A stretch of 64,000 nucleotides of DNA from Acholeplasma sp. (GTDB taxonomy: Bacteria > Bacillota_I > Bacilli_A > Acholeplasmatales > UBA5453). The DNA lies in NCBI GenBank assembly GCA_036677365.1, contig JAVBWN010000030.1, forward strand, positions 1-64,000, in the 5' to 3' direction. The notes beneath the pieces were generated by a model. The model saw only the letters and a list, made by a program, of their open reading frames with translations. It was not told where the DNA came from and ran no database searches. Both the position numbers and the translations under genes were made by a program. Positions 1-64,000 of this stretch are shown one piece after another; position 1 is the first letter of the stretch; every line of letters begins with the position of its first letter.

Positions 1-4
1 AGAT

Positions 5-113
5 GTCTGGTGACGATGGCGAAGTGGACACACCTGTTCCCATCCCGAACACAGAAGTTAAGCACTTCAGCGCCGAAAATAGTACAATGTGCGAAGATAG
101 GTCGTTGCCAGGC
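5..113 (+). rRNA. rrf: 5S rRNA (3' end of an rrn operon)
   Basis: Typical 5S motifs CACCTGTTCCCATCCCGAACACAGAAGTTAAGC and complementary termini TCTGG...CCAGG; directly followed by a tRNA cluster. Confidence 0.95.
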
Positions 114-130
114 AATTCTCAACCCCAATA

Positions 131-206
131 GGGGGATTAGCTCAGTTGGGAGAGCATCTGCCTTACAAGCAGAGGGTCGGCGGTTCGAGCCCGTCATCCC
201 CCACCA
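131..206 (+). tRNA. tRNA-Val(TAC)
   Basis: Cloverleaf, anticodon loop CT-TAC-AA, GTTCGA T-loop, encoded CCA. Confidence 0.95.
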
Positions 207-243
207 TAAACTTACTTACTTGAAATCTATGCAAGTGAACTAA

Positions 244-319
244 GCCGAAATAGCTCAACTGGTAGAGCACCTGACTTGTAATCAGGGGGTTGCGGGTTCA
301 AGTCCTGTTTTCGGCACCA
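244..319 (+). tRNA. tRNA-Thr(TGT)
   Basis: Cloverleaf, CT-TGT-AA loop, encoded CCA. Confidence 0.95.
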
Positions 320-330
320 TTTGCAAAGTT

Positions 331-406
331 GTCCCGTTAGCTCAGTCGGTAGAGCACTTGACTTTTAATCAAGGGGTCAGAAGTTCGAGCCTTCTACGGG
401 ACACCA
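331..406 (+). tRNA. tRNA-Lys(TTT)
   Basis: Cloverleaf, CT-TTT-AA loop, encoded CCA. Confidence 0.95.
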
Positions 407-429
407 TTCTTAAGTTTACCAACAAAAAT

Positions 430-517
430 GCCTGGATGGTGAAATAGGTAGACACGTGGGACTTAAAATCCCATGGACGATGAGTCCGTGTCGGTTCAAG
501 TCCGACTCTAGGTACCA
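430..517 (+). tRNA. tRNA-Leu(TAA)
   Basis: Long variable arm, CT-TAA-AA loop, encoded CCA. Confidence 0.95.
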
Positions 518-535
518 ACTCAATTTTATTAAAGT

Positions 536-611
536 GGGGCTTTAGCTCAGCTGGGAGAGCGCCTGTTTTGCACGCAGGAGGTCGACGGTTCGATCCCGTT
601 AAGCTCCACCA
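536..611 (+). tRNA. tRNA-Ala(TGC)
   Basis: GGGGCTT acceptor stem with G3:U70, TT-TGC-AC loop, CCA. Confidence 0.95.
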
Positions 612-689
612 TTTTAATTATTAGAGTGTAGAAATACACTTTTCGTATATAGTAACATCATTATCTTTGGTTTACCCAACACAGGACAT

Positions 690-767
690 GGCGGTGTAGC
701 TCAGCTGGTTTAGAGCGTACGGCTCATACCCGTAAGGTCGAGGGTTCAAGTCCCCCCGCCGCTACCA
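690..767 (+). tRNA. tRNA-Met(CAT), elongator
   Basis: GGCGGTG acceptor, CAT anticodon; resembles Bacillus elongator tRNA-Met. Confidence 0.9.
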
Positions 768-771
768 ATTT

Positions 772-848
772 GGACCCGTAGCTCAGTTGGTTAGAGCCAC
801 CGGCTCATAACCGGTTGGTCGTAGGTTCGAGTCCTACCGGGTCCACCA
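772..848 (+). tRNA. tRNA-Ile2(CAT) (lysidine type)
   Basis: GGACCC acceptor, CT-CAT-AA loop; position and sequence match Firmicute Ile2. Confidence 0.85.
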
Positions 849-888
849 AACCCTGTTTTGAAAATTTAATCCAATCAATAATTGGCAA

Positions 889-979
889 GGAGAAATACCC
901 AAGTCCGGCTGAAGGGATCGGTCTTGAAAACCGACAGGCTGTAAAAGGCGCGGGGGTTCGAATCCCTCTTTCTCCGCCA
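889..979 (+). tRNA. tRNA-Ser(TGA)
   Basis: Long variable arm, CT-TGA-AA loop, G discriminator plus CCA. Confidence 0.95.
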
Positions 980-990
980 TTATTAAATAT

Positions 991-1067
<77 letters not shown>

Positions 1068-1070
1068 AAT

Positions 1071-1146
1071 GGTCCGGTGGTGTAGTGGTTAACATGCCAG
1101 TCTGTCACACTGGAGATCGCGGGTTCAATTCCCGTCCGGACCGCCA
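1071..1146 (+). tRNA. tRNA-Asp(GTC)
   Basis: Cloverleaf, CT-GTC-AC loop, GCCA end. Confidence 0.95.
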
Positions 1147-1157
1147 TTATTTGGCTT

Positions 1158-1233
<76 letters not shown>

Positions 1234-1263
1234 CTTAACACACATCAGCATCGCTGTTTATAT

Positions 1264-1290
1264 AAATACCATCTCGATGGTTTTTTTATT
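1264..1290 (+). terminator. Probable intrinsic terminator of the rrn-tRNA transcript
   Basis: ACCATC-TC-GATGGT hairpin followed by a T-run. Confidence 0.6.
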
Positions 1291-1422
1291 TTTATGGCGT
1301 ACTAATTGTAGAAAATCGTGTTTTTTGGATACAATTTCAGCAATTTTTGTTATAATTTATATGGCAATTTTCACCAATTGTTTACCAAAATTGACTAATT
1401 TCTTATTTATAAGCTATATGTA

Positions 1423-1479
1423 TTGACTTCAAAGCCAGTTATGTTATGATATTGACATAAGTAGTTTGAATATCAAAAC
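1423..1479 (+). promoter_or_regulatory. sigma-A promoter plus FabT-like operator upstream of degV
   Basis: TTGACT(1423)-16 nt-TATGAT(1445) with extended TG; palindrome AGTTTGA-ATA-TCAAAAC at 1463-1479. Confidence 0.6.
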
Positions 1480-1494
1480 AATAAGGAGAAATTT

Positions 1495-2343
1495 ATGTCA
1501 AAAATTGGTATTATGGTTTGTGGTAACTCCGGTGTGGATTACCTAAAATTAAGCTATCCTGTCAAAGTGATTCATTCCACATTGAACTTAGGTGGCAAAG
1601 AGTATGAAGATTTCGTGGATATTACTGCAGATGATTTCTACGCAACCGTCGTCAATAACCCTGAAATCGCGATTTCAACTTCACAAACACCTACAGGTAA
1701 GATTGCTGAAGTGTATGAAGAATTTGTCAAAGAAGGTTATACCGACGTTGTCGCAATCACCATCTCAGCGAAATTGTCTGGTACATACCAAGGTGCCGTA
1801 CTGGCTGCATCGATGGTCGAAGGGATCAATGTCCATGTGGTAGACTCAAGAAGTGTATCCCAAGGTGAAGTGTATTTAGTATTAGAAGCGATTGATATGA
1901 TTAAAGCAGGCAAATCTGCAAAACAAATCGCTGAAAGATTGGAAGTTCTCAGAGAACAAATTAAGATTTATGTATTGGTAGATACGTTGAAGTATCTCGT
2001 TAAGAATGGTCGTTTATCAGCAACTTCAGGCTTCTTGGGTACATTATTAAAGATTAAACCTTTATTGCATGTCCTCCCAGATGGCACTTTAGTACCACTT
2101 GAAAAAATTCGTACCACTTCAAAGGCTAGAGAAAGACTACTTGAAATCCTTGTCGATGATATCAAAGGCAAGAAAGTAGACCTCTTCATCGCTTACACCA
2201 ACAATAAATCGGATGCTGAAGTCATTAAAAATCTAATTTTAGAACAACGTTCCGATGTTAAAGTCGAATTGGTGCCATTAACACCAGTCGTCGGTGCCCA
2301 TGCAGGCCCAGGTACTTTAGGTGTCGGTTATATAGTGAGGTAA
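1495..2343 (+). CDS. DegV/FakB family fatty acid-binding protein
   Basis: STSQTP, ISAKLSGTY, VDSR, DTLKYLVKNGRLS, LKIKPLL, GAHAGPG motifs; AAGGAG RBS. Confidence 0.93.
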   Translation: MSKIGIMVCGNSGVDYLKLSYPVKVIHSTLNLGGKEYEDFVDITADDFYATVVNNPEIAISTSQTPTGKIAEVYEEFVKEGYTDVVAITISAKLSGTYQGAVLAASMVEGINVHVVDSRSVSQGEVYLVLEAIDMIKAGKSAKQIAERLEVLREQIKIYVLVDTLKYLVKNGRLSATSGFLGTLLKIKPLLHVLPDGTLVPLEKIRTTSKARERLLEILVDDIKGKKVDLFIAYTNNKSDAEVIKNLILEQRSDVKVELVPLTPVVGAHAGPGTLGVGYIVR

Positions 2344-2347
2344 GTTG

Positions 2348-2785
2348 ATGAGCCGTGCAAAAGATGTAATTAATGAATTGTTGGTCGAAGTATTTAACCA
2401 CATATTGTCGATCGAAGGACAAACGCTTAGAGAACGTGGTGTAAAACTCTCCATGAGCGAAGTACACGTCCTAGAAGCGATCAAAAATTCACCAACCAAA
2501 ACGATGGGTGATGTTGCGAAAAGACTTAGAATTACACTAGGTACTTTAACCACCTCTGTGGATGTCTTGGTTCGAAAGAAATATGTAACGAGAAACCGTG
2601 CCAAAGACGACAAGCGAAAAGTTATATTACAGCTAACGGATGCCGCCATTGAAACCTTACAAATCCACGATGGATTCCACGATGAAATGATTGAATCGGT
2701 CATGACAGACTTGGAGTTAGAAAAAGACGAAGCATTGGTGAAGTCTTTGGAAAACATCAGCAACTATTTTAAATCAAAATATTGA
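2348..2785 (+). CDS. MarR family regulator, FabT-like
   Basis: INELLVEVFNHILSIE N-terminus typical of FabT, wHTH, DKR wing motif; directly follows degV. Confidence 0.8.
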   Translation: MSRAKDVINELLVEVFNHILSIEGQTLRERGVKLSMSEVHVLEAIKNSPTKTMGDVAKRLRITLGTLTTSVDVLVRKKYVTRNRAKDDKRKVILQLTDAAIETLQIHDGFHDEMIESVMTDLELEKDEALVKSLENISNYFKSKY

Positions 2786-2790
2786 TCGTT

Positions 2791-2822
2791 AAAGAATACC
2801 TGTGAAAGGGTATTCTTTTTTT
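2791..2822 (+). terminator. Intrinsic terminator
   Basis: AAAGAATACC-loop-GGTATTCTTT plus T-run. Confidence 0.75.
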
Positions 2823-2894
2823 GACTTAATGACTTTACTAGGCCTTCATGTTATAATGAAGTTGAGCAAAAAACACAGAAAAAAAGGTGATCAT

Positions 2895-3839
2895 ATGAAA
2901 TATGTATTTGGCGTAGATGTGGGCGGAACATCGGTCAAAATTGGCTTTTTAAATCAAAATGGCAGTTTACTAGAATCGTGGAGCATTCCAACCGATTTGC
3001 GAAACCACGGAGGCAATATTTTGTCCGATGTGGCTGAAAGTATTCAAAAATTTGTAGAACTCAAATCTTTAAAAGATGAGGATATTTTAGGCTTCGGTTT
3101 TGGTTTACCAGGACCTGTCGTTGAAAATGTGGCCATTAAATGTGTCAACCTGGGCTGGGAGAACGTCCAAGTGAGTGATGAATTTGTCCGTGCTTATGGC
3201 AAACCGGTATTGGTTAAAGCGGGCAATGACGCCACGGTTGCAGCTGCTGGGGAATACTGGCAAAAACACATCGATGGAGACATCGTTTTCATCACCCTAG
3301 GTACCGGCGTTGGTGGCGGGATTATCGCCAACGGTAAAGTCATTGATGGTGCGCATGGTGCTGGCGGTGAAATTGGCCATATTCGTGCTGAACACCACGA
3401 ACCACAACTTTGTACGTGTGGGTTGTATGGCTGCTTAGAAACAGAAGTTGCAATCCGCGGAATCAATGCAAGAGCACGAAAACTCATTGCTGAGAAGAAA
3501 TTAAAAACCACATTGGTGGATGATGAGACATTATCGCCAAAAAGAATATTTACTGCAGCCAAAGAGGGCGATGCGCTTGCACTGGCTGTAGTTGATAAAA
3601 CAGGTGAATATTTAGGTCAAATCTGTGCAGCACTTGCCGCAACCACTGACCCGAAAGCTTTCTTAATCGGTGGTGGGATTGCGAATGCTGGACAAATTCT
3701 CATTGATGCCATCAAAAAACACTATGTCAAATATGCATTTTCTGCCCTTAGAAATATGCAATTTGAACTCGCTACTTTGGGTAACGATGCAGGCATGTTC
3801 GGTGCTGCTTACCTGATCATTGCGAATAACCCTGCATGA
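2895..3839 (+). CDS. ROK family glucokinase
   Basis: DVGGTSVK, NDA, TLGTGVGGG, GEIGH, CxCGxxGCLE zinc motif; start moved to ATG 2895 after AGGTGA RBS; TGTTATAAT promoter at 2849. Confidence 0.9.
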   Translation: MKYVFGVDVGGTSVKIGFLNQNGSLLESWSIPTDLRNHGGNILSDVAESIQKFVELKSLKDEDILGFGFGLPGPVVENVAIKCVNLGWENVQVSDEFVRAYGKPVLVKAGNDATVAAAGEYWQKHIDGDIVFITLGTGVGGGIIANGKVIDGAHGAGGEIGHIRAEHHEPQLCTCGLYGCLETEVAIRGINARARKLIAEKKLKTTLVDDETLSPKRIFTAAKEGDALALAVVDKTGEYLGQICAALAATTDPKAFLIGGGIANAGQILIDAIKKHYVKYAFSALRNMQFELATLGNDAGMFGAAYLIIANNPA

Positions 3840-5347
3840 CATTAACCGTGTTATCTCCGGGGATTGGGTACGGTAAAGTTCATACGATTGAAAAATCGAA
3901 TGAACCTTCTGCCCAGCCAACCGAAGCCGCTTTAGAAATACAGCACTTTTTAGAAACAAAACAAGCCGTATTTCAAGCACTTGAAAACCTTAAAAACCAA
4001 CAGTCAACCGATGAAATCATCGGATTTCAACAAGCCATTTTATTGGATCAACTATTGGAAAATGAGGTAAAACAAAAAATCCGAACGAAACATGTCAGCG
4101 CAAAAGAAGCTTTCAAATCGGCCATTCAAAACTACATGGATGCCTTATCCAAAGTAGAAGATGCGTATTTGAAAGAACGCATTCATGATGTCGCTGATTT
4201 AAGTGAAAGACTTTACTTTGCATTAGAACAAAAAGTAAAAAAGAGAATCATCGAACCCATCATCTTGGTGGTCGATGTATTATACCCATCCTATCTATTT
4301 GAATATGATCCCTATATCCAAGGGGTCATCGTCAAAGAGGGCAGTAGCCTATCCCATGGCATCATATTAGCCAAAGAACGTAACATCCCAGTGGTGATTG
4401 TAAAAGATGTTCGCATCGAACCCAATCAATCGATTTTTCTCGATGGTTATCACAACAAGTTGATCATCAACCCTTCTCATAAGGAAGTTGAAGGGTGGTT
4501 AAATGCCAACAAAGATATCGATGCAGACCTACAAATTTCACATCACCCCAACCGGTTATGTTTGAACGTATCTGGAGAAACGTTGGTCGATCCAAGGTAT
4601 GTTGCATCTGCAGATGGTATTGGATTATACCGTTCCGAGTTCTTATACTTTCAAAAAAACACTTTTCCATCTATCGATAAACAAGTTGAAGTTTATGGTA
4701 AATTTCTTAAGCAGTTTCACCCTAAACCGGTCATCATTCGCACATATGATTTTGGCGACGATAAAAACCCACTCAATTTAGGACCACTACAACGTGGGGT
4801 ATCGGATTATTTTATCACCTATGAAAAACCATTCGTTGAACAACTATCGGCATTGCTGGTATTAAATGAAACGTATGATAATTTAAAAATCATGATACCC
4901 ATGGTTAAAAGTGGAGCGGATTTAGAGGCGATTCAACGTCTATTAGAAAATCTCCACCATAAATTCGGATTCAGTCGACCACTGCCACCACTTGGTGTGA
5001 TGATTGAAACAGAAGAAGCATTCATGCATTTATCTGACTTTACGAAGGCTGCATTCTTCTCGATTGGGTCAAACGATTTAGGTAAAAGCTTATTTCAAAT
5101 TGACCGTCACACGGCCATGGATGAATTGACCTATGCTAAAAAAATGATCAAAGCCATTGAAGAGATTGATCAGTTTGCAAAACACCACCAAATCCCATGT
5201 ACGGTTTGTGGTGATATTGCCAGTCGCCCGGTGGCACTTGCGATGATGTTGGAAAAAGGGATACATAATTTTAGTATTCCAATGCCATTTTTAAAAGAAG
5301 CAAAACAAATAATCAAACAACATAAAAACAAGAATATGAAATCCTAA
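3836..5347 (+). CDS. PEP-protein phosphotransferase (PTS enzyme I)-like, shortened and divergent
   Basis: YLKERIHDV, LSHGIILAKE (phospho-His), GIGLYRSEFL, IRTYDFGDDK, MIET, SIGSNDL, VCGD; ATGA overlap with the kinase. Confidence 0.85.
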   Translation: MTLTVLSPGIGYGKVHTIEKSNEPSAQPTEAALEIQHFLETKQAVFQALENLKNQQSTDEIIGFQQAILLDQLLENEVKQKIRTKHVSAKEAFKSAIQNYMDALSKVEDAYLKERIHDVADLSERLYFALEQKVKKRIIEPIILVVDVLYPSYLFEYDPYIQGVIVKEGSSLSHGIILAKERNIPVVIVKDVRIEPNQSIFLDGYHNKLIINPSHKEVEGWLNANKDIDADLQISHHPNRLCLNVSGETLVDPRYVASADGIGLYRSEFLYFQKNTFPSIDKQVEVYGKFLKQFHPKPVIIRTYDFGDDKNPLNLGPLQRGVSDYFITYEKPFVEQLSALLVLNETYDNLKIMIPMVKSGADLEAIQRLLENLHHKFGFSRPLPPLGVMIETEEAFMHLSDFTKAAFFSIGSNDLGKSLFQIDRHTAMDELTYAKKMIKAIEEIDQFAKHHQIPCTVCGDIASRPVALAMMLEKGIHNFSIPMPFLKEAKQIIKQHKNKNMKS

Positions 5348-5381
5348 ACCACACTTTTTCAAAAAAAATGTGCAAAAAGGG

Positions 5382-5410
5382 TTGCATATTCTTTTTGTTT
5401 ATCATATAAT
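5382..5410 (+). promoter_or_regulatory. sigma-A promoter of the S10 operon
   Basis: TTGCAT-17 nt-TATAAT. Confidence 0.75.
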
Positions 5411-5416
5411 AGATAC

Positions 5417-5540
5417 GCTTACGCACAAGCAAAAGGCTGTGAAATGGAAGGTTGTCGGCACACGGATAGCCGTTGTCTATGTGAAGGGTTTTTCCATGGA
5501 GCAAGTCTATGACAAGATTATAGGCGAAAGGAGACATTTT
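5417..5540 (+). promoter_or_regulatory. Structured rpsJ (S10) 5' leader
   Basis: Contains AAGGTTG..CACAC..GCC..TTTCCATGGAG..GTCTAT segments recalling Firmicute rpsJ leaders; ATGGAA/TTCCAT complementarity. Confidence 0.55.
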
Positions 5541-5544
5541 TAAA

Positions 5545-5853
5545 ATGGCAAAAGAAGTTATCAAAATTCGTTTAAAGGCATATGATCACAGATTAATTGA
5601 TCAATCCGCGAAGAAGATTATCGAAAGCGTAACCAAGACTGGTGCAAAGGTACATGGTCCAATTCCACTACCAACTGAAAAAGAAATTTTCACCATTCTA
5701 CGTTCCCCACACGTCAACAAAGATTCACGTGAACAATTCGAACGTCGTACGCACAAGAGATTAATCGAAATCTTAGATCCAAATGCACAAACAATTGAAG
5801 CTTTAATGCATATCGACTTACCTTCTGGTGTTGATATCGTGTTAAAGAAGTAA
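5545..5853 (+). CDS. rpsJ: 30S ribosomal protein S10
   Basis: [29 protein letters not shown]. Confidence 0.98.
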
Positions 5854-5893
5854 GTATTAAGAATCCAAACAAAAACAAAAAGGAGAAAGAAAC

Positions 5894-6532
5894 ATGGCCA
5901 AAGGAATCTTAGGTAGAAAACTAGGCATGACCCAAATCTGGAATGCAGATGGTCAACTAGTCCCTGTAACTGTGATCGATGTTGCTCAAAACGTAGTGCT
6001 TCAACAAAAAACTGTTGAAACTGACGGATACGTTGCGACTCAAATCGGTTTCGAAGACAAAAGGGAAAAAGTAAGCAACAAGCCGGAACAAGGGCACGTC
6101 GCAAAAGCTAACACAGCACCTAAGCGCTTCATTAAAGAAATTCGCTTTAACGAAACGCTTAACGAATTAGCGGATTTAGCGGTTGGGACTGTCGTTTCTG
6201 GAAATATTTTCAAAGCAGGCGAATTGATCGACGTTACTGGAACTTCAAAAGGTAAAGGTTTCGCCGGTGTTATCAAACGCCACAATCAAAACAGAGGACC
6301 AATGGGACACGGCTCGATGTATCACCGTTCACCAGGTTCGATGGGTGCCATCAAAGGCAACATGAAAGGTAAAAATCTACCAGGGCATATGGGTGCTGAA
6401 CAAGTTACAGTTCAAAACTTAGCTGTTGTAGCATTTGACGCCGAAAGAGAAGTACTACTTGTTAGCGGTAGCGTACCAGGACCAAACAACGGTCTTGTGG
6501 TCGTTAGAACTGCCATCAAGAGTATCAAGTAA
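5894..6532 (+). CDS. rplC: 50S ribosomal protein L3
   Basis: [18 protein letters not shown]; operon order. Confidence 0.98.
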
Positions 6533-6544
6533 GGAGGAACCAAG

Positions 6545-7168
6545 ATGCCTAAATTACAAGTTTTAAACCAAGAAGGTTCAAAAGTAACTGACCTTACATT
6601 AAATGAATATGTATTTGGTATTGCCCCTCATAATCAAGCATTATACGACGTAGTTAACGCTCAAAGAGCAGCTATGCGTCAAGGGACTCACGATACTAAA
6701 ACACGCGCTGAAGTTTCCGGTGGCGGTAAGAAACCTTGGAAACAAAAAGGAACAGGTAGAGCTCGTCAAGGGTCTACAAGAAGCCCACAATGGAGACATG
6801 GTGGTATCGTTTTCGGTCCAACACCTAGAAGCTATGACGTTAAAGTAAACCGCAAAGTCGCTCAACTCGCTATGCGTTCCGCTTTATCCGCGCATCAAGC
6901 CAATGGTTCATTGGTCTTGGTTGACAACTTAGCAGTTGCTCAAGCAAAGACTAAAGAATTCGCAGCTTTACTAAGCAAGTTAAACATTACACAAAAAGTA
7001 TTGATCGTAGACACTGTATTCGCAGACGATGTGTTCTTAGCAGCACGTAACCTACCGAATGTTATGTTGGTTCAAGCTTCCCATGCAAGCGTTTATGACT
7101 TACTAAACTGCAAACAACTATTATTAACACAAAATGCAGTTGCATACTTTGAGGAGGTGCTTGCATAA
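6545..7168 (+). CDS. rplD: 50S ribosomal protein L4
   Basis: RQGTH, KPWKQKGTGRARQG. Confidence 0.98.
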   Translation: MPKLQVLNQEGSKVTDLTLNEYVFGIAPHNQALYDVVNAQRAAMRQGTHDTKTRAEVSGGGKKPWKQKGTGRARQGSTRSPQWRHGGIVFGPTPRSYDVKVNRKVAQLAMRSALSAHQANGSLVLVDNLAVAQAKTKEFAALLSKLNITQKVLIVDTVFADDVFLAARNLPNVMLVQASHASVYDLLNCKQLLLTQNAVAYFEEVLA

Positions 7169-7455
7169 TGACTAAATATTACGACATTATCAAAGCTCCA
7201 ATCATCACTGAACAATCATCTAAGTTAATTGAATCCCAAAATTCCTATACTTTCGAAGTCGATCGTAAAGCGAACAAAGTGGAAATCAAAAAAGCTGTAG
7301 AAGCGATTTTCAACGTGACAGTAGTAAGAGTAAACACCGTAAACGTATTACCTAAATTCAAGAGAATGGGTAAATACGAAGGATACAAACAAGCATACAA
7401 AAAAGCAATCGTAAAACTCGCTGATGGTCAAAAGATCGACCAATTCACAGTTTAA
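7168..7455 (+). CDS. rplW: 50S ribosomal protein L23
   Basis: PIITE, ANKVEIK, YKKAIVKL. Confidence 0.97.
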   Translation: MTKYYDIIKAPIITEQSSKLIESQNSYTFEVDRKANKVEIKKAVEAIFNVTVVRVNTVNVLPKFKRMGKYEGYKQAYKKAIVKLADGQKIDQFTV

Positions 7456-7485
7456 GATTAGTGAAATGTTAAAGGAGAATTAACT

Positions 7486-8316
7486 ATGGCGGTTAAAGTT
7501 TATAAGCCGACGTCCGCTGGACGCCGCAACATGAGCGTATTAACGTTCGAAGAAATCACAACATCCACTCCTGAAAAATCACTACTCGAGCCAATTCACA
7601 AAAATGGTGGACGTAATAACTCAGGTAAAATTACAGTTCGTCATCAAGGTGGCGGCGCTAAGCGCAAATATCGTGTAATTGATTTCAAGAGAAACAAAGA
7701 TGGTATCGTAGGTAAGGTTGCTACAATCGAATACGATCCAAACAGAAGTGCAAATATCGCTTTAATCAACTATGTAGATGGTGAAAAGCGTTATATCATT
7801 GCGCCTAAAGGTTTAGAAGTGGGTATGTCCATCGAATCCGGTGAACATGCAGACATCAAAACTGGTAACGCATTGCCTATTTTCAATATCCCAGTAGGTA
7901 CTGTCATTCACAACATTGAATTACACCCTGGTAAAGGTGGACAATTGGTCCGTTCTGCTGGTACTTCCGCACAAATCTTAGGTAGAGAAGAACGCTATGT
8001 TCTTGTTCGTTTAAGCTCTGGCGAAGTGAGAAAGATTTTAGGTACTTGCCGCGCAACCGTTGGTGAAGTTGGTAACGAAACTTACGAACTTGTCAGAATT
8101 GGTAAAGCAGGACGTACAAGACATATGGGTATCCGCCCAACTGTCCGTGGTGCTGTTATGAACCCGAACGATCACCCACACGGTGGTGGTGAAGGTAAGA
8201 ACCCAATCGGTAGAAAATCACCAATGACACCATGGGGCAAACCTGGTCGCGGTATTAAGACAAGAGATTCTAAGAAGGCATCGAGCGATCTAATCGTAAG
8301 ACGTCGTACGAAGTAG
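7486..8316 (+). CDS. rplB: 50S ribosomal protein L2
   Basis: [33 protein letters not shown]. Confidence 0.98.
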
Positions 8317-8326
8317 GAGGGAAATC

Positions 8327-8605
8327 ATGGCACGTTCAATTAAAAAAGGTCCTTTTTGTGACGATTACCTATTAAATAAAGTAAGAACCGCTAAGAAGGC
8401 AAAAGATAACAAAGTAATCCAAACTTGGTCAAGACGTTCAACCGTATTCCCTGACTTTGTAGGATTAACGATTGCAGTATATAACGGTAGAGAACATGTA
8501 CCTGTATACATCACAGAAGACATGGTAGGGCACAAACTAGGTGAATTCTCACCTACACGTACTTTCCGTGGACACGGCGCTGACAAGAAAGCAGCTAAGA
8601 AATAA
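8327..8605 (+). CDS. rpsS: 30S ribosomal protein S19
   Basis: [21 protein letters not shown]. Confidence 0.98.
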
Positions 8606-8619
8606 TGACGGAGGTTAAT

Positions 8620-8955
8620 ATGGAATCTAGAGCTATGGCAAATACGGTGCGTATTGCACCAAGAAAAGCAAGACTAGTGATTGATCTCATTAAGGGTTTA
8701 GAAATCAAAGAAGCGCAAGCGATTTTGAAATATACCCCTAAAGCTGCCGCTCCAATTATTTTAAAGGTGCTTAACAGTGCAGTCGCTAACGCGGATCATA
8801 ACTACAACATGAATGTAAACAACTTATACATTAAAGAGGCGTTCGTCAACGAAGGCGTACGCATGAAGAGAATGATGCCTAATTCCAAAGGACAAGGCAA
8901 CATTATCGTTAAAAAGACGAGCCACATCACAATCGTTGTGGCAGAAAGAGTTTAG
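8620..8955 (+). CDS. rplV: 50S ribosomal protein L22
   Basis: [24 protein letters not shown]; start after GGAGG. Confidence 0.96.
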
Positions 8956-8966
8956 GAGGATATACG

Positions 8967-9668
8967 ATGGGTCAAAAAGTTAGTCCAGTCGGCTTACGCA
9001 TGGGGATCACCCGTAACTGGGATGCGAAATGGTATGCAGAAAAAAATCAAGTTCCGGCTCTTTTAAAAGAAGATATTGAAATCAGAAAGTATTTAAAAGA
9101 CACTTTCAAAAAGGCTTCCGTTTCTCAAATCGAAATCGAACGTCTTAAAGGTAAGGCAAAAGATAGAGTGAAAGTCACTTTATACACAGCTAAACCTGGC
9201 GTTGTCATCGGTAGAGATGCAGAATCCAAAAACAAAGCAGTTAAAACACTTGAATACATGACTAAAAAGGAAATCATCCTTAATGTCGTTGAAGTGAAAC
9301 GTTCAGAACTCAATGCAGAACTCGTTGCGCAAAGCATTGCTGAACAATTAGAAAACCGTGCATCTTTCCGCCGTGTGCAAAAGATGGCTATGCAAAGAGC
9401 ATTAAAAGCAGGTGCTAAAGGGGTTAAGACACTCGTGTCCGGACGTCTTGGCGGTGCTGAAATCGCTCGTAGCGAAGGCTATTCTGAAGGCCGCGTGCCT
9501 CTACACACTTTACGTGCTGACATCGATTATGCAACTGCAGAAGCGATCACCACTTATGGTAAGTTAGGCGTTAAAGTATGGATTTTTAAAGGCGAAGTTC
9601 TACCTGGTCAAAAAGTTAGATCTGAAGCTGCACCAAGAAGAGACAAGCGCAGTAAAGGAGGCAAGTAA
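8967..9668 (+). CDS. rpsC: 30S ribosomal protein S3
   Basis: [26 protein letters not shown]. Confidence 0.98.
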
Positions 9669-9670
9669 TT

Positions 9671-10087
9671 ATGTTAATGCCAAAAAGAACTAAATTCCGC
9701 CGTCCTCATCGCGTAAGTTATGAAGGAAAGGCAAAAGGTAATCTTGAATTACAACACGGCAACTGGGGTTTACAAGCTACTGAAGGTGCTTGGGTTACCA
9801 ACCGTCAAATCGAAGCTGCCCGTATTGCAATCACAAGACATATGAAACGTACAGGTAATGTATGGATCAACATTTTCCCTCATTTAGCAAAAACTAAAAA
9901 ACCACTAGAAGTACGTATGGGTTCCGGTAAAGGTGCACCAGATTCATGGGTTGCAGTTGTTAAGACTGGCAAAATCATGTTCGAAGTTGCAGGCGTAACC
10001 GATGAAGTTGCTCACGAAGCATTGAGACTTGCCTCCCATAAACTTCCTGTTTCAACAAAGATTATTCGTAAGGTAGGTGACCAATAA
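9671..10087 (+). CDS. rplP: 50S ribosomal protein L16
   Basis: [22 protein letters not shown]. Confidence 0.98.
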
Positions 10088-10088
10088 T

Positions 10089-10277
10089 ATGAAAGCGACC
10101 GAAATTCGTAAGATCAGCACTGCTGACTTAAACAAACGCATCAACGAATTAAAAATTGAATTATTCAACTTACGTTTTCAACTTGCTGTTGGTCAATTAG
10201 AAAATACCGCACGCATAAGACAAGTCAGAAAATTAATTGCACAAATGAAGACAATCATTAGTGAACGTAGCGAATAA
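10089..10277 (+). CDS. rpmC: 50S ribosomal protein L29
   Basis: [16 protein letters not shown]. Confidence 0.96.
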
Positions 10278-10288
10278 AGGAGGATACT

Positions 10289-10543
10289 ATGGAAAGAAAC
10301 AATAGAAAAGTGTTCACAGGAACTGTGGTATCAACCAAAATGCAAAAAACGATCACAGTGGTAGTTGACACATACAAAAAACACAGCTTATACGGGAAAC
10401 GTGTTAAAGTTTCCAAAAAATATCATGCACACGACGAAGACAATACTGCAAAAGTTGGCGACATTGTAACCATCATGGAAACAAGACCACTTTCAGCTAC
10501 TAAACGTTTTAGATTAGTAGAAATTGTTACGAAGGCAGAATAA
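10289..10543 (+). CDS. rpsQ: 30S ribosomal protein S17
   Basis: [23 protein letters not shown]. Confidence 0.97.
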
Positions 10544-10555
10544 GGAGGGACTATC

Positions 10556-10924
10556 ATGATTCAACAAGAAACTAGATTAAACGTCGCTGACAATAGCGGC
10601 GCACGTGAAGTCTTAGTCATTAAAGTTTTAGGTGGTACCCGCCGTCGTTATGCTAACATCGGCGATGTGGTTGTCGTTGCAGTTAAAAAAGCAACGCCAG
10701 GCGGCATCGTTAAAAAAGGTGACGTAGCAAAAGCGGTTATCGTCAGAACCGTGTCTGGCTTAAGACGCGCAGACGGCTCATACATCAAATTTGATGACAA
10801 TGCAGCAGTCATTATTAAAGAAGATTTAAACCCACGTGGTACACGTATTTTCGGACCAGTGGCTAGAGAGCTTAGAGATAAGAACTTCATGAAGATCGTA
10901 TCCCTTGCTCCAGAAGTATTATAA
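10556..10924 (+). CDS. rplN: 50S ribosomal protein L14
   Basis: [22 protein letters not shown]. Confidence 0.98.
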
Positions 10925-10934
10925 GGAGGACATC

Positions 10935-11276
10935 ATGAACATTAAAGCTGGAGATACAGTTGTAGTTATCGCTGGTAAAGACAAATTTACGACCGATAAA
11001 AAAGGCAAAAAAGTCAAAACAACTGGTAAAGTATTAAAAGCATTTCCTGATGAAGACCGCGTCATCGTTGAAGGCGTCAATAAAGTTAAAAAACATGAAA
11101 GACCAACTCAACAAAACGAAAAAGGTCAAATCGTGGAAGTCGAAGCACCAATCCATGTATCTAACGTGATGATTCTCGATCCAAAGAAGAATGTTCCAAC
11201 TCGCGTTGGTTACAAAATCGTAGACGGTAAGAAAGTCCGTTATGCGAAAAAATCAGGCGCAAGCCTTGATAAATAA
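10935..11276 (+). CDS. rplX: 50S ribosomal protein L24
   Basis: [21 protein letters not shown]; start after AGGAGG. Confidence 0.97.
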
Positions 11277-11290
11277 GAAGGAGTTTGACT

Positions 11291-11830
11291 ATGAGTAGAT
11301 TAAGAGAAAAATACGAAAACCTCACCAAACCCGAATTAATGAAAGCATTCAACTATACTTCCGTCATGCAAGTACCAAAGATCGAAAAGATCGTTATTAA
11401 CATGGGTATCGGCGACGCAGTAGCTAACCCTAAAGCGCTCGACGACGCAGTTGAAGAATTAACCGTAATCACTGGTCAAAAACCAGTTGTAACCAAAGCA
11501 AGAAAATCTATTGCGAACTTCAAATTACGTGAAGGTATGCCAATCGGTTGCAAAGTTACATTACGTGGCGAAAGAATGTACTATTTCTTGGATAAATTAG
11601 TTTCAGTTTCTCTTCCACGTGTAAGAGACTTCCGCGGTATCTCTAAAGATGCTTTTGACGGTCGTGGTAACTACACACTCGGAATCAAAGAACAACTCAT
11701 TTTCCCTGAAATCAATTTCGATAAAGTGAAAAAAGTACGTGGCATGGACATTGTCATCGTAACAACGGCGCAATCTGATGAAGAAGGTAAAGCATTACTA
11801 ACTTCCCTTGGATTACCGTTCAAGAAATAA
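11291..11830 (+). CDS. rplE: 50S ribosomal protein L5
   Basis: [22 protein letters not shown]. Confidence 0.98.
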
Positions 11831-11841
11831 GGAGAATAAAC

Positions 11842-12027
11842 ATGGCTAAAAAATCTATGATTGCGAAGCAACAACGCGTGGCTAAGTTTTCAACACAAGC
11901 TTACACCAGATGCACACGTTGTGGCCGTCCGCACGCAGTATACCAAAAATTTGGAATTTGCCGTATTTGTTTTCGCGAATTAGCCTATAAAGGCGAACTA
12001 CCTGGCGTTAAAAAAGCTAGCTGGTAA
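11842..12027 (+). CDS. rpsN: 30S ribosomal protein S14 (Zn-ribbon type Z)
   Basis: CTRCGR...[15 protein letters not shown]. Confidence 0.97.
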
Positions 12028-12042
12028 GAAGGAGGAAATAAT

Positions 12043-12441
12043 ATGGTTATGACTGATCCAATCGCGGATTTACTAACTCGTATCCGCAACGCGAATTCAA
12101 TGCGTCATGAAACGGTAGAAATCCCTGCATCCAGACTTAAAGCAGACATTTTAAATGTCTTGAAACAAGAAGGTTTCATTGTAGATTATGTATCTAAAAA
12201 TGAAGCAGTAGGTTCTACACTCGTAGTAACATTGAAATATGCCGCTAATAACGAACGCGTTATTAAAGGTTTAAAGAGGATATCGAAACCGGGCTTACGT
12301 GTTTACGCGCAAGCTAGCCAATTACCTAAAGTTCTAAACGGACTTGGAATTGCGATTATTTCGACATCAAAAGGCATTCTTACTGATAGAGAAGCCAGAA
12401 AACAACAAATCGGTGGCGAAGTGCTCGCCTACGTTTGGTAA
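12043..12441 (+). CDS. rpsH: 30S ribosomal protein S8
   Basis: [25 protein letters not shown]. Confidence 0.98.
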
Positions 12442-12456
12442 TAGGGAGGATAACAT

Positions 12457-12999
12457 ATGTCACGTATAGGTAATAAAGTGATTATTGTTCCTGCTGGCGT
12501 TACCGTCACTGTAGGAGAAGGGAACTTAGTCACAGTCAAAGGCCCAAAAGGCACTTTATCATTTCAATTTTCTGATCGAGTAACCATCGAACAAGAAAAT
12601 AATCACATCACAATTAAGAGAGAATCTGATATCAATAACGACCGTAAATTACACGGTACAACCAGAGCCGTTCTTGCGAACATGGTCACAGGGGTTGCTA
12701 CAGGGTTTACTAAATCCTTAGAAATCATCGGTGTCGGTTACAGAGCGTCTATCGAAGGTAAGAAGTTAGTCATCAACGCAGGTTATTCACATTTAGTTGA
12801 ATTGGATATTCCTGCAGGTGTGACCGTTGCATTACCTAAGAATACAGAAGTTATTTTATCAGGTGCAGACAAGCAAGTCATTGGTGAATTTGCAGCAAAC
12901 ATTCGCGCTATTCGTAAACCAGAACCTTACAAAGGTAAAGGTATTCGTTACAAAGGTGAAAATGTTCGTCGCAAAGAAGGCAAGACTGCTAAGAAGTAG
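12457..12999 (+). CDS. rplF: 50S ribosomal protein L6
   Basis: MSRIG, GVGYRA, PEPYKGKGIRY. Confidence 0.98.
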   Translation: MSRIGNKVIIVPAGVTVTVGEGNLVTVKGPKGTLSFQFSDRVTIEQENNHITIKRESDINNDRKLHGTTRAVLANMVTGVATGFTKSLEIIGVGYRASIEGKKLVINAGYSHLVELDIPAGVTVALPKNTEVILSGADKQVIGEFAANIRAIRKPEPYKGKGIRYKGENVRRKEGKTAKK

Positions 13000-13011
13000 G
13001 AGGGCATATAT

Positions 13012-13365
13012 ATGATCAGTAAACAATCAAGCAATGTAACACGCCAAAAGAGACATTTACGTATTCGTCAAACTCTTTCAGGTACCGCAGCAAGACCTCG
13101 TTTAAGTGTATATCGCTCTAATACAGCCTTCTATGCACAACTTATTGACGACGTAAATCAAACCACCTTGTTTGCAGCAAGAAGCCAAGAATTGAACTTA
13201 AAAGGTTCAAACATTGCAACTGCATCCGCGGTAGGTAAATTGATCGCAGAACGTGCCATCGCTGGCGGCGTTACTGAGGTCGTATTCGACAGAAGTGGTT
13301 ATTTATACCATGGACGCGTTAAGGCATTGGCCGAAGCAGCTAGAGCAGCTGGATTGAAATTCTAA
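13012..13365 (+). CDS. rplR: 50S ribosomal protein L18
   Basis: [22 protein letters not shown]. Confidence 0.97.
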
Positions 13366-13376
13366 GGAGGGTAATC

Positions 13377-13877
13377 ATGCGTAAAGTTAGAGAAAAAGAA
13401 GTCGAATTATTCGAAGACCGCGTGGTTGCTATCAACCGCGTAACTAAAGTAGTAAAAGGTGGTAGACGTTTCAGATTCGCAGCACTAGTCGTTATTGGTG
13501 ATCACAATGGGACCGTTGGGTTTGGCTTAGGCAAAGCTCAAGAAGTACCAGATGCGATTAAAAAAGCCGTCGAAAATGCGAAAAAGAATTTAATTAAAGT
13601 AGCTGTTGTTAACAATACAATTCCACATGCAATCACCGGAGAATTCGGTGCTGGTAAAGTATTCTTGAAGCCGGCTGCTGAAGGTACCGGAGTCATCGCC
13701 GGTGGTGCGATTCGTACTGTTTGCGAACTTGCTGGTATCCACAACATTTTATCCAAATCTTTAGGTTCCAAAGCCCCAATCAACATGGTTAGAGCTGCAT
13801 TTGCTGGACTTGAAACATTGAAGACTAAAGAAGACGTTGCAGCGCTTAGAGGCGTTGCAGTAGAAAGCTTGGTGTAA
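13377..13877 (+). CDS. rpsE: 30S ribosomal protein S5
   Basis: [22 protein letters not shown]. Confidence 0.98.
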
Positions 13878-13881
13878 GACT

Positions 13882-14061
13882 ATGACATTAGAAATTACAT
13901 TAAAGAAGTCTTTAATAGGACGCAATCCAAATCAAGTTAAAACTGCACATGCCTTGGGATTAAAGAAATTAAACCAAACTGTAGTTAAAGAATCCAACGA
14001 CGCGATCGTGGGTATGGTTAAAACCATTGCTCACCTTGTGGTTGTTAAAGAAATCGCGTAA
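13882..14061 (+). CDS. rpmD: 50S ribosomal protein L30 (59 aa, below ORF-track cutoff)
   Basis: Hand translation [36 protein letters not shown]...[10 protein letters not shown]; lies between rpsE and rplO. Confidence 0.95.
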
Positions 14062-14075
14062 GGAGGGACACACAT

Positions 14076-14513
14076 ATGTTAAATGAATTAAGACCAAATG
14101 AAGGCGCACGTAAGAATCGTAAAAGACTCGGACGTGGTACAGCTACTGGACAAGGTAAAACTGCTGGTAGAGGACAAAAAGGTCAAGGTGCTAGAACCGG
14201 CGGCGGTACTCGCTTAGGGTTTGAAGGTGGACAAATTCCTTTCTTCCAACGTATTCCTAAACGTGGATTTTCCAACGTTAACCGTAAAGATTTTGCCATC
14301 ATCAACTTAACACAACTCAATGTGTTTGAAGACGGCACAGTCGTTACACCAGAATTATTATTAGAAACAAAACTCATTGGTAAATTACAATCAGGCGTTA
14401 AAGTGTTGGCTAACGGTGCGTTAGAAAAGAAACTCACCATCAAAGCAAACCACTTCTCTAAACAAGCCCTTGTTTTAATTGAACAAGCTGGCGGAACGGC
14501 TGAGGTAATCTAA
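14076..14513 (+). CDS. rplO: 50S ribosomal protein L15
   Basis: [18 protein letters not shown]. Confidence 0.98.
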
Positions 14514-14514
14514 C

Positions 14515-15816
14515 ATGTACCGTATCAAAGCGATATTTTCAAACGTACAACTTTTAAAAAGAATTGGTATTACTCTAGCATTGTTATTTATCTTCCGTAT
14601 CACGACTTGGATTCCAATCCCGTTAATTGATACTTCAAGCATCTCTGAGTTCATCAGCGGTAATGACTTCTTAGCCATTTTAAATAACTTTACTGGTAAT
14701 GCATTAGGACGTTTTTCCATCATGGCTATGGGTATATCGCCTTACATTACGGCGTCCATCGTAGTTCAAATGCTACAAATGGATATCGTGCCTGTTCTAA
14801 AAGAATGGAGCGAACAAGGCGAGACTGGAAAACAAAAGCTCAACAAACTAACCCGTATCCTCGGTTTGGTCTTGGCATTTGTTCAGTCACTTGTATTATT
14901 ACTTGGTTTAGGGGTTGCAGGTAGCGAATTCTTACCAGACATCCTATCACCTTCCCCAATCTTATATATTTACATGTCATTGGTCGTCACAGCGGGTGCT
15001 GCATTCGCTATGTACATCGCGGACTTGATTACTAGAAAAGGTATTGGTAATGGTACAAGCCTACTCATCGTAGCTGGTATCATCACTTCCTTGCCTTCCA
15101 TGATTACTTTATTGTGGGGCAAATACATCACCAATGGCAATGGTGGATGGGACATCGTTCTATTCATCGCAGTTATTCTAATTTACTTAGCTGTACTTCT
15201 AGGGGTCACCTTCCTTGAACTTGCGAAGAGAAGAATTCCAATTCAATACGCAAACCGTCAATCCGGTCAAGGCAAAACCACTTCAGACTTACCAATTAAG
15301 TTGAATACTGCAGGGGTTATCCCGGTCATCTTCGCATCGACCATCTTGAGTATTCCATTATCCATCTCCGGTATGTTCGGATTAAATACCTCGTCTTCAT
15401 TGGGTTCATGGTTGGATCAAATCTTCAACTATCAACAACCGATCGGATTCGTGCTATACATCGGACTCATCGTTGTGTTCACATTCTTCTATTCTTTCTT
15501 GATGTTAAATCCTGAAAAAGTAGCAGACAACTTATCGAAGTCCAATGCGTATATTCCAGGCGTTAGACCAGGGTTGGATACACAAAACTACATTGCGAAA
15601 TTGATGTTTAAGATTACACTACTCGGTACTGTGTACTTGGTCATTCTTGCGGCAATGCCGATCGTTACTGCCATCGTGTTTGGCTTTAACTCACAAGAAT
15701 CTCAAGCCATCGTTCTCGGGGGTACATCCTTACTCATCGTCGTAGGGGTTGCGATGGAAACCACCAATCAAATCGAAACAGAAGCAAATAATCAAGAATA
15801 CAAAGGCATATTTTAA
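14515..15816 (+). CDS. secY: Preprotein translocase SecY
   Basis: GISPYITASIVVQ, GIGNGTSLLI, IPGVRPG, GGTSLLI; multi-TM. Confidence 0.97.
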   Translation: MYRIKAIFSNVQLLKRIGITLALLFIFRITTWIPIPLIDTSSISEFISGNDFLAILNNFTGNALGRFSIMAMGISPYITASIVVQMLQMDIVPVLKEWSEQGETGKQKLNKLTRILGLVLAFVQSLVLLLGLGVAGSEFLPDILSPSPILYIYMSLVVTAGAAFAMYIADLITRKGIGNGTSLLIVAGIITSLPSMITLLWGKYITNGNGGWDIVLFIAVILIYLAVLLGVTFLELAKRRIPIQYANRQSGQGKTTSDLPIKLNTAGVIPVIFASTILSIPLSISGMFGLNTSSSLGSWLDQIFNYQQPIGFVLYIGLIVVFTFFYSFLMLNPEKVADNLSKSNAYIPGVRPGLDTQNYIAKLMFKITLLGTVYLVILAAMPIVTAIVFGFNSQESQAIVLGGTSLLIVVGVAMETTNQIETEANNQEYKGIF

Positions 15817-15841
15817 GCCAAACAAGAGAGAGGTATGAACC

Positions 15842-16492
15842 ATGAGACTAATCGTAATGGGCCCACCGGGCGTTGGCAAAGGATCACTCGCAAGTGATCT
15901 CACAAAGCATTATCATATACCTCATATTTCAACGGGAGAAATGTTTCGCGCCGAAATCAAGAAAGGTTCTCCCGTTGGGAAACTTGTTCAAAATCAGATC
16001 AATGCTGGCAAGTTTGTCAACGATTCGTTAACCAACGACATCGTACGCATTCGCTTACAAGCAAGAGACGTTAAGGAAGGCTTCCTCATGGATGGCTACC
16101 CACGCAATTTGCGTCAAGCGGAAGATTTCGATCATATTTTGATGCAATATGGTTGGACAGTGGATTATGTAATCTACCTGGACTCTCCAGAAGAAATCAT
16201 CTTAGACCGTATCACCGGCCGTCGTGTTTGCCCAACCTGTGGTAGAACTTACCATGTGCGTAACAACAAACCACAAAAAGAGGGGATTTGCGATAACGAC
16301 CAAACCCCACTCGTACAACGTCCTGACGATACTGTCGCAATCACCAAAGAACGTTTAGTCATTTATCATGACCAAACCCAACCGATCATTGAATATTACC
16401 GCAAAAAAGGTAACCTTCTATGCATCGATGGCAAAGGCTCGATTGAAGAAGTGTCCAAACGTGTTATTGAAGAATTAGATGGTAAAAAATGA
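15842..16492 (+). CDS. adk: Adenylate kinase
   Basis: [16 protein letters not shown] CxxC..CxxD. Confidence 0.97.
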
Positions 16493-17238
16493 TTACACTA
16501 AAATCACAAAGAGAAATTGACATCATGCGTGAAGCTGGCCGAATGGTTGCCCTCACTCGTGAAGAAGTAAAAAAACACATTAAACCAGGCATATCGACAA
16601 AGGCTCTGGACGAAATCGCGGAAAACTTCATTGTTTCCTTAGGGGGCAAACCGTCCTTCAAAGGTTACCATGGCTTCCCTGGTTCAGTCTGTCTATCGGT
16701 CAATGAAGTCGTCGTTCATGGGATTCCTTCTGAAAAGATGATTCTCAAAGAGGGTGACATCATCACACTCGATATTGGGGTTTACTATAAAGGTTACCAC
16801 GCGGACAGCGCATGGACTTACCCAGTAGGCACCATATCCAAAGCCGATCAACAACTTTTAGATGTTACGCTTGCATCCTTGTATGAGGGGCTCAAACAAG
16901 CGATTCCTGGCAATCGAGTATCGGATATTTCCGCTGCAATTGAGGCTTATGTCAAACCCTATGGTTACGGCATCGTAGAAGAATTCACGGGCCATGGCAT
17001 TGGTAAACAGTTGCATGAAGATCCTTACATCCCAAACTTCGGTCAACCTGGGATGGGTGCCTTGTTAAAACCAGGCATGACATTCTGTGTCGAACCCATG
17101 GTTAATATCGGGACAAAACGTGTCAAGATTTTACAAGATAACTGGACCACAGTTACCATGGACAAATCCAAAAGCGCACACTTTGAACACATGATCGCCA
17201 TCACTGAGACAGGCTATCAAATATTAACCGAACTTTAA
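16489..17238 (+). CDS. map: Methionine aminopeptidase type I
   Basis: [25 protein letters not shown]. Confidence 0.97.
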
Positions 17239-17250
17239 AGGAGGCTATTT

Positions 17251-17469
17251 ATGGCAAGAGAAGATTTAATTGAAGTACAAGCAAAAGTAGTCGAAGTACT
17301 ACCAAATACCAAATTTAAAGTTGAACTTGAAAATGGGCATGTAGTACTCGCACACGTATCCGGTAAAATCCGCATGAATAACATTCGCATTTTACCTGGT
17401 GATAGCGTTACAGTTGAGTTATCACCATATGATTTAACACGCGGCAGAATCACGTATCGCCGAAAGTAG
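17251..17469 (+). CDS. infA: Translation initiation factor IF-1
   Basis: [21 protein letters not shown]. Confidence 0.98.
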
Positions 17470-17480
17470 GAGGAAATCAA

Positions 17481-17594
17481 ATGAAAGTTAGAGCATCAGT
17501 AAAACCTATTTGCGACAAATGCAAGGTTGTTAAGCGCAAAGGTAGAGTAATGGTTATTTGTGAAAATCCAAAACACAAACAACGTCAAGGATAA
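17481..17594 (+). CDS. rpmJ: 50S ribosomal protein L36 (37 aa, below ORF-track cutoff)
   Basis: Hand translation [37 protein letters not shown]. Confidence 0.97.
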
Positions 17595-17606
17595 TAGGAG
17601 AATAAT

Positions 17607-17972
17607 ATGGCACGTATAGCAGGTATCGACATTCCACGCGAAAAGCGCGTAGTTATTAGCTTAACTTACGTTTTCGGGATTGGAAGAAGTCTATCAGAAC
17701 AAATATTAAAAGACGCTCACGTATCGGAAGATACCAGAGTAAAAAACTTAACAGAAGATGAACTAAACCGCATTCGTACTGAAGTTGCAAAATACCAAGT
17801 CGAAGGTGACTTAAGAAGAGAAGTCACATTAAACATCAAACGTTTAATGGAAATCGGTTCATATCGTGGAATTCGTCATAGAAAAGGTTTACCAGTAAGA
17901 GGACAAAACACAAGAACAAATGCGCGTACTCGTAAAGGTAAAGCTAAGACTATCGCGAATAAGAAGAAATAA
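17607..17972 (+). CDS. rpsM: 30S ribosomal protein S13
   Basis: [22 protein letters not shown]. Confidence 0.98.
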
Positions 17973-17983
17973 GGAGGGTCATC

Positions 17984-18370
17984 ATGGCAGGTAAAAAAAC
18001 AACTAAACGTCGTGTAAAGAAGAATATTCCGCTTGGAATGGCTCACATTCATACCACGTTTAATAATACAATCGTCACCATCACAGACCAAGGCGGTAAC
18101 GCAATCGCTTGGAGCAGTGCCGGTGCATTAGGTTTCAAAGGTTCCCGTAAATCCACCCCATTTGCTGCACAAATGTCAGCCGAAGCAGCTGCTAAAGCCG
18201 CTATCGAACATGGTGTCATCAAAGTTGAAGTATCCGTTAAAGGTCCAGGCCCAGGTAGAGAAGCTGCGATCCGTTCGATCCAAGCTGCAGGTCTTGAAAT
18301 CACAGCGATTAAAGACGTAACCCCAGTACCACACAACGGATGCCGCCCACCAAAACGTCCTCGTGGATAA
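17984..18370 (+). CDS. rpsK: 30S ribosomal protein S11
   Basis: [21 protein letters not shown]. Confidence 0.98.
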
Positions 18371-18400
18371 TATCTATAACAAATAAAGGAGGTAATCATT

Positions 18401-19405
18401 TTGCAAGATCTTAAGTTTTCGAAACCAGAAGTAAAGGTTGAGTCTATATCAGGCGATAATACCAAAGCAATTTGCACCATCAGCCCACTCGAAAGAGGCT
18501 ATGGGATTACCATTGGTAACTCACTACGTCGTGTACTCTTATCATCATTACCAGGCGCTGCGATTGTCAATGTGAAGATTGAAGGAGCTGAACACGAATT
18601 CTCTACACTCGAAGGTGTAATGGAAGACGTAATGAGTATTGTTTTGAATCTTAAAAAAGTGGTTTTATCTGTAGATTCTACAGATCCTAATTTCGAAAAA
18701 GAAATTGAAATCCACCAAAACGGTGCAGGTGTCGTTACCGCTTCAGATATTATTCATGACAGTGATATAAAGATTATTAACCCTGACCAAGTCATCGCGA
18801 CTGTGGTTGAAGGTGGTAAATTATCGATGTATATGACCGTCAGACGTGGGATTGGGTATGTCGGTTCTGTGAAGAACAAAGCATTCTCCAATTCAGTCGG
18901 CGTGATTGCGATTGACTCAATCTATACACCGATCAATCGTGTTGCTTACGAAGTTGAAAAAACCCGTGTCAACAACGATGCTGATTATGACAAATTGATT
19001 ATGGAAGTTGAAACCAATGGCGCAATCAAAGCTCATGAAGCTTTATCGTTGGCCGCTAAGATGATGATTGATTACTTATCCGTCATCGTTGATTTGGACG
19101 CAACCACCCATGACATCAGTTTCATGTCTGAAAAAGTAAGCGAAACCAACACTCACAAGCTAGAAAAACCGATTGAAGAATTGGATCTATCCGTTCGTTC
19201 ATTCAACTGCTTGAAGAGAGCTGGCATCAATACACTCGCAGAATTAACTAAGAAGACTGAAGAAGAAATGATGCGCGTCCGTAACTTAGGACGTAAGTCG
19301 TTAAAAGAAGTAAAAGAGAAGTTAGAAGATTTAGGTTTAGGCTTTGCTGCTGGTTATGCTAACGGTAGAAAACTAGACGTTGCTTCTGACGATGACAACG
19401 AATAA
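18401..19405 (+). CDS. rpoA: RNA polymerase subunit alpha
   Basis: [38 protein letters not shown] start after AGGAGG. Confidence 0.98.
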
Positions 19406-19416
19406 GGAGAACTACT

Positions 19417-19779
19417 ATGGCAGGATATAGCAGATTAAGACGTAACAGTTCACAAAGAAGAGCACTTCTTAGAGACTTGGTTACAGACTTAATTATTCAT
19501 GGACAAATTGAAACCACAGAAGCTAAAGCTAAAGAACTCAGCAAACTTGCTGACAAGATGGTCACCCTTGGTAAGAAAGGCACTTTAGATGCTAGACGCC
19601 AAGCACTAACAATTGTTAGAAACGAACTTGTCAAAGAAGGACAAACTGCAGTTCAAAAGCTTTTCGGTGAAATTGCCCCTAAGTTTAAAGATCGTAACGG
19701 TGGTTACACCCGCGTGATCAAAACGTTGCCACGTCTTGGTGATTCAGCCCCTATGGCTATCATCCAATTTGTGGAATAG
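19417..19779 (+). CDS. rplQ: 50S ribosomal protein L17
   Basis: [24 protein letters not shown]. Confidence 0.98.
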
Positions 19780-19796
19780 TTTTAACAATACAAACA

Positions 19797-19830
19797 TACA
19801 CAGAAGTCAGATGATTTCTGTGTTTTTGTC
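19797..19830 (+). terminator. Terminator of the r-protein superoperon
   Basis: ACACAGAAGTC-loop-GATTTCTGTGT plus T-run. Confidence 0.7.
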
Positions 19831-19906
19831 TTTTTAGACACATTTTTGAATGAAATTTGGCGTAAAAGTGTTATACTATTCATAAATTATTAGGAGGAAA
19901 TCTCAA

Positions 19907-21598
19907 ATGAAATTTCAAGATTATATCTATCAAAGACCGGATGTCGATGCCATTAAGTCTAAATATGTCGGATTCACCGATGCATTCAAAGCAGCAAAAG
20001 AAGCGAAAGCACAAGCAGAAATCATTAAACAAGTGTTTGGACTCATCGATGAAGTCGATACCATGTACCAACTTGTATCGATTCGTTATTCATTAAACAC
20101 CCAAGATGCTTTTTATGAAGCAGAAATGAATTTCATGGATGAAGCCTCCCCAGAGCTTCAAAATTATGTCAATGAGTTCAATAAACTCGTCTATGCATCC
20201 CCGTTTAAACAAGCATTGATTCAAGTGTTTGGACAACATTATTTCAATCAATTAGAAGTATCCCTACAGTCATTTGATGAAAAGATTATCCCACTTTTAC
20301 AAGAAGAAAACAAACTCAACAGCAAATATTCAAAAGTCTTAGCGGCTGCACAAATCGAGTTCGATGGTGGGGTATATAATTTATCACAAATGAGTCCATT
20401 TACCCAAAGTAAAGACCGCGAAACCAGACACCGAGCACAACTCAAGATATCTGCTTTTTTTGAAGCAAACGAAGCAGAACTCGATGATATTTATGACCAA
20501 TTGGTATCGGTTAGAAATCAAGCAGCGAAAGCCCTAGGCTATCAAAATTTCGTTGAATTGGGCTATAAACGTTTGGGTAGAACCGATTATGGTTCGAAGG
20601 AAGTCAAAGCCTATAGAGAGCAAATTAAGCGCGATGTGGTGCCATTTGTCGAAAAACTCGTCGCTCGCAAAGCGAAGCGCTTAGGGATTAAAGATTTGAA
20701 GAGTTACGATACCATTTCCTTCTTATCTGGTAACCCAACACCAAAAGGTGACTTAGACTGGCAAGTTGCACAAGCGACAACGATGTATCAAGAATTGTCG
20801 AAAGAAACCGATGAGTTCTTCACATTCATGAAGGATTCTGGGCTACTTGAACTAGACTCCAAAAAAGGCAAAGCAGGTGGCGGTTATTGCACCTTTATTC
20901 CAGGCTATAAAGCCCCATTTATTTTCGCAAACTTCAATGGTACATCGCACGATGTGGATGTCTTGACCCACGAAGCAGGACATGCTTTCCAAGTATATCA
21001 ATCGAGAGATTTCATCAATCCGATGCAACGATTCCCTGGGTATGAAGCGTGTGAAATTCACTCCATGAGCATGGAATTCTTTGCTTGGCCATGGGTCCCA
21101 TTGTTCTTCAAAGAAGATGCTCAAAAGTACTATTTCTCACACCTCGCAGGTGCCATTTCATTCTTACCTTATGGCGCACTCGTGGATGAATTCCAACACG
21201 AAATCTATGAAAATCCAGGTATGTCTAAAGATGAGCGTAAAGCGACTTGGAGAAGACTCGAGAAGCAATACATCCCTTCAAGAGATTATGATGATGATAC
21301 ATTTATGGAAAAAGGCACTTATTGGTTCCGCCAAGGCCATATATTCCAGTCACCATTCTACTACATCGACTACACCTTGGCTCAAGTGTGTGCATTCCAA
21401 TATTGGATCAGAGACCACAAAAACCATGAAGAAGCTTGGGCGTCTTATGTTGAGTTATGTCAGTTGGGTGGGTCAAAAGGGTTTGTCGCATTGATGAAAG
21501 ATGCGAAACTCGATAGCCCATTTGAAGATGGTACTATTTTAAGAACAATTCAACCCCTAGAAGCATTCTTAAATACCATTGACGATACAAAATTATAA
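19907..21598 (+). CDS. M3 family oligoendopeptidase
   Basis: GKAGGGYC, HEAGH zinc motif, EIHSMSME, HIF..PFYYIDY. Confidence 0.93.
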   Translation: MKFQDYIYQRPDVDAIKSKYVGFTDAFKAAKEAKAQAEIIKQVFGLIDEVDTMYQLVSIRYSLNTQDAFYEAEMNFMDEASPELQNYVNEFNKLVYASPFKQALIQVFGQHYFNQLEVSLQSFDEKIIPLLQEENKLNSKYSKVLAAAQIEFDGGVYNLSQMSPFTQSKDRETRHRAQLKISAFFEANEAELDDIYDQLVSVRNQAAKALGYQNFVELGYKRLGRTDYGSKEVKAYREQIKRDVVPFVEKLVARKAKRLGIKDLKSYDTISFLSGNPTPKGDLDWQVAQATTMYQELSKETDEFFTFMKDSGLLELDSKKGKAGGGYCTFIPGYKAPFIFANFNGTSHDVDVLTHEAGHAFQVYQSRDFINPMQRFPGYEACEIHSMSMEFFAWPWVPLFFKEDAQKYYFSHLAGAISFLPYGALVDEFQHEIYENPGMSKDERKATWRRLEKQYIPSRDYDDDTFMEKGTYWFRQGHIFQSPFYYIDYTLAQVCAFQYWIRDHKNHEEAWASYVELCQLGGSKGFVALMKDAKLDSPFEDGTILRTIQPLEAFLNTIDDTKL

Positions 21599-21607
21599 AA
21601 AATATGC

Positions 21608-21636
21608 AAAACCTGGGACAAAACCCAGGTTTTTTT
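21608..21636 (+). terminator. Intrinsic terminator
   Basis: AAAACCTGGG-ACAAAA-CCCAGGTTTT plus T-run. Confidence 0.8.
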
Positions 21637-21652
21637 GTTATACTATGGATAG

Positions 21653-21670
21653 TATTTCGAATTTGTAATA
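21653..21670 (+). promoter_or_regulatory. Putative MhqR-type autoregulatory operator
   Basis: Imperfect 9-9 inverted repeat TATTTCGAA-TTTGTAATA just downstream of TGTTATACT extended -10. Confidence 0.5.
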
Positions 21671-21692
21671 ATAATTCGAGAAAGGAGCCCGT

Positions 21693-22130
21693 ATGTCACA
21701 CGATTTGAAAACAATCACGGTGCTATTTCGCGCAAAAAACAGTCTAGAAAACCTCATCAAACAAGACATCCAAAGCTATGGTCTAAACCCTTCTGAGTTT
21801 GGGACATTAGAAGCTTTATATCACAAAGGGGCACTAACCGTTCAACAAATCATTGATAAAGTGTTGATTGCGAATTCATCCATGACCTATGTGTTGGATA
21901 ATTTGACCAAAAGAGGTTTAATCACACGGACCAAAGACGCGGTGGATAAACGCATTTTTAAGGTGGAATTAACCACAATGGGGATTGAATTCATGGCGGA
22001 TATTTACCCCCAACATGAAAAGAACATGATGACTGTATTGAATGTTTTATCAAAAGAAGAACAAGATACCCTACAAGCCTTATTGAAAACATTAGGATTG
22101 AATGCAAAAAACTTCAAGTGTACGAAATAA
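21693..22130 (+). CDS. MarR family regulator, MhqR-like
   Basis: GLNPSEFGTLEALYHKG, SMTYVLD.L, IYPQH, GLNAK closely recall B. subtilis MhqR (YkvE). Confidence 0.8.
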   Translation: MSHDLKTITVLFRAKNSLENLIKQDIQSYGLNPSEFGTLEALYHKGALTVQQIIDKVLIANSSMTYVLDNLTKRGLITRTKDAVDKRIFKVELTTMGIEFMADIYPQHEKNMMTVLNVLSKEEQDTLQALLKTLGLNAKNFKCTK

Positions 22131-22159
22131 AAAAATAACAGAAAATCTGTTATTTTTTT
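22129..22159. terminator. Bidirectional terminator between mhqR-like gene and nagB
   Basis: AAAAAAATAACAGA-AAA-TCTGTTATTTTTTT between convergent genes. Confidence 0.75.
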
Positions 22160-22884
22160 TCTAATAGAAACTTTGCAGCATCTTTATCAACATAAACGTC
22201 TACATTGGGATGTGTTTGTAAAATAGATGCTGGGAGAGAGGTTGTTATTTCACCCGTAATCATTTGATAAATAGCTTTTGCTTTGGATGCACCAGTCGCA
22301 ATTAATATGATTTTCTTCGCGTTCATAATGCTTTGGATACCCATGGTAATCGCTTGTGTGGGGACTTCATCGATGCTACTAAAGAACCTCGCATTATCTT
22401 CACGTGTATTTTGTGCTAAATTTACAATGTGTGTCGTGGACTCAAAAGGTGTACCAGGCTCATTAAAACCGATGTGTCCATTTGAGCCAATACCCAATAG
22501 TTGAATATCTGGGATATTGTTTTTTAAAATATCATCGTAGTCATTACACGATTGATTCATGTCTTTTGCTAAACCATTGGGTATATGATTGTTTGTCTCA
22601 ATAAAATCTAAGTGATTAAATAGGTGTCGATGCATAAACTGATGGTAAGATTCTGGATGATTCAGTGGTATACCGACGTATTCGTCCAAGTTTATTGTAA
22701 TAACTTTTTGGTAGCTTGTGTGATTCATCTGGTAATCTTTAACAAGCAAATCGTAAATACCCAGCGGTGTTGAACCGGTAGCTAGACCCAACACACAGGG
22801 TTGATTCATACAAACCAATTGGATGATTTCATTTGAGACAGCAATGTCTATTGCTTTTTTAGATTTTAAAATGTGAATATTCAT
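22150..22884 (-). CDS. nagB: Glucosamine-6-phosphate deaminase
   Basis: LGLATGSTP, NLDEYVG, LGIGSNGHIGFNEPG, PASILQ.H. Confidence 0.96.
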   Translation of the reverse strand: MNIHILKSKKAIDIAVSNEIIQLVCMNQPCVLGLATGSTPLGIYDLLVKDYQMNHTSYQKVITINLDEYVGIPLNHPESYHQFMHRHLFNHLDFIETNNHIPNGLAKDMNQSCNDYDDILKNNIPDIQLLGIGSNGHIGFNEPGTPFESTTHIVNLAQNTREDNARFFSSIDEVPTQAITMGIQSIMNAKKIILIATGASKAKAIYQMITGEITTSLPASILQTHPNVDVYVDKDAAKFLLEKK

Positions 22885-22886
22885 AA

Positions 22887-24017
22887 CTACACTCCATAAA
22901 CGATTTGACCATGAATGATGGTTTTTAATACAGAAAACTGATCATCTAAGATGACTAAATTGGCAATTTTATTGGGTGATATTGACCCCATTATGTGATC
23001 CAAACCCAATTGTTTTGCAGGATTGAGTGAACTAATTTTAGAAGCATCTTCAAGAGATAATCCTAAATTTTGAACAAGATATTTATAACCATCATTCATT
23101 TTTAAGATTGATCCCGCCAACGTCCCATCGGCTAATCTAGCTTCTCCGTTTTCGATATAGACCATTTGTCCACCTAAATCATAAATACCTTCACTGAGAT
23201 ATTTTGCTCTCATACTATCGGTAATCAGTGTAATTTGGGACACTCCCTTTGACTTAAGAAGAAGTTTAGCAGCAGGAATTGAAACGTGTATTTTATCCAG
23301 AATAAGTTCTGCGTGGAGTTCATCATGAAGTAAGGCAGCACCGACTACACCGATATCTCGATGATGAAGCGGTGTCATGGCATTGAACATATGGGTAATC
23401 GAGGAGGCACCGTGTTCAATTGCACAGACAACCTGTGGGTAGGTTGCTTTTGTATGCGCAATAGAAATGATAATGTTTTGCTTTCTTAAGTAATCCATCA
23501 GTTGCAGTGACTCATCGAACTCTGGTGCAATAGAAACCTTTTTAATCTGATTATTAGCAGCATTTTCGAATTTTTTAAAAGTGCTGGTATTTGCTTTTAT
23601 AATGCAGTTTTTCGGTTGTGCCCCAGCTGCATCTTCATGAATGAAAGGACCTTCTAAATGAATGCCTAGTACTGTTGAAGCTAGTGGATTCTGATGGTTC
23701 ATATAAGCACGGATGTTAGACAACGCTTTTAATATGTTCATTTCAGATTGTGTCATCGTCGTAGGTAAAAATCCAGTGGTACCTTCTATAACCAAAGAAC
23801 ACGCTAGTTTTTCAATCGCTTGTGGGTCATGATCCATTGCATCATAGCCGTTTGCCCCATGGATATGTAAATCAATAAAACCAGGGACAACATACCGTTT
23901 AGGTTCATGTTCACAAGGTGCCTTTAATTCGATTTTTGAGATTAAGTTTTTATAAAGGATTAAATCACCGTAGACCACTTGATCTTCTAGGACAATCCAT
24001 AGGTTGGATAATTTCAA
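22887..24017 (-). CDS. nagA: N-acetylglucosamine-6-phosphate deacetylase
   Basis: PGFIDLHIHG, HLEGPF, THMFNAM, ITDS, LAGS; TTG start. Confidence 0.96.
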   Translation of the reverse strand: MKLSNLWIVLEDQVVYGDLILYKNLISKIELKAPCEHEPKRYVVPGFIDLHIHGANGYDAMDHDPQAIEKLACSLVIEGTTGFLPTTMTQSEMNILKALSNIRAYMNHQNPLASTVLGIHLEGPFIHEDAAGAQPKNCIIKANTSTFKKFENAANNQIKKVSIAPEFDESLQLMDYLRKQNIIISIAHTKATYPQVVCAIEHGASSITHMFNAMTPLHHRDIGVVGAALLHDELHAELILDKIHVSIPAAKLLLKSKGVSQITLITDSMRAKYLSEGIYDLGGQMVYIENGEARLADGTLAGSILKMNDGYKYLVQNLGLSLEDASKISSLNPAKQLGLDHIMGSISPNKIANLVILDDQFSVLKTIIHGQIVYGV

Positions 24018-24034
24018 ATTTGATCACCATTTCA

Positions 24035-24096
24035 ACTTGTCTATATATATCATATCACCAAAAAAATAAAAGGCAATCTTAATTGTATAGATAAGT
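24035..24096 (-). promoter_or_regulatory. nagAB promoter flanked by two 16-bp GntR/NagR-type operators
   Basis: Minus strand TTGCCT-16 nt-TATGAT with extended TG; sites ACTTGTCTATATATAT (24035-24050) and AATTGTATAGATAAGT (24081-24096). Confidence 0.65.
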
Positions 24097-24107
24097 TGTT
24101 GCACATG

Positions 24108-24129
24108 AAAAAAGACCCTGAATAGGGTC
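24108..24129 (-). terminator. Terminator of the ROK gene
   Basis: GACCCT-GAAT-AGGGTC hairpin preceded by an A6 run on + (U-run on -). Confidence 0.65.
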
Positions 24130-24152
24130 GATTCATTTGGAATAAAACCGTC

Positions 24153-24183
24153 ACTTGTAAAGTCAACTGTTGAGGTATATAAT
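24153..24183 (+). promoter_or_regulatory. Plus-strand sigma-A promoter with overlapping operator, facing antisense into the ROK gene
   Basis: TTGTAA(24155)-17 nt-TATAAT(24178); operator-like ACTTGTAAAGTCAACT at 24153-24168. Confidence 0.5.
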
Positions 24184-24195
24184 ATTAACTAAGGT

Positions 24196-25080
24196 TTACT
24201 TATACTGAGGATATTGATTGAGAAAGTGATAAAATGCACCAATCATGCCAGCGTCGTTTTTATGAGTAGCCGCCTTTATTGCTGTGTATTTTCGTAGGTG
24301 TTCGTTTAATCTTGGATCGATAAAATGTGTCAATTCATCGATAAACTGATTTCTACCAGTAATCCCTCCACCAATCACAATCACTTCGGGATTAAAAGCA
24401 TATGCGATATTGGCAATACCAATACTTAGGTTCTGGTAAAATCGATGGACAATTTGAATAGCAATTGGATGTTGTTTGTCATAAAGTTTAAAGACTTCAA
24501 CACCATTTTGAATGTGGGAACCGATTTGAGTTTGTGCAGCTTTAACTAGACTTGAAGTCGATGCGATTGCTTCGTAATCAGAAGATTCAACACACATTAA
24601 CCCAAATTCACCAGCACTATAACCATGACCTTGAATGAGTTGACCATTCAAAATAAGGGCACCCCCTATACCCGTTCCAACCGTTAATGCAACCATCGAT
24701 GAAGCAGATTTTCCTGCCCCTTGATGAAACTCACATAACGCCATTGAATTGACATCATTCATGACAGACACAGGCATTAGTAATTTTGACTCAAGGTATT
24801 TGATGACATTCATTCCGATGTAATCTACTATAGCGTTGGTTGCTGACAGCACCTCACCTGTGTTGGAGTTGATAACACCTGCAGATGAAATGGCGATACC
24901 TTCGCCAGGATATACCAATGCCAATGATTTTGTTACAGCAACGATATCATCTAGTATAAATTTTCCGCCCAAAGCACCACGAGAGGGCATCTTATCTTTT
25001 GCAATCAAAACCCCATCATGATTGATGACCCCATATTTAATTTCTGTACCACCAATATCAAAAACAAAAAAATAACGCAC
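24196..25080 (-). CDS. ROK family sugar kinase (probable ManNAc/GlcNAc kinase)
   Basis: DIGGTEIK, NDVN, TVGTGIGGA, GEFG; no CxC zinc motif; amino-sugar context; GTG start. Confidence 0.85.
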   Translation of the reverse strand: MRYFFVFDIGGTEIKYGVINHDGVLIAKDKMPSRGALGGKFILDDIVAVTKSLALVYPGEGIAISSAGVINSNTGEVLSATNAIVDYIGMNVIKYLESKLLMPVSVMNDVNSMALCEFHQGAGKSASSMVALTVGTGIGGALILNGQLIQGHGYSAGEFGLMCVESSDYEAIASTSSLVKAAQTQIGSHIQNGVEVFKLYDKQHPIAIQIVHRFYQNLSIGIANIAYAFNPEVIVIGGGITGRNQFIDELTHFIDPRLNEHLRKYTAIKAATHKNDAGMIGAFYHFLNQYPQYK

Positions 25081-25192
25081 AAAAACACCTCTTTCAATAC
25101 TAGTTGCTATTATAAGGGGAGTTTATAAAAAAAACAATTGATTTTTTATAGAGGAAAATCGATAAGTGTAACTTATCATTCGAGGTGAAATA

Positions 25193-25903
25193 ATGATAAC
25201 TCCTATTTACAAAGTGATTGAGTCAGACATCAAAACTAAAATCAATCAAGGCGAATTAAAAAGTGGTGACTTGGTACCATCTGAAAACGAGCTTAAAGAC
25301 CAATACAATGTATCACGTATGACAGTTAGACAAGCTTTGAATAATTTGGTTAATGAGGGTTACTTGTATCGACACAAGGGAAAAGGCACATTCATTTCTC
25401 AAAGAAAAATCGAAAAGAACATCCATGGTGTCAGATCGTTTACAGAAGAAATGGCTGCAACAGGCAGAAAAGTTTCGAACAAAATCATTTCATTTGAATA
25501 CATCGAAGCATCTCAAGAGATTGCTGATAAATTATTCTTAAATGAGAAGGATGAAGTCATTTTTATCGAACGTGTGCGATACGGTAATGACATCCCGGTT
25601 TTATTTGAGCAACTCTACATCCCGGCAAAATTATTTAAAACCATCACTAAAGAGAACCTTACAGGGTCATTTTACCAGTATATGGAACATGAACTTGGTA
25701 TGCAAATATCCCATTGTATTCAATCCATAGAAGCCATCAGCGCGGATTCGAAAGTTTCTATTGCACTTGAAGTCAATAAAAACGTACCGACATTATTGAT
25801 CGTTAGAAATACCTTTTTATCCAACGGTAGACCTTTTGAATATGTGCGTTCATATTACAGGGCTGACCAATATAAATTTGTCCAACACGCCATTAAAGGA
25901 TAA
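25193..25903 (+). CDS. GntR/HutC (UTRA) transcriptional regulator, NagR/DasR-like
   Basis: PSENEL, VSRMTVRQAL, GKGTF, SFTEEM, YRADQY. Confidence 0.92.
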   Translation: MITPIYKVIESDIKTKINQGELKSGDLVPSENELKDQYNVSRMTVRQALNNLVNEGYLYRHKGKGTFISQRKIEKNIHGVRSFTEEMAATGRKVSNKIISFEYIEASQEIADKLFLNEKDEVIFIERVRYGNDIPVLFEQLYIPAKLFKTITKENLTGSFYQYMEHELGMQISHCIQSIEAISADSKVSIALEVNKNVPTLLIVRNTFLSNGRPFEYVRSYYRADQYKFVQHAIKG

Positions 25904-25925
25904 ACGAGAAATCGTTTATTTTTTT
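25900..25925 (+). terminator. Intrinsic terminator
   Basis: ATAAACGA-GAAA-TCGTTTAT plus T-run. Confidence 0.7.
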
Positions 25926-25934
25926 ACTTCGTCA

Positions 25935-25970
25935 CTATGTATAGACAAGTGAAGGGTTGTTTGTTATAAT
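25935..25970 (+). promoter_or_regulatory. Promoter with operator over the -35 element
   Basis: TAGACA(25942)-17 nt-TATAAT(25965), extended TG; operator CTATGTATAGACAAGT at 25935-25950. Confidence 0.7.
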
Positions 25971-25994
25971 GACCTTAATTGTGAGGTATGAACC

Positions 25995-26921
25995 ATGATC
26001 GAAGTAAAACCATTATCCAATCTAGATGCCCCGATGAAACAAAAATGTTTTGGAGGTGCATGGTATCATAAAGTAATGAGTGTGAACTACCCATTTTATG
26101 GCATCGAAGGCGTGATTACATTGCCAATACCGTTTATCAGAAGATATGCAGATGCCAAGAAGTATAAAGGTATTTTAAACCCCAACTCAAAAAATTTAGA
26201 TGTCTCTTCGATTTACTTGGGGGGACATGCGACAGATGAATCGGATGTTGGATTGGCGTTGTTTCGGGGACAGTTATTCAATGGAATTTCTGCTGGGGCA
26301 TGTGTTTATCGACCATTTTGGCGATACATCACAGATCAATTCGAAGATATTGGTGGGTATGATTTGGATCAACAACGCTTTTACGCTGCGACGATGTTAT
26401 CCAATCACGAAGGCATGAAAAACATATATGCACAATATCACCCATCGTTCACCGAATTTTATTATTTACCTGGGGATACCATAAAAATGTCACTTACTAG
26501 TCCAAAACCACATTTCATGCAATTAACAATTGAAGTGATGGAAGTATCTACCTTACCTTATTCTGTTCAAATGAGAAAAAGAAATCGATGGAAGGCACCA
26601 AAAACGTTTATTTCACCCCTATTCGCTTCCAAAGGTCATGGAACAGATATGCCAAAAACATACAAAAGAGTCAACGCAATTGATCAAGTAAAGAATGAAG
26701 GCAAACAGGCGACTATGACGAATTCAGAAATATTAAATGCTCAATGGAAATCCTGTTTCTTGTACTACAAGGAAAATGGGACCCTTTTTAAAACACCTTT
26801 AAATGATGATATAGCTGTCACGATGCAATGCCCGGATGATAAAGCATTCTTTATTACCCCTATTGACAATGTCACTGGGGGACAAATGATTTCTATTTGT
26901 CCAAAAGAGGTGTTAAGATGA
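25995..26921 (+). CDS. Uncharacterised conserved-domain protein, paralogue 1 (no signal peptide)
   Basis: GAGGT RBS; shares many motifs with 47391 and 53303. Confidence 0.85.
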   Translation: MIEVKPLSNLDAPMKQKCFGGAWYHKVMSVNYPFYGIEGVITLPIPFIRRYADAKKYKGILNPNSKNLDVSSIYLGGHATDESDVGLALFRGQLFNGISAGACVYRPFWRYITDQFEDIGGYDLDQQRFYAATMLSNHEGMKNIYAQYHPSFTEFYYLPGDTIKMSLTSPKPHFMQLTIEVMEVSTLPYSVQMRKRNRWKAPKTFISPLFASKGHGTDMPKTYKRVNAIDQVKNEGKQATMTNSEILNAQWKSCFLYYKENGTLFKTPLNDDIAVTMQCPDDKAFFITPIDNVTGGQMISICPKEVLR

Positions 26922-28744
26922 AAAAAACATGGATAATTATTCTTGGCTTCTTGTACTTTATAGCAGTCCCCATTCATGCGGCAGGTTTAAACTATACTGA
27001 GATTTCAAATACAGAAACCAGGCTATCAGGGGTTCAAGTCCAGTCTATTTCAGCCAATGTATATAACGATGCTGGGACAGAGTCGATTCAAAATATTCAA
27101 GTGATTGGTGGTAGTGATGACGTATTATTGACCACATGGAGCTACTTTGATGGCGCAGGTAATTTGGTTAATAAGGATGTGCTCAGCCTAGCGCGAGATT
27201 TTAATCAAAAAAATCCCAACTATGAAGTCATCGCTGGGGTTAATGGTGATTATTTCACCACAGGATCAACCATCAATGCTAATATGATTTTTGGTTCTAA
27301 ATTGATCAAGTCAAACAATCATGATAAATATTTCGCCATTGAACTCGACCCTAAAGGCAGTTTTAATTCGACCATTAAAACGATTGCATTAAGCGATACA
27401 TACAAACTATACATTTATCATCAAGAAAATGACGCATTGATGGCTGTAGTCAAATTGGAAAATATCAATGATTCAACCATTGAAGTTGGACAAACAGGTG
27501 TTTTTTACAATTATGATGCATTGTCAAAAGCAAGCGGTACACACTTTAGTTATGATTTAGTAATGAAAACCAATACAAACAATCAATTCTTTTTTCTTGG
27601 AACAAATCCAATGGCGAAAGAAGGTGTGATTGAAACAACCAATACAAAAATATCAATTTTGTCTCGTGATGAACATATACAATCATTATTGAATGAAGGC
27701 TATGTCAAAATCCAAAAAGAAGTAAAAAATGTGAACGAAGGTAACACATTGTTAGGTGTGGATTCGCAAATCATTCAAAATAATGCCATAAAAGCTTTTT
27801 CGGAGATTGGTGGACAAAGTGCTTCTAATAACGAATCAAGACATCCGAGAACAGGTATTGGGTTTGATGAACAAAATCGACCTATTTTAATTACGGTAGA
27901 TGGCAGACAAACAGGCTTTTCACAAGGGGTCAATCTTCGTGAGTTTGCAAAAATCATGCAAGTTCATGGGATTGTAAATGGTTTTAACTTAGATGGTGGG
28001 GGTTCTACACAAGCCATCATCAAAGAAGGCGACGATTTCAGAATGCTTAATCGTCCCTCCGAAGGTGGACCAACAACGTATAGAAGTGTTTCAAATGCGG
28101 TTTTTTTTATCAAACCTAAAGCCAAAGCGGATATCGTCACAACCATCAATCAAAATATACTGACGTTAGCACTACCATCGTTGAATTATGATGTGTTCAT
28201 ACAGGGTGTTAAACAGGCGTTAAATTCAAGTACGCTTGTTGTTCAAATCGATCCAAATAAAGATCAAGCCATCAGTATTGTCGACCTTACACACCAGATG
28301 GCGGTTTTCAATCAAGTAATTTGGATTAATTATGTAAAACCAATTACGCAACCAATTTTTACTGAAATCACACACGAAATCAGTTCAAATAACGTCAGTA
28401 TTCTCATTTATTTTGAAGATCCGGATCGCTTGATTGATCGGATGTATGTGATTCATCAGGAGTCTGATATCCAAAAGGTTGCACTCGTTCAATATGCGGG
28501 ATTGAGAAAAGCTGTATTTGACCAGTTAAATGAAGGAGATAATCACTATACCATTCACTATGAGTTGAAGGATGGTACCAAAGAAACCATCGAATATCAT
28601 TTTCTACATAACATTGAAACACCGACTGAAGAACCCAATGAATCATCATTCCCTTGGGTTCTCAGCATATCGATTGCAATACCGAGTCTCTTATTAATGA
28701 CAGGAGCAGTTTGGCTTTTTGCCACAAAGCGGAAATCAATATGA
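26918..28744 (+). CDS. Secreted, C-terminally membrane-anchored phosphodiester glycosidase (NAGPA/DUF2233 family)
   Basis: Signal peptide MKKTWIIILGF..IHA, NGDYF, RHPRTGIG, ITVDGRQ, NLDGGGST, RSVSNAV, C-terminal TM plus KRK; ATGA overlap. Confidence 0.85.
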   Translation: MKKTWIIILGFLYFIAVPIHAAGLNYTEISNTETRLSGVQVQSISANVYNDAGTESIQNIQVIGGSDDVLLTTWSYFDGAGNLVNKDVLSLARDFNQKNPNYEVIAGVNGDYFTTGSTINANMIFGSKLIKSNNHDKYFAIELDPKGSFNSTIKTIALSDTYKLYIYHQENDALMAVVKLENINDSTIEVGQTGVFYNYDALSKASGTHFSYDLVMKTNTNNQFFFLGTNPMAKEGVIETTNTKISILSRDEHIQSLLNEGYVKIQKEVKNVNEGNTLLGVDSQIIQNNAIKAFSEIGGQSASNNESRHPRTGIGFDEQNRPILITVDGRQTGFSQGVNLREFAKIMQVHGIVNGFNLDGGGSTQAIIKEGDDFRMLNRPSEGGPTTYRSVSNAVFFIKPKAKADIVTTINQNILTLALPSLNYDVFIQGVKQALNSSTLVVQIDPNKDQAISIVDLTHQMAVFNQVIWINYVKPITQPIFTEITHEISSNNVSILIYFEDPDRLIDRMYVIHQESDIQKVALVQYAGLRKAVFDQLNEGDNHYTIHYELKDGTKETIEYHFLHNIETPTEEPNESSFPWVLSISIAIPSLLLMTGAVWLFATKRKSI

Positions 28745-30441
28745 AAAAATTACTCAGTGAACTAGATATCAAGCATTCAATCAAATCATTTATACCCTCA
28801 AATCAAACATATATAGATAATGATACCTTATACTATAAGAGTATTCCGAGCGCTCTTTTTTGTTTAAAACATGTAGAACTCACAGGACGAACCATTCCAG
28901 ATGATGGGTTTAAAACCAAAGGAACTATGGTGGATTTATCACGCAACGCAGTTTTTAAAGTTGACTATTTTAAACAGGTACTATATAAAAAAGCGTTGCT
29001 CGGGTTTAATGTGGTTTGGCTATATATGGAAGATGTTTATACGCTAGAAGATTACCCAAAGTTTGGTTATTTACGCGGTAGATATACTTTGAATCAACTT
29101 AAAGAACTGGATGACTATGCCAATTACTTAGGGATTGAATTGGTACCGTGCATTCAAACATTAGGACACATGGGGCAATTTTTGAGGTGGCCATCTTCAG
29201 CCCCGTTTAGAGACCAATCTGATGTATTGATGATGCGTGAAAGCATACCACTCATCCATGCAATGATCTCTTTTTGTAAAAAAGCTTTTAGAACAACCCA
29301 AATCCACGTTGGTATGGATGAGACATTCGGATTTAGTTTTGGGCAACATTACAAAAAATATGGGTATGAAGATCCAGAATCATTATTCATTGAACATCTA
29401 AATACGGTTAATAATATTTGCCTAAACGTGGGTTATAAAGATGTACTCATTTGGTCAGATATGTTTTTTAGACATCGATCTCAAACCAATTACTACTATG
29501 ATACTGAAATCACATTTGATCAAGCATTCATACAAAAAATACCTAATAATGTCGGCTTAGTTTACTGGGATTACTATAACCATAAGCCAGATATTTATGA
29601 TAAGATGCTACAAAAACACCTTCAGATGAATCGACGGGTTGTCATGGCTAGTGGTGTATGGATTTGGACAAAATTGGCTTATGACCATGAACAAACCAAA
29701 CGAACCGCTGCATTAGCCATTGATGCAACAAAAGAATTAGGCATCAAAGAAATCATCTTTACACAATGGCAAGATGATGGTGCTTATGTGGATTATGAGA
29801 CCAGTTTTCATGGTTTATTTGACGTCACACAATGGGCATGTGAACATAAGGTGAGTGAGGATTATCTACTTTATTTAACCCACAATAGCCTCAATAATCA
29901 TTTAAGTATTAGTCAAGTCAATCGTTTGGGTTTTGATCCAGTAAGATTGCTTTGGGATGACTTATGTTTAGGGATATATCTCAATGACTTGGTCGGATAC
30001 GACTCAAGCAAGTTGGCAACATATATTCGAAAAACTAAACACCATATCAAAAACATGAGACAAATCGGTGCGTACCATCATCGTTTGATTGCTGAGGTTC
30101 TATGTGTTAAATTAGAAATTCGAGTATCCATTTTAGAAGGATACTTTACAACGTATGACTTTAGTCATACAATGGTACTGTTGAAACGATTTAAGCGATT
30201 AATGTCATCATTAGTCAACTCGTTTGATGAGATGTGGCATAATAGGTATACACCCTTTGGTCTAGAAGTACTACAAACTAGGCTGTTTGCTCAAATCAAG
30301 CGTGCAGAAGAGTTGGCTTATTGGATCCATGCATACAGCAACAAAGAAATCGACAGGATTCCTTTTTTAGAAGAAACACTGTCCAAGGAACCCTATATCG
30401 GGGTTAAGCATTTAGAATTGGCATTTAGCTCGAAACAATGA
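28741..30441 (+). CDS. GH20-like beta-N-acetylhexosaminidase (GcnA type), cytoplasmic
   Basis: MVDLSRNAV, LYMEDVY, FGYLRGRY, IQTLGH, HVGMDET catalytic DE, YWDYY; start at ATGA overlap. Confidence 0.85.
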   Translation: MKKLLSELDIKHSIKSFIPSNQTYIDNDTLYYKSIPSALFCLKHVELTGRTIPDDGFKTKGTMVDLSRNAVFKVDYFKQVLYKKALLGFNVVWLYMEDVYTLEDYPKFGYLRGRYTLNQLKELDDYANYLGIELVPCIQTLGHMGQFLRWPSSAPFRDQSDVLMMRESIPLIHAMISFCKKAFRTTQIHVGMDETFGFSFGQHYKKYGYEDPESLFIEHLNTVNNICLNVGYKDVLIWSDMFFRHRSQTNYYYDTEITFDQAFIQKIPNNVGLVYWDYYNHKPDIYDKMLQKHLQMNRRVVMASGVWIWTKLAYDHEQTKRTAALAIDATKELGIKEIIFTQWQDDGAYVDYETSFHGLFDVTQWACEHKVSEDYLLYLTHNSLNNHLSISQVNRLGFDPVRLLWDDLCLGIYLNDLVGYDSSKLATYIRKTKHHIKNMRQIGAYHHRLIAEVLCVKLEIRVSILEGYFTTYDFSHTMVLLKRFKRLMSSLVNSFDEMWHNRYTPFGLEVLQTRLFAQIKRAEELAYWIHAYSNKEIDRIPFLEETLSKEPYIGVKHLELAFSSKQ

Positions 30442-30466
30442 AGGGGCTTTGTCCCCTTTTATTTTT
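30441..30466 (+). terminator. Intrinsic terminator
   Basis: AAGGGG-CTTTGT-CCCCTT plus T-rich tail. Confidence 0.7.
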
Positions 30467-30495
30467 GCAGGAATGTTTAAAACGCTTTCAAAAAC

Positions 30496-30548
30496 ACTTG
30501 ACTATACATTTGAAGATGATTATAATGGGTGTAGATGTATATACAATT
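30496..30548 (+). promoter_or_regulatory. Promoter with two operators
   Basis: TTGACT(30498)-17 nt-TATAAT(30521); ACTTGACTATACATTT (30496-30511) and AGATGTATATACAATT (30533-30548). Confidence 0.75.
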
Positions 30549-30569
30549 AAAACGGAGGAAAAGAATCGA

Positions 30570-32846
30570 ATGAAAAAAATTGGATTCACAAAAGGCATTG
30601 TCACACTTATGATGGTGTTGATTACAGTGGTGGCACTGGTAGCATGTAATCAAAAATCAGACCAAGCGTATGTGGATGAAGCCTTAGATTCAGTGGTAGT
30701 TACATATCAAACAGGCGATAGTGCCGAATCTGTAACTAAAAACTTAACTTTACCAACCACAGTTGGCGTTGTCACCATTACTTGGTCATCAAGCGCACCT
30801 GCGGTTATATCTAATGCAGGTGTTGTTACTCGTGGTAATGCAAACCAAGCAGTCACCTTAACTGCAACCATTAGTTATGGCGATGCATCAGAAACCAAGA
30901 CTTTTGAAGTGACTGTAATTGCAACTCCAGACACCATCGCTCCTGCTTTTCTAGGGTTAGTCAATGGGAAATTACCTAAAATTTCACACCTTGAAACGCT
31001 AGATGTCGATTTTATGTCTGAAGTCGTTGCGCGTGACAATAGAGATGGATATGATGTTGTGATCGAGGTCATCTTAGGCGATTATGACAAAAATAACCCG
31101 GGTGATTATGTCATTTCCTATACAGCAACCGATAAATCCAACAATACGACCACAGTTCAACGTGATGTTACCGTCATTGACGCATTAGATGTCACTGTCG
31201 ATGCAGCAAGAATTGGTAATAATTGGATTCCGTTTGTTTATAACCAAGAAGACGCATTCAAATTTGACAGTGTTTTCGGTGGAGCTACATTCAGACAACA
31301 AGATGTGCTTCATGTGATGTCTAAAACATTCTTTGATGCACAAGTGCTAGAACACGGTTCTGAATATGCATCCAATAACAATTTACCGTTGTTACCTTAT
31401 GGTTCCTTGATCGTAACTGACAAAGATTATAATATCATTCATGCACGTTTCCAAACAGGTGTCTACCTACAATTAGACGTGGTTGATGGTGCAACTGTCC
31501 TTACACATACCGATGTTATTTGGAATAATGGTGCGGGTGGTGATTTATTTAAAGGAATCTCTGACATCATTCCAGCCGATGGATATGTGATGTTTATTAG
31601 CCCGATTGCGCCACAAGCGGCACGTATTTTCTTAGTATCTAATTTATTCTACTCTGGATATACTGGTGGTGCAGTTACCAAAGATCTACAAGATATTTTT
31701 GAATTAACCAATATTGAATTGGTTTTAGAAGAAGACTACCGTGTCTTAATTCCAATGCCAGATCCGATTGCTACACCTGAAATTGTCTTAAATAGACATT
31801 CCTTATCATGGGCAGCAATTCCAAATGCTTTAAACTATCAATTATTCGTGGATGGGGTCGCTTTTGGTAATCCTATTGCAGGTACATCGATTGACTTATC
31901 GGCGCTAGATTTAGCATTATCTACCAACGATGGTTATATCATCACAGTCGTCGCGAATACTAAAGATCAATTTAAATGGAGTTCATCCGTAGAATCCAAT
32001 GAAATCTTATACAAAAAAGTAGAAATTCAAACATTGTCAGCTCCAATCATTTCGGTCGATACTGAAAATGCTAAACGATTGACTTGGGAAGCTGTCGAAG
32101 GTACAGATTACTATGAGGTTTATGTTAAACTTGGAGCGTACCTCAAATTAGTCGCTACGACAGAAGAAAACTCTTTTGATGTATCTGTGGTTTCAGGATT
32201 TAATGGTGTGAACGGTTATGTGGTTAAAGGCATCGGTCTTGCAACACATACAGACTCCATCAATTCAAATGTTGTTTTCATCGACCAAACAGTGGTGACT
32301 ATGATGACTTTTGATGGCATGTCTGCGCCAGTAGTTATTACAAATGCAACAGATTACTTCAATCGTCGTAATTTAACTGATGCATCTAAATTAGGCAACT
32401 ACTTATACTTAGTTACCGACATTAAGGCTGTTGAAGCATGGAGCGGAATTTACACAGAAGCGTTTGGTACAGTCGTCGTTCTAGATGCCAACTATCAAGC
32501 GAAATTCGTCAGAAATATCCTCGCAAAACAAACTTATATCAAAGGTACAGGTTGGTTTGATGATGCAACATATGCCGCAAACAGTGCACAATTGGTCGGT
32601 TTAGGCGCTCAATTGGCTGAAGGCGATATGTTACTCATTGGTAAAAATGGTCTAACTGTATCCACAGTTGTCAATGGCAATGCTGCAACAGTAGCCGCTA
32701 GAGATTTCATCGCTTACCATTTTGTCAATCCATGGGTTAAATTCCCAGCAACCACAGCAAGTGCTGCAGATGGCGGTTGGAGAGCACCAATGACAAGTTT
32801 CAAAGATGCATCTACAACAGTAGTCGCATTTGCACAAACTGTATAA
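30570..32846 (+). CDS. Large surface lipoprotein with Ig-like/Fn3-like modules and unknown domains
   Basis: GGAGG RBS, lipobox LVAC, Ig-like segments (LTLPT..ITWSSS..VTLTAT; ARDNRDG..PGDYVISYTATD), two L(S/T)W.A(I/V)..Y.(L/V) Fn3-like units. Confidence 0.8.
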   Translation: MKKIGFTKGIVTLMMVLITVVALVACNQKSDQAYVDEALDSVVVTYQTGDSAESVTKNLTLPTTVGVVTITWSSSAPAVISNAGVVTRGNANQAVTLTATISYGDASETKTFEVTVIATPDTIAPAFLGLVNGKLPKISHLETLDVDFMSEVVARDNRDGYDVVIEVILGDYDKNNPGDYVISYTATDKSNNTTTVQRDVTVIDALDVTVDAARIGNNWIPFVYNQEDAFKFDSVFGGATFRQQDVLHVMSKTFFDAQVLEHGSEYASNNNLPLLPYGSLIVTDKDYNIIHARFQTGVYLQLDVVDGATVLTHTDVIWNNGAGGDLFKGISDIIPADGYVMFISPIAPQAARIFLVSNLFYSGYTGGAVTKDLQDIFELTNIELVLEEDYRVLIPMPDPIATPEIVLNRHSLSWAAIPNALNYQLFVDGVAFGNPIAGTSIDLSALDLALSTNDGYIITVVANTKDQFKWSSSVESNEILYKKVEIQTLSAPIISVDTENAKRLTWEAVEGTDYYEVYVKLGAYLKLVATTEENSFDVSVVSGFNGVNGYVVKGIGLATHTDSINSNVVFIDQTVVTMMTFDGMSAPVVITNATDYFNRRNLTDASKLGNYLYLVTDIKAVEAWSGIYTEAFGTVVVLDANYQAKFVRNILAKQTYIKGTGWFDDATYAANSAQLVGLGAQLAEGDMLLIGKNGLTVSTVVNGNAATVAARDFIAYHFVNPWVKFPATTASAADGGWRAPMTSFKDASTTVVAFAQTV

Positions 32847-32868
32847 TACAAAACAAAATAAAACTTTT

Positions 32869-32900
32869 GAACAAGCAACTTTGAGTTGCTTGTTCTTGTG
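32869..32900 (+). terminator. Strong stem-loop (terminator or mRNA stabiliser)
   Basis: GAACAAGCAACT-TTG-AGTTGCTTGTTC 12-bp stem. Confidence 0.65.
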
Positions 32901-32919
32901 TTTTATAGGAGGACCCCCA

Positions 32920-33585
32920 ATGTCTTTTTTTGAACGGTATGTAAATTCAAAATTTTATATGTATACCGATATTTTCTTCAAAATCTTACTGCTAAATTTC
33001 TATATGATCCTGACAATAATCATCGGGTTTTTCATCTTTGGATTACCACTGGCCATCTCTTCAGGAGCAATCACTTTAAGCATGGTTTTGAAGAAAACAT
33101 CGACGGAAGTGACGAATACCTATTTCACATTGTTAAAAAAAACATACATTAAAGTCATCATAAAAGGCCTTATTTACCAGTTAATCCTTATGGTTTTGGG
33201 ATTCAATGCTGTGTTTTTCTATACAGGACTTGAGCCATTCAGTTATTACTATTTCATAGGTTTTTTGATTAGTATATGGTTATTAGCATTTACAATGATT
33301 GCATTCTATCATGGGATGATATTATCTCTGATTTATAGAGTGCATTGGTTTTCAATCCTTAAGCACAGTTATATATTGACATTTGGATTTGGATTAAGAA
33401 GTATGTTCATGATGATGATTGGCCTTGTTTATGTTTTGATTGTCATTTGGATTCCAATTATAAGTCTACTACTTGGCTTAAGTGGCACCTTGTTGCTGGC
33501 CACATGGATACTGGACAAACCATATCAAACAATCGATAATTTGAAGACAGATTTATTAGAATGTATAGAGACTTACTTACAGTAA
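32920..33585 (+). CDS. YesL/DUF624-like membrane protein
   Basis: AGGAGG RBS, about 5 TM segments, LN.Y..L...GFFIFG(L)P pattern; usual sugar-ABC neighbour. Confidence 0.65.
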   Translation: MSFFERYVNSKFYMYTDIFFKILLLNFYMILTIIIGFFIFGLPLAISSGAITLSMVLKKTSTEVTNTYFTLLKKTYIKVIIKGLIYQLILMVLGFNAVFFYTGLEPFSYYYFIGFLISIWLLAFTMIAFYHGMILSLIYRVHWFSILKHSYILTFGFGLRSMFMMMIGLVYVLIVIWIPIISLLLGLSGTLLLATWILDKPYQTIDNLKTDLLECIETYLQ

Positions 33586-33598
33586 GGTATGAATACTT

Positions 33599-33652
33599 AC
33601 TTGACTAGTCAAGTTTAAAATGCTATACTATTTTTGAATTGACTATACAACC
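33599..33652 (+). promoter_or_regulatory. Promoter of the ~21 kb operon with two operators
   Basis: TTGACT(33601)-17 nt-TATACT(33624), extended TG; perfect palindrome ACTTGACTAGTCAAGT (33599-33614) and AATTGACTATACAACC (33637-33652). Confidence 0.8.
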
Positions 33653-33670
33653 TATAATTTGAGGTAAAAC

Positions 33671-36544
33671 ATGAAAAAAATCGTTACACTATTGCTGCTC
33701 ATTACAATACCTATGGGGCTACTTTTAACCCAACCGAAACAGGTAAGCGCTTCACATACGAGCTATGAGCAATCCATTTTTAATCTTCAAGAAGTCACAT
33801 CATCAGTCACTTATGGCACTTACAAAGAAAATCATCCAAAAGTTTATCCAAATCAATCCATTCAAGTCGATTTGGATGTTTTTACATACACTGGAGGACT
33901 TGTTGAAGAAGAAGCCCCATATCTCTCATATTTTATGGACGATTTAGGTGAAAGTAATTTAGGTATTTATATTCCTGAATCTGGTGATATTACTTTTTAT
34001 GTGAATGTTCCGACCACAGGATATTATCAAATGGGCGTAAAGTATTTCTCCATTCAAGGTCGTAGCTCAACCATTCAAAAAGGCATAAAAATTAATGGTG
34101 AATACCCATTTATTGAAGCCGAAAGTATCTCTTTACTTCGTTTTTTTAAGGATGCTTACCCAGTATCACAAGACCGTGAGCCTGGAAAATCTGATGTTCG
34201 TCCTAAACAAATTGAAACGCATCTTTGGACTGAAGACACATTTAAAGACCGTGTTGGTTATTACAATGAAGCCTATTATTTCCATTTTCAGCAAGGCAAC
34301 AATACAATCACTCTAACCAGTAAACGTGAACCAGTTGTTATCGGTGGAATGAAATTATTCCAAGCCCCACAATTAAAATCATATGATGAGTATTATTTGA
34401 ATCTTAGTCAACAAGGGGTAATCGTTCAAGATAATCATTACACAATTGAAGCTGAGGAGGCCAATTTAAAGAGTTCACCATCATTAAATCCAATTGCTGA
34501 ATATTCAACCATGAAATTCAGTCCATATGAATCCTTTATCACTCGATATAATGCAATTGGTGGAAACAACTGGCGAATTGCTGGCGATGAAATCACTTGG
34601 CGAGTCCAAGTCAATCAAAGTGGTTTTTATAAAATTACGTTTAAAGCAATGCAAAACTTCTCGAATGGACAAAGTTCGACAAGAACGTTAAAAATCAATG
34701 GGGAAGTCCCCTTCAAAGAAGCACTACAACTAGAATTTAAATACAATTCTAATCTCCAATACGTGACTTTAGGTAATCAAAAGTCTCCGATGTATGTCTA
34801 CCTAGTAGCAGGTCAAAATGAGATCACCCTTCAAGCAAATATTGGCACATATGGTGATATTGTGCAACGCGTCAATGTATTGATTCAATCATTCAGAACT
34901 TTTTATCGTGAAGTTGTCATGCGTACTGGATTGAATCCGGATCCATATCAAGACTATTTATTGAATCGTTATATCCATAACTTTAATCAAAGACTGGTCC
35001 ATTTTGAAGATGAACTCAAAGCCATTAAATCAGAAATCATTCAAATCTCTGGTGGTCGAAGTTCTTTGATATCACCATTTGATCGAACCTTAAATCAAGT
35101 TAAAAAGTTTATGTCTGATGAGAAGAATGTGCAAAATGGTTTAAGAGAGTTTGAACAAAACATTTCTGCGCTGGGTGCTTGGGTTATTTCAATATCTGAA
35201 CAACCCTTAACACTAGATCAAATAATCATATCTGGGGATTCATATAAATTACCTAATATTAAAGTCAATGTTTTTGAAAAAATTTGGCACGAAATTACGT
35301 TGTTCTTTGGGTCATTTATGGACGATTCTGATTTAGGTTCGGGTGTTTCTGTCGATGGGCCAACGATTGAAGTATGGATTGGTACAGGACGAGATCAAAC
35401 CACATTATTGAGACAATTGATTGATGAATCATTTACTACCCAAGAGGGTATCAATGTAAAACTAAAGATGGTCAACATGGGTGTGCTATTACAAGCAACA
35501 CTTTCGGGCAATGGCCCAGATGTTGCTATTGGGGTTGATCAAAAGATGCCAGTCAACTGGGGCATTCGAAACGCCATCGTAGATTTAACGACGTTTAATG
35601 ACTTTGAAGAAGTTAAAAATCGTTTTAGTCCATCGGCTTTAGAAGCACTATCGTTTAATGGTCGTACCTATGCTTTACCCGATACCGAAGATTTCCTCGT
35701 GATGTTTTATCGAAAAGATATTTTAGAAAACATTGGTGTGAATCAAATCCCACAAACTTGGGATGAAGTCATCGATATATCACCCATTTTACAAAAACGT
35801 TATTTAGAGTTTTATGTTCCGGTATCACAAGGATCCTTATCAACCGTTTTGTATGCTATGATGCGTCAAAATGGTGGACAACTATACATCAACGGTGGCG
35901 AAGCCTCGGGGATGTTACAAAAACAAAACATCGATGCATTCCTTAGGTTCACGAGACTATTTTCCGATTATGGCTTTGCTTTAGAAGCGAATTTCGCCAA
36001 CCGGTTCAGAAGTGGCGAAATGCCAATCGGAATTGCGAATTACTCATTATACAATACACTCAGTGTGTTTGCACCAGAAATTGCTGGTCAATGGGATTAT
36101 GCATTGATACCTGGTGTTTATCGTGAGGGTGTTTTACACCAAGAAACCACATCAACAGTATCCTCAACGGTCATTATGAGTGCATCCAAACAAAAAGAAG
36201 CTTCATGGACATTTATGAAATGGTGGCTAAGTAAAGATACACAAGTGGATTATGCTCGGGGTATGGAAGCAATTATCGGTTCGGCTGCGCGATATCCGAC
36301 AGCTAATCTAGAGGCATTTGAGCAATTGCCATGGCCTATTAAAGACTATCTAATGTTAAAACTTCAACGTGAGAAAGCCGTAGGCATCCCTACAGTGCCT
36401 GGGGATTACATTGTTGGTCGCCACATTGATAATGCTTTTAGAGCAGTACTTAACAGCAATGTCTCACCTCAAGATGCACTATACCACTATCATTTAAAAA
36501 TTAATGAAGAAATCACTAGAAAGCGTAATGAATTAGGGCTATGA
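33671..36544 (+). CDS. Large extracellular solute-binding protein with N-terminal CBM-like beta-sandwich modules
   Basis: Signal peptide; IEAE/GDEITW.V.V..SG.Y..INGEVPF repeats; C-terminal SBP family 1 motifs (GPDVA, YALP, MFYRKDIL, PQTWDE, SWTFMKWW). Confidence 0.85.
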   Translation: MKKIVTLLLLITIPMGLLLTQPKQVSASHTSYEQSIFNLQEVTSSVTYGTYKENHPKVYPNQSIQVDLDVFTYTGGLVEEEAPYLSYFMDDLGESNLGIYIPESGDITFYVNVPTTGYYQMGVKYFSIQGRSSTIQKGIKINGEYPFIEAESISLLRFFKDAYPVSQDREPGKSDVRPKQIETHLWTEDTFKDRVGYYNEAYYFHFQQGNNTITLTSKREPVVIGGMKLFQAPQLKSYDEYYLNLSQQGVIVQDNHYTIEAEEANLKSSPSLNPIAEYSTMKFSPYESFITRYNAIGGNNWRIAGDEITWRVQVNQSGFYKITFKAMQNFSNGQSSTRTLKINGEVPFKEALQLEFKYNSNLQYVTLGNQKSPMYVYLVAGQNEITLQANIGTYGDIVQRVNVLIQSFRTFYREVVMRTGLNPDPYQDYLLNRYIHNFNQRLVHFEDELKAIKSEIIQISGGRSSLISPFDRTLNQVKKFMSDEKNVQNGLREFEQNISALGAWVISISEQPLTLDQIIISGDSYKLPNIKVNVFEKIWHEITLFFGSFMDDSDLGSGVSVDGPTIEVWIGTGRDQTTLLRQLIDESFTTQEGINVKLKMVNMGVLLQATLSGNGPDVAIGVDQKMPVNWGIRNAIVDLTTFNDFEEVKNRFSPSALEALSFNGRTYALPDTEDFLVMFYRKDILENIGVNQIPQTWDEVIDISPILQKRYLEFYVPVSQGSLSTVLYAMMRQNGGQLYINGGEASGMLQKQNIDAFLRFTRLFSDYGFALEANFANRFRSGEMPIGIANYSLYNTLSVFAPEIAGQWDYALIPGVYREGVLHQETTSTVSSTVIMSASKQKEASWTFMKWWLSKDTQVDYARGMEAIIGSAARYPTANLEAFEQLPWPIKDYLMLKLQREKAVGIPTVPGDYIVGRHIDNAFRAVLNSNVSPQDALYHYHLKINEEITRKRNELGL

Positions 36545-37461
36545 CAATCAATACAAAATTCAAACAATCGCTATTCAAACAAATGAAATCAAAACGCGTT
36601 TATTACGGCATGATGGCACCATTTTTATTGATATTTTTTACATTCACGATTTTACCTGTCATCATGAGTTTGTTTTTGAGTTTCACCACGTTTGATATGC
36701 TTAATCCACCCAAATGGGTGTGGTTGGAAAATTACATTACGTTATTATTGTATGATGACGTGTTCTTAATTGCATTGAGAAACACATTCATCCTAGCAAT
36801 CATTATTGGTCCCATCAGTTATGCTGCCTCATTCATATTTGCATGGCTCATCAACGAACTACCAGCCAAAATCCGTTGGATACTCACAGTGGTGTTTTAT
36901 GCACCATCCATCAGTGGATCTGCATTTTTGCTTTGGCAACTGATTTTCAATGGTGATATGTATGGGTATTTAAATGCATTTTTAATTAATTTGAATATCA
37001 TCGACGCACCGATTTTGTGGCTAAAAACGCCACAGTATGCACTGGTCATCATCATCATCGTGCAACTATGGTTGTCCTTAGGCATCAGCTTTCTCTCATT
37101 CGTCGCAGGTTTACAAACTGTCGACAAGTCACTTTATGAAGCGGCAGCTATTGATGGTATTAAGAATCGTTGGCAAGAGTTATGGTACGTCACTTTACCA
37201 CAAATGATGCCTCAATTGATGTTTGGTGCGTTGATGCAAATCACATCTTCCTTTGGTATCGCTTCTGTATCGACGCAATTGTTGGGTTTCCCTTCAGTGG
37301 AATACAGTGGACATACCATTGTCACCCACCTAATCGATTTTGGTGCAGGCTCACAACGCATGGAACTTGGGTACGCCAGTGCGATTGCAACCATTTTGTT
37401 TCTCATTATGATGGTGGCAAACTTAGGTGTCCAAAAAATCTTAAGAAGGGTAGGTACTTAG
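36541..37461 (+). CDS. Carbohydrate ABC transporter permease (MalF-like)
   Basis: Multi-TM, LYEAAAIDG EAA loop. Confidence 0.92.
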   Translation: MTINTKFKQSLFKQMKSKRVYYGMMAPFLLIFFTFTILPVIMSLFLSFTTFDMLNPPKWVWLENYITLLLYDDVFLIALRNTFILAIIIGPISYAASFIFAWLINELPAKIRWILTVVFYAPSISGSAFLLWQLIFNGDMYGYLNAFLINLNIIDAPILWLKTPQYALVIIIIVQLWLSLGISFLSFVAGLQTVDKSLYEAAAIDGIKNRWQELWYVTLPQMMPQLMFGALMQITSSFGIASVSTQLLGFPSVEYSGHTIVTHLIDFGAGSQRMELGYASAIATILFLIMMVANLGVQKILRRVGT

Positions 37462-37462
37462 G

Positions 37463-38380
37463 ATGGATGCTCAAGACTTATCGAAATTAAGACAAATAAA
37501 ACTTAAGAATATCAAACGAAAGAAAGCCACTAAAAAAGGCAAAAAACGTTTGAGTCGCTCTTGGCAAGGTGATTTCGCACTCAGTATTTTGTTGATAGGT
37601 TTTGGTTTATTTAGCGCGTATCCGTTGGTTTTCACGATTGCGAATGCATTCAAACCACTCGATGAAATTTTCTTATTTCCACCACGACTATTCCCTAGAA
37701 ACTTCACATTTGACAACTTTACTGATTTATTTAATTTGATTGGTAATACCAGAATCCCAATTTCAAGGTATTTCTATAACACCATTTTCATTACTGTTAT
37801 CGGTGTTTCAGGGCATGTTTTGTTGGCTGCCTTAGCGGCATACCCTTTAGCAAAGCATAAGTTTCCTGGCAAAGCATTGATCAATCAGTTGATTGTCTAC
37901 TCTTTGATGTTTTCAAGTTTAGTTACGGCTGTACCCAATTATTTGGTCATTTCCTGGTTAGGCTTGATTGATACCCATTTAGCCATCATTATCCCTTCAT
38001 GGGGATTCACATTAGGCTTGTTTTTAATGAGACAATTTATGGTAACTATACCAACAGAGTTGCTCGAAGCAGCAAAAATGGATGGCGCAGGGGAATATCG
38101 TGTATTTTTCAAAGTGGTGATGCCGTTGGTGAAACCTGCTTGGTTAACCGTCATTATATTGCTGTTTCAACAACTGTGGTCAACCGATGGTGGTTCATAC
38201 ATTTTCACAGAAAATCTCAAACCGCTATCATTTGCTTTACAACAAATCGTTTCTGGTGGAATCGCACGAACCGGGGCATCTGCCGCGGTCGCTTTACTGA
38301 TGTTGGTTGTCCCAATTTCAGTATTCATCATCAGCCAATCTCGAATCATCGATACCATGGCTCATTCTGGAATAAAGTAG
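37463..38380 (+). CDS. Carbohydrate ABC transporter permease (MalG-like)
   Basis: Multi-TM, IPTELLEAAKMDGA EAA loop. Confidence 0.92.
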   Translation: MDAQDLSKLRQIKLKNIKRKKATKKGKKRLSRSWQGDFALSILLIGFGLFSAYPLVFTIANAFKPLDEIFLFPPRLFPRNFTFDNFTDLFNLIGNTRIPISRYFYNTIFITVIGVSGHVLLAALAAYPLAKHKFPGKALINQLIVYSLMFSSLVTAVPNYLVISWLGLIDTHLAIIIPSWGFTLGLFLMRQFMVTIPTELLEAAKMDGAGEYRVFFKVVMPLVKPAWLTVIILLFQQLWSTDGGSYIFTENLKPLSFALQQIVSGGIARTGASAAVALLMLVVPISVFIISQSRIIDTMAHSGIK

Positions 38381-38389
38381 GTGAAACCA

Positions 38390-39826
38390 ATGAAAAAAAT
38401 ATATATATTGGTTTTATTAATTTTGGGGACCCTGACTTTTACAGTAAACATAAAGGCATCATACAACTATGCCTATTGGGATAGTATTGATTCTGCTGAA
38501 GCAACACACGTTGTGAGAGTTGTTGATAATTCCAATATCATGGATACTCTAGGTAACATCAAACCCATTCAAATGGGAGATTTAAGGGATGTATTTGCAT
38601 ACAATAATCACTTATATGTATCGGATGCAACAAACAACAAAATTCATATTTTCAATCAATCATTTGAATACGTTAAATCGCTACCTCAAGACATAGATGC
38701 AGAAGGTACACTAAATAACCCACAAGGGATTCATGTATTCAACGGTTTATTGTATGTGGCTGACTACAACAATAATCGTATTGCAATATTCGATTTAAGC
38801 ACTGAACTGATGGTTCAGGAAGTCAAGAATCCAAATGATGCGATATTTGATACACTGACATTCAAACCATTAAAAGTCACTGTTGATCGAACAGGTAGAA
38901 TGAATGTCATTGCCTATGATGTCTATGAAGGTATTATGGAGTTTGACATCGATGGTAATTTCAATCGTTATTTTGGAACGAATACCATCAAATTATCTGT
39001 TTTAGATGCTTTGATTTATCGGTTTTCTACAAAAGAACAAAGAGATAAAATGGCTCTTAAGCTTCAAACATCCTTTACGTCGATGGATATCGACCAAGAC
39101 GGGTATATTTATACCGCTTCACGTTTAGAGTATTGGGCACCGATTAAAAAACTCAACTTTAAAGGACGAAACATTCTTGAAACAAATGGCTATGTGCCTA
39201 TTGTTGGGGATGCGAAGTTTCAAGATACAGACACAAGAACCATCGTAGGACCGTCATCTATTATTGATGTAGCAGTGCATGCAGATAATGAACGTTATTC
39301 GATATTAGACAACAAGCGAGGACGTATTTTCACTTACGATGTGGATGGGCATTTATTGTACATATCCGGTGGGATTGGTACTGAACAAAACAAACTATCT
39401 GGACCAACAGCCATCACCTATTTTGGTGAATTAATGATTGTAACGGATAATGTTTCAAAAAGTATACTTGTTTTTGAACCGATTGCATTTGGTACAAAAA
39501 TTAACCAAGCCATTGCTCAATATTACGACATGGATTATCTAGCGGCTAGAGAAACATGGCAAGAAGTCCTCAAGATGAATTCAAATTACTTCTTGGCTTA
39601 TGCTGGTATTGGACGTGCTGAACTACGTGAAGGTAACTATAAAGATGCCATGGTTAGCCTAAAACGTGGGTATGATTATTATAATTATTCAAAAGCTTAT
39701 GAGCAGTATAGAAATGAATCTTTAGCCAAAACATTGCCTTACATACTGGTAAGTGGATTCGTATTGTTTAGTTTTTTCATTGGGAAATCCGTTAAGAATG
39801 CAATCAAGAGAGAAGGAGATGATTAA
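38390..39826 (+). CDS. NHL-repeat beta-propeller/TPR protein, secreted with C-terminal TM
   Basis: LYVSDATNNKI, LNNPQGI..LYVADYNNNRI, TPR-like AYAGIGRA, terminal TM. Confidence 0.75.
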   Translation: MKKIYILVLLILGTLTFTVNIKASYNYAYWDSIDSAEATHVVRVVDNSNIMDTLGNIKPIQMGDLRDVFAYNNHLYVSDATNNKIHIFNQSFEYVKSLPQDIDAEGTLNNPQGIHVFNGLLYVADYNNNRIAIFDLSTELMVQEVKNPNDAIFDTLTFKPLKVTVDRTGRMNVIAYDVYEGIMEFDIDGNFNRYFGTNTIKLSVLDALIYRFSTKEQRDKMALKLQTSFTSMDIDQDGYIYTASRLEYWAPIKKLNFKGRNILETNGYVPIVGDAKFQDTDTRTIVGPSSIIDVAVHADNERYSILDNKRGRIFTYDVDGHLLYISGGIGTEQNKLSGPTAITYFGELMIVTDNVSKSILVFEPIAFGTKINQAIAQYYDMDYLAARETWQEVLKMNSNYFLAYAGIGRAELREGNYKDAMVSLKRGYDYYNYSKAYEQYRNESLAKTLPYILVSGFVLFSFFIGKSVKNAIKREGDD

Positions 39827-39829
39827 TCT

Positions 39830-40516
39830 ATGACTATGAATTCAATCAAAAACAAAATTAAAAGCATCGATTATCACGGCTTCTTTCAACAAATCATTCA
39901 GGATTATGTTAAGTTTCCACTCTATATTTTGACTCACCCATTCAAAGGGTATGATGATTTTAAGCTAGAAAACAAAGGCAAAATTTCTGTGGCATTAACC
40001 TATTTACTCCTGTTAGTCATCACGAACGCATTCAGCGTTACTGCCTCTGGTTTTTTAGTATCTGCCCCATATATTGAGAATTTTTCCATCATCAGGACTT
40101 TCTTCCTAGTGGTTGTACCAGTTGTCCTAATCACCATTGGCAACTGGTCAATCACCTCCTTATTTGAAGGTAAAGGAAAAATGATCGAGATATTCAAAGT
40201 CATTTGCTATTCAATCATCCCATTGGTTTGGATTGGGATTCCAATGACGATATTATCAAACTTTCTCATTCAAGAAGAATTGGCAATTTATACAGCAATG
40301 AATGGCATAGCCGTCTTTTTCGTTGGATATATGGCCCTTTTTGGGTTATTGGTAATTCATGAATATGGATTACTCAAAACCATCATTACGATTGCATTTA
40401 CGGCAATAGCAGTAGCACTTATCATATTCATAGGTTTACTGATATTGACATTATTCCAACAATTGTATGGATTCATCATTCAAGTTTATGAAGAATTCAT
40501 CATGCGGTTATCTTAG
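39830..40516 (+). CDS. YIP1-family membrane protein
   Basis: HPFKGY, NWSITSLFEGKG, IHEY; about 5 TMs. Confidence 0.75.
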   Translation: MTMNSIKNKIKSIDYHGFFQQIIQDYVKFPLYILTHPFKGYDDFKLENKGKISVALTYLLLLVITNAFSVTASGFLVSAPYIENFSIIRTFFLVVVPVVLITIGNWSITSLFEGKGKMIEIFKVICYSIIPLVWIGIPMTILSNFLIQEELAIYTAMNGIAVFFVGYMALFGLLVIHEYGLLKTIITIAFTAIAVALIIFIGLLILTLFQQLYGFIIQVYEEFIMRLS

Positions 40517-40524
40517 GAGGGTCT

Positions 40525-43026
40525 ATGAAGAGAAAACTCATTAAAGTAGCCATCCTATCGTTGCTGGCTTTAAGTAGTACACTGTTTGTTATTTCACAAG
40601 TTATGGGGTATCGTTCCGTTTATCAACCAAGACCTTCATATGATAAGACAGGTTTTGTTGATAAAGATGACTTTGTCGGAAATGACATAGTGCTCGAAAA
40701 TGCACAATTCAAGTGGACTTTGAATACAACCAATACAACATTTGAATTATTCGATAAAACGACGGCTCAAACATGGTACTCCAATCCACAACACGATACG
40801 TTACTCATTCCAGCCGATGCAAGAGAATTGTTCGTTTTATATTATGAACGGAAAATCGAAGCTTCCAAAAGGGTCAGCGTGAACGAGGAATCCATTCAAT
40901 ACAACCGATTTAGTTTTAGAGTCACTAACGACTCGGTTGAAGTCTTGTATAAAGTAGGTGGCAAACACAACATTTCAATGACCGATTTGCCACGACAAGT
41001 AGGGAAAGAAAAATTCGATGAAAAGATACTGATTCCACTAGAAGAAAAAGCAGAAACCAATTCAACCATTCGTAGACAGTTGAGTTTCTTGAAAGCACAA
41101 TTTAACTATGTGGAGGCGGAAAAAAGATTTTACCTCAAAACACTCACTTCACAAGATAGCATCGATATCGTTTACAACCTGATTTTCAATGAATCTTTAT
41201 ATACCCAAGAAGATTATGAAGAAGATGCACTCACTTATGGATTTGAAACATCCAAAGCATTACCATATTTTGAATTTTCAGTGAAATACGCATTAACCAA
41301 TACAGGATTCAAGACAACCCTCATCAACGACTCCATCGTAGAAAGTGAAGATTTTCCACTGGCATTTATCGATGTTTTACCGTTTTTCGGTGCTGGCAAT
41401 ATGGGGGACACTGGTTTCACAGTCATCCCAGATGGGTCGGGTATTTATGTTGATCACAATAATCAAAAATACAGTTCTACTGTATATGAAAAAAGAATAT
41501 ATGGGTCGGATTTATCGATAGGTAACGCACATGCTGTCAAACCAGACCAAGGCGAGAAAATTGGATTTCCAATGTATGGATATCAATTAAATGGGTATGC
41601 GTATTTCAATACGATTGAAGCTGGCGATGCCATGTCTACACTACGCGCAGGTTTCTTAACGGAATCCGCATCTGGAAGTTATGTACACAAAATACCTTAC
41701 GTACACTATCGATATGCGTTGAGAGAACGTGACGCGTTTATTTTCCAATCCTCGGCACAATCCCAACGTGTTACCTCCTATACCACAGATTACAATAAAC
41801 AAGATTTTGTTGCTTATTATCAGTTTTTACCAAATTCGAACGCGACATATTTCGATATCGCTAAAATGTACCAACAATACCTTGTTCACAGATTCGATTG
41901 GCAACCCATCCTGTCTCAGTACGGCACAGCCATCACGTTGTTGGGTGGTTATAAGGAAAAATCTTATGTTTTAGGCATTCCAACAACACGTGTTAAAGCA
42001 TTGACTTCCGTAGATGGTGTTATGAAAATCAAAGCAGCATTGATGGATAAAGGTATAGATGATTTGTCATTGACATATTTTGGTTTCTCAAATGATGGCA
42101 TCAAACCAACCGTGTATAAAGAACTGACTTATAATGACAAGGTTGCTACAGAAAAGCAATTAAAGAAGTTGATTAATTCACTCCATAGTCAAGACATTCC
42201 AATGTATTTGGAGTTCATGGCATCAGAAGCCTATACTAAACAGAATTTGAATTTAGATAAAGAAGTTTCACAAAACATTTTCCATAACCCTGTATATCGG
42301 TATCCCTATGACGAGGCAACATTTTTAGCTGATCGTACTCAGACCATCCGTTATATCTTAAATATCCCAACCCAGCAAAAAGTGCTCCATCAAATCGTGA
42401 AATCCACAGACCGACTCAATGCCAATATTGGGTTAGCTGACTTTGGAAGTCAGATAGCATCGAACCTACAAAAAGGCTCCATCATGTTTAGAAATGAAGT
42501 GGTTGCGATGCAAATTGAAATGCTTGAGCAGTTAAAAGATCAGCAATTACAATTACGTAACCCTAACCTATACGCATTGAACTATGCAGATAGCATTTTG
42601 GACCTAAGTGTTACGGGGACTCTTCACAAAATTGTGGATTATGACATACCATTCATTCAAATGGTTTTAAATGGATACTTTAATTATGCTGGGCCATCTA
42701 TTAATACCTATAATCAAAAAACTGTGAACTGGCATTTACTTAAGACCATTGAAACAGGGGCTAATGTACAATGGACATTTACCGAACGAAACACGATTGA
42801 CTTGGTCAAAACAGAGTATAACCATTTATATGCCACATATTATGCTTATTGGCTATCAGATGTTGAACGTATCCATGATGTTATAGCAGACCTCGGTATT
42901 ATGAATAAAAAAATTGTTAAGCATGAAGTGCTCAATCCGCAAGGATCATGGATTGAAGTGACATATGAAGGCAATTTGGTCATAAGAATTAATTATGAAA
43001 CAGAAAGCTTTGTGGTGGTATCATGA
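40525..43026 (+). CDS. DUF5696-like large extracellular protein
   Basis: N-terminal anchor, WYSNP, LPFFGAG, IPDGSG, IYG.D, IPFIQMVLNG, IETGA; usual position in this ABC module. Confidence 0.7.
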   Translation: MKRKLIKVAILSLLALSSTLFVISQVMGYRSVYQPRPSYDKTGFVDKDDFVGNDIVLENAQFKWTLNTTNTTFELFDKTTAQTWYSNPQHDTLLIPADARELFVLYYERKIEASKRVSVNEESIQYNRFSFRVTNDSVEVLYKVGGKHNISMTDLPRQVGKEKFDEKILIPLEEKAETNSTIRRQLSFLKAQFNYVEAEKRFYLKTLTSQDSIDIVYNLIFNESLYTQEDYEEDALTYGFETSKALPYFEFSVKYALTNTGFKTTLINDSIVESEDFPLAFIDVLPFFGAGNMGDTGFTVIPDGSGIYVDHNNQKYSSTVYEKRIYGSDLSIGNAHAVKPDQGEKIGFPMYGYQLNGYAYFNTIEAGDAMSTLRAGFLTESASGSYVHKIPYVHYRYALRERDAFIFQSSAQSQRVTSYTTDYNKQDFVAYYQFLPNSNATYFDIAKMYQQYLVHRFDWQPILSQYGTAITLLGGYKEKSYVLGIPTTRVKALTSVDGVMKIKAALMDKGIDDLSLTYFGFSNDGIKPTVYKELTYNDKVATEKQLKKLINSLHSQDIPMYLEFMASEAYTKQNLNLDKEVSQNIFHNPVYRYPYDEATFLADRTQTIRYILNIPTQQKVLHQIVKSTDRLNANIGLADFGSQIASNLQKGSIMFRNEVVAMQIEMLEQLKDQQLQLRNPNLYALNYADSILDLSVTGTLHKIVDYDIPFIQMVLNGYFNYAGPSINTYNQKTVNWHLLKTIETGANVQWTFTERNTIDLVKTEYNHLYATYYAYWLSDVERIHDVIADLGIMNKKIVKHEVLNPQGSWIEVTYEGNLVIRINYETESFVVVS

Positions 43027-44204
43027 AAAAACTAAAAAAGACATATTATGGTACAGAAGCCTTGTCGAAACAACGCATTAAAACCGAGAAAACCATCCTT
43101 CGCTTAAAATCAAACAATGCTACTTTTGAACAAGATATTCAAAATATGATGGCTAAAAACGAGCAAAAACATATTCGAAAGATTGTAAAACTCGCAGACC
43201 AAGTTCAGAAGAATAAAATCCGATTAACTAGACTTGAGGCTCGAATACATCAGATTGATGCTGGAAGTTTGGAAAAAGAGTCACTCTATCAACGTTACCG
43301 ATTATGGTTCTCAAATATACCATATCGAAAACAAAAATACATTTGGGGGATTGTGTTTACAGTGCCTTGGATGTTGGGTATGGCACTGTTCTTTTTACCC
43401 TCCTTCATTAAATCGATTTGGTGGAGCTTCAATCAAGTAGTACCCACCTCTAGTGGTTTAACCATCACATTTAATGGAATTGCGAACTATATTGAACTCT
43501 TTAGAAGTTACGTCATTGACGGTAATAACGTATTTTCCGTTCAATTATATTTATTCATTCAAAATTTACTCATTGACCTACCCATCATTTTGATATTTTC
43601 AATCTTGATTGCAACATTCTTAAACAAACCATTTAAAGGTCATAAGTGGATTAAAGCGATTTTCTTTATTCCTGTAATCTACAACTTTACACTGATCTCA
43701 GATACACTATCTAAAGGTTTTGGTCAATACATCGATGCTTCAACTGGGGCCGATCAAATGTTTGTCCAACAACTTGCAGGGTTCTTCATGGATATTGGGA
43801 TCGGCAACAGTTTGATGTCAATCGTAATGAATGCAGTCGATCGCATTTTCATGATTGTGAATTTATCCGGCATCCAAATTCTCATTTTTATCGCAGCCAT
43901 TCAATCCATTCCAAACCAATTATATGAGGCAGCCAAAATGGAAGGTGCAACTAAGTATGAGATATTTTGGAAGATTACCATAGCGATGATTACCCCTTTG
44001 ATTTTGACAGCAGCAGTATTTACGGTAGTGGATTCCTTCACCAGAGCACCGATTTATCGATTTTTGGATTATGCGATGACACAAAATAGATACGGTTTAG
44101 CAGCCACCATATCTGTGAGTTATTTTGCCATCAATGTCACCATCATTGGTTTAGTATTTTTAGCGATGAAAGGCAGGGTGTTCTATTACGATGACCGCAA
44201 ATAA
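43023..44204 (+). CDS. Carbohydrate ABC transporter permease with charged N-terminal extension
   Basis: LYEAAKMEGA..FWKIT, VVDSF; about 100 aa hydrophilic N-terminus. Confidence 0.88.
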   Translation: MKKLKKTYYGTEALSKQRIKTEKTILRLKSNNATFEQDIQNMMAKNEQKHIRKIVKLADQVQKNKIRLTRLEARIHQIDAGSLEKESLYQRYRLWFSNIPYRKQKYIWGIVFTVPWMLGMALFFLPSFIKSIWWSFNQVVPTSSGLTITFNGIANYIELFRSYVIDGNNVFSVQLYLFIQNLLIDLPIILIFSILIATFLNKPFKGHKWIKAIFFIPVIYNFTLISDTLSKGFGQYIDASTGADQMFVQQLAGFFMDIGIGNSLMSIVMNAVDRIFMIVNLSGIQILIFIAAIQSIPNQLYEAAKMEGATKYEIFWKITIAMITPLILTAAVFTVVDSFTRAPIYRFLDYAMTQNRYGLAATISVSYFAINVTIIGLVFLAMKGRVFYYDDRK

Positions 44205-45234
44205 AACACAATTCCTCAATCAAACATTTCAAAAACTGAAACAAGCATCCATCAAAGTTTATGATAAAAAGCTAAGTACTAGCTACAAGCGGACCATGAC
44301 TTTTGAAAGTATTTTGGCTTGGTTTGCTTTGATGGTCAAATATTTCTTACTTTATGGGCTGGCATTCATCATATTGTATCCACTAATACAGCAGATTGCG
44401 ATTGCGCTAAGAGCACCTGAAGACATCAATAATCCATTGGTTTTATGGATTCCTGAAACATTTTCTTGGATGAATTTTAGGATTTCAGCGATTGTATTGG
44501 ATTATTGGAATGCATTGAAGAATTCGATTATGCTTTCTGGTATTGTCACCTTATTACAATTGCTGTGTACGGCACTGGCAGGGTATGCTTTTGCAAGACT
44601 AAAATTTAAAGGACAAAAGATTTTATTTGGGTTGGTTTTAACGACCATCATCGTTGCACCGAGTACAATCGAACTACCACTTAAAATCACGTTAATGAAT
44701 TTTTTAGGCACAGGACAATCCTTGTTAGGAACACCAATGATTTTGTATATTTTCGCCGCTACAGGTATGGGCATAAAGTCAGGGATATTCATATACCTAT
44801 TTAGACAGTTTTTCAGGGGTATCCCAGAAGAATTAGAAGAAGCTGCCCATGTTGATGGCGCAAACCCGATTCAAGTATTTTTTAGGGTCATGTTGCCAAA
44901 CGCGAGGGGTGCGATGGTTTTAGTTGGCATATTGACATTCGTTTGGCAATGGAATGATGCTTATTTTACAGCCAACTTTGTCTCAAAAATCAATAGCGAT
45001 TTTGCGACTTTGACTACCAAAATGATGTCTATTCGAAATGCCATACAAGGTGCGATTCAACAGGCAGGTGTATGGCAATTATTCGATCAAGATGTCACAC
45101 AAAATCCATTATTTACATCCATGGTACTCAATACCAGTGCGATGTTATCCATGATTCCATTATTGATTTTTTACTTATTGGTTCAAAAAGTATTATTCAC
45201 CGAAGGTATTGAACGCAGTGGCCTTGTAGGCTAG
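44191..45234 (+). CDS. Carbohydrate ABC transporter permease
   Basis: GYAFARL.F.G, RQFFRGIPEELEEAAHVDGA, WQWND. Confidence 0.92.
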   Translation: MTANKTQFLNQTFQKLKQASIKVYDKKLSTSYKRTMTFESILAWFALMVKYFLLYGLAFIILYPLIQQIAIALRAPEDINNPLVLWIPETFSWMNFRISAIVLDYWNALKNSIMLSGIVTLLQLLCTALAGYAFARLKFKGQKILFGLVLTTIIVAPSTIELPLKITLMNFLGTGQSLLGTPMILYIFAATGMGIKSGIFIYLFRQFFRGIPEELEEAAHVDGANPIQVFFRVMLPNARGAMVLVGILTFVWQWNDAYFTANFVSKINSDFATLTTKMMSIRNAIQGAIQQAGVWQLFDQDVTQNPLFTSMVLNTSAMLSMIPLLIFYLLVQKVLFTEGIERSGLVG

Positions 45235-45260
45235 TTTAAGATAAGAAAGGGAGAACAAAC

Positions 45261-46745
45261 ATGAAAAAGATTATTGCTTTAATGTCATTTGTAGTCATGG
45301 TTTTCGTTTTGGTCGGTTGTGGTACAACCAAACCCAATCCAAATCCGAATCCCAACCCAAATCCGGATCCGGATCCCGTAGAAAAGACTTACGATTTAGG
45401 TGGTATTGATTTCGTCATTATGTGCGACTTGGCTGCAAAATGTGACCCAAGAAGTGCGTCATATGAACGCCTATTCAAACAAGAAAAAGTCGATAAAATC
45501 ACAGCAGTAGAAGAAAAATACAATGTTAAGGTTGTATTTAGAAATTACCCTACCAACGCTTCATGGGGTGGTGCACGCGAACGCTATATCATCGAAGAAT
45601 CCGCATTGAAAACACAAGCGGTTCATGTGTATGAAATCATTTCAACCTCAATTCCTAATTTGGCTCAACAAGGGGCGATTGTGGCACTAGATGATTATAT
45701 TGATGCTTATGGATCAGACTTATTCTGGCCAGAAAAGAAAGCCTATGGTGAGGTTAAAGGCAAACATTATGGTTACGATGACCAATATCCAATCGCTGAC
45801 AAGGGCTTATACTATAATATTGATTTACTTGCACGTGTACTAGGTGAATCCAGAAAAAATGAACCTGCACAACTTTGGGCAGATGGTAATTGGAACTGGT
45901 CAACATTCAGTGCACTTGCCAATGAATTAAAATCAAAATTAGACCACACCAGAACAGATGAAAACGGTGGGGCACAATATGTATTTGGCGGTAGAACATA
46001 CAACTGGGCTTATGGTTTTATTGGTGCGAACGGTGGTCAACTTGTTGATGCGCAATTTAAGACACATTTAACTTCTCAGCCTGTACTCGATACACTCGAA
46101 TACTTAGCCGGTTTATATGCAGTTGAAGGCATGTGGATTGATAATGCCAATTTATCGAATACTTCACAACCACAATTCACTGCAGGTAATGTGGTATTCC
46201 AAGATGGTGAATCTTGGCATATCAACGCATCGAACAAATGGGGGAGTGCAAATTTCAAAATCGATTATGTGCCATACCCTGTAGGTCCGAATGTGGGTTC
46301 CGATATGTCAAAATATAAAGTGCTTCAAGTAGGTGGGAAATCCACACATGTCATCTCATCCTCATTCTCAAAAGCAGATATACCAGCGGGATATGAAGAT
46401 TTGATGATCCACGATGAAATCATTTTCAAAATATGGGCAGACATGCAATATTTCCCAGAAACAATCGAACAAATCCAAGATGATTTCTACAATGTTCGTC
46501 TGTTAGCAAACTACACAACCGAGCTTTCTAGAAATATACATTTAGATCTAATTAGTATCACAAAACCAGATTATTTTTACAGTGTGATTGAGTCTCAAGC
46601 ACAAACCGATACATCCTTTATGATCATGATTCAACAATCCATTCGTCAAGCAGAAGTACGTTCAATTATGACTTCAACCGAAGCCAATTTACGAGCATTA
46701 CTACAAGAACGTTACAATTTAGGCGAAGGATACTACAACCAATAA
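45261..46745 (+). CDS. Carbohydrate ABC solute-binding lipoprotein
   Basis: Lipobox LVGC, (PN)n linker, EEKYNVK, YYNIDL, GNWNW..F, PYPVGP. Confidence 0.85.
   Translation: MKKIIALMSFVVMVFVLVGCGTTKPNPNPNPNPNPDPDPVEKTYDLGGIDFVIMCDLAAKCDPRSASYERLFKQEKVDKITAVEEKYNVKVVFRNYPTNASWGGARERYIIEESALKTQAVHVYEIISTSIPNLAQQGAIVALDDYIDAYGSDLFWPEKKAYGEVKGKHYGYDDQYPIADKGLYYNIDLLARVLGESRKNEPAQLWADGNWNWSTFSALANELKSKLDHTRTDENGGAQYVFGGRTYNWAYGFIGANGGQLVDAQFKTHLTSQPVLDTLEYLAGLYAVEGMWIDNANLSNTSQPQFTAGNVVFQDGESWHINASNKWGSANFKIDYVPYPVGPNVGSDMSKYKVLQVGGKSTHVISSSFSKADIPAGYEDLMIHDEIIFKIWADMQYFPETIEQIQDDFYNVRLLANYTTELSRNIHLDLISITKPDYFYSVIESQAQTDTSFMIMIQQSIRQAEVRSIMTSTEANLRALLQERYNLGEGYYNQ
45334..45378 (+). repeat. Pro-Asn/Pro-Asp dipeptide linker repeat
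   Basis: PNPNPNPNPNPDPDP right after the lipobox; synonymous codons vary. Confidence 0.8.
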
Positions 46746-46752
46746 TAAAAGA

Positions 46753-46781
46753 AAGCGTCAAAGTAAGTCGCTTTGACGCTT
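46753..46781 (+). terminator. Internal stem-loop after the SBP gene
   Basis: AAGCGTCAAAG-TAAGTCG-CTTTGACGCTT 11-bp stem with weak U-tail. Confidence 0.6.
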
Positions 46782-46809
46782 ATCTTTGTGTTTAAACAGT
46801 GAGGACAAA

Positions 46810-47394
46810 ATGAAAAAAGTCGTTTTTATGGGTGACTCGATCACCGCAGGATTCAAACAACTCAATGCATTTCCAAATATTAAGAACATGGGTGTTGGCG
46901 GATACAAATCAACAGAACTCATTCCACTCGTAAAAGAACTCCGGCTTGAACAACCTGAGGTATTGTTTCTCATGATTGGAATCAATGATTTCTTGTGTAA
47001 TAAACGTTTTTGGCCACATGGATACACCATACCATTTGAAAAAACGTACGACACATTATTAGATCTTATTACAACCAATTTACCGAGAACAAAAATCTAC
47101 TTATCCTCTATCCTACCGATGCGTGGTAGAAGTGAAGGTCTCTTAGTAGAAAGAAATGTCAAAGTTTTTAATCAAGAAATCGACGTCATTAACCAGTTCA
47201 TACATCAAAAATCAAAAGCCTATAAATGCCATTTTTTAAACTTAAATGCTGTATTTAAACAGGATGGTTTATTAAATGAAACTTATACCATCGATGGTAT
47301 TCACTTATCCGAGATTGGCTATGAAGTCTATCTGAGCTGTTTGAAAAACATTGAACCCGAACTATTTAAAGACAAAGGTAAGGAGTTAATATGA
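46810..47394 (+). CDS. SGNH/GDSL hydrolase (putative O-acetylesterase)
   Basis: GDSIT, MGVGG, IGIND, DGIH blocks; GAGG RBS. Confidence 0.88.
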   Translation: MKKVVFMGDSITAGFKQLNAFPNIKNMGVGGYKSTELIPLVKELRLEQPEVLFLMIGINDFLCNKRFWPHGYTIPFEKTYDTLLDLITTNLPRTKIYLSSILPMRGRSEGLLVERNVKVFNQEIDVINQFIHQKSKAYKCHFLNLNAVFKQDGLLNETYTIDGIHLSEIGYEVYLSCLKNIEPELFKDKGKELI

Positions 47395-48767
47395 AAAAAA
47401 CATTATCTATTTTCATGATCATCGTATTAATGATGGGCATCGTTGGGTGTCAAAATCAACCAAACATTGATCCTACACCCACACCAGATCCTGATGAAGA
47501 AAAACTATTAAACGACAAAATCGCACCGATACTTTCATTTTTGGATGCATCCAAACGAAATGTATCTGTCCCTCAGAATGGAGAATTCAATATTTTCGAA
47601 GGGTTACGTGCCATCGATAACCTTGAAGGCGATATTTCAAGCAAAATTGAAGTAGATGCTGTTGGATTTGATATCACAACGCCAGGGACTTATGAAGTCA
47701 TTTTCTTTGTCACAGATCGTGCTGGGAATGCATCGAATTTTTTATCCAAATTCATTACCGTAACCCCGGTTTATGAGATACTTGCTAGGTATCCAATTTA
47801 TACAGAAGTCATCATGAATGAAGCCTCAGCACCCACACCACCTTCATGTTTTCAGGGGGCATATTATCATAAAGTATTTTCCTCAAAAGATTACTGGACG
47901 GGTATTGAGGCAGAGGTTACTCTACCAATGCCAGACATTAATCGTTATGATGCAGCCTATAATGATTCGTTAGATATTGACCCAAATGCTAGAAATTTGG
48001 ACAATCCATCGTTATATATGGGTGGTCATGCAATGACTGAATCCGATGTGGGTTTATCTTTAAAAACCGCACTTTTCAAAAATAATTCTGGTGTTTCTGC
48101 CATCTCTGTAGGTTCATACGCATTCCGTCCATTTTGGCGTTACATTACCACACATAGTTATGATGCTGGGTCATACGATCGACCAAATGGTCGCTTCTAT
48201 AGCGTATCTTGCACCGGCAGTGGAACCACAAAGAACTGTATCGCAAACTGGGATTTTCAAGATACGCAGTATTATTACCTACCTGGTGATAAAGTGAGAA
48301 TGATTATCTATTCACCAAAGCCAAACTGGTTACAACTTCAAATTGAATTAATAGAAGCGTCTACACTGCCGTATTCAGTGGGTGTTAGAACATTCAATGG
48401 TTGGAAACAACCAGAATCCTTCATATCCCCAATTTTTCCTAGTTCTGGACACGGCGATATGAAAGCTGAGTTCAAGCGTGTGAACGCAATAGATCAAGTT
48501 GCCAATGAGGGGAAGCCTGCGCATGCATCCACAACTGTAGTACGTGAGGCCATTTGGCATAATACCTATTTGTACCGTAAAATAAATGGTGTAAACCATC
48601 GCGTGCCGATGAATATGTCACGCGCAGCTGTGATGAATTGCCCATTACCTACCCAATTTGTAAGTTCTGGGATAGATGCATTGACTGGTGGGGAAACCGT
48701 AAGTATTTATGCTGCCGGGGCACCCACAATGGCGTTGCCAATCGATCCATATAAAAGAAAAGATTAA
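47391..48767 (+). CDS. Lipoprotein: Ig-like (DUF5011-like) domain plus uncharacterised domain, paralogue 2
   Basis: Lipobox IVGC, PTPTPDP linker, AIDNLEGDIS..PGTYEV..VTDRAGN Ig-like module, then shared motifs with 25995 and 53303. Confidence 0.85.
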   Translation: MKKTLSIFMIIVLMMGIVGCQNQPNIDPTPTPDPDEEKLLNDKIAPILSFLDASKRNVSVPQNGEFNIFEGLRAIDNLEGDISSKIEVDAVGFDITTPGTYEVIFFVTDRAGNASNFLSKFITVTPVYEILARYPIYTEVIMNEASAPTPPSCFQGAYYHKVFSSKDYWTGIEAEVTLPMPDINRYDAAYNDSLDIDPNARNLDNPSLYMGGHAMTESDVGLSLKTALFKNNSGVSAISVGSYAFRPFWRYITTHSYDAGSYDRPNGRFYSVSCTGSGTTKNCIANWDFQDTQYYYLPGDKVRMIIYSPKPNWLQLQIELIEASTLPYSVGVRTFNGWKQPESFISPIFPSSGHGDMKAEFKRVNAIDQVANEGKPAHASTTVVREAIWHNTYLYRKINGVNHRVPMNMSRAAVMNCPLPTQFVSSGIDALTGGETVSIYAAGAPTMALPIDPYKRKD

Positions 48768-48778
48768 CAGAGGTCTAT

Positions 48779-50293
48779 ATGAAAAAAATAGCAGTTCTAC
48801 CTTTAGATGAAAGACCATGCAATTATCGATTTAATCAATTGCTTATTCAAGGCACACCTTATGAAGTTATTTCTCCAGACATTTCAATACTCGGCAACAA
48901 AAAGCAAAAAGGCCATTTGGACAAGATAGCAAATTGGCTTCTTCAAATCGCAAGCACTGTCGATGGCATCGTTTGTGCTGTAGATACACTTGTTTATGGC
49001 GGTATTGTGCCATCGAGATTGCACCATGATGACACAGAAACATTGCTAAATAGATTACATGTACTGAGAAACATTAAAAACCGATACCCCAAATTGAAGT
49101 TATTTGCTTATAACTTGATCATGCGAAATCCGAAATATTCAAGTTCAGAAGAGGAACCTGATTATTATGAGCAATGGGGGCGAGAAATCCACTTATATGG
49201 TGTATATGAGCACAAACAATCCTTACAACAATTGTCACCAGCTGATCAAACACATTTCGAACACATCAAATCAACGATAGATAAAGCAGCGCTCAATGAT
49301 TACCTTATACGTCGTCAACAAAACATTGAAGTCAACTTGGCATTCCTAGAAATGATTAAGGATGGCACGATTGATTTTGGAATCGTTCCTCAAGACGATT
49401 CAAGTCCGTATGGGCTTACCGCGATTGATCAAAAAATCATCCGTAGACGCATCAAAGAACTCAACATTGAACTCAAATGTTACATGTACCCTGGTGCAGA
49501 TGAGGTAACCAATGTTTTATTGGTTAGAATGGTCAATTTTTATCAAAACATCAAACCAAAGTTTTACATTCATTATGCTTCAATTACTGGTGGACAACAA
49601 ATCCCACTCTATGAAGATCGACTACTTCATGAAACAGTCAAGTATCAAATCTTAGCGGCTGGCGGATGCATTGTATCTTCCATGAATGAAGCCGATTTAA
49701 TGTTAATGATCAATGTTCCATCAGGAAACATGAAAGAAGCATCAAACCAACATGAAGCCAGTTTAGAGTATGATGCTTTTAGAAACTTGATAGAATACGT
49801 TGAACTCGCAAACTATGGCATTGAAATGGGGAAAAACGTCATTATTGCCGATGTGGCCTATGCCAACGGTGGGGATTTGAACTTACTCAAATTGTTACGA
49901 CAAAAAGGCATCTTATACAAGGTATCTGCTTATGCTGGATGGAATACTTCATCCAACACGTTGGGTACATGTATCCCACAAGGGGTTTTGGATTTTATTT
50001 TCCCCAACAGGTCAAACAACCTTGATTTTTTAGCACTTAGATATGTGGAAGATTTTGGGTATTGCTCTATTGTAAGGAAATCCATCGCTGACCATTTAGT
50101 TTTGCCAAACCATTATTTCTTGTTGGATGGCAAACGTGGTCAAGTCGTAAACCAAATTCGTGAAGCTTTGCAAACATTTATCAATCAAGAACTCAACACA
50201 GAGGGTGTGTTTATCGTCTTAGATGATGTCTACTCACCATGGAATCGAATGTTTGAAACGGGGCTTGAAGTACATGTCGATCAAAATCAGTGA
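48779..50293 (+). CDS. DUF4127 family protein
   Basis: LPLDERPCN, YGGIVPSR, IMR.P..SSEEEPDYY, QDDS, YPGADE, DVAYANG, YAGWNTSSNTLG. Confidence 0.85.
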   Translation: MKKIAVLPLDERPCNYRFNQLLIQGTPYEVISPDISILGNKKQKGHLDKIANWLLQIASTVDGIVCAVDTLVYGGIVPSRLHHDDTETLLNRLHVLRNIKNRYPKLKLFAYNLIMRNPKYSSSEEEPDYYEQWGREIHLYGVYEHKQSLQQLSPADQTHFEHIKSTIDKAALNDYLIRRQQNIEVNLAFLEMIKDGTIDFGIVPQDDSSPYGLTAIDQKIIRRRIKELNIELKCYMYPGADEVTNVLLVRMVNFYQNIKPKFYIHYASITGGQQIPLYEDRLLHETVKYQILAAGGCIVSSMNEADLMLMINVPSGNMKEASNQHEASLEYDAFRNLIEYVELANYGIEMGKNVIIADVAYANGGDLNLLKLLRQKGILYKVSAYAGWNTSSNTLGTCIPQGVLDFIFPNRSNNLDFLALRYVEDFGYCSIVRKSIADHLVLPNHYFLLDGKRGQVVNQIREALQTFINQELNTEGVFIVLDDVYSPWNRMFETGLEVHVDQNQ

Positions 50294-51020
50294 TCATCTA
50301 TTCGATGGGGTACCGTGTACCATCTATCAAAAAGAAGATTCAAAAACCAAACCTTTGATTTATTTTTTCCACGGATTCACAGGCAATAAAGATGCCAATA
50401 TCATGGGACGCGGGGAAGTACTCGCTGAACTTGGGTTTTGTGTCGTTGCCATCGATGCGTACTTACATGGACAACGCATGAGTATTCTTGAACGTCACCG
50501 TTCGAATATTGATAAATATCAAGACATCATTGAAATTGTTATACACACGGCACAGGATGCAAAACGTTTATTTGACAAGTACTTCAAGTACATGCCGAAT
50601 ATTCAGCCAGAAGTATATTATGCTTATGGTGTGTCTATGGGCAGTTTAACAGCATTCTATTTAGCCACGATTGACGAAGCATTAAAAGCAATGGTCGGAC
50701 TTGTATGTACCCCATCTTTTGTCGAATATTATCGTGACAAAGCGTCTTTATATGGCTTCAATACAGGTTTCTTTTATGAAAGAAAGTTAGCTTGGTACCA
50801 ACCCATTGACCCAATGAACCAGTTGGATAAATTAAAACATAAACGGATTTTTATGGGGATTGGCATACACGATGATGTTGTAAATCCAAAATATGCAAAA
50901 AATCTCCACGAACTGCTGCCTGAAACCATCCTGAAATCGTATGAAACCGGTCACGTTTCAACCCCGGAAATGCTTGAAGATAGTTATCGCTTCTTAAAAC
51001 TAGAGGTTTTCCATGATTGA
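50274..51020 (+). CDS. Alpha/beta-fold serine hydrolase (esterase) 1
   Basis: HGF oxyanion, HG.R, GVSMG nucleophile, DDVV, TGH. Confidence 0.85.
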   Translation: MSIKISDHLFDGVPCTIYQKEDSKTKPLIYFFHGFTGNKDANIMGRGEVLAELGFCVVAIDAYLHGQRMSILERHRSNIDKYQDIIEIVIHTAQDAKRLFDKYFKYMPNIQPEVYYAYGVSMGSLTAFYLATIDEALKAMVGLVCTPSFVEYYRDKASLYGFNTGFFYERKLAWYQPIDPMNQLDKLKHKRIFMGIGIHDDVVNPKYAKNLHELLPETILKSYETGHVSTPEMLEDSYRFLKLEVFHD

Positions 51021-51747
51021 GATTGTGGTTAGAAAATTTCACATCGATGGCATACCAATATCGATTTACGAACAAATAGATGGCACCTTGAAACCAGTTA
51101 TCTTCTCATTTCATGGATTTGATGGATACAAAGATGGAGACTATTTCAAACGTGAGGATGAACTTGCCCGTCGTGGATTCATTGTGATTGGTATTGATAC
51201 CATCTTACATGGTGAGAGACGAATCCCTGTTTTTGATTCAAAACCGTATGATGAAAAGATGAAAGACATCCATCATTGTGTTATTCAAACCGCTATGGAT
51301 GCCATTCAATTATATGAAAAATATATTAGATTCATGCCAAGGGTAATGAAAGATGCAGTTTATGCAATAGGGGTATCGATGGGGGGCGCAATCAGTATTT
51401 ACATGGCCACCATTTACCCCCTCATAAAAGCAGTATCTATCGTTGGATCGCCATCAATGATAGAATTTTATCAACTAAAACAAGAAAAGTATCAGTGGTC
51501 AAAAGATTTTTACTACGAAAGAAATTTAGCATATTTAGATAGATTTGACCCGTTTGAGCATGCACACCAGCTAAAATGTCCCTTGTTTCTAACTGCTGGA
51601 ATGATGGATGAAGTGATACCGTGTTCATTGGTATCCAAATTCATTCACCCAAAAGTAACATTTAAGTTATATGATACTGGACACATGCCGAATCAAGCAC
51701 AATTCGATGATGCTTATGCATTCTTATTATCAAAGGAGGACGTGTAA
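51013..51747 (+). CDS. Alpha/beta-fold serine hydrolase (esterase) 2
   Basis: HGF, HGER, GVSMGG, DEVI, TGH; tandem paralogue of 50274. Confidence 0.85.
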   Translation: MIEIVVRKFHIDGIPISIYEQIDGTLKPVIFSFHGFDGYKDGDYFKREDELARRGFIVIGIDTILHGERRIPVFDSKPYDEKMKDIHHCVIQTAMDAIQLYEKYIRFMPRVMKDAVYAIGVSMGGAISIYMATIYPLIKAVSIVGSPSMIEFYQLKQEKYQWSKDFYYERNLAYLDRFDPFEHAHQLKCPLFLTAGMMDEVIPCSLVSKFIHPKVTFKLYDTGHMPNQAQFDDAYAFLLSKEDV

Positions 51748-51750
51748 ATC

Positions 51751-53325
51751 GTGACAAAAAGTTATCAAGCCGTAGTAGTTGGCGGCTCACTTGGTGGCAT
51801 CATGGCTGCCTACGCACTATCAAAACAAGGGATTCACACCGCCCTCATTGAAAAAACCGATTGGATCGGTGGACAATTAACCAGTCAAGGTGTTCCGAGT
51901 GATGAACATGAATATATTGAGTTTACAGGTGCGACAGAAACATATCGTCGCTTTAGAGAGAATATTCGCTCCTATTATCGCAATCATCCAGATATCGTGG
52001 ATACTCTAAAAAATAAAAGGATATTCAATCCTGGAAATGGTTGGGTATCTAAAAATGCTGCGGATCCTCGATTGTCTCTAAAATTACTTAATGATATTCT
52101 TCAACCGTTTGTTGACAATCAAACTTTAGATATTTACCTTGAAACCCCGACTGTAGGTGCATATAAGGTACAAGACGTGATTCAGTATGTCGTGATTCAT
52201 CACAATCACGAAGATATCGTAATAAAAGCAGATTATTTTATTGACGCGACCGATATTGGTGAGTTGTTACCAATGACGGATACAGCATATGTTACAGGTG
52301 CGGAGTCATACGATGAAACACAAGAACCACATGCACCCATGGTTAAAAATTCGGAGGATATGCAACCAATCACATGGATAGCAGCGGTTGGATTCAATCC
52401 GAATAATACATCGATTATTGAAAAACCAGATTTATACGATCAATTCAAGAATTACATTATGCCATTTGGTGAATCTGTACTCAGTTGGTATGCAGCGGGC
52501 CTAGAACAAGGATCAAAACGTGCATTTTCAATGTTCGCAGAAGGTGAATACCAATCCACACCAGCGATGTTCACATATCGACAAGTCATTGAGAAAAATC
52601 ATTTTAAAACCAGTGTTCCTTACTCAGTAACACTAATTAACTGGCCTCAAAATGATTATTTCTTCGGCAATATTTACGATGATCCAAATTCGGACTATCA
52701 CCGTTATGCAGCCAAGCAGTTAACATTGTCACTTATATATTGGCTTCAAACAGAAGCTAGAAGAGATGATGGTGGTTATGGCTATCCAGAAGTCTGTTTA
52801 GTACCTGAAGTCTTAGGTACAAAAGATGGCTTAGCCAAAGCACCTTATATTCGTGAGTCGAGAAGAATTAAAGCATTGTACACCATTAAAGAACAAGTTA
52901 TTAACAAGCGATATGCATTGAAACCACCTCATTTCAGAGATCGTATCGGGATTGGACATTACCATATAGATTTACATATGACAACAAAAACCAAAACCTA
53001 TTTTTTTGATGAGACATATCCATTTCAAATTCCACTCGGAGCGCTAATACCAATCGAGACAAAAAACTTGATCGCAGCTTGTAAAAATATTGGAACGACA
53101 CATGTGACCAATGGTTGTTACAGACTGCATCCTGTAGAGTGGAACATCGGAGAAAGTGCAGGTTATTTGGTGGCCTTCGCCATCAAGCATCAAGTGAGTC
53201 CAAAACAAATCTATCAAGATGATGTATTACTCGAATCGTATCAAGAATTATTAAAACAATCGGGCATTTTGATTGAATGGCCTGTAGAAGTATTGGAGGG
53301 TCATGATGAAAAAAGATCTAAATAA
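51751..53325 (+). CDS. FAD-dependent oxidoreductase (FAD_oxidored family)
   Basis: VVGGSLGG Rossmann, WIGGQLTSQGV, DATD.GEL, PYIRESRR, PFQIPLGALIP, YRLHPVEWNIGE; GTG start. Confidence 0.88.
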   Translation: MTKSYQAVVVGGSLGGIMAAYALSKQGIHTALIEKTDWIGGQLTSQGVPSDEHEYIEFTGATETYRRFRENIRSYYRNHPDIVDTLKNKRIFNPGNGWVSKNAADPRLSLKLLNDILQPFVDNQTLDIYLETPTVGAYKVQDVIQYVVIHHNHEDIVIKADYFIDATDIGELLPMTDTAYVTGAESYDETQEPHAPMVKNSEDMQPITWIAAVGFNPNNTSIIEKPDLYDQFKNYIMPFGESVLSWYAAGLEQGSKRAFSMFAEGEYQSTPAMFTYRQVIEKNHFKTSVPYSVTLINWPQNDYFFGNIYDDPNSDYHRYAAKQLTLSLIYWLQTEARRDDGGYGYPEVCLVPEVLGTKDGLAKAPYIRESRRIKALYTIKEQVINKRYALKPPHFRDRIGIGHYHIDLHMTTKTKTYFFDETYPFQIPLGALIPIETKNLIAACKNIGTTHVTNGCYRLHPVEWNIGESAGYLVAFAIKHQVSPKQIYQDDVLLESYQELLKQSGILIEWPVEVLEGHDEKRSK

Positions 53326-54298
53326 ACGCGTTATTCCAACCTTAGATAGCCATTACGCTACGCTACCATCTTTTGAAAATATAGATGTATTCGAAGGTCA
53401 AATCATGGATGAACTCGGTCCACAAGCGGCACCAAAGTGTTTTTTAGGGGCATGGTATCGAAAAGTATACTCATCAAAAGATGCGTGGTTAGGCATTGAA
53501 GGTACCATACGTTTGGGTGAATTTACGCCAGATAACAATCGATATGGTTCAGATGGTCGGACATTTTGGGATAGATTTTTAGACAACCCATCCATTTATA
53601 TGGGGGGACACGCACAATCTGAATCCGATGCGGGTTTAGGTTGGATGGTGGGCTATGAATCACTCAATACAGATGAACCATTAAACTACGGTTCTAAAAA
53701 AATCTGCTATCGTCCATTTTATCGTTACATCTACTCAGAAGTGATTGATATTGAAGGTAATGTCACCAGAAATAACGTCAATTCTTGGAATGTAAGTGAC
53801 CCTAAACGTTTTGAATATTATTATTTTCCGGGTGATTTGATCAAGATGAGTGTCTATACTCCAGTAGAGAACTACTTACAACTTAGAATTGAAGTACTAG
53901 AACCAACCAGTATTCCCAAATACAAATCACAAAGAGAACAATATAAACTTAAAAACAATTGGCCAACCGTATATTATAGTCCGTTATTTTATAGTGAAGG
54001 TCATGGTGTATTGAATGCTGAATTCAAACGTGTCAATTCTATTGACCAGTACGGTAATGAAGGATCAAATGTTAAAATGACTCAAGCTAAAGTGTCAGAT
54101 GCAATATGGGAATCGGTTTATTTGTATCGGAAGATACAAGGAAAATGGATGAAAGTCCCATTCATTAAACAAAGACAAACAACCATGGTTTGCCCAAACA
54201 ATGAATCATTCACTATAACAACCAATGAGTTATTATCCTCTAAGGGTGGCGAAATCATCCGTATTCACCCCCAACCATTAAGCGAGAAAGAAGTGTAA
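53303..54298 (+). CDS. Uncharacterised conserved-domain protein, paralogue 3 (no signal peptide)
   Basis: Shares motifs with 25995 and 47391; overlaps the FAD gene end and abuts nanE. Confidence 0.85.
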   Translation: MMKKDLNKRVIPTLDSHYATLPSFENIDVFEGQIMDELGPQAAPKCFLGAWYRKVYSSKDAWLGIEGTIRLGEFTPDNNRYGSDGRTFWDRFLDNPSIYMGGHAQSESDAGLGWMVGYESLNTDEPLNYGSKKICYRPFYRYIYSEVIDIEGNVTRNNVNSWNVSDPKRFEYYYFPGDLIKMSVYTPVENYLQLRIEVLEPTSIPKYKSQREQYKLKNNWPTVYYSPLFYSEGHGVLNAEFKRVNSIDQYGNEGSNVKMTQAKVSDAIWESVYLYRKIQGKWMKVPFIKQRQTTMVCPNNESFTITTNELLSSKGGEIIRIHPQPLSEKEV

Positions 54299-54300
54299 TT

Positions 54301-54975
54301 ATGTCGATATTAAATCAAATTAAAGGCAGACTCATCGTTAGTTGCCAAGCATTAGAAAATGAGCCTTTGCATGGTGCGGAAATCATGAGAAAAATGGCTA
54401 AAGCTGCTAAAGAAGGTGGGGCAGTAGCCATTCGAGCGAATGGGGTCAATGATGTCATCGCAATCAAAGATGAAACACAACTACCTGTGATCGGACTCAT
54501 CAAAAGAGATTACCCAAACTGCGATGTATATATTACACCAACTATCCGAGAGATTGATGAATTGATTCATTCTGGTTGTGAGATAATTGCTATGGATGCG
54601 ACCAATCGTTGTCATCCAGACCGTGTGACCTTAAAAGAAAAAGTCGAACGAATTCACCAAGCCAGTCGTTTGGCAATGGCAGATATATCGACCCTAGAGG
54701 AAGCAATTCAAGCACAATCACTCGGATTTGACATTGTTTCTACGACCCTTTCTGGTTATACACCTTACTCACCTCAACAAGAAGCCCCAGATTTCCAATT
54801 AATTGGGGAATGTGTTAAAAACTTGAGTATTCCTGTGATTGCAGAAGGCAGAATTTTTTCTGTTGAAGATATCAAAGCTGTGAAAGCTCAAAAACCATTT
54901 GCCATTGTTGTTGGCAGTGCTATAACTAGACCTCAAATCATTACAAAACGTTTTAATGACGCTTATCTAGAATAA
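54301..54975 (+). CDS. nanE: N-acetylmannosamine-6-phosphate 2-epimerase
   Basis: LIVSCQAL, IRAN, IGLIKRDY, YITPT, TTLSGYT, IAEG, VVGSAITRP. Confidence 0.96.
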   Translation: MSILNQIKGRLIVSCQALENEPLHGAEIMRKMAKAAKEGGAVAIRANGVNDVIAIKDETQLPVIGLIKRDYPNCDVYITPTIREIDELIHSGCEIIAMDATNRCHPDRVTLKEKVERIHQASRLAMADISTLEEAIQAQSLGFDIVSTTLSGYTPYSPQQEAPDFQLIGECVKNLSIPVIAEGRIFSVEDIKAVKAQKPFAIVVGSAITRPQIITKRFNDAYLE

Positions 54976-54981
54976 TCAGAT

Positions 54982-55007
54982 ACAGACTTCGGTCTGTTTT
55001 TGTTTTT
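54982..55007 (+). terminator. Terminator of the large operon
   Basis: ACAGAC-TTCG-GTCTGT (C-UUCG-G tetraloop) plus T-run. Confidence 0.8.
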
Positions 55008-55070
55008 CGAGGATAGGAAAAATGAATCAAATAATGTATGTTATACTGATATCAAATGGGGTGTAATAAA

Positions 55071-56897
55071 ATGAACTCAAAACTCAAACACGCGATTCAA
55101 CAAGTTGAAAATAAATTAAGTTTAGATTTGTCCTCGATGCATTCGGTCAACTTTATTGAACAACAACAACCAGGGTATCGAATCCAAAAGAACGAAACAG
55201 AGGTGTCCATTCATTACCACAATTTGAATGATGCCTTAACTGCGATCGGAATTTTATTATCTAACCCGAAATCGAGTTATTTATATGATCAAACACGTGC
55301 GTTTAAGCGCGTGGGTTTGATGCTCGATGTTGCTCGCATGGCTGTACCAAAGATGGAAACACTCGAAAAATACATCCTCATTTTATCCCTATTCGGATAT
55401 AACTACTTGGGGCTCTATTTAGAAGATGTGTTCGAAGTGGACAACGAACCGAAATTTGGCTATATGCGCGGTAGATATACACAAAGTGAACTCAAACGAT
55501 TGGATGATTTTTCTGCCAGTCTCGATTTTGAAATCGTACCATACATTCAAACATTGGCCCACCTAGCTTCAGCGTTTAAACACTTCGAATATGCTTCAAT
55601 CAAAGACATCGATGATATTTTATTGGTCGGCGAACCAAGGACTTATGAATTGATTGAAAACATGTTAAAAACCACCAAGAAAGTGTTTAGAAGTTCAGAA
55701 ATCAACATTGGTATGGATGAAGCTTGGATGCTTGGACTTGGAAAATACCTCCAAAAATACGGGTATCAAGACCGATTAAAAATCATGTTTGATCACCTCG
55801 AAAAAGTGAATGCATTGTGCATTAAATATAACTATAAACCCGCTATGTGGGCTGACATGTTTTTTCATTTGGTGGGTGGACATTATTTCAAAGATGACAT
55901 CGAATTTAGTGATGAAATTAAATCCAGAATCCCTCAAAATATGAAGCTGATTTACTGGGACTACTATCAAACTGATATTAAAAAATACCATTCAAAATTC
56001 AAAGCATTGAGTCAACTCACCCATAATTATGGCTACGCTGGCGGCGCATGGAAGTGGATTGGTTTTTCACCAAGCAACGATGTGACGATGCGAACCATGT
56101 CATTAGCCATTGAAGCAGCCAAAGATTATCACATCGAAGATTTCATTGTTACAGCTTGGGGTGACAATGGTGGTGAAGCCTCACAATTCTCTATACTACC
56201 AGGGTTGTTATTCATCATACAACAAATCAATGGTAATGACCGACTACACTTAGATAACCTATCATCGCTACTTACAGGGTTAACCTATAATCAATGGTTA
56301 GACTTAGATTTACCCAACCGATTGTATAAAAATCAACCCGCCATCCCAGTGAATCCTTCAAAGTACTTATTGTATGAAGATCCTTTTTTAGGATTATACA
56401 ATCAAAGACTTCACCCAAGTTATGATCAGTATTATCAGTCATACAAACGCATCCTTAAAGCGGATTCTAAAATAGAAAGTTCCTTCCAATACATATTTAT
56501 TTCGATGTATCATCTGTGTGACATTTTAAGCTTAAAATCGACCCTGAGTATTCGACTCAAACAAGCCTATGATACCAAGAATATCGATATATTGAGTGCC
56601 ATTACGTATCGAGAAATACCAAGTATTATTCGAAAAATCGAACAATTTTATCAAGCCTTTTACAAGCAGTGGCATTTGGAAAATAAACCGTTTGGATTTG
56701 AACATCACAGCCACCGTCTAGGTGGTTTAAAACAACGATTAACCGATATCGCCAATGATTTACATGACTTTATAAACGCATCCAATAGCCAAATTCCAGC
56801 ACTCGAAGAAAGAATCATTGAACTCGCAAATGACCCATATAACGGCTGTCGCTATTTAAACTATTATGGGGATTACACCTCATTTGGAAAGATGTAA
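55071..56897 (+). CDS. GH20-like beta-N-acetylhexosaminidase (GcnA type), second copy
   Basis: MLDVAR.AV, LYLEDVF, FGYMRGRY, IQTLAH, IGMDEA, YWDYY, GGAWKW.GF, TAWGDNGGE, ENKPFG; own TGTTATACT promoter. Confidence 0.9.
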   Translation: MNSKLKHAIQQVENKLSLDLSSMHSVNFIEQQQPGYRIQKNETEVSIHYHNLNDALTAIGILLSNPKSSYLYDQTRAFKRVGLMLDVARMAVPKMETLEKYILILSLFGYNYLGLYLEDVFEVDNEPKFGYMRGRYTQSELKRLDDFSASLDFEIVPYIQTLAHLASAFKHFEYASIKDIDDILLVGEPRTYELIENMLKTTKKVFRSSEINIGMDEAWMLGLGKYLQKYGYQDRLKIMFDHLEKVNALCIKYNYKPAMWADMFFHLVGGHYFKDDIEFSDEIKSRIPQNMKLIYWDYYQTDIKKYHSKFKALSQLTHNYGYAGGAWKWIGFSPSNDVTMRTMSLAIEAAKDYHIEDFIVTAWGDNGGEASQFSILPGLLFIIQQINGNDRLHLDNLSSLLTGLTYNQWLDLDLPNRLYKNQPAIPVNPSKYLLYEDPFLGLYNQRLHPSYDQYYQSYKRILKADSKIESSFQYIFISMYHLCDILSLKSTLSIRLKQAYDTKNIDILSAITYREIPSIIRKIEQFYQAFYKQWHLENKPFGFEHHSHRLGGLKQRLTDIANDLHDFINASNSQIPALEERIIELANDPYNGCRYLNYYGDYTSFGKM

Positions 56898-56901
56898 AAC
56901 C

Positions 56902-57081
56902 ATGACCTATACCAAAGAAGAATTGCTTGAAGGCATTCAAGCGATGGAATCTCTTATCCGAAAAAGTGAGAAGACATTACCCAATTTAGCGCCTGGGTCG
57001 GGACCACACACCACACTTTCGCGAAGACTCAAAGCTTTCAAATTAACCAAAGCGATTTTAGAAGAAAAACTTAGTGAATAA
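56902..57081 (+). CDS. Small hypothetical helical protein (59 aa)
   Basis: MTYTKEELLEGIQAMESLIRKSEK...; ATG 4 nt after the GH20 stop. Confidence 0.6.
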   Translation: MTYTKEELLEGIQAMESLIRKSEKTLPNLAPGSGPHTTLSRRLKAFKLTKAILEEKLSE

Positions 57082-57086
57082 CCAAG

Positions 57087-57137
57087 AAAAAAACGATAGA
57101 AATCGTATCACATCGCGATCTCTATCGTTTATTTTTT
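57087..57137. terminator. Bidirectional terminator
   Basis: AAAAAACGATAGA...TCTATCGTTTATTTT between convergent genes. Confidence 0.65.
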
Positions 57138-57977
57138 GAGTTGTTTTTTAATGGCGATGGCTGCATGCATCCCATCTGCCGCTGCTTTCGCCACCTGTAA
57201 GACCCCACCGACGGTATCGCCTGCAGCGTATAAACCTTCAATGTTGGTCATGAAATTGTCATCCACAACGATGTTTGTATTTTCGACAATCGCGCCAATT
57301 CTAGTCGCGAATTCAACAGCGCCAGGTGAACCCAGTGCGATGAATATCCCATCCACATCATACGAACCATGGGCAGTGACGATGGTGGTGGCTTTATCTT
57401 CATCCCCAGTGATTTCTGTGATCACATCCTGGATGACTGGGTAGTCCACATCCACAGTGAGGGCATTACCATTGGTGAAGATTTGAATATCCTCAGTGAG
57501 AAATTCCATATCTTTGAGTTCATGTAACATGTATTCGTTATAACCCACCAAGGCGAGTTTCTTCTTTCTAAAAAAGAACCCATCACACGTAACACAAAAA
57601 CTGATGCCTTTACCACGATACTTTTGAAACCCTTTGATTCTCAGTGTGGTTCTTGGTTTACCTGTAGCGAGTAACACAGTTTTGCCTTCATAGACACCCT
57701 TTTTTGTGGTGACTGTGAAATGCTCAAACTTGTCAATCGCGATGACTTCGTCTTGTAAAACTTCGATGCCTAATTCGTTGGCTTGTTTTACCCCGCGCTC
57801 AATGAGCTCAGTGCCAGTAATTCCCCCAGGAAATCCATAGTAATTGTCAATGATGACGCCATCATACAGCGATCCATTGTCTTTACCAATGACTAAAACG
57901 TTCTTGTTAGAACGCTTGAGGTAAATCGCGGCTGAGATCCCTGAAGGACCTTTACCGATGATGATTGTATCAAACAT
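57129..57977 (-). CDS. trxB: Thioredoxin reductase
   Basis: IIGKGPSG, LATG, GISFCVTCDG (CxxC), YAAGD; adjacent to trxA. Confidence 0.88.
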   Translation of the reverse strand: MFDTIIIGKGPSGISAAIYLKRSNKNVLVIGKDNGSLYDGVIIDNYYGFPGGITGTELIERGVKQANELGIEVLQDEVIAIDKFEHFTVTTKKGVYEGKTVLLATGKPRTTLRIKGFQKYRGKGISFCVTCDGFFFRKKKLALVGYNEYMLHELKDMEFLTEDIQIFTNGNALTVDVDYPVIQDVITEITGDEDKATTIVTAHGSYDVDGIFIALGSPGAVEFATRIGAIVENTNIVVDDNFMTNIEGLYAAGDTVGGVLQVAKAAADGMHAAIAIKKQLKK

Positions 57978-57978
57978 C

Positions 57979-58290
57979 TTAAACGCCTAGGGCTTTTCTG
58001 AGTTCTTCTTTAGAACGTACACCAATGATGCTGTTTACGACTTTTCCACCTTTGAATACCAATACGGTAGGGATGGACATGATTCTAAATTGGTTTGCTA
58101 GTTCAGATTGTTCGTCAACATTCACTTTGCCAACCACAGCTAAACCTTTAACTTCTTCGGATAAAGATTCAACGATGGGTCCTAACATTTGGCAAGGACG
58201 GCACCATGCTGCCCAGAAATCCACCAAAACAGGTTGACTGGATTCTAAAACAACACTCTTAAAATTTTCTTTTGTAATAGCTATAGCCAT
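57979..58290 (-). CDS. trxA: Thioredoxin
   Basis: VDFWAAWCRPC, SIPT. Confidence 0.93.
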   Translation of the reverse strand: MAIAITKENFKSVVLESSQPVLVDFWAAWCRPCQMLGPIVESLSEEVKGLAVVGKVNVDEQSELANQFRIMSIPTVLVFKGGKVVNSIIGVRSKEELRKALGV

Positions 58291-58409
58291 ATTCTGATTC
58301 CTCCTATATAGAAATAACAGTTGTTATTATACCTATTCACAGAACAGAAATCTAGTAGTTTGCAACAATTATTATGTTATAATAGATAAGAACTCTAGTA
58401 GGTGATTAA

Positions 58410-59225
58410 ATGACTAAAATTAAGGTGGAAAACCTCAAATTTTCATATAACAATAAAGACGAAGCCATCCAAAATCTTTCTTTTAAAATCGAAGAAGGGT
58501 CTTGGGTTTGTATCGTTGGACACAACGGTTCTGGTAAAAGTACGCTAGCGAAATTGCTGATTGGTCTGTTGAAAGCCGATGCTGGTTCGATTATCATCGA
58601 TGGCATCGAAATGAATGAAAAAACCGTTCAAGAGATTCGTAAAAAAGTAGGCATCGTATTTCAAAATCCAGACAACCAATTTGTGGGTGTTACGGTGAAA
58701 CACGACATCGCATTTGGGTTGGAAAACCAATGTGTACCTCAACCGAAAATGGTTGAACTGGTCGATGAATACGTGAATATCGTTGGCATGAAAGACTATT
58801 TGAACAAAGAACCCCATCAATTGTCTGGTGGTCAAAAACAAAGGGTTGCTATTGCAGGTGCGCTTGCGATGAACCAAGACATCATGATTTTTGATGAAGC
58901 AACCTCCATGTTAGACCCAGAAGGGGTTAGAGACATCACAGAATTTATTGTGAAACTCAATAAAGAATTCAAGAAAACCATCATTACGATTACACATGAT
59001 TTAGAGTTCGCGAAAAGAGCGGACCAAATGATCGTGCTCAATAAAGGTAAAGTTGTCCTATCCGGTACCCCGGATGATGTCTTCAGCCACAAAGACATTT
59101 TAGAACAAACCGACCTCAATATCCCATTTGGTATGCGTGTGTTTGACCAAGTGAATAAAGACGACATATTGAAGAAAGACGAAGCATTGGTAAAGGCACT
59201 ATGGGCATACAGTTTAACCAAGTAA
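58410..59225 (+). CDS. ecfA1: ECF transporter ATPase A1
   Basis: GHNGSGKST, FQNPDNQFVG, LSGGQKQR, DEAT. Confidence 0.93.
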   Translation: MTKIKVENLKFSYNNKDEAIQNLSFKIEEGSWVCIVGHNGSGKSTLAKLLIGLLKADAGSIIIDGIEMNEKTVQEIRKKVGIVFQNPDNQFVGVTVKHDIAFGLENQCVPQPKMVELVDEYVNIVGMKDYLNKEPHQLSGGQKQRVAIAGALAMNQDIMIFDEATSMLDPEGVRDITEFIVKLNKEFKKTIITITHDLEFAKRADQMIVLNKGKVVLSGTPDDVFSHKDILEQTDLNIPFGMRVFDQVNKDDILKKDEALVKALWAYSLTK

Positions 59226-60052
59226 GCTATTTTTATCGTGGCGTTAAAAATGAGACTTACGAAGCCATCAATCAAATCAGTTTAGCCATTCAAGATGGTG
59301 AATTTGTCGCGATTTGTGGACAAACAGGTAGTGGTAAAACCACCCTTGTACAACACATGAATGCGTTACTAAAACCCACCCGCGGGACCGTTCAAATTTA
59401 TGAACATACCATCCCGATTCAAGACAAAAAAACAAAAATAGGTCCAATCCGTAAAAAAGTTGGGCTTGTTTTCCAATTCCCTGAATACCAGTTGTTTGAA
59501 GAAACCATCCTTAAGGACATTATGTTTGGACCTATGAACTTTGGTTTATCCTTGAAAGAAGCCGAAGAAAAAGCCAGACACGCGGCACAATTGGTAGGAC
59601 TGGATGAAGCAATCCTTCAAAAATCGCCGTTTAGAATCAGTGGTGGTCAAATGCGTCGGGTAGCGATTGCAGGGATCCTTGCGATGGAACCAGAAATGCT
59701 TGTTTTAGATGAACCCACCCGGGGGTTAGACCCGAAGGGTTCGGATGAAATGATGGCACTTTTTAATGAATTACACATCAAACATGGGAAAACCATCGTC
59801 CTCATCACCCATGACATGGACATTGTTGCCCGTTATGCGAAACGCATCTTAGTGATGGATAAAGGTAAAATCAAATTCGATGGTACGAGAGAGTTATTGT
59901 TTATTTCGGATGAATTCGAAAAACTGCACTTAGCGAAACCACAAGCTTATCGTATGATGGAATACCTGTCGAAAACATTGGGTTACCCATTCAAACAGGT
60001 ATTTACAGAAGAAGAACTCCTTGCATACATGAAGGCGGTGCACCATGAATAA
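59201..60052 (+). CDS. ecfA2: ECF transporter ATPase A2
   Basis: GQTGSGKT, FQFPEYQLFEET, SGGQMRRVAIAG. Confidence 0.93.
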   Translation: MGIQFNQVSYFYRGVKNETYEAINQISLAIQDGEFVAICGQTGSGKTTLVQHMNALLKPTRGTVQIYEHTIPIQDKKTKIGPIRKKVGLVFQFPEYQLFEETILKDIMFGPMNFGLSLKEAEEKARHAAQLVGLDEAILQKSPFRISGGQMRRVAIAGILAMEPEMLVLDEPTRGLDPKGSDEMMALFNELHIKHGKTIVLITHDMDIVARYAKRILVMDKGKIKFDGTRELLFISDEFEKLHLAKPQAYRMMEYLSKTLGYPFKQVFTEEELLAYMKAVHHE

Positions 60053-61019
60053 CATCACCATTGGCCAATATGTACATGGCGATTCATGGATATATAAAAT
60101 GGACCCTCGCGTCAAAATCATCAGTTTGATGTTATCGATGGTCATCACATTCATCATCCCTTCATTCACATTGATGTCGGTTTTATTGGGTTTAACGATT
60201 CTCATGGTATTAACCACAGGCATCCCATTTCTTAAAATGATTCGTGGGATGAAAGCATTGTTGTTCTTATTAACATTCACATTCATCATTCAAATATTCA
60301 ATATTCGTACCGGGGATTTATTGTTAGATGTGAACATGACTTTAGGTTTCGCTTCCATTGCTGCGATGGTCCTCATCATCGTTTTATATAATGTCTATAA
60401 ACGTCGATTTAAGTACCGTGCAACGTTATTTTTATTGATGGCATTCTCGTTATTCCTGGTTCAATATCTACTGCCTTATGGTAAAATTTGGTCCTATGAT
60501 TTCATGATTTATTCAGATGGTTTGTATCGTACGGGGTTTTTGTTATTTAGGATTATGGTTGTCATCATCCTATCCTCATTACTGACATTTACTACCATGA
60601 CAACCGATTTAAACAATGGATTAGAAGCTGTCATGAAGCCGTTAGAATGGGTCAAATTTCCAGTGGCAGAATTATCGATGATGTTATCACTCACGTTGAG
60701 ATTCATTCCAACGCTATTAGAAGAAACTCAAAAGATCATGAAGGCACAAGCCTCCCGTGGGGTCGAATTCAGCGAGTCATCGCTTAAGAAAAAGATTTCT
60801 CAAATGATTTCCTTGTTGATTCCCATTTTCATCATCTCTTTTAAACGCGCCGAAGACTTGGCGAATGCCATGGAATCCCGTGGGTATGTGATTGGTGAAA
60901 AACGCACTAAAATCGACGTCATGACGATCCAATACCTCGATATTCTCACCATCATTACCTTAATTGGTTTACTCACGGTGGTCATCTTGATGAATACAGG
61001 CGTGTTGTATGCGATATAA
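60045..61019 (+). CDS. ecfT: ECF transporter transmembrane component T
   Basis: DPRVK, LRFIPTL, AQASRG, AMESRGY. Confidence 0.92.
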   Translation: MNNITIGQYVHGDSWIYKMDPRVKIISLMLSMVITFIIPSFTLMSVLLGLTILMVLTTGIPFLKMIRGMKALLFLLTFTFIIQIFNIRTGDLLLDVNMTLGFASIAAMVLIIVLYNVYKRRFKYRATLFLLMAFSLFLVQYLLPYGKIWSYDFMIYSDGLYRTGFLLFRIMVVIILSSLLTFTTMTTDLNNGLEAVMKPLEWVKFPVAELSMMLSLTLRFIPTLLEETQKIMKAQASRGVEFSESSLKKKISQMISLLIPIFIISFKRAEDLANAMESRGYVIGEKRTKIDVMTIQYLDILTIITLIGLLTVVILMNTGVLYAI

Positions 61020-61731
61020 ATTAACCATTGCCTACGATGGGTCAGGCTACCAGGGATTTCAAAGTCAGAAAAATGGGGTAGGCATCCAAGCGGTTCTTGA
61101 AGAAACATTGAGTAAGATTGCAAAAGAACCGATTGAAATCGTCGCTTCAGGGAGAACCGATAAAGGGGTACATGCTTTGGGTCAGGTTTGTCACTTTGAT
61201 ACCCAAAATCACATGTCAGAAAGCGCGTGGTTGCGTGCGCTCAACACCTATTTGCCAAATGACATTGTCGCTTTAGATATCCATAAAACAACAGACGAAT
61301 TTCATGCGAGATTTAGTGCCACCAAAAAAAGTTATGTATATGTCATTTCAAAAGACTACAATGTCTTTAGAAGATATTATGAAACCTACATCAAATACCC
61401 ACTCGATGTCGATTTGATGAAGAAAGCCACTGAAAAGTTAGCTGGAACCCATGATTTTAAAGGCTTTGGTGTGTATGTGGAACATAAACCCACCATCAAA
61501 ACCCTATTTCAATCCACACTAGAAGAAACCGACACCCATTATATTTTTACTTTCGTCGCCGATGGATTTTTGAAATATATGGTCAGAAGTATGGTCGGCA
61601 CCATCCTTGACATCGGTAGAGGGAAAATCCCAATCACCGTCATCGATGACATATTAGAAAACCAAGATCGATCCAAAGTTGGTAAAACCGCAGCCCCAGA
61701 AGGCTTATATTTGAAACAAGTTTGGTATTAA
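61009..61731 (+). CDS. truA: tRNA pseudouridine(38-40) synthase
   Basis: AYDGS.Y.GFQ, GRTDKGVHA, FHARF, GFL..MVR. Confidence 0.96.
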   Translation: MRYKLTIAYDGSGYQGFQSQKNGVGIQAVLEETLSKIAKEPIEIVASGRTDKGVHALGQVCHFDTQNHMSESAWLRALNTYLPNDIVALDIHKTTDEFHARFSATKKSYVYVISKDYNVFRRYYETYIKYPLDVDLMKKATEKLAGTHDFKGFGVYVEHKPTIKTLFQSTLEETDTHYIFTFVADGFLKYMVRSMVGTILDIGRGKIPITVIDDILENQDRSKVGKTAAPEGLYLKQVWY

Positions 61732-61743
61732 GAGGAGGCAATC

Positions 61744-62358
61744 ATGTTTATTACATTTGAAGGTGGAGAAGGTTCAGGCAAAACGACCCTAATCCAAGCC
61801 TTAGTGAAGTGGCTCAAAGAGCACCAAATCGACTGTGTCGCGACACGCGAACCCGGCGGTTCAGACATCGCTGAAAAAATCAGAGCCATCATTTTAGATC
61901 AACAAAATACCCACATGAGAGCTAGAACCGAAGCCCTTCTTTTCGCAGCTGCACGTGTACAACATTTAGAAGAAACCGTGATTCCAGCGTTAGAAAAAGG
62001 TAAAGTTGTGCTTTGTGACCGCTATATCGATTCATCGCTTGCATACCAAGGTCATGCCAGAGGGTTGAGCTTTGATGCCATCTTAAAAATCAATACGTTC
62101 GCTTTAGAACATATGCCGGATATGACCATCTATATCAATTCAGACCCACAAATCGGATTGGCCAGAATCAAATCCAGAGAAAATAACCGTTTGGATTTGG
62201 AACAACTCGATTTTCATCAAAAAGTACGCGAAGGGTATTTATTGCTTGCTAAAATGTACCCCAATCGTTACTTGGTGATCAATGGCGACCGCACCATGCA
62301 AGAAGTCATTGACGATGTGAAAGCCCATTTGAAGGATGTGCTTTTATGCCGAACATAA
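61744..62358 (+). CDS. tmk: Thymidylate kinase
   Basis: FEGGEGSGKTT, REPGG, DRYIDSSLAYQG. Confidence 0.96.
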   Translation: MFITFEGGEGSGKTTLIQALVKWLKEHQIDCVATREPGGSDIAEKIRAIILDQQNTHMRARTEALLFAAARVQHLEETVIPALEKGKVVLCDRYIDSSLAYQGHARGLSFDAILKINTFALEHMPDMTIYINSDPQIGLARIKSRENNRLDLEQLDFHQKVREGYLLLAKMYPNRYLVINGDRTMQEVIDDVKAHLKDVLLCRT

Positions 62359-63284
62359 AGCAACAAACCATTTTAAATCAATTCAAAAGAGCGATTGCGA
62401 AAGACCGTTTAAGTCATTTATATTTATTTACAGGGCCTAAGGGGTCTGGTAAAAAAGAGTTGGCTTTTGAGATTGCTAATGCTTTATTACTGAATAAACC
62501 CGAAGGGGCGGAACAACTTAAAACCAACGGTCATGTGAACTTGATGTTCATTGAACCGGCTGGGCAAAACATCAAAAAAGAACAAATCGCGGATCTGCAA
62601 AGCGAGTTTTCCAAAACATCGCTAACCAAAGGTGCGCGTGTTTATATCATCGATGAAGTGGACAAGTTATCCACCGCTGCTGCGAATGGATTACTCAAAT
62701 TTCTCGAAGAACCATTATCCAAACAAACCGTTGGATTTTTACTATCGGATAACCCTGAACTTGTCTTACCAACCATTCAATCGCGCAGTCAAATCATTTT
62801 CTTAAAACCAAGAAGTGAACATGAACTCACCAACGAACTCAAAGAGGCAGGCATTGATCCTTACTTGGCTGAGTTTTTACCCTACTTGAATAAAGACCGT
62901 GCGGTTGTTTTAGAGATGGCAAAATCCGATGAAGTGATTGAACTCATCAATTGCATCAAAAATTACCACAAAACATTGTTGAAGAAAGAACCTTTATGGC
63001 TGCTATTTGAAACCAAAATGGCCATCATTCGAACCGATAAAACGATTCTGATACAGTTTTTGGAGCTTTTGATGATCTATTATCTCGATTTGCTTAAGAC
63101 AAAAAACAAAGAAATTATCGCGTTTGAAGTCTTTTCTGAAGAGTATGAAGTGATTGCGAATATGCTCTCGATGGAAGATATTTTAAAGCATTTAAAACAA
63201 ATCCAAACGATTTTGTATAGATTAAACTATAATATAAATATAGAGATGGCACTCACACAACTGGTGCTTGACTTAGAGAGATAG
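62346..63284 (+). CDS. holB: DNA polymerase III delta' subunit
   Basis: SHLYLF.GP.G.GK, AANGLLKFLEEP, LPTIQSR; tmk-holB-yaaT synteny. Confidence 0.9.
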   Translation: MPNIKQQTILNQFKRAIAKDRLSHLYLFTGPKGSGKKELAFEIANALLLNKPEGAEQLKTNGHVNLMFIEPAGQNIKKEQIADLQSEFSKTSLTKGARVYIIDEVDKLSTAAANGLLKFLEEPLSKQTVGFLLSDNPELVLPTIQSRSQIIFLKPRSEHELTNELKEAGIDPYLAEFLPYLNKDRAVVLEMAKSDEVIELINCIKNYHKTLLKKEPLWLLFETKMAIIRTDKTILIQFLELLMIYYLDLLKTKNKEIIAFEVFSEEYEVIANMLSMEDILKHLKQIQTILYRLNYNINIEMALTQLVLDLER

Positions 63285-63295
63285 AAGGTGAATAC

Positions 63296-64000
63296 ATGCT
63301 TGTTGCACAAGTGCAATTTAGACAAGCTGGTAAAAGATACTATTTTAACCCCAATTCATTGACGATTAAAGACCAATCTATGGTCGTAGTTGAAACCGTC
63401 AGAGGCATTGAATTAGGCAAGGTAGTAGGGAAGCTTGTTGAAGTAAAAGAAGAAGAATTACAAACGGAACTCAAACCGATTTTACGGTTAGCCACCGATA
63501 ACGATATCGAAGAAAATGATTATAATAAAGGTCTAGAACAACAAGTGATGAAAGTCACCAAAGAATTGGTTAAACGCAATCAATTGGATATGAAGCTCTT
63601 AGCAGCAGAATACACATTGGACCGCGATCGTTTGGTCGTATACTTCGAATCTGAAAACCGAGTGGACTTTAGACAATTGGTCAAAGACCTATCTGAAAGC
63701 TTCAAAACCCGTATTGAACTCAGACAAGTGGGGTCAAGAGATGGGGCGAAATTCATTGGCGGGATCGGACCTTGTGGATTGATTACCTGCTGTACCACAT
63801 TCATTGGTGAATTTGATAATGTGTCCATCAAGATGGCTAAAAATCAAAATTTATCATTAAACCCTCAAAAAATCAGTGGCAACTGCGGAAAACTCCTCTG
63901 CTGTATCAAGTTTGAAAATAGCGTGTATGAAGAACTCCGCCAAAACATGCCCGATGTGGGCGACAAGATTAAAACCAAAGATGGCGGGGCAACCGTCATT
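63296..64000 (+). CDS. ricT: PSP1-domain protein RicT/YaaT (partial, runs off the window)
   Basis: Hand translation MLVAQVQFRQAGKRYYF..VVETVRGIELG..RVDFRQLVKDL..RIELRQVG.RD..GPCG..CC..KMAKNQ..SGNCGKLLCC. Confidence 0.9.
   Translation, partial: MLVAQVQFRQAGKRYYFNPNSLTIKDQSMVVVETVRGIELGKVVGKLVEVKEEELQTELKPILRLATDNDIEENDYNKGLEQQVMKVTKELVKRNQLDMKLLAAEYTLDRDRLVVYFESENRVDFRQLVKDLSESFKTRIELRQVGSRDGAKFIGGIGPCGLITCCTTFIGEFDNVSIKMAKNQNLSLNPQKISGNCGKLLCCIKFENSVYEELRQNMPDVGDKIKTKDGGATVI

Follow-up and report, generated by a model that had tools for sequence, protein, structure and literature searches.

Three paralogues of a conserved domain in an Acholeplasma amino-sugar locus: possible glycan-cleaving enzymes on a predicted glutamic-peptidase-like scaffold

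Three genes of an Acholeplasma sp. (assembly GCA_036677365.1, contig JAVBWN010000030.1, positions 1 to 64,000; this whole stretch of 64,000 nucleotides is referred to as the window) encode paralogues of a domain of about 290 amino acids. The domain belongs to a family that is widespread, strongly conserved, usually present in multiple copies and without annotation. We document the paralogy of the three copies together with their fold, sequence conservation, signals of localisation, synteny and co-occurrence in genomes, and tentatively predict, at a little below even probability, that this family represents a new carboxylate-based, glycan-cleaving enzyme.

Results

Three paralogues in one amino-sugar locus

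Copy 1 (25995..26921, + strand; 308 aa) consists of the family domain alone and has no export signal. The frame 5' of it is closed by stop codons, and its stop overlaps the start of the gene directly 3', which codes for a phosphodiester glycosidase of the NAGPA type (PF09992; 26897..28744, +). Copy 2 (47391..48767, +; 458 aa) is a surface lipoprotein in which a lipoprotein signal (residues 1-20, with the lipobox IVGC at residue 17) is followed by a Pro/Thr-rich linker, an Ig-like domain (PF16403, residues 57-115) and the family domain at approximately residues 145-440 (47823-48710). Copy 3 (53303..54298, +; 331 aa) is located between the gene of a PF12831 FAD-dependent oxidoreductase-like protein directly 5' (51751..53325, +) and nanE directly 3', coding for ManNAc-6-phosphate 2-epimerase (54301..54975, +). 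In a crude script check, neither a hydrophobic N-terminus nor a lipobox was found in copies 1 and 3.

The pairwise identities of the copies in BLASTP were 36-46%, with 46% over 301 aa for copies 1 and 2 (E=2e-88), 36% over 320 aa for copies 1 and 3 (E=5e-55) and 38% over 318 aa for copies 2 and 3 (E=5e-64). Such similarity is far beyond what chance would give, and the three copies are thus true paralogues. In a three-way alignment, the identities to copy 1 were 45% and 40% and the mean column identity was 54%. An earlier note on this DNA had described three open reading frames that are collinear through a series of motifs, one of them a surface lipoprotein and two without signal peptide, with copy 1 preceding the phosphodiester glycosidase and a GH20 gene and copy 3 directly preceding nanE; the alignments confirmed the collinearity through every listed motif, the lipobox was found in copy 2 alone, and the gene order was as described. 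A profile search of the 1.97-Mb Acholeplasma-like genome yielded 16 matches, three of which cover the domain and lie inside the window, while the remaining 13 concern the Ig-like part of the profile only; copies 1-3 are the sole copies in this genome.

The genes nagB and nagA and the gene of a ROK sugar kinase (22150..25080, -) are divergent from the operon, and a GntR/HutC-family regulator with GntR and UTRA domains is encoded at 25193..25903 (+). Upstream of copy 1, the near-palindrome CACTATGTATAGACAAGTG, followed by TGTTATAAT as a candidate -10 box (25933..25970, +), fits a candidate operator, judged from the sequence alone. The NAGPA enzyme has a signal peptide and a C-terminal membrane anchor and is therefore predicted to be a surface enzyme; its DGGGS motif, the role of which is treated in PMC13474241, is located at residue 366. 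Further genes code for a GH20/GH20C-like hexosaminidase (28654..30441, +), a DUF4127 protein (PF13552; 48779..50293, +) that is predicted to be cytoplasmic and, at the end of the locus, a second GH20C-type hexosaminidase (55056..56897, +). The glycan genes of the window comprise those of sugar-type SBPs and permeases, NAGPA, the two GH20C enzymes, NanE, ROK, NagA and NagB. Neither NanA nor an Opp/Dpp-like peptide transporter was found within the window, and no genes for the catabolism of unsaturated uronates were found within the locus. Just upstream of the locus lies a gene coding for an M3 oligoendopeptidase.

Sequence conservation of the family

The domain had no match among the sequence models of Pfam, NCBIfam, PHROG or the PDB; in Pfam, copies 1 and 3 were without any match and copy 2 matched by its Ig-like domain only. 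Likewise, none of 40 family members (0/40) matched either PF15493 (YrpD) or PF01828 (G1), even at E values up to 10, PF15493 was not found in the genome of the window, and the neprosin domains of Pfam matched neither copies 1-3 nor the 40 members. As controls, the profile family PF01828 was recognised in 20/20 metagenomic G1 ORFs, and the G1 alignment retrieved SGP and AGP from the PDB. The earlier statement that the domain can be assigned to no characterised family therefore holds for every library tried.

Conservation was counted in 148 family members. R50, S72, Y74, G76, D84, G86, R106, F108, R110, G160 and E235 are invariant (148/148), D161, D230 and Q231 are nearly so (147/148), as is E82 (142/148), and the invariant set persists in compact relatives of 26-33% identity. 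The conserved motifs of the family are CFxGA(W/Y)Y, S-I-Y-x-G-G, ESDxG, RPF(W/Y)R, PGD and KRVNAIDQxxNEG. Of the motifs previously listed as conserved, ESDxG, IDQxxNE and others were retained, but the His of GGHA (H78, 56/148), the His of GHG (H215, 113/148) and the Cys of MxCP (C279, 76/148) are not invariant; some motifs taken as catalytic, such as GHG, are therefore not conserved. The conservation of the family as a whole is typical of an enzyme. A signal is present in 97 of the 148 members and absent in 51; hence, exported and cytoplasmic forms coexist.

Predicted fold and relation to glutamic peptidases

The AlphaFold model of copy 1 (pLDDT 95.8, pTM 0.92) places the domain among the beta-sandwiches of the clan formed by YncM/CPAVM1, the glutamic peptidases (G1, neprosin) and HC7, at Z 13.8-16.7. 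The best structural match was B. subtilis YncM (PDB 4HFS; Z 16.6-16.7, rmsd 2.9, 192/203 residues), followed by CPAVM1 (PDB 8XAI; Z 16.3), and these two superimpose with rmsd 2.5-2.9 over 184-192 residues, i.e. essentially the whole domain. Neprosin (PDB 7ZVC) matched at Z 14.4-14.7 over 208-212 residues, scytalidoglutamic peptidase/G1 (2IFR, 2IFW, 1S2B) at Z 14.0-14.4 with rmsd 3.1-3.3 over 183-191 residues, HC7 (PDB 8PMU, 8PN3, 8PN5) at Z 14.1-14.3 over 205-207 residues, and BACCAC_02064, a 'putative two-domain sugar hydrolase', at Z 13.6-13.8; the top matches span 183-212 aligned residues each. Below this clan there is a gap, with GH16 at Z 10.5 or less, lectin-like proteins and galectins at Z 7.6-10, the jelly-roll lyases PL7, PL14 and PL18 at Z 8-9.1, and GH11/12 also lower. 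All functionally characterised neighbours with Z >13 are peptidases or glycopeptidases, none a glycosidase. The Atlas points to clusters carrying G1 peptidases and YrpD. The likeness to the YrpD-like/concanavalin beta-sandwich group proposed in the earlier note is thus well founded, and of the families suggested there for structural comparison, the YrpD-like and G1 side matched best and the GH16, PL7 and GH11/12 side scored lower.

On three consecutive strands of the model, the invariant polar residues are interleaved with positions of the hydrophobic core and should therefore share one face. From this strand alternation rather than from coordinates, we infer a cluster of invariant residues in the cleft, with E82, D84, D161, D230, E235, R50, R106, R110, K224, R225, S72, Y74, N227 and Q231 as the set lining the face.

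Several motifs are collinear between the family and G1, namely W23 with W, SIYxGG with WVGIDG, G76 with G41, D84-x-G86 with Q53-x-G55, F108 with W67 and PGD with aGD, at an hhalign probability of only 8-23%. Alignment of the compact members with 16 G1 sequences again put D84 on Q53, G86 on G55 and F108 on W67 (hhalign probability 7.7%), and the hairpin register of the AlphaFold model agrees with D84 on Q53. Gln53 is catalytic in G1 eqolisins (PMC6154417). Presence of this Gln in the family was rejected, the aligned residue being Asp (D84) in 148/148 members. Glu136 of G1 falls on position 222 or 250, both variable, in two low-confidence alignments, which suggests that the canonical general-base Glu of G1 is not kept.

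Distribution and genomic neighbourhoods

Relatives are encoded in 309 stretches of species-representative genomes and form 269 protein clusters in a large protein collection; they are labelled 'hypothetical' or after the Ig stalk only. In a class-wide sample, the family was present in 19/300 genomes, usually with 2-5 matches per genome. DUF4127, the most consistent genomic partner, occurred in 18 of these 19 genomes compared to 36/301 overall; the model of this protein (pLDDT 92.6) has no clear fold relative and gives no clue to function. Co-presence of NAGPA is weak evidence since it is common in the class (120/301 genomes).

In order to assess the neighbourhoods, 77 fetched loci of other species were compared to the genes of the window, leaving the M3 peptidase out of the query set. 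Partner genes were found near the family in 25/77 loci (DUF4127 in 15, FAD oxidoreductase in 12, NAGPA in 11, NanE and ROK in 10 each), in at least 10 loci the family gene and that of the flavoprotein are tightly adjacent, and in P0242 the family domain is naturally fused to the catalytic domain of a NAGPA enzyme. In the other 52 loci, mostly from gut Clostridia MAGs, a single exported copy stands by itself, with no homologue of the non-transporter genes of the window nearby, and in eight such loci (51/127 ORFs scanned) no adjacent glycoside hydrolase was seen. In 2/8 scanned Clostridia loci, the next gene downstream encodes a TIM barrel resembling xylose isomerase. The carbohydrate link claimed in the earlier note is therefore strong only in Mollicutes/Bacilli-type genomes and was not seen in the 52 lone-copy loci, an outcome that agrees in part with a condition which the note had named as speaking against its reading; Mollicutes-type genomes have multiple copies in exported and cytoplasmic forms, tied to DUF4127, the PF12831 flavoprotein, NanE and NAGPA.

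Discussion

Proposed function and alternatives

That the family is catalytic, by which residues, on which substrate and at which bond, is what we infer. The glutamic-peptidase/YncM-clan scaffold would have been re-tooled such that the invariant D84 occupies the position of the catalytic Gln of G1, the canonical Glu is lost and a family-specific set of polar and charged residues on one sheet face takes the place of the Gln/Glu dyad. The resulting carboxylate-based hydrolase would cut a linkage in a polymer containing N-acetyl-hexosamine (GlcNAc/ManNAc), which is probably anionic or phosphodiester-bearing, e.g. a bacterial cell-wall or capsule glycan. At the surface, this cut would be made by the lipoprotein copy 2, next to the NAGPA enzyme with its membrane anchor. 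Oligosaccharides would enter via the sugar-type ABC importers and meet copies 1 and 3 in the cytoplasm, where the same linkage would be attacked once more, and the products would be passed on to GH20C, DUF4127, the flavoprotein, ROK kinase, NanE, NagA and NagB. Such an activity would help to open an uncharacterised amino-sugar pathway (DUF4127, PF12831 flavoprotein, DUF5696, NAGPA) in Mollicutes and gut Firmicutes.

A more specific version, which we regard as doubtful, is that this domain founds a new family of glycoside hydrolases or of enzymes cleaving glycosyl phosphates. It would have arisen from a glutamic-peptidase scaffold as an Asp/Glu set replaced the Gln/Glu dyad, and would cut a linkage of ManNAc/GlcNAc-containing bacterial polymers that no CAZy family is known to handle. 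The bond may be that of beta-ManNAc in capsules or in the linkage units of teichoic acids, where substrate-assisted enzymes of the GH20 type should be unable to cut, or may be found in HexNAc-1-phosphate repeat polymers, attacked together with NAGPA. This version would explain the presence of NanE without NanA, the partnership with DUF4127 and the occurrence of copies outside and inside the cell. The 'new glycoside hydrolase or lyase family' of the earlier note still stands as a hypothesis rather than as a finding.

The main rival is a hydrolase of peptide or amide bonds of the glutamic-peptidase type, either an HC7-like glycopeptidase or an amidase stripping peptides from amino-sugar conjugates, with water activated by D84 together with E235 or D230 as an Asp/Glu pair. 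Glycoproteins or glycopeptides of the cell wall would be broken into fragments by the exported copy, and the cytoplasmic copies would complete their degradation. The top matches of known function (CPAVM1, neprosin, scytalidoglutamic peptidase, HC7), the G1 scaffold motifs recovered by hhalign at low probability, the acid at the Gln53 position as in neprosin and the M3 gene upstream of the locus all argue for it, and the lone exported copies in non-glycan contexts of gut Clostridia would suit a secreted protease. However, both low-confidence alignments put the canonical general-base Glu on variable positions, the importers are of the sugar type with no Opp/Dpp-like system, two of the copies, encoded in an amino-sugar operon, are cytoplasmic, fusion to a glycosidase domain occurs, and, as a weak point given the query set, the M3 peptidase gene did not recur at the other loci. 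We consider this rival unlikely. If correct, a glycopeptidase would provide a new type of tool enzyme and reveal an unexpected manner in which bacteria without a cell wall scavenge glycoconjugates.

It is very improbable that the domain is a non-catalytic glycan binder, similar to a lectin or CBM, whose role is to capture or present substrate, its surface form serving NAGPA and the importers and its cytoplasmic form being a subunit of, e.g., the flavoprotein. It would be unusual for a binding module to have eleven positions at 148/148, among them charged residues including two acids (D84, E235), a lectin role would hardly account for two separate cytoplasmic proteins encoded in a catabolic operon, and in many genomes a solitary copy lies away from any partner gene. 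In line with binding are the concanavalin-like fold with its lectin and galectin matches, the missing catalytic Glu of the peptidase relatives, the CBM-like fusion to a catalytic NAGPA domain and the tight adjacency to the flavoprotein gene; one possible register would also place amides (N227, Q231) at the two Glu positions of G1. The least probable reading is beta-elimination by a polysaccharide lyase, its substrate being a uronic-acid-based or otherwise anionic polymer, e.g. ManNAcA-containing teichuronic acid or capsule, with Arg/Lys neutralising the carboxylate and Tyr as catalytic acid or base: the residues listed as invariant (R50, R106, R110, K224, R225, Y24, Y74, Q231), the jelly-roll lyase matches and the TIM-barrel gene in the two Clostridia loci would fit, but lyases score well below the peptidase group in Z, no His is conserved, uronate catabolism genes are absent from the locus and NanE leads to ManNAc-6-P, not to uronates.

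Comparison with known systems

The catalytic set of PL7 is Arg/Gln/His/Tyr, of which Arg, Gln and Tyr, but no His, are conserved in the family, and the fold matches at Z 9.1 or less. GH16 enzymes carry ExDx(x)E on their catalytic strand; the family shares the broad concanavalin-like sandwich and an E-x-D on one strand (E82, D84). GH16 membership was rejected, as the third acid is replaced by Gly in 148/148 members (E82-S-D84-V-G86) and Z does not exceed 10.5.

YncM and CPAVM1 have the fold in common with the family over essentially the whole domain, yet there is no relation at the sequence level, neither to PF15493 (0/40 members) nor to PDB sequences. The family is about 100 residues larger, due to a hairpin extension, an insertion (114-160) and a helix (188-197), and differs by its cytoplasmic members and its placement in glycan loci; CPAVM1 is called a secreted protease in PMC13291215. 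G1 eqolisins (scytalidoglutamic and aspergilloglutamic peptidases, PF01828) are alike in fold (Atlas feature score 0.95, 202 shared features), with a two-sheet beta-sandwich and a concave cleft in common. Unlike these secreted acid endopeptidases, the family includes cytoplasmic proteins encoded in a sugar operon, has no match to PF01828 and carries Asp in place of the catalytic Gln.

Neprosin, a glutamic-class prolyl endopeptidase of the same fold, has a catalytic dyad Glu188/Glu297 bridged by water and thus an acid, Glu188, where G1 has Gln, as does the family with D84 (PMC9343461); the equation of D84 with Glu188 is a transfer through the low-probability G1 alignment (7.7%). In contrast to neprosin, the family has no identified counterpart of Glu297, lacks the pro-domain and occurs in a different context.

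HC7 of Bacillus cereus shares the fold and recognises glycans (GalNAc-peptides), but is a secreted mucinase with a CBM. It is termed a 'di-glutamate mucinase' in PMC13003899 and was structurally solved with glycopeptides; enzymes of this type are characterised by a pair of catalytic Glu residues and by cleavage adjacent to O-GalNAc Ser/Thr. The title of Narimatsu et al. 2024 reportedly presents HC7 as bridging glycan hydrolases and peptidases. If the family cleaves glycans on a peptidase scaffold, it would add a catalytic solution to the small group bridging peptidases and glycanases.

Three paralogues of a domain without a curated family

The earlier note had described three open reading frames on the plus strand of the window, copy 1 (25995-26921, 308 aa), copy 2 (47391-48767, 458 aa) and copy 3 (53303-54298, 331 aa), as paralogues of one domain, and our alignment was indeed collinear across every motif listed there. 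In BLASTP comparisons, copy 1 matched copy 2 with E = 2e-88 and copy 3 with E = 5e-55, copies 2 and 3 matched each other with E = 5e-64, and pairwise identities were 36-46% over ~300-320 residues; judged by these sequences, the three proteins are unmistakable paralogues. Copy 2 carries an IVGC lipobox signal and, after a Pro/Thr linker, an Ig-like domain (PF16403), as expected for the stalked lipoprotein that had been proposed, and a crude check found no export signal in copies 1 and 3. In the whole genome (1.97 Mb in 37 contigs, 99.9% complete), 16 profile matches were obtained, of which only those to copies 1-3 covered the domain.

The failure to assign the domain to a family was borne out by Pfam, NCBIfam and PHROGs, none of which gave a match on it. 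Scanning 40 members singly against Pfam at E <=10 yielded scattered chance matches and none to PF15493 (YrpD) or PF01828 (the eqolisin or G1 glutamic peptidases), and neither of these two was found in the relatives or in 301 genomes of the window's class. Profile searches of PDB sequences with the family returned nothing relevant, and a compact family member gave only chance matches there, such as OmpW. A search of protein collections at E <=0.001 recovered 269 homologue clusters from Acholeplasma, Haploplasma, Acholeplasmataceae and Clostridia MAGs, which, where named at all, were 'hypothetical' or called after the Ig stalk. The profile used against the representatives included this stalk, so that Ig-repeat proteins dominated and the counts of 7666, 2549 and 375 are uninformative on the domain; that search contributed just a few distant members. 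A further search for distant relatives gave 11 matches, of which 8 were merely carriers of the Ig stalk and three were compact proteins of 573-589 aa (P0278-P0280) from high-GC organisms, with a ~300-aa N-terminal extension and without the hairpin extension. PF08532, a GH42 beta-galactosidase trimerisation-type domain, was seen on two of these three. In the literature searched, no published description of the family was found; papers on YncM and CPAVM1, two structural relatives described below, dealt with signal peptides and an antiviral protease, respectively.

Invariant residues

Across 148 members, R50, S72, Y74, G76, D84, G86, R106, F108, R110, G160 and E235 (copy 1 numbering) were invariant. 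D161 (one Glu), D230, Q231 and Y156 were kept in 147 members, Y24, K224, R225 and R194 in 146, N227 in 145 and E82 in 142, and the invariant set persisted in the compact relatives at 26-33% identity. The histidines of the GGHA and GHG motifs, which the earlier note had listed as conserved, did not hold up: H78 occurred in 56 and H215 in 113 of the 148. Along beta4, beta5 and beta6, positions of the hydrophobic core take turns with invariant polar residues, and S72, Y74, G76, E82, D84, G86, R106, F108 and R110 would therefore all lie on the same side of these three successive strands. Among the acids, D84 and E235 alone are found in all sequences, which makes them the first catalytic candidates. 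Cys18 and Cys279, encoded in copy 1 at 26046-26048 and 26829-26831, covaried almost perfectly (both present in 76 members, neither in 71, only one in 1), and the pair was commoner in members without export signal (43/51) than in exported ones (33/97). This covariation suggests that the two residues are probably in contact, be it in a disulfide bond, at a metal site or in a redox switch.

Fold and mapping onto the G1 active site

Copy 1 was modelled with AlphaFold2 on 50 homologues (pLDDT 95.8, pTM 0.92), which predicted an all-beta sandwich with one short helix. The model was compared with solved structures by an exhaustive structural search and by re-examination of the top Foldseek chains, and the two agreed. 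The best match was YncM (4HFS; Z 16.6-16.7, rmsd 2.9 over 192 residues), followed by CPAVM1 (8XAI; Z 16.3), neprosin (Z 14.4-14.7), scytalidoglutamic peptidase (Z 14.0-14.4, the alignment covering model residues 19-302 and the entire enzyme), HC7 (Z 14.1-14.3), BACCAC_02064 (Z 13.6-13.8) and the heavy chain of aspergilloglutamic peptidase (Z 11.0). GH16 lichenases (Z <=10.5), a lectin-like protein (Z 10.0) and PL7/14/18 lyases (Z <=9.1) came behind. In the Atlas, a protein language model resource and thus an independent source, G1 peptidase clusters lay beside copy 1 (0.95, 202 shared features), as did a cluster bearing YrpD; together with the top rank of YncM, this supports the YrpD-like resemblance that the earlier note had put forward. 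According to the respective papers, CPAVM1 is a secreted protease (PMC13291215), HC7 a di-glutamate mucinase of Bacillus cereus (PMC13003899), neprosin uses Glu188 and Glu297, with Glu188 in place of the G1 Gln (PMC9343461), and G1 enzymes use Gln53 and Glu136 next to conserved G41, D43, G44, G55, W67 and E69 (PMC6154417).

For the residue mapping, natural G1 genes were taken from metagenomes by a short degenerate motif, which gave 57 motif-bearing ORFs of >=150 aa; all 20 chosen ORFs were PF01828, and 16 of them were aligned. As a control, the resulting profile found scytalidoglutamic and aspergilloglutamic peptidase in the PDB and missed neprosin, HC7 and YncM; the families of this clan are therefore mutually invisible by sequence, and the same holds between each of them and the new family. 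Aligned by hhalign to G1, the family (40 sequences) matched weakly and over a local stretch (probability 23%, 64 columns), pairing F108 with W67, R110 with E69 and PGD with aGD, and a greedier run was collinear across the whole domain (15%, 174 columns). With the compact relatives, at a probability of 7.7% and with only 6 sequences, the pairs were G76-G41, E82-I51, D84-Q53, G86-G55 and F108-W67, which is the register that had been derived beforehand from the beta5-beta6 hairpin of the model. The strand of G1 Glu136 fell on beta11 at position 222 in the greedier run or on beta12 at position 250 with the compact relatives, the latter option pairing A249-x-W251 with the A-E-W of G1. Low-confidence as they are, these alignments suggest that the scaffold is kept with an invariant Asp at the site of the G1 Gln and the neprosin Glu, and that the canonical general-base Glu is not kept, since positions 222 and 250 are both variable in the family.

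Organisation of the locus

On the minus strand, nagB, nagA and a ROK kinase gene occupy 22150-25080, and the plus strand from gntR through a GH20C gene spans 25193-56897. The plus-strand order is GntR, copy 1, the phosphodiester glycosidase NAGPA (PF09992), a GH20C-like gene and an 802-aa aBig/Ig protein; then DUF624, a 957-aa solute-binding protein (SBP) and two permeases; then an NHL/TPR protein, Yip1, DUF5696, two permeases and a lipoprotein SBP; then a GDSL esterase, copy 2, DUF4127 and two alpha/beta hydrolases; and finally a PF12831 FAD-dependent oxidoreductase-like flavoprotein, copy 3, the ManNAc-6-phosphate 2-epimerase NanE and GH20C. The placement pointed out in the earlier note, with copy 1 heading the NAGPA/GH20C-like run and copy 3 directly before nanE, is thus correct.

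A hairpin followed by a T-run lies 3' of gntR (25895-25924), and the near-palindrome CACTATGTATAGACAAGTG (25933-25951) stands just before TGTTATAAT (25962-25970), so that 25895-25970 looks like a terminator and then a candidate GntR/HutC-type operator overlapping the copy 1 promoter. The window NAGPA has a signal peptide, a C-terminal anchor and the DGGGS motif, to which PMC13474241 ascribes a sugar-phosphate role; owing to the signal and the anchor, it would reside at the cell surface alongside copy 2. DUF4127, the esterases, the flavoprotein, NanE and GH20C_b have no signals, like copies 1 and 3. We ruled out sialic acid as the origin of ManNAc(-6-P), because no NanA-like aldolase is encoded in the window. 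The SBP at 33671-36544 is unusually long, its SBP_bac_1/8 domain being confined to the C-terminal third; a weak CBM35-like match at residues 293-389 suggests that the extension may be a glycan-capturing addition to an ABC receptor.

Gene context in other genomes

In species-representative genomes, 309 stretches encoded a relative, and 77 loci were kept. The expected link to carbohydrate genes stood in 25 of them, which shared locus genes when their ORFs were compared with the window proteins, and failed in the other 52, which had a lone copy-2-like exported gene. The 25 loci came from Acholeplasmataceae, Paracholeplasma, Haloplasmataceae, Izemoplasmatales, Liberiplasma, Bacilli MAGs and one Bacteroidales MAG. 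DUF4127 was present in 15 loci, the flavoprotein and GntR in 12 each, NAGPA in 11, and NanE and ROK in 10 each. Two blocks recurred, namely GntR, copy 1, NAGPA, GH20C and aBig (5 loci), and SBP, GDSL, copy 2 and DUF4127 followed further on by flavoprotein, copy 3 and NanE. The stretch 38381-46745, from NHL/TPR to the lipoprotein SBP, had the same order in four loci (L021, L072, L073 and L083), was inverted in a fifth (L060), and looks like a conserved uptake and depolymerisation module; its DUF5696 protein has 833 aa and an N-terminal hydrophobic segment.

The lone-copy loci were mostly from MAGs of gut Clostridia, Eubacteriales and Oscillospiraceae. In eight of them (Pfam on 51 of 127 listed ORFs), the neighbours were variable housekeeping genes; a xylose-isomerase-like TIM barrel (PF01261) lay directly downstream in two (L022 and L056), whose ORF layout recurs in L024, by layout alone, and an AlgX-type SGNH gene lay upstream in one. 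In Clostridia loci of the TIM-barrel type, the gene upstream was either an unannotated one of ~517 aa or the AlgX-type SGNH gene.

In a class-wide sample, the family occurred in 19 of 300 scored genomes (15 of 179 genera), usually at 2-5 matches per genome, and DUF4127 in 36 of 301. Comparison of the two tables showed DUF4127 in 18 of the 19 family-positive genomes and 18 DUF4127-positive genomes without the family, these being raw counts from related genomes that are not independent. The one exception was a 310-contig, 91%-complete assembly with a partial family match only. NAGPA was likewise found in 18 of the 19, and its co-presence is not specific, since 120 of the 301 genomes carry it; six further genomes nevertheless have it no more than a few kb away from family genes. 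All five of the lone-copy Clostridia MAGs that were checked had a DUF4127 match elsewhere in the genome, which may lend weak support to the link; these matches were longer, ~20-22% identical and mostly stand-alone, one adjoining a ROK kinase.

The DUF4127 protein of the window (48779-50293, 504 aa) was modelled with pLDDT 92.6 as several alpha/beta (flavodoxin or SGNH-like) domains. We had hoped that this fold would constrain the pathway; it showed no clear solved relative (best Z 9.2 to generic SGNH/flavodoxin-like domains, Foldseek TM ~0.2), and the Atlas returned nothing. In 17 homologues, 35 columns were invariant, and members also occurred in the Thermus and Deinococcus control genomes. 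DUF4127 is probably an enzymatic family and, being uncharacterised, worth separate study. Literature searches found no papers on DUF4127 or DUF5696, no occurrence of 'N-acetylmannosaminidase' and nothing useful on PF12831 or bacterial NAGPA substrates.

Possible function and comparison with known systems

An enzyme is the reading suggested by the conservation pattern, by the sets of exported plus cytoplasmic paralogues and by where the genes lie in the operon; that the family is a non-catalytic binding module is improbable, and a lyase, the PL7/14/18 folds being among the poorer matches, is about as improbable. Our leading but tentative proposal is that the enzyme would be a hydrolase cleaving a HexNAc/ManNAc-containing, probably anionic polymer. 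A glycan substrate is favoured by the sugar-type importers, by the presence of cytoplasmic copies in an operon for amino sugars and by a fusion to NAGPA. The latter was seen in P0242, a 997-aa protein from the representatives search with a Por/T9SS C-terminal sorting domain, in which the family domain (~186-435) precedes a NAGPA catalytic half (468-579) that matches the window NAGPA with E 2e-14; a short upstream NGGLF-type stretch hints at a possible insertion of the domain into NAGPA, and BLASTP backs the N-terminal fusion only. The same three observations speak against a glycopeptidase or amidase, which is favoured by the structural neighbours and by the secreted copies that stand alone in Clostridia, and which we regard as possible, if rather unlikely.

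New findings are the residue mapping, the 148-member invariant set, the distant branch of compact proteins, the fusion to NAGPA, the 18/19 co-occurrence with DUF4127 and the large gut Clostridia clade of lone exported copies. In our view, the family is new at the sequence level and combines the glutamic-peptidase/YncM fold with a different set of candidate catalytic residues. Compared to GH16, which matches the model less well (Z <=10.5), it is closer to the YncM/peptidase group (Z 13.6-16.7). Within this group, the low-confidence alignments set it apart from the G1 peptidases, where Gln53 would correspond to its invariant D84; neprosin, with Glu188, would have an acid at this site as well.
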